The notes below the pieces were generated by a model. It ran no database searches. It saw only the letters and a program-made list of their open reading frames with translations, and was not told the origin of the DNA. This document shows positions 1 through 64,000 of a stretch of DNA of 64,000 nucleotides, in pieces. This DNA is from Mytilus edulis (Eukaryota): contig NC_092356.1 in assembly GCF_963676685.1 (NCBI RefSeq), positions 61,814,001 through 61,878,000 on the forward strand, written 5' to 3'. The first letter of the stretch is position 1. Each line of letters starts with the position of its first letter. Position numbers and translations under genes: made by a program.

Positions 1-306
1 TGAGCACATGTTTAACATGTAAATTCAGATAATAGTTTATTTTAAGGACATCCATGCGTATTGCGATCACCGGATTTTTACGAGACGGGTCACACTGAGG
101 TCACTTAACATACGGAAAATATGTCGGGGAAATTGCTTCTTGGAACGAAAGCAATTAAAATAAAGTAAACTTCTTCTAAATATGAATAAATTAGAGAATT
201 TTCTTCAGAAAAAGGTATATGTACATAAGCTTTATAATGAAAACTATCCATTGAGTTATAAAAAAACATATGCATTATTTTTTTTTATTTGAGATTTCTT
301 ATGACT
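1..306. mobile_element. Right part of a TTAA MITE (same element as 45868-46441)
   Basis: Ends tttcttatgact|ttaa; near-identical to 46135-46441. Confidence 0.8.
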
Positions 307-1157
307 TTAACTGTCCTCAAGTGTTACAATTGCCTACCAGAATGTTTAATTAATACACACACGCCTTGTCCCTTGGTCTGAGTACAAACAGATTTTATTG
401 GTTTTTTTATTTATCCAAATAATTAGTGAGTATGCCCATACATGTAATAACTTGCATTTCGAAACAAATTATCTTATCGCCAATGTTGTTCATTCTTCAA
501 AATCACAACACCAGAGATATGATAACATTGCAACAAATGTTATTAATAAACAAATAAGCTTTATATTAATTCAAAATTGGTTCAAATTAAGAAGACACAA
601 TATAAATTCTTTATAGCCTTTGACTGCGAACATTAAGAGTTTAGGAGAAGTGCTATTCAATAAAGTACATTTGTGAATTGTAAAATGTATTTCGAAATGC
701 CTCCAAACATGATAGAATTTTGTGCTTAACAAATGATACACCAGTATTTTACATTGACTGTTTATCTGTAAAGGTTTACTCTGAGTATCGGTGAAATTTG
801 ATTATGCTAGAAGCCTAACAATATCTTCTGCTTTTTAATATTAAATGTGTGCCATAATTTGTAAACTAACTTATAATAAATTATTCTCACCTGTAATTCT
901 CATCGGAATTGTCTTCCTTTGCCTTTGCTGGTCTTTCACCTTTTGGTAGGAACCTTCAAGGATAAAAAATTTTGTTTTATATACATGTATATATATCTTT
1001 GGATCAAATTAAAATATGATTTTTCACTTATCATTCTATATTATTCGTTTTTGCTTTATTGAGCATTTTATCACTTTTATTTGTAAGAAAGGGAAAAACA
1101 TTTATCCAAACCCACAGAACATAAATTGCAATGCATTAGAAGGTAGACACTAATAAT

Positions 1158-1450
1158 TAACAAGAATGTGTAAATAGTACACGGTTGTCTCACTCGCTCT
1201 ATTATATTCTATGTTCAGTGGACCTGACATTTGGGCCAAAACTCTAATTCGGCATAAAAAATTAGAAAGATTATATCATAGGAAACATGCCGTCCGGTCT
1301 AAGTTACAAGTTGATTGGACTTCAACTTCATCAACAACTATATTGCCAAAATATTTAACCTGAAGCTGGACAGATGAATAGACTTACAAACGGATGAATG
1401 AAGGAGGGACGCACAGACCAAAAAATCATAAGGCCAATAAATGGAAACTA
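1158..1450. mobile_element. Short decayed Helentron-type (pearl/MgE-like) element; second copy at ~47288-47590
   Basis: Starts aacaagaatgtgt..gtacacgg, has one satellite monomer, a decayed GACG-type microsatellite and gacgcacagacca end; homologous to 58563-59585. Confidence 0.6.
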
Positions 1451-1468
1451 TGATTATAAACACTCTTT

Positions 1469-2456
1469 AAAACCAGGTGCTCCGCAGGGTGCAGCTTTAT
1501 ACGACCCCAGTGGTTGAACCCTGAACAGTTGGGACAAATTTGGTCACAATATTCAAGCTTGATTCTGTCTGAATTTGGATTGTGATCAAATTTTTGAAAT
1601 AATATAGGTTTTTGTCACAAAATTAATGTGGTCAAAGATCTAACAAATCTATTGCACAATACTGTGCAATTGAAGATTTCTTCTTGAAACTTTTCAGAAT
1701 TCGAAATTTGAAGCCCTTCAAAAAATGGTAAACAAACCCCCCCCCCCCCCCCCAACTTTTTGAAACCCCCTTGGAGTAATAACCCTTAAACTCAATCCCA
1801 TGCTTTCCATTGCAGTATTGAACCTTGTAGTACAATTTCAGAGAGATCCATACACTTAAACACAGGTTATTGTCATGATTGTTTGGAAACTAGGAACATG
1901 CTTCTTTTTGGCCCTTTTTTTGGCCCCTAATTCCTACATATCTTGGGCAATTAACCCAAAACTTAATCCCTGCCTCCCCTTTTTTATATGGTACATTGTG
2001 GTACAATTTTAGAGAGATCCATACAATTACACATAAGTTATTGTCTTGAAACTAGAAAAATGCTTGTTTTGACCCCTTTTTGGCCCTTAATTCCTAAACA
2101 TTGGCCCCATAACCCCTAAAATGAATCCAAACCTTTTACTTGTGGTTTTAAACATTGCGGTATGATTTCAGAGCAATTGAAATACTTCTACACAATTTAT
2201 TATCCTGAAACTAGTAAAATGCTTGTTTTGGGCCCCTTTTGGGCCCCTAATTCCTAATCGGTTGTGACCATCATCCCCAAAATCAATCCCAACCTTCCTC
2301 TTGTGGTATTGAACCTTCTGAAAAAATTTCATGAAGATCTATTCACTTAAACTAAAGTTATTATCCCGAAACCAATGTGTCTTCGGACGACGACGACGCA
2401 GACAACGACATCATACCATTATACGATCCCAAAATTTTTTTGGGGTCATATAAAAA
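1469..2456. mobile_element. Helentron-type non-autonomous element with ~160-bp internal tandem repeats
   Basis: Present in units 1 and 3, absent from units 2 and 4; inserted in an A-run; (GAC)n microsatellite and terminal hairpin near the right end. Confidence 0.7.
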
Positions 2457-3261
2457 TCTGTATTAACCTGGTTGTATCATCATCTGACTCATCACTGTCT
2501 GATTCAAACAAGGCAGAGAACTCTTCCTTTTCTGCAGCTGTGGCCGTCTGAAGTACTTTGGGTCCTTTTGGTCTTTCAATAATCGGTATATTTGCCTCAG
2601 CCTTAGAGAGTCCCTAAAATATAAAAGCGTATTGTTTATTTGGAATCATTACAATTGCTGTATTGATTATGATAGATGTATGATGCAGGGAAAACATGCA
2701 GAAGAGAACAAAGTCAGTTTTATTTTATATCTTTATCAGATATACCAATTTGATGGTAGATTATAATTTCAGCAATTCGTTTAATACAAGTTGATATTTG
2801 AGATAATGATATATCAGGAATTGTAGTATTAGAAACTTCTGGATCGTTCTATAATTAATGCATATCATTACCACTTTCATCATAAAAAGTTCTGATATTT
2901 ATTTGAATATATATTAAACTGTTAAAAGCGTAAAAACAAAACGTTCTGTTTAATACAAGGACTGTAGTCCAAATTTACAAATTAAAAAAAGACCCTGTTA
3001 ATTGTAATATGAAGGAACATTATGAGGTGAACAAAACTAGTGTCCTATTTTGATTAACCTGCATCTGGATTCTTAACAAATTCTTATCATTAGCTGACCT
3101 GTTCTTAAGCAGCAATCTGGTACTGCAATTCTCTGTCTCGTAGCTTCCTCCATGTGGTGAAGTATTTACCTAATGGAGTACCAATATTCTTACACTGTTG
3201 TTCCCATGCTGTCTGTAAAAGAGTAGAATTATAATTGTTTAAATTATTTCATTTAGTTTGT

Positions 3262-3560
3262 ATACAACTACTACAACAAGATGTTCACAAAGTATAAATA
3301 CACCAACAACAACACCATTTACACCAAGTATAAATATATCAACAACAACAAGATCTTCACCGATAATGCATAAATGAACAATGACTATAGCTCCACCAAG
3401 TATAAATACATGATCAACAAGATTATTTCCAAGCACAACATTAGTAAGATCTTCTCTTAGTATAAATACATCAACAAAAAGATCATCACAAAATGCAAAT
3501 TTATATACATCAACAACAACAAGATCTTCAGAAATTACAAATGAATCAAACGCAACAAGG
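3262..3560. repeat. Degenerate ~33-36-bp CAA-rich minisatellite beside a NOC2L splice acceptor (also ~22977-23275, ~49405-49700, ~59812-60110)
   Basis: Recurring aagtataaatacatcaacaacaacaagatcttc. Confidence 0.75.
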
Positions 3561-4939
3561 ATATATTATTTTTGGCAAATTTCCAATGGAATTTATTAAT
3601 AACTAAGTTTTTGGCAAATTTCCAATATACTTAATTTAAGAGCAGTTTAGGTGAGCTATTAAAATGAGTTTCAATTACCGACCTTACACTGCTTTTAAAT
3701 TATGTTTTGTACTTAAGTAATTGTCCATTAACCTGGAAACCCTTTTCCCCCCTTTTTTGCACCTTATTCCAACGGTTTTAATAACCGGTCCTAAATATTA
3801 AAAATCTAAATACATGGTTAGATTCAGCATATTGAAGAACCCCATATATTGAATTTTTGTTGAAATCAAACAGTTTAATTTTGGACCCAGATTTGACCAA
3901 CTTGAAAACTCAGCCCATAATCAAAAAACTAAGTACATGTTTAGATTCAGCATATCAAAGAACCCCAAGAATTCAATTTTTGTTATAATCAAACTAAGTT
4001 TAATTTTGGACCTTAATGTAATCCAATTTGAAAACGGGACCAAAAATTAAGAATCTAAATACACGGTTAGATTCGGTATATCAAAGAACCCCAATAGTTC
4101 AATTTTTGATGAAATGAAACAAAGTTTAATTTTGGACCCTTTTGGCCCCTAATGCGTTGGGACCAAAACTCCCAAATCAATCCAAACCTTCCTTTTGTGG
4201 TCATAAACCTTGTGTTTAAATTTTCATAGATTTCTATTAACTTATACTAAAGTTATTTTGCAAAAACCAAGAAAAATGCTTATTTTGGGACCTGTTTTTG
4301 GCCCTAAACTATTGGGATTTAAACTCCCAAAATCAATCCCAACCTTCTTTTTGTGGTCAAAGACCTTCTGTTAAAAATTCATAGATTTCTGTTTACTTAT
4401 TCTAAAGTTATTGTGCGAAAACCAAGAAAAATGCTTATTTGGGCTCTTTTCGGCCCCTTATTCCTAAACTGTTGGGACCATAACACCCAAAATCAATCCC
4501 AACCTTCCTTTTATCATCATAAACCTTGTGTTTAAATTTCATAGATTTCTATCTATGACGCCAAAGTGATACCAATATACAACCAAAAATTTTTCAATTT
4601 TTGCGTTCGTATAAAAACAACATGTAAACATTTAATGCGTCCGAGGCATTTTTCTGGATTAACCTTCATGTGGAAGCTTCAAAGCCGAATATTTGAAAGC
4701 CAAAGATGCATAAAACAGAAACATTTTAAGAGCTATTTAATAAAAAAAAATTCCTAAAATAATAGCCAAATCCTTGACCTTCTAAGGCCAACTCAGCCTG
4801 ATGGAGTTCAAACCTGATTGAGTTTCTTTAATAATGAATACAAAATTTATAAACAGGCAAATTTAGAAAGGTTCTTTGTTATTCACGGCAGTTCAAAAGA
4901 GCTGATTTCTGATCTCATGGTACCCTCTGGAACTGATCC

Positions 4940-5134
4940 AATATAGCGGGTTATTTTCGCGGGTGTAAAATCTCGTTGAATAAGGTATACAAAATATTTT
5001 GGCAGTTATTAATTTTGCGGAATTAAAACTTTTATCAATACCTTTGCATGTACATTTATAATTTGACGATTTTGTTCTACCCGCAAAAATAATTAAAAAA
5101 TTTACAACCCACAAAAATTACCCGCTATACAGTA
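4940..5134. mobile_element. ~190-bp TIR MITE (also ~25748-25928, ~51060-51257, ~62620-62815)
   Basis: tatagcgggttattttcgcgggtgtaaa ... tttacaacccacaaaaattacccgctatacagta inverted ends. Confidence 0.7.
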
Positions 5135-5974
5135 GTCCACCTGAAGATGTATTAACCCAGTGATGTAACAAAGTGTATAAATGTAATGCGCCACTCACAA
5201 GTGCTTTTCTGGATTAACCTTGATCAGGAACACTTAATCCTCTTTTTGAAAAGTACAGTGGTGTGAACAACATATGTTGAACTGTTAAAAGAAGCATATT
5301 CTAGTTTCTAATTCGTTGAACTTTCTTAGCAAGAAATATTGGAAAGTTGAAACCAAGTAGAAATAAGAATAAATATTGCCAATAAAATGCCTGAACCACC
5401 TGAATAATATTTGGTCTGTTGCCTCTTTATTTTGGTATCTGGTCTGTTGATTATAGATACGATTCTCAAATTTATGGACTACTTTGAGTGTAAATCATAC
5501 TAGTCTTTTTATTTCAAAACCCATCCCTGATTTTACCCTGTTCTAATCTAATTGAGTTGTCCTTCATTGAACAGAAAATTGCAGTTCTTCATTGAAATAG
5601 TCAAATACAAAATTTCTATCAAAATTTAGGTTAGGAAAATGAATAGTTTGTATGTTTTTTTTAACTTAGCACTTAGCATGGATTCAAAATGGTTTCTACC
5701 TTTAAATTATGATATAGCCTATGAGATTTAAATAAATAAATATATAGATGTTATTTGGTTTTTCATGTCAATGAGATGCTCATGATCACTATCTAAATTC
5801 CTATTAGTCAATATTTACATTTATTCATATAGTTAATATAACACAAGATAATTTTAACTAAATACATTTAAATTGTAAACATTGTAAAGATAAGATAGTA
5901 AAGCAATTCAAACATTGCTATTTATAGACGTTGGGCACAAGGAAGTAAAAAAATCAATTCAGACATCTTTAAAA

Positions 5975-7216
5975 ATGGCCTTTGCAAGTTCTTTACAAAA
6001 AGGACAAATTCCAGTAGGATGTGAAATATGCCAAGGTAAAAATAAGATTGAATTCAAATGTCTGGACTGTAACATTTTAATGTGCAGTGGCTGCAAAGAT
6101 AGAGTCCACTTAAAAATTGCAAAAGATCATCAGATAACAGATATAAAAGAAATAGGAAAACGTGTTATTTTCAGTGAAATTAAGTGTGAACACCATACAG
6201 GACAAGCATGCTGCCTTTTCTGTCAAACATGTAAAACATTTATCTGTCTGAAGTGTGTAGCTAAAGTTCATAATGGACACGAGTTGATTGAAGAAGAAGA
6301 CTATAATGAAGGCAAAGTAGAAATGAAGCCAAAACAGCAGAGTAAGATTGAGTTTGAAATATCCAAAGAATATACAACAGATCTTACCTCTATTCACAAT
6401 ATAGCAGTATGTTCTGATGGTACTATGTGGATGGGGGATAATGCCAGATCAAAGTTACAACATGTCAAACTTAAAGAGAATAGAACTGAAGTAATAACAA
6501 GTCAAAACACTAAGATTTATGGAATGGCAAAAACTCATTCAAATAACATTCTTGTTACAACAGATGTGACCAAACTCAAACTAATCAACACTATGACAGG
6601 ACAGATGACAGATTCCAGGTATGATGTAACACCATTGTATCCAGTCAGTATCCATGTAACCAGTGATCACAGGGTCATCATAGGAGCCAAGACTGGAGGT
6701 AAACCATTCCCTGCCACAGGAAGACGTGTAGTGGTGGTAATGGATCAGGAAGGAAAACAACTAAAGGAATATGAACATGACAAACATAACAAACGATTAT
6801 TCACCTACCCTCGACGTGTAACAAGTACCAGTAATGGTAACATCTGTGTGGTGGACATGTTAGATAATGATGGCAGAGGTAGAGTGATAGTGTTATCACC
6901 AGGAGGAGACGTAGTAGGGGTATACACTGGTCACCCTGATGTCAACACTGAGGAGAAACCATTTAAACCTCATGGAATACTTACAACACCATCAGATAAT
7001 ATTGTTCTTACAGATATGGACAATCATTTATTACATATACTGACTGACCAAGGACAAAGTATTACCTACTACAACCTCAGTGACATGGGGATCTTATATC
7101 CATTCTACCTATCTCTGTCAACATCAGGAACTATCTATATTGGATGTACTAGTAAAGCAGGAAGTCCAGACACTACAAAGGCCAAACTTTATGAGTTGGA
7201 ATATTCTGGAATCTAG
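5975..7216 (+). CDS. B-box/B-box + NHL-like beta-propeller protein (TRIM-NHL-like, no RING or coiled coil), 413 aa, nested antisense in a NOC2L intron
   Basis: ATG at 5975 (the ORF-track start is a TTG; likely splice acceptor tttatag at 5927). Zn motifs CEIC..CLDC..CSGC..H..H and CEHH..CQTC..CLKC..HNGH, followed by NHL-like repeats (e.g. FTYPRRVTSTSNGNICVVD, FKPHGILTTPSDNIVLTD). Confidence 0.92.
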   Translation: MAFASSLQKGQIPVGCEICQGKNKIEFKCLDCNILMCSGCKDRVHLKIAKDHQITDIKEIGKRVIFSEIKCEHHTGQACCLFCQTCKTFICLKCVAKVHNGHELIEEEDYNEGKVEMKPKQQSKIEFEISKEYTTDLTSIHNIAVCSDGTMWMGDNARSKLQHVKLKENRTEVITSQNTKIYGMAKTHSNNILVTTDVTKLKLINTMTGQMTDSRYDVTPLYPVSIHVTSDHRVIIGAKTGGKPFPATGRRVVVVMDQEGKQLKEYEHDKHNKRLFTYPRRVTSTSNGNICVVDMLDNDGRGRVIVLSPGGDVVGVYTGHPDVNTEEKPFKPHGILTTPSDNIVLTDMDNHLLHILTDQGQSITYYNLSDMGILYPFYLSLSTSGTIYIGCTSKAGSPDTTKAKLYELEYSGI

Positions 7217-9209
7217 TGGTCACAAGGTCCAAAACAAAATTGATAAAAGACCTGATAGCAAACGAAATGGATTTGGAAGAACTGATATACTGAGAAATAA
7301 AAGGACAGACCAAACAGAATTTGACAAATTAATCTCTAAGAATTAAAGAACAAACGGATATATATTGTAAGCATATTTATCATTTTTGTAATACGATAGT
7401 TCACAAGGTGACACTACATGACAAGTCACTCTAGCCAGACACATTTTACTTAGCCATCACTACTAAATTCAGGTTGATTACCTGATAGGCAGCAAAGACC
7501 AAGTTTTAATTATCACCTGACATGAGCATACTACCAAGAGACACAAATTAGCTATAAATTCATGAGCTTCAATATTTTTATGTTAAACAAATACAAATAC
7601 AAATAATTTTATTTTGCAATGAGCGCCCCAAAGGAGCAGAAATATAACAACTTACAATAGCTTTGTCATCTGAGATACTGAAGGACACAGATTTTCTCCT
7701 GTCTGTAATAAACTTTGATGTCTCCTGAACTTTATCCACTATCTGTTTTATTTGTTTACAGTAGTTTGCTATTTTACATTTCTTCAGGAATTCCTTCATC
7801 TGAAATTCATACAATTAATATTTTTTTTACAATTTCAAAGAAAAAAGTAATTAATCTTTTGCAGATTTTGATAATGTATATAATGCAGTAGCAGTAAAAT
7901 TATTTTTCTTTGCATTATTAACAAATGCAGTGTGTTTACACTTTTAAATTATATGTTAAATTAATAACAAATGTCAAAAACAATTTATGTGGTTTTCTGG
8001 TTTGTATTGTTTCATATTGGGTTGAGGTGGAGCCTTTAATAGATGACTATACAGTATGTGTTTTGCTCATTGTTAAAGGCCATACAGTAAACTATAGTTG
8101 CATTAAGGCACATTATTTGGACATGGGTCGATACATTTTACACATAGAATATTTCTATGATATCTATTTGTTACATAATAAAAAATATACACCTCTTGCA
8201 AAAATATTCAATAATAATTGTTGTGTATTGTTTTCCATATTCATTAGGAATAGATGGTCTTTTTCAAAAGAGAGTTCCTGTCATCTTTTTTTATATAAGT
8301 ACTGATCAGATGATTATATAAAAAAAAATCGTAAGGTTTCCGCTGAACCCACTGTCTATCGCCTACTTTTTTTTTTTTTACAAAATTTACTTCTGGATAC
8401 TGTCTTTATGATCATAGACAAGGTTCTGCTCAATTTTGGTAGAAATCCAGGACAGTTTAAGAAAGTTGTTAACATTTCAAAAACTTTAACCACAGAGTGA
8501 ATATTTGTGGACTCTGCTGCTGCTGCCGAAGGAATGTAGGATCGCTATGTCTTGCTTTTTCGACAAAATTCACAAGCAACTAAAAGAGATAATTCAGGAT
8601 ATTAATTATCAACCATGAATATTTGACAATAAATGAAAACTTGTTGAATTATAAAGTTTGAAGCATCATTCAACAAATTTGAAATATAGAAAAATAGCCC
8701 TTATTAAACTACCTGAAGTATTGATGGTAAAACCAGTTCAGGAAAACCAATCTTATGAGCATGGATGTTAAAATGGTCCATAAATAGTTCATATAACTGG
8801 TCAATGATGCCATCCTGAAAAATAATGTTACAGTTACCTCCCTTTGTACAGACAATACACAAAGCAAATCTTAAAAGTGTAAAAAAACAAACATTTATTA
8901 TTGACATAAATATTCAGCGAATAAATAAAAATATATACATAAACAGTGATACATATTGAGAGTTCTTCTGACTGATAATTTATGATTTTCTAAGGTCTGC
9001 TTTTATATGTAGATATTGCTGTATTAAGACTGTATTCACTACATTTGGTTAGCTTATTAGCATTTCATCAGTTGTATATAGTATTGATGTTATTTAAGTT
9101 TGTACATAGTGTGCTGTGTTTTATTATAATTTCGTATATGACTCGCTTCTTTGGCTTTGTAAACAACACCTTGATAAAATTATCGATATATCAAATTATC
9201 AATACTTAT

Positions 9210-9643
9210 TTTTGTCCATCTGATGAGTTAAGCCTTTTTCAACTGATTTTTATAGTTTGTTCTTATGTTGTACTGTTATACCACTGTCCCAGGTTAGGGG
9301 AGGGTTGGGATCCCGCTAACATGTTTAACCCCGCCACATTATTTATGTATGTGCCTGTCCCAAGTCAGGAGCCTGTAATTCAGTGGTTGTGACACGTTTG
9401 TTTATGTGTTACATATTTGTTTTTCGATCGTTCATTTTTTTATATAAATAAGGCCGTCAGTTTTCTCGTTTGAATTGTTTTACAATGTCTTATCGGGGCC
9501 TTTTATAGCTGACAATGCGGTATGGGCTTTGCTCATTGTTGAAGGCCGTACGGTGACCTATAGTTGTTAATGTCTGTGTCATTTTGGTCTCTTGTGGGCA
9601 GTTGTTTCATTGGCAATCATACCACATCTTCTTTTTTTTATAT
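9210..9643 (+). mobile_element. Abundant interspersed repeat, probable Penelope-like 3' terminal fragment (also ~30068-30502; reversed at ~39165-39460)
   Basis: Three well-conserved copies in two orientations; homologous to the distal non-coding part of the RT-like relic at 18560-19670. Confidence 0.55.
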
Positions 9644-10387
9644 TAGCTAAACTTAGCGCAGACTAAGAGATATAAATAATAATGGATGTTAAAATATACA
9701 TGTACCTCTTACATAAATCCACATGTATCAAAACCTATTTGCAATTTATTAGAATGTTTAATTACTAAGCTTTATCTAACAGGGAGTAAAAAGGAACAGA
9801 CACATAGTGCTTTATTATAAGATTTAATTAGCTTAGATTGTGTGTTTAACTTTGGTTTGTTAACATTTAGTTTGCAATGAAATTGTCGAATTCTCCTAAA
9901 TATGTTTTTCATGTGTTGTAATAATCTGGTAGTTCTCATAAGATCAATCTAATTGCAGAAACATCTTTATCTCATTAATATAATCAAAAGTATTTCTTAA
10001 TATTTTTGTATTTTGTTCATAATCCTCAATTAACAATACTACAAAATGTATGAGTAAATAATTCTAGATCTGAGGCAAGATACAACTTAGAATGCATGAG
10101 GTTCTAGGACAGGATGATCTCTAATGTCAAAAAATACTTTCATGAAGCCCGTTATTCAAATAAAATTATAATTCAATTCATTAATAAAAAATAATATTTT
10201 TTAAACAACAATGTGTTACCTTAAAGGATTTCTCCACCAGCTGTGCTTTAGATAACTTCAAAATACAGGCAAAATTCAATGGTTTGAAACTGATACTTTT
10301 ATGCTTCTTGTTGAAGTCTGTCAGCTCAAAAACCTGCAAATAAATATTTTCAATACATTGTTTATTTTTTTTAAAAGGTCACATGTC

Positions 10388-10905
10388 AATGTTAATTATA
10401 TGGTAAAGTATCACTATGAGTTATCTCCCTTATGAATGTATCACTGAGTCAAAACACGAGTTATCTCCCTTATAAATGTTAATTATATGGTAAAGTATCA
10501 CTAAGTCAAAACTTAACGAGTTATCTCCCTTATAAATGTTAATTATATGGCAAAGTATCATTAATCTCCCTTATGAATGTATCACTGAGTCAAAACACGA
10601 GTTATCTCCCTTATAAATGTTAATTATATGGTAAAGTATCACTAAGTCAAAACTTAACGAGTTATCTCCCTTATAAATGTTAATTATATGGCAAAGTATC
10701 ATTAAGTCAAAACTCAATGAGTTATCTCCCTTATAAATGTTAATAATATGGTAAAGTATCACTTAGTCAAAACACAACGAGTTATCTCCCTTGTATATGT
10801 TAATTATATGGTAAAGTATTACTACGTCAAAACACGATTTATCTCCATTATAAATGTTGGTATCACAAAGTCAAAGAACAAGGAGTATTCTCCCTTATGA
10901 ATTAA
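10388..10905. repeat. 60-bp tandem repeat just 5' of the first retained NOC2L exon (shorter array at ~31248-31560)
   Basis: gagttatctcccttataaatgttaattatatggtaaagtatcac recurs at 10458, 10518, 10599, 10659, 10719, 10779. Confidence 0.9.
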
Positions 10906-12491
10906 AGTGATGACAAATGACTGATCTCCCTTCTTTAACAAATGATTTGATGAGCAGGAAAAATGAGAGCAAAATATTGAGTTATTTTCCTTCCTGGATA
11001 ACAATTGAGCAAGTCCTAAAAAATCAAAAGATGCAAGCAAAAAATGGAGTTATCTCTTTTTTCTTTTTTACAAAGCAGCAATTTGTTTCAAACCTAGATT
11101 GTTTCCATTTATACTATTTCATTTTGTATTATTTCTACTAAATAATTTTGTATCATTTGTACTATACTATTTTGTATTACTTATAAATTTTCCATTTGTA
11201 TTTTTTTTTACTATAATTTAGTTTCAAATTAGTTTGAATTCTTTTTATCCAATAATGGAAATGAGAATCAAGTAGGCAACCAATTTTACTTATAATATTT
11301 TTTGTCAGAGCTTTTATTTTATGTAGTCCTATTAGGTTCCAAATGTTTAGAAATTAGCTATCTACTAGGTACAGTCAGTGTATAGAAATTAGACTCAAGA
11401 AGGTACCAAAGTACACAAAAGACAGATCCTTGAGGGTATCCAAAAGTAAAGACATTTTTTATTCAAGAACTTTAGAAACTTTGATTATGTGTGAAAAGGA
11501 CATTCCTCAATGAAATGATGAAGACACTATTTATAGACAACCCCTTTGATCAATTAGCACAATGTGAAAATTGTCAATCATTGATGCTTTGTTTTATGGA
11601 AACCTAATTAAGTTATGATCAGTTGTTAATCTATATGTTATAATATACTTTTAGTATTTATATATCTATATTATATGTAAACAAATACATTTGTCTTGTA
11701 TGCATATTATATATAATTAATTACGAGTGTTAATAAAAGTAGTTTTAAAAAATCAAATTTGCAACATTTATTGACAAAAAAATTAAAAGGCATTGTCATT
11801 TAAAAATAACATCACAAAATCTCATAGTTTCTGCTTTCTTTATCTCTAATCTAACCTGAGCTGTTTGTATGATTTTGTTTTCAAATTAAACGAATAAAAA
11901 AAGCTGCCTGATAACATCAATGAAAAAAAAAAAACACACGCTAAAAATGCATGCACCCGACACAAATAAGTCAGGAACACTCAGTGCCGAATATTTGAAA
12001 GCCAATGATGCTTAAGAATCGAAATAGTTGAAGAGCTATATGAACCTAGACAATTAGCCAAATCCATTTAGACAGAAATGCAACAACACAGTACAAAAAC
12101 CATCAACCGTTATTTTGTTGTCCAAGTTGTCTGGAATAATGATATTTGTTACAAACAACTCTCCACGGGACGTTTTCATAAAAAAAATTTGCAGTCTAGG
12201 TTATTGAAGTGTTTACAAATAATGTTAATTCAAGTTTACGTTGTAATGTAAAGTTTAAGATGTACAATGATATATGTGACATGTTATCACAAAACAAGCT
12301 TTTTAAAGATCTTAAGATCCTATACCAAGTCAAGAAAATGGAAGATATCATCTCATAGTTATTTCTTTGTGTGTTGTATTGTCGTTAGATTTTTTTTACA
12401 CTTCAGTATTTCTGTTGTTTCGTTTTGTCCCTCTTATAGTTTAGTAAGTGTTTCCTTCAGATTAAGTTTGAAATAAAGAACGAAAAGACGC

Positions 12492-13790
12492 AAACTTGGA
12501 AACTTGTTATCCTCCTTCACAGACATGTATAAAAAGACAACCTTGAAAACATGATATCCTCCTTCACAGACATGTGAAAAAGGCAACCTTTGAAACTTGT
12601 TATCCTCCTTCACAGACATGTATAAAAAGACAACCTTGAAAACATGATATCCTCCTTCACAGACATGTGAAAAAGGCAACCTTTGAAACTTGTTATCCTC
12701 CTTCACAGACATGTATAAAAGACAATATTGGAAACATGTTATCCTCCTTCACAGACATGAATAAAAGGGCAACCTTGAAAACATGATATCCTCCTTCACA
12801 GACATGTGAAAAAGGCAACCTTTGAAACTTGTTATCCTCCTTCACAGACATGTATAAAAAAGACAAACTTGGAAACATGTTATCCTACTTCACAGAGATG
12901 TATAAAAAGACAACCTTGAAAACATGATATCCTCCTTCACAGACATGTGAAAAAGGCAACCTTGGAAACTTGTTATCCTCCTTCACAGACATGTATAAAA
13001 GACAACCTTGGAAACATGTTATCCTCCTTCACAGACATGTATAAAAAAGACAAACTTGGAAACATGTTATCCTACTTCACAGAGATGTATAAAAAGACAA
13101 CCTTGAAAACATGATATCCTCCTTCACAGACATGTATAAAAGGGCAACCTTGGAAACTTGTTATCCTCCTTCACAAACATGTATAAAAAAGACAAACTTG
13201 GAAACATGTTATCCTACTTCACAGAGATGTATAAAAAGACAACCTTGAAAACATGATATCCTCCTTCACAGACATGTGAAAAAGGCAACCTTGGAAACTT
13301 GTTATCCTCCTTCACAGACATGTATAAAAGACAACCTTGGAAACATGTTATCCTCCTTCACAGACATGTATAAAAGAGCAACCTTGGAAATTTGTTATCC
13401 TCCTACACAAACATGTATAAAAGGGCAACCTTGGAAACTTGTTATCCTCCTTCACAAACATGTATAAAAATGCAATCTTGGAAACATGATATCCTCCTTC
13501 ACAGACATGTATAAAAGGGCAACCTTGGAAATTTGTTATCCTCCTACACAAACATGCATAAAAAAAGACAAACTTGGAAACATGTCATCCTCCTTCACAG
13601 ACATGTATAAAAATGCAATCTTGGAAACATGATATCCTCCTTCACAGACATGTATAAAAATGCAATCTTGGAACCATATAATCACCTTTCACAGACATTT
13701 GTAAAAATACAACCGTATGCATTCATGTATTCCTCCTTCACAGACAGGTAAAAAAAGCAATCTCGGTAATATGTAAACACCCTTCACAGA
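12492..13790. repeat. 46-47-bp minisatellite, about 28 units
   Basis: ccttggaaacatgttatcctccttcacagacatgtataaaaagacaa repeated, partly as a 93-bp dimer. Confidence 0.95.
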
Positions 13791-13843
13791 GAAGCATACA
13801 CAAATGCCTTTTTAATTTCAATTTTTAAGGCACGATGATTTAA

Positions 13844-14352
13844 AGGAGTAGGTCCGGTAAGGGCCGATTTTGGCCTCAAATTTCAAGTTCATCTTACATC
13901 TTAACTGATTTACTCATTAAAAACGCCCCGATTCTAGCTTAGAATTAAAAAAACTATCAAATATGCCAAAAATTGTCACTTTTCAGATGGTTTTTGTCAA
14001 AAATGAAAGTGGCCGCATCCGTGTTCATCCTCAACCTTTATATGTTATGTATTATCATCAAATACAACTTACATTTCAATATTTAGAATGAACACGAATG
14101 CGGCCACTTTCATTCAAGACAGAAACCCTCTAAAATATAACTAAAATGCAAAAATTGTGAAGATTTCTGTAATTTAGCATGACTAAATGATGCTAGTACC
14201 CGATATATGTGCATTGTATAGTCAAACACAGCCCATATTTATTTAGCAGAAGCATTCTACTGTCCAATAAAAAACTAAAAGTATATATTTTAACAATTTT
14301 GTAAAACTGCTATATTTTGGGGCCAAAAAGGGGTCTTACTGAACCTACTCTT
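13844..14352. mobile_element. ~510-bp TTAA-type MITE with an internal inverted repeat, unit 1 only
   Basis: ttaa|aggagtaggtccggtaag ... cttactgaacctactctt; internal IR atgaaagtggccgcat / atgcggccactttcat; empty site gatgatttaaatgtggtgct at ~33575. Confidence 0.8.
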
Positions 14353-14469
14353 TTGGTGCTCGACAGACATAGACGATGTGCACAGTTGAATTTTAAGTCA
14401 AATTCAAGTTCAGGATGTGGCGTTTATACACGGAGCACTCATGTACAGAAAGACATCTATTTAATAGAA

Positions 14470-15105
14470 AATCATAAAAAAACTGAACTCCGAGGAAAAT
14501 GTCAAAATGGAAAGTCCATAATCAAATGGCAAAATCATGAGTTCAAACTTATCAAACGAATGGATTACAACTAATATTTCTGACTTGGTACAAGCATTTT
14601 CTCATGTAGAAAATTGTTGATTAAACTTGGTGGTATAGCTAGCTAGCTATATCAACCTATCACTAGTATGACAGCCGCATTTAATTCCCTTATATTGTCA
14701 ACGATGTAAAAAAACACCATATATATTAGAGGTAAAAATGTAAAAAATCGGGGTACAGATCAAATTTTTTTTTATTATCTTAACCACAATAAAAACAAAC
14801 AAATATGTAACAATGCATATAGAAAAACCACATTAGCAAAAATGAAAGACAAGAATACATAAATTATCATAGTCCAATAACACAATGACGGCATGAATGA
14901 GTTTAGAGTCGTGTAAAATGGATATCATCATAAACAGACATAACAAAAAAGTAATATTCACGAAGACAAATTAATAAATACTATAACACGTTTTTAAGAT
15001 GATAAACAACGTCAGTAATGAGAAACTTAACTTCAAGACCATCGTGTCTTATTTGTGAAGTTGATACGAAATATTTATCTACAAGGTCTTGGTTCTCTCG
15101 GATGA
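14470..15105 (-). mobile_element. Penelope-like retroelement 3' relic (also ~33700-35060, interrupted)
   Basis: Minus strand ~15030-15105 reads roughly IRENQDLVDKYFVSTSQIRHDGLE, resembling the C-terminal segment of molluscan Penelope-like RT ORFs (from memory), followed by a UTR-like tract. Confidence 0.45.
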
Positions 15106-15322
15106 CTATGTGCGGATTTGAAACATTTGGAACATTAACAAATTGACAAATTAATTGTATGTGATGCTAGTTAAAAAAAAACGACGAAAAATATCGATAC
15201 GCAGCATGGGTTTCGCTCATGGATGAAGCCGTACGGTCACCTATTTTTGCAAAAGTCTTAAATCATTTGCTAATTTGGTTATGAAGTGTCTTTTTTCTTA
15301 TATTGCCTCATCTTTTTATTTG

Positions 15323-15628
15323 TTTAATGAATGACTGTAATATTTTTTCTGTCTATGAAGAAATAACATAAAAAATTTGGTGCACACTGAATAACGCGCG
15401 TAGTGGGTTATTTAACAGTGTGCACCACATTTTTTATGTTATTTCGAATAGACAGAAAAAATATTACAGTCATTTCTTATAATTTAATTCTAAATTCCAT
15501 TTTAAACCGTAGAAAAACACGAAAAAACGTTGATGACGTCACGGTCACATGAATAAATTATGTCTATGGGCACATAACAAAATAACGTCAGCCAATCAGA
15601 AGACGCGTTACATCGAAAATTAAATTAT
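15323..15628. mobile_element. ~305-bp insertion with a ~145-bp near-perfect palindrome, unit 1 only
   Basis: Arms atgactgtaatattttttctgtctat...ggtgcacactg / cagtgtgcacc...atagacagaaaaaatattacagtcat; absent at ~35345. Confidence 0.7.
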
Positions 15629-16350
15629 ATCTGGATAAGAATTAGATAATATTTTCATAAAAGAAAGTATTTTACTGATAGAACTATTAGTATGAACAAA
15701 TTATCACAACCAGACACTATACCTACCGTGGTATCATTAGGACGACCTAATCACAAGACTACTTCAGGTTGTTTGAACAACAAAGGATGGGCATACAGAG
15801 TTGACGAAAAATGAGATACGACATAAATATGTAAACTGATCTTTTGGAAATCGATTAAACATCTTTTGACAAAACCACATATTTTGACAGACAGACGCTT
15901 GAACATATCATAGTCACATATTTAAAATTACCTGTATCAGATTAAGACACAATATCTTTTAAAGGGGTACAAGTGATCAATATGTTTATAAACGAACAAC
16001 ACACTTCTGATAGATTAATAGCTCATCACAATCAATTTCTTTTGTAGTAATAATCTAATATATTTCATATCTGCGATTTCGACAGGTTGAAGGAAAGTGT
16101 TGGAAAAGGGGGGATTTAAGTAAAAATACTAATTGGGAACATTCAGTTTCGATGCAAATTATAATCACGGTGTTTCTACAACATTCACTTGCACCTTTTA
16201 TGAATCAAGTATATGATTGTTTTTCTTTCAAGAGATGTATATATAACAGTCAGGTGTAATGATAAAGATAAGTTCGATTTAAATTTGCAGCATAAATCAA
16301 CTCTTCAAATTGAGAAATAGTTATCAAAAGTACCAGGATTATAATTTTAT

Positions 16351-16394
16351 ACGCCAGACGCGCGTTTCGTCTACATAAGACTCATCAGTAACGC
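16351..16394 (-). ncRNA. Minimal type I hammerhead ribozyme within a ~225-bp copy-specific insertion (~16316-16540)
   Basis: Minus strand GCGUUA CUGAUGA GUCU-UAUGU-AGAC GAAA CGCGCG UC^UGGCGU: full core, 4-bp stem II, palindromic stem III, GUC triplet. Insertion absent at ~52210. Confidence 0.8.
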
Positions 16395-18559
16395 TCAGAT
16401 CAAAATAGTTAAAAAGCCAAATAAATTCAAAGTTTAAGAGCATTGAGGATCCAAAATTCCTAAAAGTTGTGTCAAATATGGCTAAGGTAATTTACTCCCG
16501 GGGTAAGAAAATCCTTAGTTTTTCGAAAAATTCAAAGTTTTCCTCACATTAGAAAAATAAACAACACAGGCAGTAAAAGAGAACAAAAACTGGTCAGAAA
16601 TGTCTAAATGACCCTTACTATGCTGACTAATGCTATAATTGTTAATTTCTATGTAATTTGGGTTTCTGTGGAGATTTGTCTCATTTCCAATCGTACCAAA
16701 TTTTTATAATTTTTATGATTTAAAACGACCTTGACCAATTATAAAACCTTGAACATATCTTTAAATGATCGAATATTATCCGATCAATTAGTTACCTTCT
16801 TACTACAGGTATAACTATGTCTTTCTATATTCAATTCTATAATTTCACGCTTTTGTAGCTATTTTGTCCATGATTCAAAATTAGGTGACATATATTAAAT
16901 GTCTGTGTACAGAGACCTTCTATTCAGGTAAACATAGTATAGAATGTCACTGCTGTGCACTACCATGACTATCTAACTATATCGTGTGTTGACAAAAAAT
17001 CAACATACATTTAAATACAAATGACTGCATAAAACAGCGTAATGGCAAAAGTACAAAAAGAAAATAATCGAGTAATTTTGGTTTTACTGTCATACTGATT
17101 TAGATTTTAATTATTGTACTCTGTCAGAATCCAACAAATCAACATACCGTGTTTATTGTTTCATTCATTGATCTGAGAAACACGAAAATATTGCTTCCTT
17201 TTTAAATTTTGATAGGTATCACAGGCGGACGGACATGATTCATCATCACAAAATTTTCGACAATTTTATTTTTATGAATTCATTATAGCAAACCAATTAT
17301 TTCTCTTTATAATATGTATTCTTCAACAACGAAAAAGGTAACCCTCAGTATCGAGGTGTTCTTCAATTTTATCATCACCTCTTATCTTGTTCTCGCAATT
17401 TCTTTAACCGATGCATGATGAATGTTTACGAAAACGAAAAAAACGTAACTTCAACACAGCCTTTGTTCATTAGACCGTCCATATTCAGGATCTTGTTAAG
17501 ATTATGTTCTATAGCTAATTAAAGTTTTCCTTATTAACAGAACATCAATAGTTGCACTCCTGTAATCTGAGATATATAATAAAATGTACGGTAATCATAT
17601 TTGAACTTAGAATGATCTGGAACTAAGCATATGATATAGAAACATATTTATTGTCGAACTAGATGTTGTTACTTATATTCCTTGGTTGCTTTCTCAATAA
17701 CATATGCATCGAGATCTTCATTTGTTATGCTCAAATTTGTATTCTCAATTTTCTGCTGCTTAAGATATTCACTTTTTCAGGTAGTCATCCTGTTATATCC
17801 AAAATAACTAAACACCAGATCAAAATATGTTTACCCTCTTATTGTGTATCACTGATATTTTGTTTTGTGTGGAAAGAGGGTACTTGGTATCAGTTAATAC
17901 AAAAACCCTACAACAATACAATACATCTATTGTTTGTGTTTCGAAATTTCGAGTGTTAAATTGTTTATTGAGCATGCTAAATTCTGTTGCTTACATTATC
18001 TGGTTCCACAGCTTTATTTGTATATTTTTTTTCTATTTAAGAATTATTTTGGTTGATCTTTATTATATATGGATCAGATATGGTTTGACCATTTAAAGAC
18101 TGGCTAGAACAGAGAAACTGTTGACCACTAAGATCAGATCTGTCTCTCTTTTTTGTAATTTTGTTAAATATTGCAAATGTTGAAGTCAAAATGGCAATAT
18201 TTTAACATGAAATAGAAAGGCAATGATACCAAAGAAGCATTCAAACTCATAAGTCAATCACATATCGCACCAAAACTGGTAGTGATTTCAGGTGGCCTGA
18301 AAGAGAAAGCAAATCCTACTTCAGCTCAGGCTCCCGTCGTGTTGGTTATTTAAGTACAAACCAGGTGATATCTCTAATTGGGGAAATATGGAAAACATTC
18401 AGACAATGTAACATGACTGACAGAGCAGGAATTAATATCCTCCATTGAATGATAAATCTCATGGTCTTTAAATGCTAAATGACATTGACTTATTATAAGT
18501 GTTTCCCTTTCAACCAACTCTTACACTAGAAAATCTTTACCAAAAAAACACGATAATCA

Positions 18560-19670
18560 TTCACTTATTTTAATTACTAGTATCTTTTTACTTGGACGGT
18601 GATTTTCCTTTGGCATGTTTCTTAAGTGAAAATTCGGTTGTTAATGAGTAAACGTTGTGTAACTGGTAAGTTATCAAGTCAGGAGATTTGCATTCACAAA
18701 TTACTTAAAACCTTTACCAAATTCTTCCATAGATACAAAGATTTGGTTTGCAAAATTAGCTACAAAATTGGCTATACCTGTAGACAACCTATATCAAACG
18801 GAATAGCACAGTCTTTTTTTATGATTGTGTTGCTTCAGAGCCCGGAAATATAGATACAATCCAGGTAAACTTATCAACCCTTTAAAAGGACCTACTGTGA
18901 AAGATATTCAATTCAACTGTGAAATTATTTCTTTGAATGTTGTCTTTATTGGTATAAATATCAATTGTGTTATCAGTAAATTAAACTCATACTAAATATT
19001 GTTTTACATACATATTTACATCTTCTGTACACCACAAACTGTACTACAATCAGTCGATACCTGTGTTTTGGCAAAAAGAAATGCTTTTCTCTGACATCCA
19101 TTGGGTGTGTACTGATTGATTTTCTAGTCTTAGACTTTTGTTATGGGTTTCAAACTAGTTGTCAGTAACTCCTAGTAGTCTCACATCTGTTAATTGATTC
19201 TTGTAATGAGCCTTGGTACGACTGGTCTTTGTTTTTGTTAGATGTTTTTATGGCTTATATTGAACTGAAAAGTTAAGGCCTTCCAACTGAGGTTTTGATA
19301 GTGTATGCTCATGCTGTATTGTTACACTACTGTATAAGGTAAGGAGGAGTGAGTCTTAGTGCCTTCAAACGTGTTTAGCTCCACCATATTTCAATAAGCT
19401 TGTTCAAAGTTAGGAGCCTGTAGTTCAGTAGTTGTTTTTAGTTCATATCGGTCATATTTGTTTTCAGTAAATTGTTTTTATAAATTAGGCCATTTTCTCG
19501 ATTGAATTGTTTCAAATTAGTCATGTACAGGGCCTTTTATAACCGATTATACGGTATAATTTTTTCATAGATGAATGCTGTAGAGTTGCCTAGTATTGCT
19601 TACGTCTACTTTGTTTAAACTTTGGTGGATAGTTGTAATATTACTCATACCACAACTCCTTATTTTTATA
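18560..19670 (+). mobile_element. Decayed Penelope-like element 3' fragment (also ~54098-55115, and more decayed at ~42620-43555)
   Basis: KLSSQEICIHKLLKTFTKFFHRYKDLVCK...SNGIA resembles the KLLxQGYxxHKLxKxFxKF motif at the end of molluscan Penelope-like RT ORFs (from memory); downstream DNA is homologous to the 9210-9643 repeat. Confidence 0.55.
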
Positions 19671-20131
19671 CAAACCCAAACTTTGAAACTATGCAAAAAG
19701 TATTATACAACTGCATACCAAATATCATTGAGTTTGCATTAGTGTTTTATCTTAAACTGATATAATCAACCACTTTTATATGTGCACTATATGATCCAAT
19801 AATAAGATAGACCATGACTAAGGAGGAGGAGCCAAAAAAATCTCCATGGAAATTAAATATACCAATGCTAATATATACCAAATATGATTGACTTGCCACT
19901 TATATTTCCCTGAAACTGACCTAATCACATTCTAATAATAAAAAGTTTTGTCGTCTATAGATCATTACTAAGGCAGAGGGGTCTAATAATCTTCATAAGT
20001 TGAATTAGATGTCATTGATCCAAAGAAGCAGCTCATTCTAATATTACACTAATTATGGTGTAACCATGAGGGTTTCCTTTATATTTGTTTAATTCATAAC
20101 ATTATACACAACACACTATTCTGTTAAAGTT

Positions 20132-23100
20132 TTAATCAGAATCTGACATAGTGAACTCTTTAACAATGTCCTCTTTATCATCGACATCATCTGACATGTC
20201 TTCATCTTCACTGTTTTCATCCTCCTCATCATCTTCATTATCAACATCATCGTCATCATCATTTTGATCTTCATCATCATCCTGATTTTCATCGTTGTCA
20301 CTTTCATCCTCCTCATCTTCACTAGCAGACTTTGCAAGTTGGTCAAGGTCATCACTATCAAAATCACTAAATCAAACAAATTGGATAAATCATAATAAAA
20401 TAATATCTATAACAATTTGTTTTCATTTTTTACATTTTCCAAACTTCCATATCGTCCTTATAATGCTTACATTAAACACTTACATGTAACAGAGTACAAT
20501 GGCAAAATTCTAAAACTATTTATTCATTACTGAGTGGTACAGATTAATTATGATTTATAAAATGATAACTAGAACAAGTATTAGTTTTCTAATACATTTC
20601 CTAAACTTTCTTATTATCCTTATAATGTTCAAATGGAACACTTAAAAAGGCACAAGGTAAAATTCCAAAATGATTTGATAAATACTGAGGAGTACAGATT
20701 ATTGTTCTTTTTAAAATAAAGTTATGCAGATGCAATAAAATCAACGGTACCAATTTTGTTGCACCAGATGCGCATTTCGACAATTATGAAATTGATACCA
20801 ATGATTATTGTCTACCATAAACACAGTTGATCAGGAAAAATTAACATTACGAAATTGTAAAATCAAACGTCACTCAGGCATAATGCATACTTATGAACTC
20901 AAAATTAAAGAGCAAAGATGTTAATGCAACAACATACTAAATCTATCGGGTTTCTTAGTTTTACTTTTTCTTCGACTTTGCTCAATATTTGGCTTAAAAC
21001 ATTTGTATTAGATTAATTTTTATTTAAGGCATTGCTTATATATCGATTTGTTATTCAAATTTACATAAATATAAGTTGTTATCATTTATTAAATGGTTTT
21101 TACTGTCTGCACTTGTTACAACTGCCTACGGTAATGTTTAAGTATTGAACATATGTCTTGCACATTGGTCCTAGTACAAACATATATCGTTGGCTTTGAT
21201 TTTGTTAATGCAAATAATTAGGTGAGTATGACAATAATAATAACAAGTATTTCGAGACAATTAGTTTATCTCAAATGTTGTTTATTCTTCAAAATCACTA
21301 TAGAAGAGATATGATAACAAACGTTATTAATAAATAAATAAGCTTTATGTTATAGTCAAAATTGATGCAAATCAAGACAACACAATATAAGTTCTATATA
21401 GCTTTTGAGAGAAGTGCAATTGAATGAAATGCATTTGTAAATTGCAAAATGTATTTGCTATCCATCCATAAATTATATTTCTAAATGTCTTCAAACATGA
21501 TGGAATGATGTGCTTAACATTTGATACACTAGTATTCTACATTGACTGTTGATCTGTTTACTCTGCATTTTGGTAAGAATTGATTACACTAGCAGCCTTA
21601 CCATATCTTCAGCTTTCTTATGTAACATGTGTGCGATGATTGTGAACTTGCTTATAGTAAATAAGTCTTACCTGTAATTCTCATCGGAATTGTCTGCCTT
21701 TGCCTTTGCTGGTCTTTCACCTTTTGGTAGGAACCTTTAATGATACAAAAAAATATATATTTCCCTTCATCTTTGGCGTCTTCATGTATGGCAATATAAT
21801 ACAACATGAGTCAATTGTCTCTAAATTATTGTTTGGTCAAGTTTTGTTAAAAAAATATCACTTATGATATATAACAATGTATACGGAAGCAAGGCAGATC
21901 CTTATAAAGGGGGTCTCATTGGAGAGTTCTGATCCAAGATCCCGCTTACTGTTTTGTCAGATTCTTGTATCACGCTTACACTATTTACGTAAGCAATTCT
22001 CATCTTTTTGTAATTTTCTGTGTCCCGCTAGACTTCATTTCCTGTTTTCACGGCACAATAATTTGACGTTTATGTGTCCCGCTTACCAAAAAATTGGCAA
22101 TCCCGCGTCAGGCTTAGACCCGAATTAGACCCACTTTAAATAGAAACTATGATTACGGACAGTTTTCTTAAAAATCTGTATTAACCTGGTTGTATCATCA
22201 TCTGACTCATCACTGTCTGATTCAAACAAGGCAGAGAACTCTTCCTTTTCTGCAGCTGTGGCCTTCTGAACTACTTTGGGTCCTTTGGGTCTTTCAATAA
22301 TTGGTATATTTGCCTCAGCCTTAGAGAGTCCCTAAAATTAAATAAATGTAATGTTTATTTGGAATCACAACGATTGCTGCATTAATAAAACGAGGCAGGG
22401 GTAACCTGCTTAAGAGAACAATGTCAGTTTTATTTCGTATCTTTTAGTAATCAGATATACAAATTTGATAATAGATTATAATTGTATAGTTGATTTCAGC
22501 AATTTGTTTAAAAAAACTAGTTCATGTTTCAGATAATAATATATCAGGAACTTTAGTTTTAAAAACGTTTAGAGTATTCTGTAATTAATGCATATCAGTA
22601 CAACTTTCATCATTAAAATATTTAATATATAAAACTGTTAAAAGCATTTAAAAAAAAAGTTTTGTTCAAAACAAGGACTGCAGTCCAAATTTACGAATTA
22701 AAAAAGACTCTGATTATTGTAATATGAAGGGACATTACAAAGTGAACAAAACCAGAGTCCTCTTTTGATTAACCTGCATCGGCATTCTTAACAAATTCTT
22801 ATCATTAGCGGACCTGTTCTTTAGCAGCAATCTGGTACTGCAATTCTCTGTCTCGTAGCTTCCTCCATGTGGTGAAGTATTTACCTAATGGAGTACAAAT
22901 ATTCTTACACTGTTGTTCCCATGCTGTCTGTAAAAGAGTAGAATTATAATTGTTTAATTTATTTCATTTAGTTTGTATACATCTACTACAACAAGATGTT
23001 CACAAAGTATAAATACACCAACAACAACACCATTTACACCAAGTATAAATATATCAACAACAACAAGATCTTCACCGATAATGCTTAAATGAACAATGAC

Positions 23101-26100
23101 TATAGCTCCACCAAGTATAAATACATGATCAACAAGATCATCTCCAAGCACAACATTAGTAAGGTCTTCTCTTAGTATAAATACATCAACAAAAAGATCA
23201 TCACAAAATGCAAATTTATATACATCAACAACAACAAGATCTTCAGAAATTACAAATGAATCAAACGCAACAAGGATATATTATTCCCTAAATAAAATGC
23301 TTTTAACTTTGGATAGACACCTATATTTTGTTGTTTTAAACATATTTGTAAGCAATATATAAAATATATATAAACCAGATGCACCACAGGGTGCAGCTTT
23401 ATACAACCGCAGAGGTCAAACCCTGAACGGTTGGGGCTAGTATGGACACAACATTCAAACTGGATACAGCTCTGATTTTGGATTGTGATTAAATAGTTGA
23501 CACAGCATAGGGTTTATGACACAGAAAGAATGTGGTCTAATGAACTTAAAATGTTTTTTTTTGCTTTTGAGCAATCCACTATGCTGTTGAATATTAATCC
23601 TTTGATATTTGAAGAAATTTTCTTTTTCATTTGAAAGAAAAATTGAACCCCACTAATTTTTTTCACCTTCCCCTTTCCCTTATTCCAAATATGATCTCAA
23701 TTCAAATTTCTAATGGAGTTTTCAACAATAACTACTCATTTAAATACATCATAAAATATAAAATGTCATACAGTCATGATTTAAGTTGATTTGACTACTA
23801 TTATTAAGAAAGATAACTCCAATGCAACATTTTATATTGGTAAATTTCCAATGAAGTTCATTTAAGGTGGTACCCAACACTTTAACTAAAATCAATTTGG
23901 CTCATCTAATTTTCTTAAAATTTTGACAAAGTATTTACTTTGACCCTTTCACAAAAATATAAAAATTTCAAAAAATTTGAACCAATCGTTTTATCAGAAA
24001 AATTACACTGGTTATATAGCAGTTTGACAAACACTTATTTTGATCATTGGGAAGCTTGATATTCCTTTAACAACACAACATATAAAAACGTTAAGCTGAT
24101 TTTACAGAGTTATCTCCCTGTAGTGTTAGGTACCACCTTAACTAAAGTTTTTGGCAAATTTCCAATGGAATTTATTAATAACTAAGTTTTTGGCAAATTT
24201 CCAATATACATAATTTAAGAGCAGTTTAGGTGAGCTATTAAAATGAGTTTCAATTACCGACCTTACACTGCTTTTAAATTATGTTTTGTACTTAAGTAAT
24301 TGTCCATTAACCTGGAAACCCTTTTCCCCCCTTTTTTGCACCTTATTCCAACGGTTTGAGCCATAACTCCCAAAGACAATTCTTACCATGGCTTTGTGGT
24401 ATCCCAATATCCAAAATCTAAATACATGGTTAGATTCATCATATCAAAGAACCCCAAGAATTCAATTTTTGATGAAATCAAATAAAGTTCAATTTTGGAC
24501 CCTTTAAACCTCAATGTGGACCAATTTGATAACCGGTCCTAAATATCAAAAATCTAAATACATGGTTAGATTCAGCATATTGAAGACCCCATATATTGAA
24601 TTTTTGTTGAAATCAAACAAAGTTTAATTTTGGACCCAGATTTGACCAACTTGAAAACTCAGCCCATAATAAAAAAACTAAGTACATGTTTAGATTCAGC
24701 ATATCAAAGAACCCCAAGAATTCAATTTTTGTTAAAATCAAACTAAGTTTAATTTTGGACCTTAATGTAGACCAATTTGAAAACGGGACCAAAAATTAAG
24801 AATCTAAATACACGGTCAGATTCGGTATATCAAAGAACCCCAATAGTTCAATTTTTGATGAAATGAAACAAAGTATAATTTTGGACCCTTTTGGCCCCTA
24901 ATGCGTTGGGACCAAAACTCCCAAATCAATCCAAACCTTCCTTTTGTGGTCATAAACCTTGTGTTTAAATTTTCATAGATTTCTATTAACTTATACTAAA
25001 GTTATTTTGCAAAAACCAAGAAAAATGCTTATTTTGGGACCTGTTTTTGGCCCTAAACTATTGGGATTTAAACTCCCAAAATCAATCCCAACCTTCTTTT
25101 TGTGGTCATAGACCTTATGTTAAAATTTCATAGATTTCTGTTTACTTATTCTAAAGTTATTGTGCGAAAACCAAGAAAAATGCTTATTTGGGCTCTTTCA
25201 GCCCCTTATTCCTAAACTGTTGGGACCATAACACCCAAAATCAATCCCAACCTTCCTTTTATCATCATAAACCTTGTGTTTAAATTTCATAGATTTCTAT
25301 CTACTTTTACTAAAGTTAGAGTGCGAAAACCAAATGTGTTCGGACGAAGACAACGACGACCATGACGCCAACGTGATACCAATATACAACCAAAAAAAAT
25401 TTAATTTTTGCGTTCGTATAAAAACAACATGTAAACATTTAATGCGTCCGAAGCATTATTCTGGATTAACCTTCATGTGGAAGCCTCAAAGCCGAATATT
25501 TGAAAGCCAAAGATGCATAAAACAGAAACATTTTAAGAGCTATTTAATAAAAAAAATTACCTAAAGTAATAGCCAAATCCTTGACCTTCTAAGGCCAACT
25601 CAGCCTGATGGAGTTCAAACCTGATTGAGTTTCTTTAATAATGAATACAAAATTTATAAACAGGCAAATTTAGAAAGGTTCTTTGTTATTCATGGCAGTT
25701 CAAAAGTGCTGATTTCTGATCTCATGGTACCCTCTGGAACTGATCCAATATAGCGGGTGTAAAATTTCATTGAATGAGGTATACGAAATATTTTGGCAGT
25801 TATTAATTTTGCGGAATTAAAACTTTTATCAATACCTTTGCATGTACATTTATAATTTGACGATTTTGTTCTACCCGCAAAAATAATTTAAAAATTTACA
25901 ACCCGCAAAAATAGCCCGCTATACAGTAGTCCACCTGAAGAGGTATTAACCCAGTGATGTAACAAAGTGTATAAATGTAATGCCTCACAAGTGCTTTTCT
26001 GGATTAACCTTCATCAGGAACACTTAATCCGCTTTTTGAAAAGTACAGTGGTGTGAACAACATATGAATGAACTGTTAAAAGAAGCATATTCTAGTTTCT

Positions 26101-29100
26101 AATTCGTTGAACTTTCTTAGTAAGAAATATTGGAAAGTTGAAACCAGGTAGAAATAAGAATAAATATTGCCAATTAAATGCTTGAACCACCTGAATAATA
26201 TTTGGTCTGTTGCCTCTTTATTTTGGTATCTGGTCTGTTGATTATAGATACGATTCTCAAATTTATGGACTACTTTGAGTGTAAATCATACTAGTCTTTT
26301 TATTTCAAAACCCATCCCTCATTTAACCCTGTTCTAATCTAATTAAATTGTCCTTCTTTGAACAGAAAATTGCAGTTCTTCATTGAAATAGTCAAATACA
26401 AAATTTCTATCAAAATTTAGGTTAGGAAAATGAATCGTTTGTATGTTTTTCAACTTAGCACTTAGCATGGATTCAAAATGGTTTCTACCTTTAAATTATG
26501 ATATAGCCTATGAGATTTAAATAAATAAATATATAGATGTCATTTGGTTTGTCATGTCAATGAGATGCTCATGATCACTATCTAAATTCCTATTAGTCAA
26601 TATTTACATTTATTCATATAGTCAATATAATACAAGATAATTTTAACTAAATACATTTAAATTGTAAACATAGTAAAGATAAGATAGTAAAGCAATTCAA
26701 ACATTGCTATTTATAGACGTTGGGCACAAGGAATGTTAAAAATCAATTCAGACATCTTTAAAAATGGCCTTTGCAAGTTCTTTACAAAAAGGACAATTTC
26801 CAGTGGGATGTGAAATATGCCAAGATAAAAATAAGATTGAATTCAAATGTCTGGACTGTAACATTTTAATGTGCAGTGGTTGCAAAGATAGAGTTCACTT
26901 AAAAATTGCAAAAGATCATCAGATAACTGATATAAAGGATATAGGTAAACAACATGTTACTTTCAGTGAAATCAAGTGTGAAAACCATACAGGACAGGCA
27001 TGCTGCCTTTTCTGTCAAACATGTAAAACATTTATCTGTCCAAAGTGTGTAGCTAAAGTTCATAATGGACATGACTTGATAGAAGAAGAAGACTACAATG
27101 AAGGCAAAGTAGAAACTAAGCCAAAACAGAAGAGTAAGATTAAGTTTGAAATATTGAAAGAATATACAACAGATCTTAACTCTATTCACTTTATACCAGT
27201 ATGTACTGGTGGTTCTATGTGGATGGGGGATCAGCTCGAATCAAAGTTACAACATATCAAACTTAGGGAGAATAGAACTGAAGTAATAACAAGTCTCAAC
27301 ATTGAGATTTGGGGAATGGCAAAAACTCATTCAAATAACATTCTTGTTATAGTACAGCATGGGACTAAACTCAAACTAATCAACACCATGACAGGACAGA
27401 TGACAGATTCCAGGTATGATGTAACACCATTGATAGCAACCTGTATCCATGTGACCAGTGATCATAGAGTCATCATAGGAGCCCATCCTGGAGGTAAAGC
27501 ATTCCCTGCCACAGGACGACGTGTAGTGGTGGTAATGGATCAGGAAGGAAAACAACTCAAGGAATATGAACATGATAAACAGAATAAACGATTATTTACC
27601 CTCCCGATATGTGTAACTACTACCAGCAATGGTAACATCTGTGTGGTGGACGTGTTAGATGATGATCGCAGAGGTAGAGTGGTAGTGTTATCGCCAGGAG
27701 GAGGCGTACTAGGGGTATACACTGGTCACCACGATGTCAACACCAGGGAGAAACTATTTATACCTGATGGAATACTAACAACACCGTCAGATAATATTGT
27801 TGTTACTGATATGAACAATCATTTATTGCACATACTGACTGACCAAGGACAAAGTATTACCTACTATAATCTGCATGACATGGGAATCTTATATCCAAAC
27901 TCCCTTGCCCTGTCGACATCAGGAACTATCTATATAGGATGTGTTAGTAAAGAAGGAAGTCCAAAAACTACAAAGGCTAAACTTTATGAGTTGGAATATT
28001 CTGGAATCTAGTGGTCACAAGGTCCAAAACAAAATTGATAAAAGACCTGATAGAAAACGAAATGGATTTGGAAGAACTGATATACTGAGAAATAAAAGGA
28101 CAGACCAAACATTATTGGACAAATTAATCTCTAAGAATTATAGAACAAACGGATATACATTGTAAGCATATTTATCATTTTTGTAATATAATAGTTCACA
28201 AGGTGACAGTACATGACAAGTCACTCTAGCCAGACACATTTTACTTAGCCATCACTACTATATTCAGGTTGATTACCTGATAGGCAGCAAAGACCAAGTT
28301 GATTATCACCTGACATGAGCATACTACCAAGAGACACAAATTAGCTATAAATTCATGAGCTTCAATATTTTTATGTTAAACAAATACAAATACAAATAAT
28401 TTTATTTTGCAATGAGCGCCCCAAAGGAGCAGAAATATAACAACTTACAATAGCTTTATCATCTGAGATACTGAAGGACACAGATTTTCTCCTGTCTGTT
28501 ATAAACTTTGATGTCTCCTGAACTTTATCCACTATCTGTTTTATTTGTTTACAGTAGTTTGCTATTTTACATTTCTTCAGGAATTCCTTCATCTGAAATT
28601 CATACAATTAATATTTTTTCTATAATTTCAAAGAAAAAAGTAATTAATCTTTTGCAGATTTTGATAATGTATATAATGCAGTAGTAGTAAAATTATTATT
28701 CTTTGCATTATTAACAAATGTGTTTACAGTTTTAAATTATATGTTAAATTAATAGCAAATGTCAATCAAAGAGCAGATTGCTCTGAGAGATACCATAGGC
28801 GGATCCAGGGGGGGCCTGGGGGGCCAGGGCCCCCCCTTTCGTGGGAAAAATTTGGTTCATTATATAGGGAATCATTGAAGCATGACTGGAGCGGGCCCCC
28901 CTTAGGAAAAGTTCTGGATCCGCCACTGGATAAAATTGCCATTCTACTTCTACCGGTTAGTGACCACCGTCATCATGTGGACTATATATATTCTGTCACT
29001 TTTGGGTGTGCGCAAAAATAATTTTAATTAAAATATCAAACAAAAACAAAAAGGTGCTATACAAATATTTAACAGTGGGGATTAATGTATTAGTATTATT

Positions 29101-31192
29101 TTCAAAAATAATTCAACTGCACGTGTGAAATGCTCGTAAAATTTAATTTACGTAATCTGAATAGTTATGTTTACTTGCAGAAAAACTAAGTCCATTTAAT
29201 CAAATACGGAAAAAAATGATTTTTTTTCTCACAAAATTTACTTCTGGATACTGTCTTATGATCATAGACAAGGTTCTGCTCAAGTTTGGCAGAAATCCAG
29301 GTCAGTTTAAGAAAGTTGTTAACATTTCAAAACTTTAACCACAGAGTGAATATTTGTGGACTCTGCTGCTGCCGATGGAATGTAGGATCCCTATGTTTTG
29401 CTTTTTCAACAAAATTCACAAGCAACTAAAAGAGATAATTCAGGATATTAATTATCAACAATGAATATTTGACCATAAATGGAAACTTGTTGAATTATAA
29501 AGTCTGAAGCATCATTCAACAAATTTGAAATATAAAAAAATAGCCCTTATTAAACTACCTGAAGTATTGATGGTAAAACCAGTTCAGGAAAACCAATCTT
29601 ATGAGCATGGATGTTAAAATGGTCCATAAATAGTTCATATAACTGGTCAATGATGCCATCCTGAAAAAAAATGTTAAAGTTACCTCCCTTTGTACAGACA
29701 ATACACAAAGTAAATCTTAAAAGTGTAAAAAAACTAACATGTATCCCTGACAGAAATATTCCGCAAATTAATAAGAATATATACATAAACAGTGATAAAT
29801 ATTGAGAGTTGTTCTGACTGATAATTTATGATTTTCTAAGGTCTGTTTTTATATGTAGATATTGCTGTATTATATAAGACTGTTTATAATATTCACTACA
29901 TTTGGTTAGCTTATTAGCATTTCATCAGTTGTATATAGTATTGATGTTATTTAAGTTTGTACATAGTGTGCTGTGTTTTATTATAATTTCGTATATGACT
30001 CGCTTCTTTGGCTTTGTAAACAACACCTTGATAAAATTATCGATATATCAAATTATCAATACTTAGTTTTGTCCATCTGATGAGTTAAGCCTTTTTCAAC
30101 TGATTTTTATAGTTTGTTCTTATGTTGTACTGTTATACCACTGTCCCAGGTTAGGGGGAGGGTTGGGATCCCGCTAACATGTTTAACCCTGCCACATTAT
30201 TTATGTATGTGCCTGTCCCAAGTCAGGAGCCTGTAATTCAGTGGTTGTGACACGTTTGTTTATGTGTTACATATTTGTTTTTCGATCGTTCATTTTTTTA
30301 TATAAATAAGGCCGTCAGTTTTCTCGTTTGAATTGTTTTACAATGTCTTATCGGGGCCTTTTATAGCTGACTATGCGGTATGGGCTTTGCTAATTGTTGA
30401 AGGATGTACGGTGACCTATAGTTGTTAATTTCTGTGTCATTTTGGTCTCTTGTGGACAGTTGTCTCATTGGCAATCATACCACATCTTCTTTTTTTTTAT
30501 ATTAGCTATACTTAGCGCAGACTCAGAGATATAAATAATAATGGATGTTAACATATACATGTACCTCTTACATAAATCCACATGTATTAGAACCTATTTG
30601 CAATTTATTAGAATGTTTCCTAAGCTTGATCTTACAGAGAGTAAAAAGGAACAGACACATAGTGCTTTATTATAAGATTTAATTAGCTTAGATTGTGTGT
30701 TTAACTTTGGTTTGTAAACATTTAGTTTGCAATGAAATTGTAGAATTCTCCTAAATATGTTGTTTTTCATGTGTTGTAATAATCTGGTAGTTCTTATATG
30801 AAGATCAATTTAATTGCAGAAACATCTTTATCACAGTAATATAATCAAAAGTATTTCTTATATTTTTGTATTTTGTTCATAATCCTCAATTAACAATACT
30901 ACAAAATGTATGAGTAAATAATTCTACATCTGAGGCAAGATACAACCCAGAATGCATCAGGTTCTAGGATAGGATGATCTCTAATGTCAAAAAATACTTT
31001 CATGAAGCCCGATAATTCAAATAAATTATAATTCAATTGATTAATAAAAAAATAATATTTTAAAACAAAATGTGTTACCTTAAAGGATTTCTCCACCAGC
31101 TGTGCTTTAGATAACTTCAGAATACAGGCAAAATTCAATGGTTTGAAACTGATACTTTTATGCTTCTTGTTGAAGTCTGTCAGCTCAAAAAC
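20132..31192 (-). CDS. NOC2L: NOC2L 3' portion, unit 2. Seven intact exons: 31079-31192, 29559-29660, 28449-28592, 22814-22927, 22186-22331, 21672-21734, 20132-20366 (acidic tail, stop). Apparently 5'-truncated
   Basis: Exon sizes 114/102/144/114/146/63/235, all GT-AG, open frame to ...KEFTMSDSD*. No further NOC2L exons recognised in 31193-44078. Confidence 0.85.
21907..22136. mobile_element. ~230-bp MITE in units 2 and 4 (second copy ~57724-57953)
   Basis: aaggggtctcattgg ... ccgaattagacccactt imperfect TIRs; no counterpart in units 1 and 3. Confidence 0.6.
23372..25424. mobile_element. Helentron-type element with ~123-bp and ~158-bp internal tandem arrays (copies ~3570-4617 and ~49798-50740 internally deleted; ~60207-62280)
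   Basis: 5' end aaaccagatgcaccacagggtgcagctttatac shared with the 1469 element; repeats aaatacatggttagattcagcatat and aaatcaatcccaaccttcc; GAC microsatellite and hairpin at the end. Confidence 0.65.
23866..24137. mobile_element. 272-bp TTAA MITE (GG..CC termini, Kolobok-like) nested in the Helentron-type element
   Basis: ttaa|ggtggtacccaacac ... gtgttaggtaccacc|ttaa; absent at the equivalent site in unit 3 (~50306). Confidence 0.85.
25982..26023 (-). ncRNA. Degenerate hammerhead-like motif of a second family (also ~5189-5232, ~51311-51352, ~62869-62910)
   Basis: Minus strand GUGUUC CUGAUGA AGGUUAAUCCA GAAA AGCACU UG: core boxes present, cleavage triplet and stem I damaged. Confidence 0.45.
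26764..28011 (+). CDS. B-box/B-box + NHL-like beta-propeller protein paralog, 415 aa
   Basis: Intact ORF, roughly 84% amino-acid identity to 5975-7216 by manual count, same nested position. Confidence 0.92.
   Translation: MAFASSLQKGQFPVGCEICQDKNKIEFKCLDCNILMCSGCKDRVHLKIAKDHQITDIKDIGKQHVTFSEIKCENHTGQACCLFCQTCKTFICPKCVAKVHNGHDLIEEEDYNEGKVETKPKQKSKIKFEILKEYTTDLNSIHFIPVCTGGSMWMGDQLESKLQHIKLRENRTEVITSLNIEIWGMAKTHSNNILVIVQHGTKLKLINTMTGQMTDSRYDVTPLIATCIHVTSDHRVIIGAHPGGKAFPATGRRVVVVMDQEGKQLKEYEHDKQNKRLFTLPICVTTTSNGNICVVDVLDDDRRGRVVVLSPGGGVLGVYTGHHDVNTREKLFIPDGILTTPSDNIVVTDMNNHLLHILTDQGQSITYYNLHDMGILYPNSLALSTSGTIYIGCVSKEGSPKTTKAKLYELEYSGI
28794..28928. mobile_element. Small GC-rich MITE (related decayed copy ~36789-36922)
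   Basis: cataggcggatccag ... ctggatccgccactg TIRs; no convincing TSD. Confidence 0.65.
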
Positions 31193-33024
31193 CTGCAAAT
31201 AAATATTTTTAATACATAGTTTATGATTCTTAACAGGTCACATGTCAATGTTAATTATATGGTAAAGTATCACTATGAGTTATCTCCCTTATGAATGTAT
31301 CACTGAATCAAAACACGAGTTATCTCCTTTATAAATGTTAATTATATGGTAAAGTATCACTAAGTCAAAACGCAACGAGTTATCTCCCTGATAAATGTTA
31401 ATTATATGGTAAAGTATCACTGTCAAAACACAAGGAATTATCTCTCTAATAAGTGTTAATTATATGGTAAGGTATCACTAAGTCAAAACACGAGTTATCT
31501 TCATTATAAATGTTAGTATCACACAGTCAAAGAACAAGGAGTTATCTCTCTTATGAATTAAAGTGATGAAAAATTAGTGATCTCCCTTCTTTAACAAATG
31601 ATTTAATAAGTAATTTGTTTCAAACTCAGATTGTTTCCATTTTTACTATTTCATTTTGTATCATTTGTACCATATCAATTTGTATCATTTGTACTATACT
31701 ATTTTGTATTATGATTCATTTATAAATTGTCTATTTGTATTTCTTGTACTATCTTTTTGTTTCAAATGAGTTTGAAATTTTTTATCAAAATTAATGGTAA
31801 TGAGATTTAAGTAGGCAACCAATTTTACTCATAATAATTTTTGTCAAAAGAGTTCTTTTTTTGTATCACTATAAGAATCCAAATATATAGAAATTAGACC
31901 TCTACTAGGTACAGTCAGTGTATAGAAATTAGGATTCAGAAGCGGTACCAAAGTACACAGAAGACGGATCATTGAGGGTACAAGAAAGTAAAGACATTTT
32001 CTATTCAAGAAACTTTGATTATTTGTAAAAAGGACATTCCTCAATGAAATGATGAAGGCACTATATATAGACAACCCCTTATATCAATTAGCACAATGTG
32101 AAAATTGTCAATCATTGATGCTTTGTTTTGAGGAAACCAAATAAGTTATGGTCAGTTGTTAATCTATATGTTATAATATACTTTTAGTATTTATATATCT
32201 ATATTATATGTAAACAAATACATTTGTCTTGTAGGCACATTATTTATAATTAATTACGAGTGTTAATAAAAGTAGTTTGAAAAAATCAAATTTGCAACAT
32301 TTATTGACATAAAATATGAAAAGGCATTGTCATTTAAAAAGAACATCACAGAATCTCATAGTTTCTGCTATCTTTATCTCTAATATAACCTGAGCTGTTT
32401 GTATGATTTTGTTTTCAAATTAAACGAATAAAAGAAGCTGCCTGATAACATCAATGAAAATAGACACACACGCTAAAAATGCATGCACCCGACACGAATA
32501 AGTCAAGAATACTCAGTGTCGAATATTTGAAAGCCAATGATGCTTAAGAATCGAAATAGTTGAAGATCTATATGATCAAAATGAACCTAGAAAATTAACA
32601 AAATCCATTTAGACAGAAATGCAACAACACAGTACAAAAACCATCAACCGTTATGTTGTTGTCCAAGTTGTCTGGAATAATGATATTTGTTACAAACAAC
32701 TCGCCACGGGACGCTTTCATCAAAAATTGCAGTCTAGGCATTTGAAGTGTTTACAAATTATTTTAATTAAAGTTTACGTTGTAACATAATGCTTAAGATG
32801 TACAATGATATAGGTGAAATGTTATCACAACCAAAGCTATTATAGATCTAAAGATCCTGTACCAAGTCAAGAAAATGGAAGTTATTATCTCATAGTTATT
32901 TCTTTGTGTGTTGTATTGTCGTTAGATTTTTTTTTACACTTCAGTGTTCCGTTGTTTCGTTTTGTCCCTCTTATATTTGATGTGTTTCCCTCGAATTTAG
33001 TTTGAAATAAAGAACGAAAAGACG

Positions 33025-33530
33025 CAAACTTTGAAACATGTTATCCTCCTTCACAGACATGTATAAAAAGAGAACCTTGGAAACATGATATCCTCCTTCA
33101 CAGACATGTATAAAAGGACAACCTTGGAAACGTGTTATCCTCCTTCACAGACATGTATAAAAGGACTACCTTGGAAACGTGTTATCCTCCTTCACAGACA
33201 TGTGAAAAAGGGCAACCTTGGAAACGTGTTATCCTCCTTCACAGACATGTTTAAAAAGACAACATGGAAACTTGATATCCTCCTTCACAGACATGTGAAA
33301 AAGGCAACATTTGGAACTTGTTATCCTCGTTCACAGACATGTATAAAAAGACAACCTTGGCAACTTGTTATCCTCCTTCACAGACATGTATGAAAGGCAA
33401 TCTTCGAAACATATAATCACCTTTTATAGACATGTGTACTTGTATACAACTGTATGCATTCATGTATTCCTCCTTCTCAGACAGGTAAAAAAGGCTATCT
33501 TGGTAATATGTAATCACCCTTCACAGACAA
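33025..33530. repeat. Same 46-47-bp minisatellite, about 11 units
   Basis: Same unit at the equivalent position of unit 2. Confidence 0.95.
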
Positions 33531-33797
33531 GCATACTAAAATGCCTTTTTTATTTCAATTTTCAAGATGCGATGATTTAAATGTGGTGCTCGAAAGACAT
33601 GGAAAATGTGAACAATTGAAATTTGAGTGATAATCAAGGACAGGATGTGTCGTTCATACACGGAGCAATCATGTACAGAAAGAAATCTATTAAATAGACA
33701 AATCATAAAAAAAAAAACTGAACTCCGAGGAAAAGTCCATAATCAAATGGCAAAATCATAAGTTCAAACGAATGGATAACAAAAGTAATATTCCTAA

Positions 33798-34520
33798 AGC
33801 TGGGGTCACACATTCACGATTTTTACTGCCGTCCTTGACAGGACCATTCCCGATTAAAATTTGTCAAAAGTCTGATCAAGATCCTGTGAATCGTGGATGG
33901 AAATTCGATTTGTATCTTTCGCCAGGTAAAATTCGACCGAGTCTGTCACGACTGCGTCCCGATTCTACCGAATGTAATCCAACAGAGATCAGATAGTGAC
34001 AAGACAGTGAACCGACGCTGACGGAAGTTATCCGTTCGAAAACTGTCGGCATAATCGGGATGATCAGGTACTGTCGGAACGTAGTCCTATCACGGTCCGC
34101 TCTATCGCATTGCAAACGGCTTTGTCTGGTCTCAGTCGTATTGTATTCTGTTATTGTCGGGACTTCTGCAGATCATTCCCGTTCCACAGGACACCGTCCC
34201 GAATACACAGAACATTGTTAGGAATTCGATCCGATACAGCAGAATCTGTCACGACATAGGCACGATTGTAATCCGACTAGACAAAATCGGCTGAGTTTCC
34301 CCGAATGTTACGGGACGCACCTAACTGTCGGGTGCTTTGCCGAACTATTCGGACCCTTCCCGACCAGTAGGAATCTGTTACGAACTAAAACGAATGCGTT
34401 CAGACAATAATAGGACATTCCAGATAATTGAGGATACTAATCCGACTTTTTCACTTTTCGTGTCGTATCGCTGTCTGATCTCAAACGGGAGCAATAATCG
34501 GCAATGTGTGATCCCCCGCA
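33798..34520. mobile_element. 723-bp GC-rich non-autonomous TIR element, PIF/Harbinger-like, unit 2 only
   Basis: taa|agctggggtcacacatt ... aatgtgtgatcccccgca|tta; TWA-type flanks; empty site at ~14580. Confidence 0.75.
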
Positions 34521-36283
34521 TTACTTGTTTCAAACATTTTCTTTTGTAGAAAATTGTGGATTAAACCTGGTTGTATAGTTAGCTAGCTAGATAAAGCTAT
34601 CACTTGTATGACAGCCGCATTTAATTATCTAATATTGTCAACGATGTGTAAACAAAACAAATATATATAAGAGGTAAAAATGTCAAAAATCGGGGTACAG
34701 CAGTCAACATTTTTTTACTATCTTAATCACTATAAAAACAAACAATTTTGTTACAATGAATATAGACAAACCACATTAGCAAAAATAAAAGACAAGAATA
34801 CATAAATTATCATAGACCAATAACACAACGACGGGATGTATGAGTTAAGAGTCATAAAAATTAATATCATCAAAAACAGACAGAACAAAAAAGTATAACA
34901 CGAAGACAAATTTATAAATACTATAACACGTTATTAAGATGATAAACCAAGTCAGTACTCAGAAACTTTACTTCAAGACCATCGTGTACTACTTGTGAAG
35001 TTGATACGGAACATTTATCAACAAGGTCTTGCTACTCTCGGATGAACCTTTTTTTAGGGGATAAAATAACAGTTCGAAACAATTGAAATTCGCAAGGTGT
35101 TGGCTTAATTGTGTACTGTTAACATGTTTAAAACTATGTGCGGATGACAAAATTTGGAACATTTAAAACACATTGACAAGTTAAGCGTATTTGGTGCTAG
35201 TTAAAAAAAATAAACGACGAAAAATATCGATACACAGCATGGGTTTCGCTCATGGTTAACGCCGTACGGTCACCTATTGTTGCAAAATTATGCTAATTTG
35301 GTTATGAAGCGTCTTTTTTTCTTATCTTGCGTCATCCTTTTATTTGCATTTGGATAAGAATTAGATAATATTTTCATAAATAAAGATATTGTTTATAGAA
35401 ATATTAGTATGAACAAAAGATCTCAACCAGACACTATACCTACCGTTATATCATAAGAACGACCTAATCACAAGACTATTTCAGGTTGTTTGAGCAACAA
35501 AGAATGTGCATAAAGAGTTGACGAAAAATAAGATACGACATAAATATTTAAACTGAAATTTATGAATTGATTAAACATCATTGACAAAACCATCTGTTTT
35601 AACAAACAAACGCTTGAACATATCATAGTCACATATTATTTACCTGTATCAGATAAAGACCCAATACATTTTGTAGGAGGTACAAGTGATCAATAGTCAA
35701 TAAAGATATAAAAGACTTCCGATAGAGGTATAGGGAATCACAATCAATTTCTATTGAAGTTATAATCTAAATTCATATCTGAGAATTCGACAGGGAGAAG
35801 GAAAAGGGTTGGAAAAGGGGGGATTTAAGCATTAAATACTAATTGGGAACATTCAGTTTCGATGCAAACTATGACCATATTGTTTCTTAAACATTTACTT
35901 GCACCTTCATGAATCAAGCATATGAGTGTTTACTTTCAAGAGAGGTAATAGTCATATGTAATGATACAGGATGGTTTGATTTAAACTTGCGGTATGAAAC
36001 AAGACTTCAAATTGGGAAATAAATCCACATATTAGAAACATAAACAACAAAGTGATTTTGAAAATATGAAAATTTTGAAGAAACAATCCCAGGTCAAAAT
36101 GTCTAAATGACCCTTACTATGCTAACTAATGCTATATTTGTTAATTTCGATATCATATAAGCTTCTATGGTGAGTTGTCTGACTTGCAATCCTACCAATT
36201 AAATTTTCCTATTTTTATAAATAAAAACGGCAAAGCGACCTTGCCTAAAAATCTTGCATGAAGCAGAAAAGCATAAATTAAAA

Positions 36284-39200
36284 TACTATGAAAGTACTTT
36301 TATTCGTGGGGTACCAATTTTCGTGGTTTTTGTGAATGACTTTATCGACGAATTTAAGTGTCCAACGATGTAAAACAACCATTGTCGAAATCAACACATG
36401 GCAAAATCGCAATCGGTAGGTTTGACAACTGATATGAAGTGAGGACAACAACATCTGACGCCATGTTTCGTCTGCTTCAACATTCCATTATCAGTGAAGT
36501 CAAAACAAATTACCTAAAAATCACAGGTACTTCATTTAAAAGTCACACAATCTCAGTTAACGATAACATATTTAGTGTAAAAGTTCCGTCCAGGCATGGG
36601 AATACAGAAAAGAACTCCGCAAGCAATACATTTCGGATTTTTTTTTTATAATGGCCATGCGGCATGCGGGTAAACTACGGTGCACTGGTTGACCACGACT
36701 ACTTATGTTCATCTGCCACATTATTCCCCAAATCAAGGAACAGTGATAATTATACTGTTGACTGGTTGTCACGGTTATTCATGGAGTCAATGGCGAATCC
36801 AGCATTTTTCATAAAAGGGGGGGGGGGGGGCCTTGACGGGGTGCTCCAGTCATGCTTCAGGCTTCAGTGATTACCTATATAATCAACATTTTTTCCCCAC
36901 GGACCGCCCCCTCTGGATCCTATGGTAGCCCACAGACTAATTCAAAACTTAACAAAAGTTTAGAACACAAACAAATATTCAAATAATTCACAATCTTCTA
37001 ATTCTGTACTTCTTTGGCAAAATCTCAACAAATCTTTTCTATGATTATGTCACACCTTATACAGCATGTACAGTCCCAGGAGATGGAAACTGTTTTGTTT
37101 TCTCCCTCTTAGTTCATTCATAAAAGGAGACTTGAGTCTGAGTAGTACATTTAGAACTGACTACTGTATATATTATATGCTCCCATATTGTCCAAAATTG
37201 GATTTTATTGGAAGATGGATTTATTTTAACCCATGAGAATGAGAATTTTGATAGGTATATACAGGGCATATTACTTGGAAGTATGTGGGCTACATCCTTT
37301 AAAATTCAAGCTGCAACAGTGGCCTGCATATTTTATGCATCAGTTTAAACCTGATCAAAACATTTTCACTCTACCAAGTACTTTATCGCTATATCACTAT
37401 CAGGTTCACATTTCAACCTATTTAGCAATACACACTTATGGTTATATAACCTCACAGTACCAAAATTATACTCAGTAACCAAATTGCACCTATTCAGCAA
37501 AAAAATCCTTCAAAAATTTTACTAAGTTTGCTTTCACCATGTGAAGTTATCTTATTATCATCTTTTTAAAATGAGCAAATTAAATTTGTTACCAGCATCC
37601 TTTTCTTAAAAAAATAATTAAATAATGTCAAATTGTTTGAAATATTTGAAGAAATAAAACAAAATTTATGTTTTTATCCCAGTTTTAAGGATTTGAAAGT
37701 AACCATACATGTAATGATGTATGAATTTGGGTACTCACCTCATTACAGTATCATGGATTGTTTAGATGTAATTTCAAACCCATTTTTCAATGACTCTACA
37801 TGGACTCAAAATTAAAATGGTGTATCTATATTGTAAACAAGGATAGTCTACAAAATTAGCATAGAATAAACTTTTGTCTGGTACATAAAAAAAGTTGGTA
37901 AAAAACTGACAATTTAGGTGCAATTTGGGTATTCTCATGTTAGCAACTTCACAACAGAACTACAAATTTGTTTTCATGACCAAAACAAAAAAAAGTACAA
38001 ACCTAAAGGCAATAAAATGCTTCGCCATGCACAGCCTGATACAACCTCAGATGTATGTTTAGCATATAAAATATATTTATGTCAGTTAGAATCAAACATG
38101 TTTTAATTTTGGATCCTTTAAACTTCAATATGGACTAATTTAAAAACAGGTATCAGGTGAACCCACATATTTCTATTCAGCAGCAGTCTCTAACTACATA
38201 TCTCCTTAATTTCATATGATAGTAAGTCCTAAAAAAATATTGAAAATGTGTACATTTAATTTTTTTTCTAGCTTCTCTCATGTGAAAGCAGTACCTTTTT
38301 GGTCACTATTTATGTGTTGCGTCTAAATAAGAATTGTAACACTTTATAGTGACTGAACAGGTTAAACAAATACTTCTCAAGAAACAGAAAAAGAAGAGAA
38401 CTTAAAACAGCACCAGCCATGCCAGTATATGTATGAATAAAAACTCAGATCAGAATAGCCTGGACAATATGTTAGTTCTAATGTACTTGTGAATATATTG
38501 TGAGGAAAGATATCAATAATTCTGCAGATAATGCAATTTTATCAAGTGTTTTGTACATTTTCTGTTAAAAATGTTCATAATCAGTGAAACTTTCAAACAG
38601 GCTAAACTAAATTTGTATTACTGAAAGTTTCAAACAATGACAAGTGTTTTATTTACCAAATAACTCATGTGTTTCTGTGAGAACAAACAATCATGTGTAA
38701 TTTTTGGAATTGAAGGGAAAGAAGATCCTTTTGCAGTGCACTTGAGCAGGTCAATTGTGAATATATACTTACTAAATATATTTTCTTCATCATGATACTC
38801 ACATAGACATTATCAAGAAGTACATATCATTGGAAAAGTGCACAAATTACAGATAAAATATTAAATAAAAAATACCCTATTTTGAGTGCATCTCCTGCCA
38901 AATCACTATTTGTTGCATCTATATATAATACTAGACGAGTATAATCAATGTAAATAAGGTAATTTTTGGAAGAAAACCCCAAAATTTGGAAAAGAACCCT
39001 CCCCAATAATGTTGTACCAAAATCAATTCTAATCTTCCTTTTGTGTATTAAAGTTTCATAGAGATCCATTCACTTATACTCAAGTTATTGTCTAGAAACC
39101 AAATGTGTCTTCTTGAAAACAACTATGACACAAAAATATGACATGATTACTTTTGTATGCTTGTATTATAAAAAAAGAAGATGTGGTATGTTTGCCAATG

Positions 39201-40827
39201 AGACAACTATCCACAAAAGACAAAAATGACACAAACATTAACAACTATAGGTAACCGTACGGCCTTCAACAATGAGCAAAGCCCAAACCACATTGTCAGC
39301 TATAAAAGGTTCCGATAAGACAATGTAAAACAATTCAAACAAGAAAACTAACGGCCTTATTTATGTAAAAAAATGAAAGAAAAACAAATATGTAACACAT
39401 AAACAAACGACAACCACTGAATTACAGGCTCCTGACTTGGGACAGGCACATACAAAAATAATTGTACTTCCCATTTCCATTCTCAATTTTATTTTGCTGC
39501 CATTTTAAAACTTGAAAAGTAAGCTACATCCTGTACATGTAACAAAAAAAAATATATATGCAAAAAATAACATAAAACCGACTCTTAATTAGTACAAAAA
39601 ATTGATGTAGAACTCACAAACTGACGATGATCAGAATTACAAATGTTTGTTTATTAGAGTCTGATTTTTTTTTAGGAAAGCCCTTCAGCGCTATCAATTA
39701 AACTTATTTAGTCAAAATTTAACACTAGTTTAAAGGTATATCATAACAAATTGGCAAATACAGCCTTATTATCACCATAAAAACTACTGTGTACGGAGTT
39801 ACATGTGCGGTTTGGGAAGTTTTATGTTTTTAGATATATAAAAGTTCAATTTATTTTGCATTTCTGAAAGATAAAATCATTTTTGGTCAATATCAAAATA
39901 TTTTTTTTGTCGTATGCTTGAATAGATTTTTTATTCATCAATTTGGGAATCAGAATATTTTTTTTAGGAAAAATACCATTACCCCTCATGCCTTTTCAAG
40001 TTCAATGTTCGTTCCCTACACATTTTCCATCTGAACTTATAATTTTATTTTAGACATAAACAATATATTAATGTAGCCTAGGACATTCGTTCTGAACATG
40101 CATGAAATATTTGCCACTGGACGTTAAACAACCAACAACATGAACAACCTAATCTATATTTAGGACATTGTCTTAGTACAAAGCTGGCATTTAAGGTAGC
40201 GCCTTCCTCATATTATGATTTAGAGAATATATTGAATAATGCCAAATCTGAGAATACTTTAATAGCAGTCACAGAACTACAACCGCATGCAGGATTATAC
40301 CCATTTAATCTTTTAATAACCTAAATTGTACAACTTTTGATCTTTTAATTTTCATAAAAAATATCTTTGATCAGATTTCCGGTATTGATATGCTAGTATG
40401 ATAAAGTGTTCATTTTATATCCTCAAAGTTCTCGTACATATGGAAAAAAAATATTTCATGCTGGCCTTGATTTTGATAAGAATTATTTGACAATTCAAGA
40501 TACTTTTATAGTATTTGTGTATGTTACTGTTTTCTTTAGGTGACATGTTTATGGCCTCATTAACACCTTTGATGGTATCTAATCTGTTGATCACTTTATC
40601 ATGGGTTAATTAGTATAATTACTACGATTTACCACGGTCAATGTTTACTTTGCAATTTCCGTCAATCCCGACTATTTGTAACTTTCGTTTCTAAAGGCTT
40701 AATTTTTTTTAATTTTTTTTCTTTTTAGAAAACTAAAATCCACGAATTTAAAAACCCACGAACATGTTGATATTACTCAAACCACGAAAAATAATACTCA
40801 CGAATTAATTAAAGTACTTTCACAGTG
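36284..40827. mobile_element. ~4.5-kb decayed TIR DNA transposon carrying an OTU-like relic and nested repeats
   Basis: Left end tactatgaaagtacttttattcgtggggtaccaattttcgtgg; right end ccacgaaaa...cacgaattaattaaagtactttcacagtg; absent from the equivalent spacers at ~16740 and ~52420. Confidence 0.75.
37060..37425 (+). pseudogene. OTU-like cysteine protease domain relic
   Basis: VPGDGNCF (37073), then after frameshifts MWATSFKIQAA (W at 37286) and IAISLSGSHFNL (H at 37409, same frame as the W, two stops between). Confidence 0.7.
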
Positions 40828-43800
40828 TAGATATGTTTATTCTACTAATTATCTAGATTATGCTAGTAAAGATTTATCAGAATTAGAAGATTGCTGTCTT
40901 AATTTTCTTTCACAACTTTATTTAGTGAATAATATTAGTGTTCTAATTGTTTGTTTGTTTGATACAAATAATACTATGACACCAGATAATTCAAGTGACA
41001 AAACTAAAATTTCTGATAGGTGATTTAAATTTATTTTTGAGCATATCTGTCAATGGTCAGATATTTCCAGATCAATGAATTACCCCTTTTCTACAGGTAT
41101 AACTATGTATTTCTATATTGAATTCTTCAATTTCACGCATTTGTAGCTCTTTTGTCATCAATTCAATTTAAGTGACACATATTAAATGTCTGTGTACAGA
41201 GACCTTCTATTCAGGTAAACGTAGTATAGAAAGTCAATGCTGTGCACTACCATGACTATCTTAATATATCGTGTGTTGAAAAAAAATCAACATACATTTA
41301 AATACATATGACTGCATAAAACAGCGTAATGGTAAAAGTACAAAAAGAAAATAATCGAATAATTTTGGTTTTACGGTCATACCAATTTAGAGTTTATTTA
41401 TTGTACTCTGTCAGAATCCAACAAATCAACATACTGTGTTTATTGTTTCATTCATTGATCTGGGAAACACGAAAATATTGTTTCCTTTTCAAATTTTGAT
41501 AGGTATAACAGGCGGCCGGACAAGATTCATCATCACACAATGTTCGACAACTTTATTTTTATGAATTCATTATAGCCAACAGATTATTTCTCTTAAAGAT
41601 TTGTATTCTTCAACAACGAAAAAGCTACACCTTGGTATAGAGGTGTTCTTCAAATTTTATCATCCCCTCTCAATCTTGTACTTTCTTTAAACGATGCATG
41701 ATGAATGTTTAATTATACTGAAGAAAAAGAAAAAAACGAAACTTCATTCCCGGGTTTGTCCATTTGACTGTCCATATTCAGGATCTAGTTGTAAGAGTTT
41801 TCTTTATTTACAGAACATCAATAGTTGCATTCCTGTAATCTGAGACATATATTACAATGAAGTGGTAATCATATTCGAACTTATAATGATCTGGAAGTCA
41901 GCATACGATATAGAAACATATGTATTGTCGAACTAAATGTACTTATTTATATTTTACATATACAACAAGATCTTCATTTGTCATACTAAAATTTGTATTC
42001 CTATTTTTCTGCTGTTTAATATATTCACTTTTACAGGTAGTCATCCTGTAATATCCCAAATGAACACACACAATCAAAATATGTTTACTCGTTCACTGTG
42101 TATCACTCAATTTATTGTTTTTTTTGTTGGACGAGGGTTATTTGGTATCAGTAAAGACAAATACTCTACAACAACAAAAAAATACTTTCTGTGTTTTGAT
42201 TCCTTCTAGAACTTATCACAATTGTTTACGAAAGTGGCAACTTTTGATGAGCATGTTGAATTCTGTCGCTAACAATATCGGGTTCCACAACTTTATTTGC
42301 ATTTTGTTATTCAAATTTTATAATTGACATTTTTTTGGAACTGTATCATATTTGGACCAGATATGGTTACACCATTGAAAGACTAGCTATCGCAAATGGA
42401 CTATTGATCACACAGATTTGCCTAACTTTTGTAATTTTATTGATTAATGCAACTGTTGAAATTTAAACGGCAATGTTCTAATAAACGTAAAAGAGAGGCG
42501 AATGACACCAAACGGAACAATCAAACTCAAAGTCGAAAATAAACTGCCAAACTTACAACATATAAAACCAAAGACTGGGAAAACACAAAACCACCAAAAA
42601 CTAATGGTGATTTCAAATGTCAAGGGTAATTTCAATGAGTATGACCTATGTATAACTAGCAAATTCTCAAGTCAGGGTCTTTGCTAGGACAGATTACTTC
42701 AACCTTAACTAGACTTTTCCATAGATACAAAGATTTGGTTTACAAGTTTAGCTTTACCTGAAGGACCTATATCAAAAGGAATAGCACATTCTTATTTGTA
42801 CGGTAATGCTGCTTCAGAACTCGGAAATATATATAAAATCCGAGTAAACTTATCAATCCTTTAAATGAACTTATTCTGAAAGGTTTCCATTTCGACAGTG
42901 TAATTATATCTTTGAATGTTGTTTTTATTTGTATTAATATCGATTATGTTATCAATATATTAAAATACCACAGTTGAATGCGTATTGATTGATATTTAAG
43001 ATTAAGATACTGGAATTTGAAATGGGTTCTTGTTTTCTAACTAGCTGTCAGTAACGTTGAGTACTATCAGATCTGTATATATTTTTTTAATTTTTGTAGG
43101 GATGTATTAATACCTTTGCCATGCCCGGTCTATGTATGTGTAAGATATTTTTCAGTTATGTTTGGATTCGAAGAGTTCATCCATTTTTAACTGAATTTGG
43201 AAGTGTGTTCTCGTGTTGTGCTGTTAAATCAATGTATAAGGTAAGAAGGCTTCTTCTTTAAAGTGTTTAAGCCCAACATATTCTAATGTGCTTTTTTAAT
43301 ATATGATCACGTAGTTTAGTGATTGTCGTTGATTCATGCCTGTCATATTTGTTTTCCGTAAATTGTTATGCTATAAATTAGGCCGTTTTCTTATTGGAAT
43401 TGTTTCATATTTTTCATGTTCAAGTCCTTTTATAACTGACTATATGGTACATGTTTTCTCAGCTGTAAATTTGCATATTATTGCTCAAATCTACTTCATT
43501 TAAACTTTGGAGGATAGTTGTTATATAGTGTGTACCACAACCTCTTTTTTTATACAAAACACAAACTTAACATTTTAAACTATGCAAACGATTTTAAGTC
43601 AATGAACCATCATGATGGGGTAAGTTCCTATAATCTCCATGGAAATTAGACTTGCCAATGCTTATAAAACTGCATACCAAATATAAATATGTAACATTAA
43701 TGGTTGATCTTAAACTGATATAATCAATAACTTTTACATGTAAACTATGTAATCAAATATGATATGACTGAGGGGGAGGAGCCAAAAAATCTCCATGGAA

Positions 43801-44389
43801 ATAAAATATGCCAATGCTAATACATCCTAAATATGATTGACTTACCATTATCTTATTCATGAAATTGACCTTATCGCAACTTATTAAGAAAAGTTTCAAA
43901 GTTGATAGATAATTACGAAGGCCCTCCGCCGAATAATCGGCATGAAAATTAGATGTCATTGACCAAAAGAAGCAGCTAATTCTCTGATTACACTAATTAT
44001 GGTGTTAACCATGAGGGTTTCCTCTTTATTTATTTTGAACCAATTACATTACTCATGACACATTATTATGTTGAAGTTTTAATCAGAATCTGACATAGTG
44101 AACTCTTTAACAATGTCCTCTTTATCATCAACATCATCTGACATCTCTTCGTCTTCACTGTTGTCATCCTCAACTTCATCTTCATCATAAATATCATCGT
44201 CATCATCAATATCATCGTCATCATCGTCATCATCTCTATCATCGTCCTGATCATCATCATTTTCACTTTTATCCTCCTCATCTTCACTAGCAGACTTTGC
44301 AAGTTGATCAAGGTCATCACTATCAAAATCACTAATTGTAGAAAATTGCATAAATCGTTAACACAATGAAAACTAAAACAAGTGTTAAT

Positions 44390-45170
44390 TTTTAGCTCAC
44401 CTGGCCCGAAGGGCCAAGTGAGCTTTTCCCATCACTTTGCGTCCGTCGTCCGTCGTCTGTCGTCGTCGTCCGTCGTCGTTAACTTTTACAAAAATCTTCT
44501 CCTCTGAAACTACTGGGACAAATTAAACCAAACTTGGCCACAATCATCATTGGGGTATCTAGTTTAAAAAATGTGTGGCGTGACCCGGCCAACAAACCAA
44601 GATGGCGGCATGGCTAAAAATAGAACATGGGGGTAAAATGCAGTTTTTGGCTTATAACTCAAAAACCAAAGCATTAAGAGCAAATCTGACAGGAAGTAAA
44701 ATTGTTGATCAGGTCACGATCTATCTGCCCTGAAATTTTCAGATGAATCGGATAATCGGTTGGTAGGTTGCTGCCCCTGAATTGGTAATTTTGAGGAAAT
44801 TTTGCTGTTTTTTTTGTTATATTATTATAGATAGAGATAAACTGTAAACAGCAATAATGTACAGCAAAGTAAGAACTAAAAATAAGTCACTATGACCAAA
44901 ATAGTCGATTGACCCCCTAAGGAGTTATTGCCCTTCATAGTAAATTTTTAACAATTTTCTTAAATTTTGAAGATTTTCAATAACATTTTCCACAGAAAGT
45001 ACTGTTATAAATAGAGATAATTGTAAGCAGCAAGAATGTTTAGTAAAGTAAGATGTACAAACTCATCACCATCACCAAAACACAATTTTGTCATAAATCC
45101 ATCTGTGTCCATTGTTTAATATTCACATAAACCAAGGTGAGCGACACAGGCTCTTTAGAGCCTCTAGTTT
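44390..45170. mobile_element. Helentron-type non-autonomous element, unit 3 only
   Basis: tttagctcacctggcccgaagggccaagtgagct hairpin, (GTC/GTCC)n microsatellite, matching ggtgagc subterminal IR and aggctctttagagcct hairpin at the far end; T-rich target. Confidence 0.8.
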
Positions 45171-45271
45171 TAATACAATTTCAAAACTTCCATATCATCC
45201 TCAAAATGCTCAAATAGAAGACTTACAAGTAAATAAACTCATCATAGATACCAGGACTAAATTTAGTATAT

Positions 45272-45312
45272 ACGCCAGACGCGTGTTTCGTCTACAAAAG
45301 ACTCATCAGTAA
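45272..45312 (-). ncRNA. Hammerhead ribozyme core in an ~80-bp insertion; 5' arm of stem I truncated
   Basis: Minus strand UUA CUGAUGA GUCU-UUUGU-AGAC GAAA CACGCG UC^UGGCGU. Confidence 0.65.
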
Positions 45313-45867
45313 CAGAGCACAATGGCAAAATTCCAAAACCATTTAATCATTACTGAGTGGTACATTAATTATAATTTATAAAATGATAACTAGAACAAGT
45401 ATTAGTTTTCTAATACATTTCCTGAACTTCCATATTATCCTTATAATGTTCAAATGGAACACTTAAAAAGGCACAAGGTAAAATTCCAAAATGATTTTAT
45501 AGTTACTGAGGGGTACAGATTATTGTTCTTTTTAAAATAAAGTGATGCAGATACAAACTAATACCAATGATTATTGTCTACCATAAACACAGTTGATCAG
45601 GGAAAATTAACATTACGAAATTGTAAAATCAAGAAACAGTCAGGCATAACTGTTAGTATTGGACTCAAAATTAAAGATCAAAGATGTTTATACAACAACA
45701 TACTAAATCTATCTGGTTTCTTAGATGTAATTTTTCTTTGACTTTGCCAATATTTGACTTAAAACATTTGTATTAATTTTTTTTGTAAATAAGGCATTAT
45801 TTATATATTGATTTGTTATTCTTATTTACCAAAATATAAATTGTAAACTTTTATTTAATTGTGTTAA

Positions 45868-46441
45868 AGTCATAAGAAACAAGTGACCGGTGAAAAATAA
45901 TGTTCTTCCAATTCTTGAACCAATTCATACAAACATCATAAACTTAGTCTTCTGTTCAAGAATGTTTCATTTTGTCGCATAAATTTCGTATAATTGTCAA
46001 TTTTTTTTCAATCAGTCAGACGTGTTGTTGTGAAATATGGCAGGTAATTAAAGTTCGTGTTTTGAAGCCGAAGTTTAACGATTGTCACCTGTTTGTCAAC
46101 AATCAACAAAAAATCAACAAAAAAGCATGGAAATTGAGCACGTGTTTAACATGTAAATTCAGATAATAGTTTATTTTAAGGACATCCATGCGTATTGCAA
46201 TCACCGGATTTTTACGAGACGGGTCACACTGAGGTCACTTAACATACGGAAAATATGTCGGGGAAATTGCTTCTTGGTAAGAAAGCAATTAAAATAAAGT
46301 AAACTTCTTCTAAATATGAATAAATTAAAGAATTTTCTTCAAAAAAAGGTATATGTACATATGCTTTATAATGAAAACTATCCATTGAGTTATAAAAAAA
46401 CATATGCGTTATTTTTTTTTAATTTGAGATTTCTTATGACT
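45868..46441. mobile_element. 574-bp MITE with TTAA target duplication and AG..CT termini (Kolobok-like)
   Basis: ttaa|agtcataagaaa ... tttcttatgact|ttaa; empty site ggtg-ttaa-ctgtcc in unit 4 (~56485). Confidence 0.85.
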
Positions 46442-47610
46442 TTAACTGTCCTCAAGTGTTACAATTGCCTACCAGAATGTTTAATTAATACACACTCGCC
46501 TTGTCCCTTGGTCTGAGTACAAACAGATTTTATTGGTTTTTTTATTTATCCAAATAATTAGTGAGTATGCCCATACATGTAATAACTTGCATTTCGAAAC
46601 AAATTATCTTATCGCCAATGTTGTTCATTCTTCTAAATCACAACACCAGAGATATGATAACATTGCAACAAATGTTATTAATAAACAAATAAGCTTTATA
46701 TTAAGTCAAAATTGGTTCAAAATAAGAAGACACAATATAAATTCTTTATAGCCTTTGACTGTGAACATTAAGAGTTTAGGAGAAGTGCTATTCAATAAAG
46801 TACATTTGTGAATTGTAAAATGTATTTCGAAATGCCTCCAAACATGATAGAATTTTGTGCTTAACAAATGATACACCAGTATGCTACATTGATCTGTAAA
46901 GGTTTACTCTGAGTATCGGTGAAATTTGATTATGCTAGAAGCCTAACAATATTTTCTGCTTTTTAATATTAAATGTGTGCCATAATTTGTAAACTAACTT
47001 ATAATAAATTATTCTCACCTGTAATTCTCATCGGAATTGTCTTCCTTTGCCTTTGCTGGTCTTTCACCTTTTGGTAGGAACCTTCAAGGATAAAAGAATT
47101 TTGTTTTATATACATGTATATATATCTTTGGATCAAATTAAAATATGATTTTTTCACTTATCATTCTGTATTATTCGTTTTTGCTTTATTGAGCATTTTA
47201 TCACTTTTATTTGTAAGAAAGGGAAAAACATTTATCCAAACCCACAGAACATAAATTGCAATGCATTAGAAGGTAGACACTAATAATTAACAAGAATGTG
47301 TAAATAGTACACGGTTGTCTCACTCGCTCTATTATATTCTATGTTCAGTGGACCTGACATTTGGGCCAAAACTCTAATTCGGCATAAAAAATTAAAAAGA
47401 TTATATCATAGGAAACATGCCGTCCGGTCTAAGTTACAAGTTGATTGGACTTCAACTTCATCAACAACTATATTGCCAAAATATTTAACCTGAAGCTGGA
47501 CAGACGAATAGACTTACAAACGGATGAATGAAGGAGGGACGCACAGACCAGAAAATCATAAGGCCAATAAATTGGCCAATAAATGGAAACTATGATTATA
47601 AACACTCTTT

Positions 47611-48599
47611 AAAACCAAGTGCTCCGCAGGGTGCAGCTTTATACGACCCCAGTGGTTGAACCCTGAACAGTTAGGGCAAATTTGGTCACAATATTCAAGC
47701 TTGGTTCTGTCTGAATTTGGATTGTGATCAAATTTTTGAAATAATATAGGTTTTTGTCACAAAATTAATGTGGTCAAAGATCTAACAAATCTATTGCACA
47801 ATACTGTGCAATTGAAGATTTCTTCTTGAAACTTTTCAGAATTCGAAATTTGAAGCCCTTCAAAAAATGGTAAACAACCCCCCCCCCCTCCCCCTCAACT
47901 TTTTGAAACCCCCTTGGAGTAATAACCCTTAAACTAAATCCCATGCTTTCCATTGCAGTATTGAACCTTGTAGTACAATGTTAGAGAGATCCATACACTT
48001 AAACACAGGTTATTGTCATGATTGTTTGGAAACTAGGAACATGCTTCTTTTTGGCCCTTTTTTTGGCCCCTAATTCCTACATATCTTGGGCAATTAACCC
48101 AGAACTTAATCCCTGCCTCCCCTTTGTTATATGGTACATTGTGGTACAATTTTAGAGAGATCCATACAATTACACATAAGTTATTGTCTTGAAACTAGAA
48201 AAATGCTTGTTTTGACCCCTTTTGGGCCCTTAATTCCTAAACATTGGCCCCATAACCCCTAAAATGAATCCAAACCTTTTACTTGTGGTTTTAAACATTG
48301 TGGTATGATTTCAGAGCAATTGAAATACTTCTACACAATTTATTATCCTGAAACTAGTAAAATGCTTGTTTTGGGCCCCTTTTTGGCTCCTAATTCCTAA
48401 TCGGTTGTGACCATCATCCCCAAAATCAATCCCAACCTTCCTCTTGTGGTATTGAACCTTCTGAAAAAATTTCATGAAGATCTATTCACTTAAACTAAAG
48501 TTATTATCCCGAAACCAATGTGTCTTCGGACGACGACGACGCAGACGACGACATCATACCATTATACGATCCCAAAATTTTTTTGAGGTCATATAAAAA
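47611..48599. mobile_element. Unit 3 copy of the 1469-2456 element
   Basis: Near-identical sequence and same insertion site. Confidence 0.7.
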
Positions 48600-51500
48600 T
48601 CTGTATTAACCTGGTTGTATCATCATCTGACTCATCACTGTCTGATTCAAACAAGGCAGATAACTCTTCCTTTTCTGCAGCTGTGGCCGTCTGAAGTACT
48701 TTGGGTCCTTTTGGTCTTTCAATAATCGGTATATTTGCCTCAGCCTTAGAGAGTCCCTAAAATATAAAAGCGTATTGTTTATTTGGAATCATTACAATTG
48801 CTGTTTTGATTATGATAGATGTATGATGCAGGGAAAACATGCAGAAAAGAACAAAGTCAGTTTTATTTTATATCTTTATCAGATAAACCAATTTGATGGT
48901 AGATTATAATTTCAGCAATTCGTTTAATACAAGTTGATATTTGAGATAATGATATATCAGGAATTGTAGTATTAGAAACTTCTGGAGTGTTCTATAATTA
49001 ATGCATATCATTACCACTTTCATCATAAAAAGTTCTGATATTTATTTGAATATATATTAAACTGTTAAAAGCGTAAAAACAAAACGTTCTGTTTAATACA
49101 AGGACTGTAGTCCAAATTTACAAATTAAAAAAAGACCCTGTTAATTGTAATATGAAGGAACATTATGAGGTGAACAAAACTAGTGTCCTATTTTGATTAA
49201 CCTGCATCTGGATTCTTAACAAATTCTTATCATTAACAGACCTGTTCTTTAGCAGCAATCTGGTACTGCAATTCTCTGTCTCTTAGCTTCCTCCATGTGG
49301 TGAAGTATTTACCTAATGGGGTACCAATATTCTTACACTGTTGTTCCCATGCTGTCTGTAAAAGAGTAGAATTATAAGTGTTTAATTTATTTCATTTAGT
49401 TTGTATACATCTACTACAACAAGATGTTCACAAGTATAAATACCTTCAACAACAACACCATTTACAGCAAGTATAAACATATCAACAACAACAAGATCTT
49501 CATCATTAATGCATAAATGAACAATGACTATAGCTCCACCAAGTATAAATACATGATCAACAAGATCATCTCCAAGCACAACATTAGTAAGATCTTCTCT
49601 TAGTATAAATACATCAACAAAAAGATCATCACAAAATGCAAATTTATATACATCAACAACAACAAGATCTTCAGAAATACCAATGAATCAAACGCAACAA
49701 GGATATATTATTCCCTAAATAAAATGCTTTTAACTTTGGATAGACACCTATATTTCGTTGTTTTAAACATATTTGTAAGCAATATATAAAACATATATAA
49801 ACCGGATGCTCCACAGGGTGCAGCTTTATACGACCACAGAGGTCGAACACTGAACGGTTGGGGCTAGTTTGGACACAACATTCAAACTGGATACAGCTCT
49901 GAATTTGGATTGTGATTAAATAGTTGACACAGCATAGGTTCCTGACACAGAATGAATGTGGTCTAATGAACTTAAAATGTTTTTTTTTTTTGCTTTTGAG
50001 CAATTCACTATGCTGTTGAATATTAATCCTTTGATATTTGAAGAAATTTTCTTTTTCATTTTTGAAATCTGAAATAAGAAAAATTAAACCCCACTAATTT
50101 GTTTTCACCTTCCCCTTTCCCTTATTCCAAAAATGATCTCAATTCAAATTTCTAATGGAGTTTTCAACAATAACTACTCACTTAAATACATCATAAAATA
50201 TAAAATGTCATACAGTCATGATTTAAGTTGATTTGACTACTATTCTGGACAAAGAAAGATAACTCCAATGCAACATTTTATATTGGCAAATTTCCAATGA
50301 AGTTCATTAAACTATAGTTTTTGGCAAATTTCTCAATGTGGACCAATTTGATAACCGATCCTAAACATCAAAAATCTAAATACATGGTTAGATTCAGCAT
50401 ATTGAAAAACCCCATATATTGAATTTTTGTTGAAATCAAACAAAGTTGAATTTTGGACCCCGATTTGACCAACTTGAAAACTCGGCCCATAATAAAAAAA
50501 ACTAAGTACATATTTAGATTCAGCATATCAAAGAACCCCAAGAATTCAATTTTTGTTAAAATCAAACTCAGTTTAATTTTGAACCTTAATGTAGACCAAT
50601 TTGAAAACGGGACCAAAAATTAAGAATCTAAATAGACGGTTAGATTCAGTATATCAAAGAACCCCAATAGTTCAATTTTTGATGAAATGAAACAAAGTTT
50701 TATTTTGGACCCTTTTTCAATTTTTGCAGTCGTATAAAAACAACACATAAACATTTAATGAGTCCGAAGCATTTTTCTGGATTAACCTTCATGTGGAAGC
50801 CTCAAAGCCAAATATTTGAAAGCCAAAGATGCATAAAACCGAAACATTTTAAGAGCTATTCAATAAAAAAAATTACCTAAAATAATAGCCAAATCCTTGA
50901 CCTTCTAAGGCCAACTCTGCTTAATGGAGTTGAAACCTGATGGAGTTTCTTTAATAATGAATACAAAATTTTTAAACAGGCAAATTTAGAGAGGTTCTTT
51001 GTTATTCATGGCAGTTCAAAACTGCTGATTTCTGATCTCATGGTACCCTCTGGAACTGATACCATATAGCAGGTTATTTTCGCGGGTGTAAAATTTCGTT
51101 GAATAAGGTATACGAAATATTTTGGCAGTTATTATTTTTGCGGAATTAAAACTTTTATCAATACCTTTGCATGTACGTTTATAATTTGGCGATTTTGTTC
51201 TACCCGCAAAAATAATTTAAAAATTTACACCCCTCAAAAATAACCCACTATACAGTAGTCCACCTGAAGAGGTATTAATCCAGTGATGTAACAAAGTGTA
51301 TAAATGTAATGCCTCACAAGTGCTTTTCTGGATTAACCTTCATCAGGAACACTTAATTCTCTTTTTGAAAAGTACAGTGGTGTGAACAACAAATGAATGA
51401 ACTGTTAAAAGAAGCATATTCTAGTTTCTAATTCGTTGAACTTTCTTAGCAAGAAATATTGGAAAGTTGAAACCAGGTAGAAATAAGAATAAATATTGCC

Positions 51501-51667
51501 AATAAAATGCCTGAACCACCTGAATAATATTTGGTCTGTTGCCTCTTTATTTTGGTATCTGGTCTGTTGATTATAGATACGGTTCTCAAATTTATGGACT
51601 ACTTTGAGTGTAAATCATACTAGTCTTTTTATTTCAAAACCCATCCCTGATTTAACCCTGTTCTAAT

Positions 51668-51672
51668 CTAAT
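51668..51672. other. Deletion junction with CTAAT microhomology
   Basis: Left side matches ..gttctaatCTAAT (5548-5552); right side matches CTAATcacaagactacttcagg (15747-15751). Confidence 0.9.
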
Positions 51673-54600
51673 CACAAAACTACTTCAGGTTGTTTAAACA
51701 ACAAAGGATGTGCATACAGAGTTCACGAAAAATGAGATAGGACATAAATATTTAAATTGATTTTTTGGAAATCGATTAAACAACTTTTGACAAAACCACC
51801 TATTTTGACAGACAGACGCTTGAACATATCATAGTCACATATTAATTACCTGTATCAGAATAAGACACAATATGTTTATAAACGAACAACACACTTCTGA
51901 TAGATTAATAGCTCATCACAATCAATTTCTATTGTAGTAATAATCTAATATATTTCATATCTGCGATTTCGACAGGTTGAAGGAAAGTGTTGGAAAAAGG
52001 GGGGATTTAAGTAAAAATACTAATTGGGAACATTCAGTTTCGATGCAAATTATAATCATGGTGTTTCTACAACATTCACTTGCACCTTTTATGAATCAAG
52101 TATATGATTGTTTATCTTTAAAGAGATGTATATATAACAGTCAGGTGTAATGATAAAGATAGGTTCAATTTAAATTTGTGGTATAAATCAACCCTTCAAA
52201 TTGGGAAATACATCCTCACATTAGAAAAATAAACAACAAAGGCAGTAAAAGAGAACAAAAACTGGTCAGAAATGTCTAAATGACCCTTACTATGCTGACT
52301 AATGCTATAATTGTTAATTTCTATGTCATTTGGGTTTCTTTGGAGATTTGTCTCATTTTCAATCGTACCAAATTTTTATAATTTTTATGATTTAAAACGA
52401 CATAGCGACCTTGACCAATTATAAAACCTTGAACATATCTTTAAAAGATTGAATATTATCCGATCAATTAATTACCTTCTTACTACAGGTATAACTATGT
52501 CTTTCTATATTCTGATTTCACGCTTTTGTAGCTCTTTTGTCCATAATTCAAATTAAGTGACAGATATTAAATGTCTGTGTATAGAGACTTTCTATGCTAG
52601 AAAACGTAGTATAGAAAGTCAAGCTGTGCACTACCATGACTTTCTAAACGTAAATATATCATGTGCTGAAATAAAATCAACATACATTTAAATACATATG
52701 GCTGCATAAAAGACCGTAATGGTAAAATACCATGGAAAAAAGCCGTAATGGTTGGTACAAAAAGCAAATAATCGAGTAATTTTGGTTTTACAGTCATACT
52801 GATTTAGAGTATAATTATTGTACTCTGTCAGAATCACACCAATCAAAATACTGTGTTTATTGTTTCATTGACGGATCTGGGAAACCCGGAAATATTGCTT
52901 CCTTTTCAAATTGTTATAGATATCACAGGCGGACGGACATGATGCATCATCACAAAATTTTCGACAATTTTATTTTTTATGAATTCATTATAGCAAACCG
53001 ATTATTTCTCTTAATGATGAGTATTCTTCAACAACGAAAAATGTTGCCCTCAGTATTGAGGTGTTTTTCAATTTTATCATCACCTCTTATCTTGTTCTCG
53101 CAATTTCCTTAACCGATGCATGATGAATGTTTACGAAAACGAAAAAAAAAACCCGCAACTTCAACCCAGACTTTTGTTCATTAGACCGTCCATATTCAGG
53201 ATCTTGTTAAGATTATGTTCTATAGCTAATTAAAGTTTTCCTTATTTACAGAACATCAATAGTTGCATTCCTGTAATCTGAGATATATAATAAAATGTAC
53301 GGTAATCATATTCGAACTTAGAATGATCTGAAACTTAGCATATGATATAGAAACATATTTATTGTCGAACTAGATGTAGTTACTTATATTCCTTGGTTGC
53401 TTTCTCAATAACATATGCAGCGAGATCTTCATTTGTAATACTCAAATTTGTATTCTCTTTTTTTCTGCTGCTTAAGATATTCACTTTTTCAGGTAGTCAT
53501 CCTGTCATATCTAAAGTAAACAAACACCAGATCAAAATATGTTTACCCGTTCATTGTGTATCACTGATATTTTTTGTGTGGAAAGAGAGTATTTGGTATC
53601 AGTTAATACAAAAACCCAACAACAATACAATACATCTATTGTTTGTGTTTCGAAATTTATCATAATTTTCTACGAGTGTTAAATTGTTTATTGAGCATGC
53701 TAAATTCTGTTGCTTACATTATCTGGTTCCACAGCTTTATTTGTATATTTTTTTTCTATTTAAGAATTATTTTGGTTGATCTTTATTATATATGGATCAG
53801 ATATGGTTTGTCCATTTAAAGACTGGCTAGAACAGATAAACTGTTGACCACTAAGATCAGATCTGTCTCTCTGTTTTGTAATTTTGTTAAATACTGCAAA
53901 TGTTGAAGTCAAAATGGCAGTATTTTAACATGAAATAGAAAGGCAAGGATACCAAAGAAGCATTCAAACTCATAAGTCAATCACAAATCGCACCAAAACT
54001 TGTAGCGATTTCAGATGGCCTGAAAGAGAAAGCAAATCCTACTTCAGCTCAGGCTCCCGTCGTGTTGGTTATTTAAGTATAAACCAGGTGATATCTCTAA
54101 TGAGTAAACGTTGTGTAACTGGTAAGTTATCAAGTCAGGTAATTTGCATTCACAAATTACTTAAAACCTTTACCAAATTCTTCCATAGATACAAAGATTT
54201 GGTTGGCAAAATTAGCTACAAAATTGGCTATACCTGTAGACAACCTATATCAAACGGAATAGCACAGTCTTTTTTTATGATTGTGTTGCTTCAGAGCCCG
54301 GAAATATAGATACAATCCAGGAAAACTTATCAATCCTTTAAAAGGACCTACTGTGAAAGATTTCTAATTCAACTATATAAATTATTTCTTTGAATTTTGT
54401 CTTTATTGGTATAAATATCAATTGTGTTATCAGTAAATTAAATTCATACTAAATATTGTTTTACATACATATTTATATCTTCTGTACAGAACAAACTGTA
54501 CTACAATCAGTCGATACCTGTGTTTTGGCAAAAGGAAATGCTTTTCTCTGACATCCATTGGATGTGTACTGATTGATATTCTAGTCTTATACTTTTGTTA

Positions 54601-55565
54601 TGGGTTTCAAACTAGTTGTCAGTAACTCCTAGTAGTCTCACATCTGTTAATTGATTCTATGTTGTAATGAGCCTTGGTACGACTGGTCTTTGTTTTTGTT
54701 TTTGTTAGATGTTTTTATGGCTTATATTGAACTGAAAAGTTAAGGCCTTCCAACTGAGGTTTTGATAGTGTATGCTCATGCTGTACTGTTACACTACTGT
54801 ATAATATAAGGAGGAGTGAGTCTTAGTGCCTTCAAACGTGTTTAGCCCCACCATACTTCAATAAGCTAGTTCAGTGGTTGTTTTTAGTTCATATCGGTCA
54901 TATTTGTTTTCAGTAAATTGTTTTTATAAATTAGGCCATTTTCTCGATTGAATTGTTTCAAATTAGTCATGTACGGGGCCTCTTATAACCGATTATATGG
55001 TATAATTTTTTTCATAGATGAATGCTGTACAGTTGCCTAGTATTGCTTACGTCTACTTTGTTTAAACTTTGGTGGATAGTTGTAATATTATTCATACCAC
55101 AACTCCTTATTTTTATACAAACCCAAACTTTGAAACTATGCAAAAAGTATTATACAACTGCATACCAAATATCATTGAGTTTTATCTTAAACTGATATAA
55201 TCAACCACTTTTATATGTGCACTATGTAATCCAATAATAAGATAGACCATGACTAAGGAGGAGGAGCCAAAAAAATCTCCATGGAAAGTAAATTATCAAT
55301 GCTAATATATACCAAATATGATTGACTTGCCACTTATATTTCCCTGAAACTGACCAAATCACAACCTAATAATAAAAAGTTTTGTCGTCTATAGATCATT
55401 ACTAAGGCAGAGGGGTCTAATAATCTTCATTAGATGAATTAGATGTCATTGATCCAAAGAAGCAGATCATTCTAATATTACACTAATTATGGTGTAACCA
55501 TGAGGGTTTCCTTTATATTTGTTTAATTCATAACATTATACACAAAACACTATTCTGTTGAAGTT

Positions 55566-58500
55566 TTAATCAGAATCTGACATAGTGAACTCTTTAACAA
55601 TGTCCTCTTTATCATCGACATCATCTGACATGTCTTCATCTTCACTGTTTTCATCCTCATCATCATCTTCATCTTCATCATCAACATCATCGTCATCATC
55701 ATTTTGATCTTCATCATCATCCTGATTTTCATCGTTGTAACTTTCATCCTCCTCAACTTCACTAGCAGACTTTGCAAGTTGGTCAAGGTCATCACTATCA
55801 AAATCACTAAATCAAACAAATTGGATAATCATAATAAAATAATATCTATAACAATTTTTTTTCATTTTTTACATTTTCCAAACTTCCATATCGTCCTTAT
55901 AATGCTTACATTAAACACTTACATGTAACAGAGTACAATATGGTAAAATTCAAAATATATTTTATCATTACTAAGGGGTACAGATTAATTTTCATGAATA
56001 AAATAATAACTAGAACAAGTATTGGTTTTTTATTACATTTCCTAAACTTCCATATTATCCTTATAATGCTCAAATGGAACACTTAAAAAATGCACAAGGC
56101 AAAATTCCACAGTTATTCAACCATTACAAAGAGGCACAGGTTGTTGTTCTTCTTAAAATGAAGGGATGCAGATGCAAACTGATACCAATGATTATTGTCT
56201 ACCATAAACACAGTTGATCAGGAAAAATTAACATTACGAAATTGTAAAATCAAACGTCACTCAGGCATAATGCATACTTATGAACTCAAAATTAAAGAGC
56301 AAAGATGTTAATGCAACAACATACTAAATCTATCGGGTTTCTTAGTTTTACTTTTTCTTCGACTTTGCTCAATATTTGGCTTAAAACATTTGTATTAAAT
56401 TTATTTTTATATAAGGCATTGCTTATATATCGATTTGTTATTCAAATTTACATAAATATAAGTTGTTATCATTTATTAAATGGTGTTAACTGTCCGCACT
56501 TGTTACAATTGCCTACGGTAATGTTTAAGTATTGATAATATGTCTTGCACATTGGTCCTAGTACAAACATATATCGTTGGCTTTGATTTTGTTAATGCAA
56601 ATAATTAGGTGAGTATGACAATAATAATAACAAGTATTTCGAGGCAATTAGTTTATCTCAAATGTTGTTTATTCTTCAAAATCACTATAGTAGAGATATG
56701 ATAACAAACTTTATTAATAAATAAATAAGCTTTATGTTATAGTCAAAATTGATGCAAAACAAGACAACACAATATAAGTTCTATATAGCTTTTGAGAGAA
56801 GTGCAATTGAATGAAGTGCATTTGTAAATTGCAAAATGTATTTGCTATCCATCCATAAATTATATTTCTAAATGTCTCCAAACATAATGGAATGATGTGC
56901 TTAACATTTGATACACTAGTATTCTACATTGACTGTTGATCTGTTTACTCTGCGTTTTGGTAAGAATTGATTACACTAGCAGCCTTACCATATCTTCTGC
57001 TTTCTTATGTAACATGTGTGCGATGATTGTGAACTTGCTTATAGTAAATAAGTCTTACCTGTAATTCTCATCGGAATTGTCTGCCTTTGCCTTTGCTGGT
57101 CTTTCACCTTTTGGTAGGAACCTTTAATGATACAAAAAAATATATATTCCCGTTCATCTTTGGCGTCTTCATGTATGGCAATATAATACAACATGAGTCA
57201 ATTGTCTCAAAATTATTGTTTGGTCAAGTTTTGTTAAAAAAATATCACTAAAGGCATTTAACAAATGTTATTTAATACTTGATTCTACGGTGTCAGTGTG
57301 AACTGTATGACAGTCAACTCTATATAAATACCAATGCATTATCCATGTGATTGTACATATTGTTTGAGGTGCTAGAGATATAATATCCAGCTACAAAAGT
57401 AAATTTGATGTCAATATTAATACTCTAATAATTCCACATGGAGCAGGATTCACTTCCACTTTCATTTCCAGGTTTTTCGTGAGATTTGCATTGCTAAGTC
57501 TTTTACTAGTCTTTTCATCACTTTTTTGTTTTTGCCATGATATTGCTAGTTTGTTTTTTACTTCGTCTTTGAAATTTCTTTTGAGATTTTTCGCCTTTTT
57601 TTCTAATCAGAAGTGCTCAAACCATAATTAGAATTATAAAAGTGTCAAATGTAGGAATACAATTAAATCCAAAATCATGTATGATATATAACAATGTATA
57701 CGGAGGCAAGGCAGACCCTTATAAAGGAGGTCTCATTGGAGAGTTCTGATCCCAGATCGCTACTACTGTTTTGTCAGATTCTTGTATCACGCTTACACTA
57801 TGTACGTAAGCAATTCTCATCTTTTTGTAATTTCCTGTGTCCCACTAGACTTCATTTCCTGTTTTCACAGCACAGTAATTTGACATTCATGTGTCCCGCT
57901 TACCAAAAAATTGGCAATCCCGCATCAGGCTTAGACCTGAATTAGACCCACTTTAAATAGAAACTATGATTACAGACAGTTTTCTTAAAAATCTGTATTA
58001 ACCTGGTTGTATCATCATCTGACTCATCACTGTCTGATTCAAACAAGGCAGAGAACTCTTCCTTTTCTGCAGCTGTGGCCTTCTGAACTACTTTGGGTCC
58101 TTTTGGTCTTTCAATAATTGGTATATTTGCCTCAGCCTTAGAGAGTCCCTAAAATTAAATAAATGTAATGTTTATTTGGAATCACAACGATTGCTGCATT
58201 AATAAAACGAGGCAGGGGTAACCTCCTTAAGAGAACAATGTCAGTTTTATTTCGTATCTTTTAGTAATCAGATATACAAATTTGATAATAGATTATAATT
58301 GTATAGTTGATTTCAGCAATTTGTTTAAAAAAACTAGTTGATGTTTGAGATAATAATATATCAGGAACTTTAGTTTTAAAAATGTTTAGAGTATTCTGTA
58401 ATTAATGCTTATCAGTACAACTTTCATCGTTAAAATATTTAATATATAAAACTGTTAAAAGCATTTAAAAAAAAAGTTTTGTTCACAACAAGGACTGCAT

Positions 58501-59762
58501 TCCAAATTTACGAATTAAAAAAGACTCTGATTATTGTAATATGAAGGGACATTACAAAGTGAAACAAGAATGTGTCCAAAGTACACGGATGCCCCACTTG
58601 CATTATTATTTTACATGTTCAATAGACCGTGAAATTGGGTAAACAATCTAATTGGCATTAAATTAGAAAGATCACACCATAGGGAACATGTGTACTAAGT
58701 TTCAAGTTGATTGGACTAAAACTTCATCAAAAACTACCTTGACCAAAAACTTTAACCTGAAACTCACACTTTAATTTTCTATGTTCAGTGGTCCTTGAAA
58801 TTGGGGTCAAAAATTTAACTTGGCTGTAAAATTAAAAAGATCATATCATAAGGAACATGTGTACTAAGTTTCAAGTTGATTGGACTTCAGCTTCATCAAA
58901 AACTACCTTGACCAAAACCTTTAACCTGAAACTCACACTTTCATTTTCTATGTTCAGTGGACCGTGAAATTGGGGTCAAAACTCTAATTTGGCATTTAAA
59001 TTAGAAAGATCATATCATAGGGCACATGTATACTAAGTTTCAAGTTGATTGGACTTCAACTTCATCAAAAACTACCTTGACCAAAAACTTTAACCTGAAG
59101 CCAAAAACTTTAACCTGAAATTTGCACTATCATTTTCTATGTTCAGTGAACCGTAAAATTGGGGTCAAAACTCTAATTTGGCATTCAAATTAGAAAGATC
59201 ATATCATAGGGCACATGTATACTAAGTTTCAAGTTGATTGGACTTCAACTTCATCAAAAACTACCTTGACCAAAAACTTTAACCTGAAGCCAAAAACTTT
59301 AACCTGAAATTTGCACTATCATTTTCTATGTTCAGTGAACCGTAAAATTGGGGTCAAAACTCTAATTTGGCATTTAAATTAGAAAGATCATATCATAGGG
59401 CACATGTATACTAAGTTTCAAGTTGATTGGACTTCAACTTCATCAAAAACTACCTCGACCAAAAACTTTAACCTGAAGCGGGACAGACGGACGAACGGAC
59501 GAACGGACGAACGAACGGACGGACGAACGGACGCACAGACCAGAAAACATAATGCCCCTCTACTATCGTAGGTGGGGCATAAAAAACCAGAGTCCTCTTT
59601 TGATTAACCTGCATCTGCATTTTTAACAAATTCTTATCATTAGCTGACCTGTTCTTTAGCAGCAATCTGGTACTGCAATTCTCTGTCTCGTAGCTTCCTC
59701 CATGTGGTGAAGTATTTACCCAATGGGGTACCAATATTCTTACACTGTTGTTCCCATGCTGT
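55566..59762 (-). CDS. NOC2L: NOC2L last four exons, unit 4: 59649-59762, 58003-58148, 57059-57121, 55566-55806. Continues beyond the right edge and may be the end of the complete gene
   Basis: Intact GT-AG exons, open frame to the acidic tail and TAA. Upstream exons would lie beyond 64000. Confidence 0.8.
58563..59585. mobile_element. Helentron-type (pearl/MgE-like) element with five 169-189-bp satellite monomers, unit 4 only
   Basis: Monomer marker tactaagtttcaagttgattggac occurs five times; (GGAC/GAAC)n microsatellite; terminal hairpin atgcccc..ggggcat; empty site agtgaacaaaaccag at ~22745. Confidence 0.85.
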
Positions 59763-60719
59763 CTGTAAAAGAGTAGAATTATAATTGTTTAATTCATTTC
59801 ATTTAGTTTGTATACATCTACTACAACAAGATGTTCACAAAGTATAAATACACCAACAACAACACCATTTACACCAAGTATAAATATATCAACAACAACA
59901 AGATCTTCACCGATAATGCATAAATGAACAATGACTATAGCTCCACCAAGTATAAATACATGATCAACAAGATCATCTCCAAGCACAACATTAGTAAGAT
60001 CTTCTCTTAGTATAAATACATCAACAAAAAGATCATCACAAAATGTAGGTTTATATGCACCAACAACAACAAGATCTTCAGAAATTACAAATGAACTAAA
60101 CGCAACAAGGATATATTATTCCCTTAATAAAATGCTTTTAACTTTGGATAGACACCTATATTTCGTTGTTTTAAACATATTTGTAAGCAATATATAAAAT
60201 ATATATAAACCAGATGCACCACAGGGTGCAGCTTTATACAACCGCAGAGGTCAAACCCTGAACCGTTGGGGCTAGTATGGACACAACATTCAAACTGGAT
60301 ACAGCTCTGATTTTGGATTGTGATTAAATAGTTGACACAGCATAGGGTTTCTGACACAGAATGAATGTGGTCTAATGAACTTAAAATGTTTGTTTTTTTT
60401 GCTTTTGAGCAATTCACAATGCTGTTGAATATTAATCCTTTGATATTTGAAGAAATTTTCTTTTTCATTTCTGAAATCTGAAATAAGAAAAATTGAACCC
60501 CACTAATTTTTTTCACCTTCCCCTTTCCCTTATTCCAAAAATGATCTCAATTCAAATTTCTAATGGAGTTTTCAACAATAAATACTCATTTAAATACATC
60601 ATAAAATATAAAATGTCATACAGTCATGATTTAAGTTGATTTGACTACTATTCTGGACAAAGAAAGATAACTCCAATGCAACATTTTATATTGGCAAATT
60701 TCCAATGAAGTTCATTTAA

Positions 60720-60991
60720 GGTGGTACCCAACACTTTAACTAAAATTAATTTGGCTCTTTTAATTTTCTTAAAATTTTGACAAAGTATTTACTTTGACCC
60801 TTTCACAAAAATATAAAAATTTCAAAAAATTTGAACCAATCGTTTTATCAGAAAAATTACACTGGTTATATAGCAGTTTGACAAACACTTATTTTGATCA
60901 TTGAGAAGCTTGATATTCCCTTAACAACACAACATATAAAAACGTTAAGCTGATTTTAAAGAGTTATCTCCCTGTAGTGTTAGGTACCACC
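60720..60991. mobile_element. Unit 4 copy of the 272-bp TTAA MITE
   Basis: Same TIRs and TTAA duplication as 23866-24137. Confidence 0.85.
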
Positions 60992-63650
60992 TTAACTAAA
61001 GTTTTTGGCAAATTTCCAATTGACTTTATTAATAACTAAGTTTTTGGCAAATTTCCAATGTACATAATTTAAGAGCAGTTTAGGTGAGCTATTAAAATGA
61101 GTTTCAATTACCGACCTTACACTGCTTTTAAATTATGTTTTGTACTTAAGTAATTGTCCATTAACCTGGAAACCCTTTTCCCCTCTTTTTTGCACCTTAT
61201 TCCAACGGTTTGAGCCATAACTCCCAAAGACAATTCTTACCATAGCTTTCTGGTATTCCAATATCCAAAATCTAAATACATGGTTAGATTCATCATATCA
61301 AAGAACCCCAAGAATTCAATTTTTGATGAAATCAAATAAAGTTCAATTTTGGACCCTTTAGACCTCAATGTGGACCAATTTGATAACCGGTCCTAAATAT
61401 TAAAAATCTAAATACATGGTTAGATTCAGCATATTGAAGAACCCCATATATTGAATTTTTGTTGAAATCAAACAAAATTTAATTTTGGACCCAGATTTGA
61501 CCAACTTGAAAACTCAGCCCATAATAAAAAAACTAAGTACCTGTTTAGATTCAGCATATCAAAGAACCCCAAAAATTCAATTTTTGTTAAAATCAAACTA
61601 AGTTTAATTTTGGACCTTAATGTAGACCAATTTGAAAACGGGACCAAAAATTAAGAATATAAATACACGGTTAGATTCGGTATATCAAAGAACCCCAATA
61701 GTTCAATTGTTGATGAAATGAAACAAAGTTTAGTTTTGGACCCTTTTGGACCCTAATGCGTTGGGACCAAAACTCCCAAATCAATCCAAACCTTCCTTTT
61801 GTGGTCATAAACCTTGTGTTTAAATTTTCATAGATTTCTATTTACTTATATTAAAGTTATTTTGCAAAAACCAAGAAAAATGCTTATTTTGGGACCTGTT
61901 TTTGGCCCTAAACTATTGGGATTTAAACTCCCTAAATCAATCCCAACCTTCTTTTTGTGGTCATAGACCTTATGTTAAAATTTCATAGATTTCTGTTTAC
62001 CTATTCTAAAGTTATTGTGCGAAAACCAAGAAAAATGCTTATTTGGGCTCTTTTCGGCCCCTTATTCCTAAACTGTTGGGACCATAACACCCAAAATCAA
62101 TCCCAACCTTCCTTTTATCATCATAAACCTTGTGTTAAAATTTCATAGATTTCTATCTACTTTTACTAAAGTTAGAGTGCGAAAACCAAATGTCTCCGGA
62201 CGAAGACAACGACGACCATGACGCCAATGTGATACCAATATACAACCAAAAAATTTTCACTTTTTGCATTCGTATAAAAACAACATGTAAACATTTAATG
62301 CGTGACTTATGCGTCCGAAGCATTTTTCTGGATTAACCTTCATATGGAAGCCTCAAAGCCGAATATTTGAAAGCCAAAGATGCATAAAACAGAAACATTT
62401 TAAGAGCTATTTAATAAAAAAAATTACCTAAAATAATATATAATACCCAAATCCTTGACCTTCTAAGGCCAACTCAGCCTGATGGAGTTCAAACCTGATT
62501 GAGTTTCTTAAATAATGAATACAAAATTTATAAACAGGCAAATTTAGAAAGGTTTTTTGTTATTCATGGCAGTTGAAAAGTGCTGATTTCTGATCTCATG
62601 GTACCCTCTGGAACTGATCCAATATAGCGGGTTATTTTCGTGGGTGTAAAATTTCGTTGAATAAGGTATACGAAATATTTTGGCAGTTATTAATTTTGTG
62701 GAATTAAAACTTTTATCAATACCTTTGCATGTACATTTATAATTTGACGATTTTGTTCTACCCGCAAAAATAATTAAAAAATTTACAACCCGCAAAAATA
62801 ACCCGCTATACAGTAGTCCACCTGAAGAGGTATTAACCCAGTGATGTAACAAAGTGTATAAATGTAATGCCTCACAAGTGCTTTTCTGGATTAACCTTCA
62901 TCAGGAACACTTAATCCTCTTTTTGAAAAGTACAGTGGTGTGAACAACATATGAATGAACTGTTAAAAGAAGCATATTCTGGTTTCTAATTCGTTGAACT
63001 TTCTTAGCAAGAAATATTGGAAAGTTGAAACCAGGTAGAAATAAGAATAAATATTGCCAACAAAATGCCTGAACCCCCTGAATAATATTTGGTCTGTTGA
63101 CTCTTTATTTTGGTATCTGGTCTGTTCATTATATCATAGATACGATTCTCAAATTTATTGACTACTTTGAGTGTAAATCATACTAGTCTTTTTATTTAAA
63201 AACCCATCCCTGTTAGTGATTTTACACTGTTCTAATCCAATTGAGTTGTCTTTCTTTGAACAGAAAATTGCAGTTCTTCATTGAAATAGTCAAATACAAA
63301 ATTTCTATCAAAATTTAGGTTAGGAAAATGAATAGTTTTTTTTTCAACTTAGCATGGATTCAAAATGGTTTCTACCTTTAAATTATGATATAGCCTATGA
63401 TATTTAAATAAAAAAATATATAGATGTCATTTGGTTTTTCATGTCAAAGAATTGCTCATGATCACTATCTAAATTCCTATTAGTCAATATTTACATTTAT
63501 TCATATAGTCAATATAACACAAGATAATTTTAACTAAATACATTTAAATTGTAAACATTGTAAAGATAAGATAGTAAAAGCAATTTTAACATTGTTATCT
63601 ATAGTCGTTGGGCACAAGGAAGTAAAAAATCAATTCAGACATCTTTAAAA

Positions 63651-64000
63651 ATGGCCTTTACAAGTTCTTTACAAAAAGGACAAATTCCAGTAGGATGTGA
63701 AATATGCCAAGGTAAAAATAAGATCGAATTCAAATGTCTGGACTGTAACCTTTTAATGTGCAGTGGTTGTAAGGATAGAGTCCACTTAAGGATTGCAAAA
63801 GATCATAAGATAACAGATATAAAAGAAATAGGAAAACATGTTATTTTCAGTGAAATCAAGTGTGAAAACCATACAGGACAAGCATGCTGCCTTTTCTGTC
63901 AAACCTGCAAAACATTTATCTGTCCGAAGTGTGTAGCTAAATTTCATAATGGACATGAGTTGATTGAAGAAGAAGACTATAATGAAGGCAAAGTAGAAAC
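63651..64000 (+). CDS. Third B-box/NHL paralog, 5' part (runs off the window)
   Basis: MAFTSSLQKGQIPVGCEICQGKNK...HNGHELIEEEDYNEGKVE is open to the window end; missing from the ORF track because no stop is reached. Confidence 0.9.
   Translation, partial: MAFTSSLQKGQIPVGCEICQGKNKIEFKCLDCNLLMCSGCKDRVHLRIAKDHKITDIKEIGKHVIFSEIKCENHTGQACCLFCQTCKTFICPKCVAKFHNGHELIEEEDYNEGKVE

Follow-up and report, generated by a model that had tools for sequence, protein, structure and literature searches.

The 64,000-nucleotide stretch of DNA analyzed here (the window; Mytilus edulis C13:61.814-61.878 Mb) contains four tandem copies of a seven-exon module from the 3' end of NOC2L on the minus strand. The reading we favor, with a probability of approximately 60%, is that the array is real, that its copied host exons are constrained and would act as putative alternative 3' ends of NOC2L, and that the B-box/NHL genes nested among these exons have had a fate of their own.

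The repeated module comprises exons Ea to Eg, which encode residues 546–852 of the 852-aa NOC2L protein. Exon-wise matches to Noc2 (Pfam PF03715, cut-off 29.9 bits) at 34–47 bits in units 1, 2 and 4, together with tblastn using bivalve NOC2L proteins, agree with an earlier note on this DNA, which had described four units with minus-strand NOC2L terminal exons. The NOC2L 5' exons, located by Pfam (Noc2 at 55–89 bits against the same cut-off) and tblastn, form a single set at window coordinates 198581–216501, outside the window and 128 kb away. That note had also reported units 1–3 as free of 5' exons and had placed the array at the tail of an essential gene. Both hold, as no unit carries 5' exons and NOC2L has a single head. 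Joining the 5' exons to module delta reproduces the M. edulis RefSeq protein XP_071147627.1 (852 aa) residue for residue, across a GT-AG intron of 128,485 bp in which a long-ORF search returned only LINE-type fragments. The RefSeq mRNA model likewise joins the 5' exons to delta, the nearest module, and gives the only full-length NOC2L isoform in M. edulis RefSeq. A complete coding model is obtained with delta, and modules alpha, beta and gamma are headless. Searches were run with single exons; joined exons, and the joined halves of nested copy 4, were used only to check frames and compute distances.

Self-BLAST, extended into the flanks, places head-to-tail units at approximately 1–20790, 20790–46134, 46135–56170 and 56170–71500, the fourth extending past the window end, and self-comparison gives a between-unit identity of 93–98% with many large indels. 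This arrangement, with the same order and orientation throughout and recurring junctions, confirms the tandem array that had been proposed. The proposed repeat unit is likewise sound, and its boundaries need correction, as the terminal exon of each module sits at the end of the unit that had been drawn before it. The modules follow in the order type II (alpha), type I (beta), type II (gamma) and type I (delta), a two-module higher-order repeat, and a roughly 46-kb two-module block was duplicated to give this order. An identical junction, in which a type II module follows a B-type end, is found at window coordinates 0/1 and 46134/46135. A 47-bp satellite seen in the self-comparison lies upstream of exon Ea in module alpha (12436–13807) and in module beta (32931–33581), and is absent from delta, where the array ends. 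In module gamma a deletion of roughly 10 kb, with its junction at 51672–51868 (the match to units 1 and 2 breaks off at 51672 and is picked up again at 51868), took out the nested gene, exons Ec, Eb and Ea, and the satellite; the earlier note had allowed for deletion of the nested gene, to which the loss of these three host exons is to be added. An older, decayed fifth unit lies upstream of the window, in which the B-box/NHL gene is intact and a single decayed NOC2L exon, a frameshifted Ec, is left of the host. The 14 kb continuing from module beta have a counterpart after this old unit and none beyond delta. A homology between 24413–25424 and a tandem block that lies upstream of the 5' end of NOC2L was set aside as not meaningful because it belongs to a dispersed repeat with more than 8,700 candidate copies.

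Judging from the sequence, the array is a genuine tandem segmental duplication. It is highly improbable that the assembly has instead placed two haplotypes of a shorter locus end to end, even though the non-coding divergence between units (1.8–3.8%) falls within the range of mussel allelic divergence. The array is gap-free, with no N runs found inside it; its structure is regular, with a recurring junction type and a beta continuation unmatched beyond delta; type I and type II introns differ by 16–21%; both module types are present in M. galloprovincialis proteins; and an independent, older M. edulis assembly contains three NOC2 models that lack a head, two of which share a 43.8-kb contig. A genome-wide search with exon Ed alone finds exactly four copies, all within the window.

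The exons themselves, all on the minus strand, are well preserved. Module alpha (type II) contains Ef at 891–953 (63 nt) and Ee at 2468–2613 (146 nt), followed by Ed at 3099–3212, Ec at 7656–7799, Eb at 8713–8814 and Ea at 10220–10333. Module beta (type I) contains the terminal exon Eg at 20132–20366, Ef at 21672–21734, Ee at 22186–22331, Ed at 22814–22927, Ec at 28449–28592, Eb at 29559–29660 and Ea at 31079–31192. In module gamma (type II), Eg lies at 44079–44331 and is 12 nt longer, in frame, with Ef at 47019–47081, Ee at 48611–48756 and Ed at 49242–49355. For module delta we place Eg, which the RefSeq mRNA model uses, at 55566–55806, Ef at 57059–57121, Ee at 58003–58148 and Ed at 59649–59762. 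AG/GT splice sites, among them those of alpha Ef and Ee, and the reading frame are kept in all 25 copied exons, and lengths are conserved, the terminal exons differing by 6 or 12 nt in frame. Every terminal exon, that of beta included, has a stop codon followed by a poly(A) signal about 40 nt on. The frames of beta and gamma are open, and that of alpha has one premature stop, in exon Ed at 3105–3107, exactly where the 106-aa RefSeq fragment XP_071147626.1 terminates.

Exon divergence is 1.0–1.5% as compared with 3.0–3.8% in the surrounding non-coding DNA, which we evaluated with Fisher, binomial and Poisson tests. Between alpha and beta, 5 of 474 exon bases differ against 144 of 4811 non-coding bases, with 14.2 exon changes expected at the non-coding rate (P = 0.005), and between beta and delta the counts are 12 of 918 and 270 of 7907 (Fisher P = 0.0002). 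The changes that do occur are non-synonymous at 6 of 14 variable exon sites where 80% would be expected (P = 0.0025), and in 2 of the 6 changes private to headless modules (P = 0.017); exon pN/pS is 0.08–0.25, with pS near the intron divergence. Since splice sites and frame are kept, divergence is low and biased to synonymous changes, and sister species have mixed isoforms (described below), the copied host exons look constrained and are probably putative alternative 3' ends. Their low divergence could also reflect gene conversion seeded in conserved exons rather than use.

These values bear directly on the earlier view that the nested B-box/NHL gene is the target of selection for amplification and the NOC2L exons are functionless passengers due to decay, which we consider unlikely. 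The view finds some backing in the oldest unit, where the nested gene survives beside a host reduced to its frameshifted Ec, in the nonsense codon of module alpha, in beta-private exon letters that are absent from RNA, and in the very large size of the B-box/NHL family, for which the M. edulis genome gives at least 1598 first-look candidates. Against it, the headless exons have diverged three times less than the introns and carry the synonymous bias given above, no exon copy has lost its splice sites or frame, and both module types appear in sister-species isoforms. Of the four young nested genes, two have already been deleted or disrupted, and the host exons are almost all intact; moreover, the intact nested copies 1 and 2 are both missing from the RefSeq protein set, and copy 2 has zero depth in raw RNA reads.

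Gene models of related mussels suggest that more than one module is used. In M. galloprovincialis RefSeq, isoform X1 has type II Ee, Ef and Eg, isoform X2 has Ee and Ef of type I together with an Eg of type II, and isoform X3 is type I throughout, so that exons from different modules are combined, as they also are in M. californianus, where the differences among isoforms X1–X5 are confined to Ed, Ef and Eg. The type-specific residues (V/L, K/T, A/E) are common to M. edulis and M. galloprovincialis. It should be kept in mind that isoforms in RefSeq can arise artificially when reads from different alleles are mapped to paralogous exons. Among the four modules, RNA reads were examined over beta, where the Ea-Eb splice joint is present in three RNA runs. 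Over exon Ec the RNA reads carry a mixture of letters, the alpha-type G at 28458 among them; the mixture could be allelic, as the RNA runs may be pools or another species. The beta-private letters G at 31120 and T at 28500 were not seen in RNA or in one DNA run, so module beta may be silent, or the two letters may be peculiar to the animal that was assembled.

The same observations permit a reading in which the distal modules are silent pseudo-exons that look conserved through overwriting by gene conversion from delta. In the Ed-Ee intron, type I and type II differ by 16–21% as compared with 3–6% at exon synonymous sites, which points to some exon-centered homogenization, and the isoform exons of M. 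californianus are alike within the species, which suggests concerted evolution. Conversion alone, however, gives no synonymous bias in the changes private to headless modules, it has not erased the type residues that persist in two species, and distal-type exons appear in the RefSeq models of both sister species. On balance silent pseudo-exons seem to us quite unlikely.

In the favored reading, NOC2L has a single promoter and a single set of 5' exons, 128 kb from the modules, with the RefSeq model taking delta. Transcripts reading through the first poly(A) site, or skipping the first module, would then use distal modules as alternative 3' ends, a usage that for M. edulis is suggested by the RefSeq models of M. 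galloprovincialis and M. californianus. Module alpha, with its newly gained nonsense codon, may be heading for loss. The nested genes were copied with the block and then kept or lost singly, as in the gamma deletion and the delta LINE insertion.

The nested gene is intronless and lies on the plus strand, antisense to NOC2L; in alpha, beta and delta it is contained entirely within the Ec-Ed intron, which upholds the earlier description of an antisense gene co-duplicated in the same intron. Copy 1 (5975–7216, plus strand) is intact with 413 aa, and copy 2 (26764–28011, plus strand) is intact with 415 aa. Copy 4 starts at 63651–64000 on the plus strand, runs to 64238 and resumes at L004:1725-2372, being split 238 bases past the window end by a very recent 1.49-kb 5'-truncated LINE (L004:239-1724). 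The statement that the nested gene is intact unless deleted is therefore right for units 1, 2 and 3 and wrong for unit 4. With two young copies intact, one deleted and one split by a LINE, and with the old-unit copy (B0) intact and 98% identical to an M. galloprovincialis protein beside decayed host exons, the birth-and-death turnover that had been proposed is well borne out. The 3' UTR of the nested gene appears to reach host exon Ec.

The nested protein matches zf-B_box (PF00643) at 40–45 bits (cut-off 24.1) in two stretches, with PF22586 below its cut-off, and NHL (PF01436) at 22.8 and 28 bits (cut-off 20). No RING family was matched in Pfam, and the protein begins directly with its first B-box. 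With a spacer of only some 30 residues between the second B-box and the propeller, a coiled coil is unlikely. Among solved structures, the NHL domains of TRIM2, TRIM3 and TRIM71 match best, with E values from 1e-8 to 5e-7. In M. galloprovincialis the accessions of NOC2L (XP_076087268-70) and of a B-box/NHL protein (XP_076087271) are adjacent, which hints at neighborhood and is unreliable because known M. edulis neighbors are far apart in numbering. Neither the NOC2L locus nor an expansion of B-box/NHL genes in Mytilus came up in a literature search.

Divergence of the nested coding sequence is 9–10%, about three times the 3–3.8% of its flanks, with a sharp drop at the stop codon and with the excess mainly in the NHL propeller. 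Its dS is 0.15–0.21 with a dN/dS of 0.4–0.56, and the overall range of dN/dS, 0.4–0.7, is below 1. Ectopic long-tract gene conversion from the sampled donors was rejected, as none of eleven dispersed paralogs exceeds 97% identity in any 120-nt window and long donor-matched runs were not found. Lineage-private changes are unclustered (runs test P = 0.14), and a special mutational signature was rejected, as the mutation spectrum of the coding sequence is like that of the flanks. Most likely, we infer, diversifying or balancing selection would hold old coding lineages apart, with gene conversion homogenizing the rest of the unit; micro-conversion from donors outside the eleven sampled paralogs may be an alternative cause.

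Three levels of divergence are seen within the unit, those of host exons (about 1%), neutral DNA (about 3%) and the coding sequence of the nested NHL gene (about 10%). A speculative extension, to which we give a low probability, is that duplication uncoupled the host from its nested gene and that the unit evolves at these three speeds. The module that NOC2L ordinarily uses would have lost its nested gene, and the distal modules would keep intact ones and serve NOC2L only as optional 3' ends. The 10%, which is bounded by the stop codon of the nested gene, would represent either an MHC-like maintenance of old lineages within a homogenized array or a diversifying process limited to the coding sequence in an expanded B-box/NHL family of mussels.

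The kind of finding is otherwise ordinary, segmental duplication and gene turnover being very common in mussel genomes. It indicates that an essential ribosome-biogenesis gene can bear a multi-copy, partly redundant tail with its function kept, and that automatic annotation fragments such genes, here into a 106-aa stub and headless "NOC2" models. Should the distal modules prove to be in real use, the locus would offer a clear natural example of a 3' block of several exons that has been duplicated and put to use again. Should the three-speed pattern also hold in populations, it would provide a compact locus for studying how one of the hugely expanded B-box/NHL (TRIM-like) families of mussels diversifies and would help test whether nesting in a housekeeping gene constrains that diversification.

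Among known systems, tandem exon duplication with alternative 3' use likewise involves head-to-tail exon copies that keep splice sites and phase, and the annotated isoforms of the relatives swap paralogous exons one for one. The NOC2L block differs in that it spans seven exons and 15–25 kb rather than a single exon, includes the terminal exon and poly(A) site, and is separated by 128 kb from the remainder of the gene; differences between modules are few and mostly in the acidic tail, and distal use in M. edulis is putative. As in other nested antisense intronic genes, the B-box/NHL gene lies wholly within one intron, whereas here host exons and nested gene have been amplified together, and the nested copy in the module that RefSeq uses, delta, is the broken one. 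The nested protein resembles the TRIM-NHL proteins (TRIM2, TRIM3, TRIM71/LIN-41 and Brat) in having two B-box zinc fingers followed by an NHL beta-propeller, and differs from them in having no RING match, a spacing of about 30 residues from B-box to propeller, an intronless gene, and membership in a mussel-specific family of hundreds of copies. In the MHC, the peptide-binding exons are more diverged than the introns. The present locus shares with such birth-and-death clusters its gain by duplication, its loss by deletion and transposon insertion, and a coding divergence well above that of the flanks, while it differs from them in that the dN/dS of the nested gene is below 1, its synonymous sites are raised too, and the pattern is known here from one assembly.

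Direct-repeat analysis and self-BLAST of the window together with its flanks, 40 kb on the upstream and 160 kb on the downstream side (negative coordinates are upstream of the window, those above 64000 downstream), from a genome of 1.37 Gb, bear out the tandem array that the earlier note had proposed. Four head-to-tail units lie at approximately 1–20790, 20790–46134, 46135–56170 and 56170–71500, the array thus being wider than the window, and their aligned parts are 93–98% identical with numerous indels between units. Upstream of these, between about −13500 and 0, is a decayed fifth unit (the old unit) whose piecewise identity is 80–95%. Unit 1 is closest to unit 3 and unit 2 to unit 4, and the old unit ends in sequence matching the tail of unit 2, so this is a higher-order repeat that arose by duplication of a two-module block of ~46 kb.

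A whole-genome Pfam Noc2 search confined the Noc2 exons to this chromosome, with matches to three 3' exon sets (units 1, 2 and 4) and to a single 5' set ~128 kb past unit 4. A search with one 5' exon, and then with a molluscan NOC2L, led to the M. edulis RefSeq protein XP_071147627.1 (P0252, 852 aa), which we reproduced exactly by enumerating GT/AG junctions. The path runs through the 5' exons down to 198581, across a 128,485-bp intron, and into seven minus-strand exons of unit 4, placed by the same reconstruction: Ea (70095–69982), Eb (68578–68477), Ec (66964–66821), Ed (59762–59649), Ee (58148–58003), Ef (57121–57059) and Eg (55806–55566). Because the reconstruction uses Ea–Eg of unit 4, the repeated module comprises these seven exons (residues 546–852), and its terminal exon falls at the end of the preceding unit as delimited in the earlier note. 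The lack of NOC2L 5' exons in units 1–3 is confirmed, as the flanks contain these exons once, the last one ending at 198581, and not in each unit. Several public Mytilus NOC2 models (553–559 aa; 621 aa in M. trossulus) terminate by read-through into the intron that follows the last 5' exon, near 198515–198581, or into that following Eb; automatic annotation is regularly disrupted by the 128-kb intron and the repeated tail. Just upstream of the first NOC2L exons is a tandem block (217925–222635) with a period of ~1608 bp, made up of a dispersed repeat with more than 8,700 candidates that is also present at 24413–25424.

The four modules, all on the minus strand, are alpha (Eg at −1237 to −1003, the remaining exons within 891–10333), beta (20132–31192), gamma (44079–49355, Ed–Eg only) and delta (55566–70095), and a genome search for exon Ed returned exactly four copies, every one inside the window. 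Over Ee, Ef, Eg and their intervening introns, the modules fall into type I (beta and delta) and type II (alpha and gamma), with an intron divergence of 16–21% between types, 1.4–2.6% for alpha–gamma and about 3.5–5.8% for beta–delta. One deletion of ~10 kb (junction 51672–51868) removed the nested gene, Ec, Eb, Ea and a 47-bp satellite from gamma. This satellite is located upstream of Ea in alpha (12436–13807) and beta (32931–33581) and is lacking in delta, where homology stops just before its position; it may delimit the edge of the array or promote unequal exchange. The Ee–Ef intron of type II only (1470–2457 and 47600–48590) also carries a dispersed repeat of ~1 kb, for which a first look gave over 15,000 candidates, 87–95% identical and distributed over all chromosomes.

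An assembly artefact seems an unlikely source of the array, for several reasons. No run of Ns occurs inside it, the only one in the fetched stretch lying far off within the ~1608-bp block (221934–222033), and an identical junction type is seen at 0/1 and again at 46134/46135. The 14 kb into which beta continues have a counterpart behind the old unit and none past delta. The type I and type II introns are deeply diverged, and both types are nevertheless found in M. galloprovincialis proteins. Finally, the genome-wide Noc2 and Ed searches gave no further copies on unplaced contigs.

The earlier note had regarded the host exons as passengers of the nested gene, a view that the splice sites, divergence and substitution bias of the exons do not support. 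AG and GT are retained in all 25 exon copies, internal exon lengths are identical across copies, and terminal exons vary by 6 or 12 nt, each having a stop codon followed ~40 nt on by a poly(A) signal. Translation is stop-free in beta and gamma, with one nonsense codon in alpha, in Ed, at which the 106-aa RefSeq stub XP_071147626.1 (P0360) exactly terminates. In well-aligned columns of the same units, exons diverge by 1.0–1.5% vs. 3.0–3.8% for non-coding sequence (5/474 vs. 144/4811 differences for alpha–beta; 12/918 vs. 270/7907 for beta–delta, Fisher P = 0.0002). Synonymous divergence in the exons (0.036–0.044) is at the intron level, with a non-synonymous value of 0.004–0.009. Non-synonymous changes make up 6 of the 14 variable exon sites vs. 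80% expected (P = 0.0025), and 2 of the 6 changes private to modules without 5' exons (P = 0.017). The numbers, small but consistent, indicate that purifying selection has acted on the exons of these headless modules (alpha, beta and gamma) during most of their existence.

The evidence that bears on use of the modules is indirect. RefSeq holds three M. galloprovincialis isoforms that differ only in these exons, exactly at the M. edulis type I/II positions: X1 is type II in Ee, Ef and Eg, X2 combines type I Ee and Ef with a type II Eg, and X3 is type I throughout. Five M. californianus isoforms have differences restricted to Ed, Ef and Eg, and an older independent M. edulis assembly contains three headless NOC2 models, two of them on one 43.8-kb contig, with separate 5' models. 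Reads of four runs, from other animals and perhaps pools, were mapped to 26400–32300 of beta only. The Ea–Eb splice joint is present in three RNA runs, the Ec letters are mixed (including the alpha-type G at 28458), and at least three haplotypes are required to explain the depth ratios of the long-read RNA run. The two beta-private exon letters (31120 and 28500) were not read in the RNA runs or in the DNA run. The distal modules may be used in M. edulis, and beta itself may be silent. Short RNA-library contigs (run X15) fall on unique-looking beta intron upstream of Ea (31247–31344) and between Ea and Eb (30566–30698).

The nested B-box/NHL genes lie on the plus strand within the Ec–Ed intron. 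Copy 1 (5975–7216, 413 residues) and copy 2 (26764–28011, 415 residues) each encode two B-boxes and NHL repeats, with no RING match in either, and the closest solved structures are the NHL domains of TRIM2, TRIM3 and TRIM71. The expectation of an intact nested gene in each unit unless deleted stands for these copies and for the deletion in gamma, and fails for delta, whose copy starts at 63651, is interrupted at 64238, and continues at 65725–66372. The 1.49-kb insertion (64239–65724), bordered by a 13-nt target duplication, is a 5'-truncated LINE with the 3' part of the LINE ORF (weak zf-RVT match) and more than 380 candidates genome-wide. Because 100% identical copies occur on another chromosome (contig C4), the insertion is very recent, and the LINE family has been active very recently. 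The old unit retains an intact 416-aa nested gene (−13409 to −12159, RefSeq P0008), 98% identical to an M. galloprovincialis protein, with a 134-nt frameshifted Ec remnant as its only NOC2L content; downstream of it is a 597-aa plus-strand open frame (−19857 to −18067) with no Pfam match.

The public protein set contains neither copy 1 nor copy 2, although P0008, neighbouring paralogs and dispersed ones from the same assembly are annotated; RefSeq thus seems not to have called them, possibly because expression support was lacking. The raw-read RNA run shows no depth on copy 2. In two other RNA libraries, contigs cover the final two thirds of its length and its 3' UTR as far as the margin of Ec, with the unique intron bins next to it empty. 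Contigs at 27984–28478 run from the end of copy 2 through ~430 nt of 3' UTR and across the boundary of Ec, an exon of the opposite strand; these contigs, which carry no strand information, could be a convergent overlap of both genes or an unspliced host transcript.

When alpha, beta and delta are aligned, a non-coding divergence of 2–4% climbs across the B-box part to 10–13% in the NHL part and is back down within 150 nt past the stop codon. The nested coding sequences of the array differ by 9–10% (dS 0.15–0.21, dN/dS 0.4–0.56; 0.56–0.71 for the NHL part alone), their synonymous sites also being raised. Across the NHL part, copies of the array resemble one another no more than they resemble paralogs megabases away, the flanks of which are unrelated. 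This genome holds a very large B-box/NHL family. Micro-conversion by unsampled paralogs is a possible source of the excess; no conversion donor or donor-matched runs were found among the paralogs compared, lineage-private changes are not clustered (P = 0.14), and the mutation spectrum is nothing special. In the protein tree the three array copies and M. galloprovincialis P0001 form a star with long tips; the old copy, by contrast, has a 98% ortholog. The favoured explanation is that selection has kept old coding lineages distinct in a unit that is otherwise homogenised.

A literature search found no paper on this locus. Its components are of kinds already known, namely segmental duplication of part of a gene, blocks of alternative terminal exons, antisense genes nested in a host, and birth-and-death within an expanded B-box/NHL family. 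Particular to this locus is their combination: several tail exons of an essential gene with a single head are amplified along with its nested gene, the host exons remain constrained, divergence runs at three speeds, and the broken nested copy is the one in delta, the module normally used.

Follow-up and report, generated by a model that had tools for sequence, protein, structure and literature searches.

We have found that a subset of codons on the top face of an NHL propeller encoded in a Mytilus edulis tandem array evolves with omega above 1, while the scaffold, the bottom loops and the B-boxes of the same protein are under purifying selection. The sharp contrast in divergence between this coding sequence and the DNA around it, seen at positions 6380-7216 of the window (the whole 64-kb stretch of DNA that was analysed), is mainly due to exchange among paralogs, and selection on one face of the propeller holds beside it. 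We consider it likely that exchange of coding sequence among paralogs and diversifying selection on top-face codons act together. A coding sequence (CDS) that is more divergent than its flank is, taken alone, no evidence of selection.

Methods
Mismatch rates between the first two gene copies were obtained from a MAFFT alignment of 4555-7977 with 25362-28765. Site models were fitted with our own codon-model code (GY94, F3x4), in which branch lengths were fixed from M0 and posteriors were of the NEB type. M7 converged poorly, its lnL falling below that of M1a, and reliance was placed on the M1a/M2a and M8a/M8 comparisons. A GENECONV-style run on the whole CDS was discarded, since the diverged N-terminus inflates its result.

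Array layout and transcription
The window is gapless and holds a tandem array. By self-BLAST, 4555-7977 aligns with 25362-28765, at 93.7% identity over 3434 nt with the CDS included, and with 62218-64000. Two intact genes and the start of a third lie within it (c1, c2 and c3; Table 1), and an older copy, c0, lies outside the window, 19 kb upstream of c1. The units are spaced 20.8 and 36.9 kb apart, are unequal in structure, carry copy-specific insertions and include one that is gene-less. Beyond the window, the CDS of c3 is interrupted after residue ~196 by an insertion of ~1.47 kb with a 13-nt target-site duplication and an ORF that has a weak zf-RVT match. In a genome search the flank DNA was confined to the neighbourhood of copies 1, 2 and 3 and to a single occurrence in the gene-less unit; it is single-copy array DNA and not transposons, with the exception of a dispersed repeat of ~60 nt at about 7585-7650. 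The coding sequence belongs to a multigene family of at least 100 loci. Among the paralogs, L002 and c0 match annotated Mytilus edulis proteins at 100% identity, and all close homologues come from Mytilus, labelled "uncharacterized", TRIM2_3 or TRIM71-like.

Contigs from one RNA library cover 7222-8000 in the 3' flank at 98-99% identity, and the downstream flank (7217-7977) is probably the 3' UTR of c1; no such contigs were found on the 5' flank at 5303-5908. Contigs of this library also cover the CDS, at 92-97% identity, and these may come from sister copies. At the mapping threshold of 90% likeness, contigs of many paralogs coincide on the CDS.

Table 1. Features of the array and of gene copy 1, in window coordinates
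Feature	Position (nt)	Strand	Description	Basis
Copy 1 (c1)	CDS 5975-7216 (ATG 5975, stop 7216)	+	Intronless, intact, 413 aa; two B-boxes and a six-bladed NHL propeller	ORF list, Pfam, AF2, Foldseek
B-box 1 of c1	6020-6133	+	Residues 16-53	Pfam
B-box 2 of c1	6176-6289	+	Residues 68-105	Pfam
NHL propeller of c1	6353-7204	+	Residues 127-410	DSSP strands of the AF2 model, mapped to blades
Codons with posterior >0.95 for omega about 4 (22)	6362-7156; first bases 6362, 6389, 6398, 6443, 6473, 6512, 6563, 6566, 6644, 6689, 6704, 6806, 6857, 6872, 6950, 6953, 6971, 7016, 7019, 7097, 7103, 7154	+		M2a, blade-wise trees
Tract of raised c1/c2 divergence	about 6139-7183	+	Synonymous and non-synonymous; wholly within the CDS	
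Upstream flank of c1	4555-5974	+	Common to copies 2 and 3, ~3% divergence	
Downstream flank of c1	7217-7977	+	2.5% diverged from copy 2	
Duplicated segment, unit 2	25362-28765	+	Aligns with 4555-7977	
Copy 2 (c2)	CDS 26764-28011	+	Intronless, intact, 415 aa	
Copy 3 (c3)	63651-64000	+	Start only, cut by the window end; genomic loci L017 and L015	

Protein architecture
Pfam matches c1 to zf-B_box (PF00643, E=2.9e-10) in two stretches, to an ANCHR-like B-box (PF22586) and, above the cut-off, to NHL (PF01436); the Cys/His ligands of the B-boxes are invariant across 30 homologues. The AlphaFold2 (AF2) model, with a mean pLDDT of 83.7 and values of about 90-97 in the propeller, is made up of a pair of small zinc-finger modules, a linker some 20 residues long and 24 strands arranged as six four-stranded blades, the N-terminal strand (127-134) closing blade 6. 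Foldseek matched it best to the NHL domains of TRIM2, TRIM3, Thin, TRIM71/LIN-41 and Brat, with 7qrv (TRIM2) at the top (E=1.6e-16).

No RING family is among the Pfam matches of c1, whose protein begins directly with B-box 1 (Cys16) and whose reading frame extends no more than 27 codons 5' of the ATG, nor does one occur in the Pfam annotation of homologues of 413-417 aa from four other Mytilus species. There is likewise no coiled coil, B-box 2 and the propeller being separated by residues 107-126 only, a stretch that is modelled with a 6-residue helix and with pLDDT <50 for 113-123; larger relatives of 550-590 aa have about 130 extra residues at this position. The protein resembles the C-terminal half of a TRIM-NHL protein but lacks both RING and coiled coil, which are defining for that class. 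The sequence has no evident signal peptide, and the protein is presumably intracellular and cytosolic. The B-boxes may mediate assembly or signalling.

The d-a and b-c loops define the top surface of NHL domains, which is the RNA-binding platform in Brat (PMC4015489). In both c1 and c2, the top-loop residues comprise 12 K+R and 12 D+E, a net charge of 0 by residue count as distinct from surface potential; with a net charge of about 0, a Brat-like RNA platform is not indicated.

Divergence of coding and flanking DNA
Mismatches between c1 and c2 amount to 45/1401 (3.2%) in the upstream flank, 26/405 (6.4%) in the N-terminal part of the CDS, 100/837 (11.9%) in the propeller (6380-7216) and 19/754 (2.5%) downstream as far as 7977. 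The first-pass annotation had described the coding DNA as more divergent than its flanks, as it is (11.9% against 2.5-3.2%), and the downstream DNA at 7217-7650 as bearing only scattered differences, which were measured at 11/432 (2.5%). Its manual count of about 65 differing residues in 415, about 50 of them in the propeller, agrees with our recount of about 62 differing positions plus 2 indel residues, 52 in the propeller, and the patches that it listed (TSIHNIA/NSIHFIP, DNAR/DQLE, QNTKIY/LNIEIW, TTD-V/IVQHG, LYPVS/LIATC, AKT/AHP, YPRR/LPIC, PFKPH/LFIPD and YPFY/YPNS) are all present as written. The differences cluster beyond chance, because 35 of the 52 in the propeller are located in top-face loops or at adjoining strand ends, which account for 139 of its 287 positions (binomial p=0.005).

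The contrast extends to silent sites. By the NG86 method, the propellers of c1 and c2 have dS 0.201 and dN 0.117 (omega 0.58), and the N-terminal B-box part has dS 0.20 and dN 0.042. Synonymous sites differ at 46/260 vs 64/2155 for flank sites, about 7-fold (Fisher OR 7, p=3.8e-18), and selection on amino acids therefore cannot be the main cause of the divergence. The first-pass annotation had put the contrast down to selection and had named an equal rise in synonymous divergence as an outcome that would count against this; dS is in fact 0.20 in the coding sequence and 0.03 in the flanks, and the contrast gives no support of its own for selection. The rise in dS begins at the ATG, B-box 1 alone having synonymous differences at 5/31 (p=0.002). 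Synonymous differences are also clumped, with a run of 61 degenerate codons that has none (p=0.009). Where the rest of the family is invariant, c1 and c2 differ at 2.7% of sites, which equals the flank rate, and at family-variable sites they differ at 16.5%. Both states are present in other paralogs for 27 of the 39 single synonymous differences.

Exchange of coding sequence among paralogs
The flanks of c1, c2 and c3 are 3-4.5% apart, and their CDS have dS of 0.15-0.27 to one another. The older copy c0 served as calibration: its dS to c1-c3 (0.35-0.45) is about the same as its flank divergence (15-34%), which indicates that dS is not inflated in general. Paralog L002, located 1.26 Mb away on the other strand, has flank remnants that reach only 70-76% identity over some 260 nt. 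In B-box 1 it differs from c1-c3 with dS of 0.56-0.68; from B-box 2 onward it matches c-type sequence (dS 0.06-0.22), and in the propeller (0.12-0.16) it takes the central position in a star-like relation to c1, c2 and c3. Similarly, N-terminal dS between the c copies and a cluster at 71 Mb is saturated at 1.0-1.4 (>1.5 in B-box 1), and propeller dS is about 0.2, no higher than the c1/c2 value. An independent pair of paralogs, L006 and L009, which lie 347 kb apart in inverted orientation, has an upstream flank that is 1.45% diverged and a CDS that is 8.1% diverged. Coding and flank histories are thus decoupled in both directions, which points to exchange of coding sequence between paralogs (gene conversion). 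The exchange may be gene conversion in the strict sense.

Site patterns within the gene also conflict with one another. For the quartet of c1, c2, L002 and L010, the flank-consistent split is found at 7 sites and the conflicting splits at 16 and 15 (31:7), interleaved along the gene. Among purely synonymous codon columns of this quartet the ratio is 0 flank-consistent to 10 conflicting, whereas parallel mutation at dS of about 0.2 would be expected to yield about one conflicting silent site. The three splits of the quartet c1, c2, c3 and L002 score 15:10:13. Copy c2 and L010 have 26 consecutive silent polymorphic sites in common (global p=0.014). The PHI statistic for the whole CDS was reached in 0/2000 permutations and was significant within the propeller at p=0.02-0.04, and the use of blade-wise trees, whose topologies change, raised the M0 lnL from -6475.8 to -6198.5, a gain of 277. 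When PHI was restricted to third positions of the propeller, significance was lost (p=0.17), and the best shared fragment in a GENECONV-style test on all sites of the propeller was not significant either (global p=0.13).

No near-identical donor tract was found in this assembly for most c1/c2 differences, the closest paralog over the whole propeller being 91% identical. Long conversion tracts were considered and rejected: private changes are interspersed, and a runs test gave no clustering after neighbouring sites were collapsed. Interspersed private changes and the lack of a long donor indicate that tracts are very short or that many donors are unsampled. Shuffling of ready-made loop cassettes was likewise rejected as the main source of diversity, as most patch variants are unique to one paralog; new substitutions, besides shuffling, thus feed the diversity of the loops.

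The genes c1-c3 are members of a RING-less B-box/NHL-propeller family that is very large in Mytilus. It is hypothesized that short-tract interlocus gene conversion or recombination moves coding sequence between the members. Homologues elsewhere in the genome exist for the CDS alone, so that foreign sequence would enter nowhere else. The young duplicates c1, c2 and c3 would be pushed apart at synonymous and non-synonymous sites alike, and old copies with barely alignable flanks, such as L002 and the 71-Mb cluster, would be kept at a propeller dS of about 0.1-0.25, similar throughout the family. The simplest reading of this pattern would be a multigene family at conversion-mutation equilibrium. 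In addition, diversifying selection would target some 20-30 codons, spread over the d-a and b-c loops of every one of the six blades; these loops form the top face, with which known NHL domains bind their ligands.

Diversifying selection on the top face
The M0 omega of 0.55 agrees with that of the counting method. The site models, which had been proposed as a check on the paralogs, supported positive selection, with 2dlnL of 185.5 for M1a/M2a on one tree and of 178.7 for M8a/M8, and assigned an omega of about 4 to about 10% of sites. Recombination inflates such likelihood-ratio tests, and the six blade-wise trees, with which the M1a/M2a value is 150.4, reduce this effect without removing it. 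The B-boxes were used as a control (residues 1-126), and there omega is 0.14 for 86% of sites and the M1a/M2a 2dlnL is 0.00.

Mapping onto the predicted structure placed 19 of the 22 selected codons on top loops or adjoining strand ends, in all six blades (Fisher p=1.5e-4), with faces assigned by strand order in the model rather than by coordinates; they are not scattered. By the same strand order, the variable patches all fall in d-a or b-c loops or adjoining strand ends. Seventeen of the selected codons differ between c1 and c2. Among 15 paralogs, mean entropy is 1.03 in top loops, 0.63 in strands and 0.46 in bottom loops. The omega of the whole top face is about 0.8-1.2, which is not significantly above 1 (0.2-0.5 for sites elsewhere), and selection is thus confined to a subset of top-face sites.

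Sites chosen independently of these paralogs gave the same picture. When 18 hypervariable sites were picked from the proteins of other Mytilus species, 17 were on the top face, and in the present genes these 18 sites have dN of 0.4-1.4 vs a propeller dS of 0.12-0.20 (omega 2-7, p down to 1e-8) with ordinary local synonymous counts. In blade 1 (codon columns 144-180), c1 and c2 differ at 0/22 synonymous vs 14/86 non-synonymous sites (p=0.03). Of the earlier proposal of diversifying selection on one binding surface, the part that concerns the surface stands, with patches on one face and omega about 4 at about 10% of codons; selection as the sole cause of the divergence does not.

Alternative explanations
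Much of the pattern could also arise in the manner known from the MHC, if old CDS lineages with dS of about 0.2 were kept apart by balancing or diversifying selection while unequal crossing-over or conversion in the array had recently homogenised the ~20-kb flanks. From unit to unit, the divergence of the flanks is indeed patchy, at 0.6% for 9000-9500 beside 4.4-4.8%, with 8-20% further out, so exchange does occur in the flanks, and the raised dS from the ATG onward, including B-box 1, fits this explanation as well. For c1, c2 and c3 themselves, homogenisation of the flanks with selection shielding the CDS may be an alternative to exchange of coding sequence. Overall we judge an MHC-like history unlikely: tract ends would be needed at both CDS borders in all three copies, and it leaves unexplained both L002 and the 71-Mb cluster, with unrelated or barely alignable flanks and propellers as close to c1-c3 as these are to one another, and the inverted, distant pair L006/L009. 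The earlier reading, in which a recent duplication was followed by nothing but fast positive selection for new point mutations in the loops, draws on the excess of non-synonymous change in blade 1 and on the many unique patch variants. As the sole cause it is contradicted by gene-wide dS of 0.20 vs 0.03 in the flanks, by the synonymous states that recur in other paralogs and by the quartet conflicts at silent sites, and we regard it as very improbable.

Hypermutation limited to the CDS or to the transcript, whether methylation-driven, transcription-coupled or mediated by reverse transcription, finds some support in the lack of introns and in a very low CpG observed/expected ratio, 0.17-0.27 in the CDS vs 0.52 for the window. 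However, the 3' flank is covered by RNA-library contigs and yet is only 2.5% diverged, no more than 14 of 126 differences involve a CpG context, transitions and transversions stand in a ratio of about 1.1, like that of the flanks, and the substitution spectrum has no adenine bias of the kind looked for as DGR-like. Family-invariant sites that diverge at the flank rate and silent states held in common with third-party paralogs also argue against it, and there is little to recommend such a mutator. An assembly artefact, in which allelic haplotypes were placed in tandem and the supposed paralogs are really alleles, can hardly be credited. The heterozygosity range of Mytilus takes in about 3%, the level of flank divergence, but the window is gapless and the three units are unlike in structure and spacing, with copy-specific insertions and a gene-less unit; even if true, the hypervariability would persist as allelic variation.

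Discussion
The expansion of B-box genes in bivalves has been published (PMC8382680). Our literature search returned nothing specific on variable NHL domains in molluscs, and nothing on a hypervariable, positively selected NHL propeller surface or on NHL coding sequence decoupled from its flanks by paralog exchange. Exchange among paralogs combined with selection on the top face would make a clean case from nature in which concerted evolution works on one part of a domain and diversifying selection on another. Continual change of about 20 residues on one face is what a variable recognition protein would be expected to show, and the top face may bind a variable, perhaps pathogen-derived, ligand. 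If it does bind pathogen molecules, the family would represent a new kind of recognition repertoire in an animal without adaptive immunity. We put forward, tentatively and as something rather less likely than its opposite, a germline repertoire of hundreds of RING-less B-box/NHL proteins with the propeller as variable recognition module. Conversion would keep the scaffold near-identical at the DNA level across chromosomal clusters and so sustain exchange, and the twelve top-face loops would be renewed by diversifying selection. Such a class of intracellular variable receptors would be one undescribed for animals, analogous to fungal WD40 and plant LRR systems. The 22 named codons and the model structure provide a basis for loop-swap and binding experiments.

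At the MHC, the segments that encode the binding site diverge more than the non-coding DNA beside them, and their synonymous divergence is raised too, a pattern ascribed to balancing selection acting along with recombination or conversion. The mussel genes are alike in that coding sequence is more divergent than neighbouring non-coding DNA at silent sites too, but the MHC comparison is between alleles and ours between paralogs in a tandem array, and fold and compartment are unrelated.

The proteins closest in structure are the TRIM-NHL proteins (TRIM2, TRIM3, TRIM71/LIN-41, Brat, Mei-P26 and Thin), which have B-box zinc fingers followed by a six-bladed NHL propeller and provide the best structural matches. 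The mussel protein differs from them in lacking the RING, the filamin domain and the coiled coil, in whose place it has a linker of only some 20 residues. The top face of Brat is electropositive, whereas the mussel top loops have a net charge of about 0 by residue count. TRIM-NHL proteins are encoded by 3-5 conserved genes (PMC4015489), in contrast to the at least 100 loci of the mussel family, and their top face is under purifying selection whereas that of the mussel protein is under diversifying selection.

In primate TRIM5alpha and fish finTRIM, the antiviral TRIMs, the positively selected loops belong to the SPRY recognition domain. Expansion of the family and positive selection on B30.2/SPRY surface loops are the subject of two reports (PMC3845644, PMC3137616). 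The mussel genes are similar in forming an expanded, clustered B-box family with positively selected surface loops on a C-terminal recognition domain, but the module is an NHL propeller instead of SPRY, and RING and coiled coil are missing.

In its mode of evolution the family resembles not only MHC exons and TRIM5/finTRIM SPRY loops but also fungal WD40 non-self receptors and plant NLR clusters. In the WD40 repeats of fungal NWD/HET-E/D proteins and the LRRs of plant NLRs, exchange between paralogs keeps the repeat scaffold alike, and in each repeat a few positions, those on the side of the beta-propeller or solenoid that binds the ligand, are diversified by positive selection. The mussel genes would be similar in this, although the mussel protein has no NACHT or NB-ARC and its repeat is NHL, not WD40 or LRR. 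The blades within one mussel protein are not near-identical, so exchange takes place between genes rather than between repeats.

Array structure and decay of copies

Divergence between the duplicated segments bearing copies 1 and 2 (units 1 and 2) is uneven along their flanks (8500-10500 vs 29300-31300), falling to 0.6% at 9000-9500 against 4.4-4.8% in the adjacent stretches and reaching 8-20% past 11000. The best match of window positions 1-3570 is 46135-49712 (~1-2% divergence) rather than unit 2. Duplications that differ in age make up the array, giving it a mosaic structure of its own.

The CDS of copy 3, the array member cut by the window end, is interrupted after residue ~196 by an insertion with a 13-nt duplication (TTCTTGTTTCAAT) on both sides. 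The inserted DNA carries a minus-strand ORF of 356 aa with a weak zf-RVT match and is probably a 5'-truncated non-LTR retrotransposon. Copy 3, bearing this insertion within it, is therefore a pseudogene. The close paralogs L007, L014 and L012 are likewise pseudogenes, which could act as sequence donors despite their defects.

Features of the array and of related loci in genome G000
Feature	Position	Description
Tandem satellite	G000:C13:71085721-71087208 (L009:2812-3876)	period ~115 nt, at least 13 copies
Insertion in copy 3	L017 (stretch carrying copy 3):2089 to ~3553 (G000:C13:61878239-61879703, just past window end)	~1.47 kb
Close paralog L007	C13:71313708-71314940	internal stop codon or N-terminus missing
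Close paralog L014	C13:27541049-27542377	internal stop codon or N-terminus missing
Close paralog L012	C13:69448432-69449238	internal stop codon or N-terminus missing
~60-nt element, 3' flank of copy 1	window ~7585-7650	at least 25 loci, many chromosomes, 84-98% identity

Associated repeats, base composition and gene family

The tandem satellite lies immediately 3' of the paralog L009 and derives from the final ~103 nt of the NHL gene CDS; shorter arrays adjoin paralog L010, locus L013 and C9:69799446. The ~60-nt element is a short dispersed repeat.

CpG observed/expected is 0.17-0.27 in the CDSs of copies 1 and 2 (5975-7216 and 26764-28011) vs 0.52 over the window, a depletion that suggests germline gene-body methylation.

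More than 100 further B-box/NHL loci occur on chromosomes C3, C4, C9 and C10 (e.g., C10:1.55-1.57 Mb and C3:31.8-33.0 Mb). The initial genome search yielded 1602 candidates, 101 of them scored. The majority of the further loci have an ORF of 550-590 aa, in which ~130 additional residues separate the B-boxes from the propeller.
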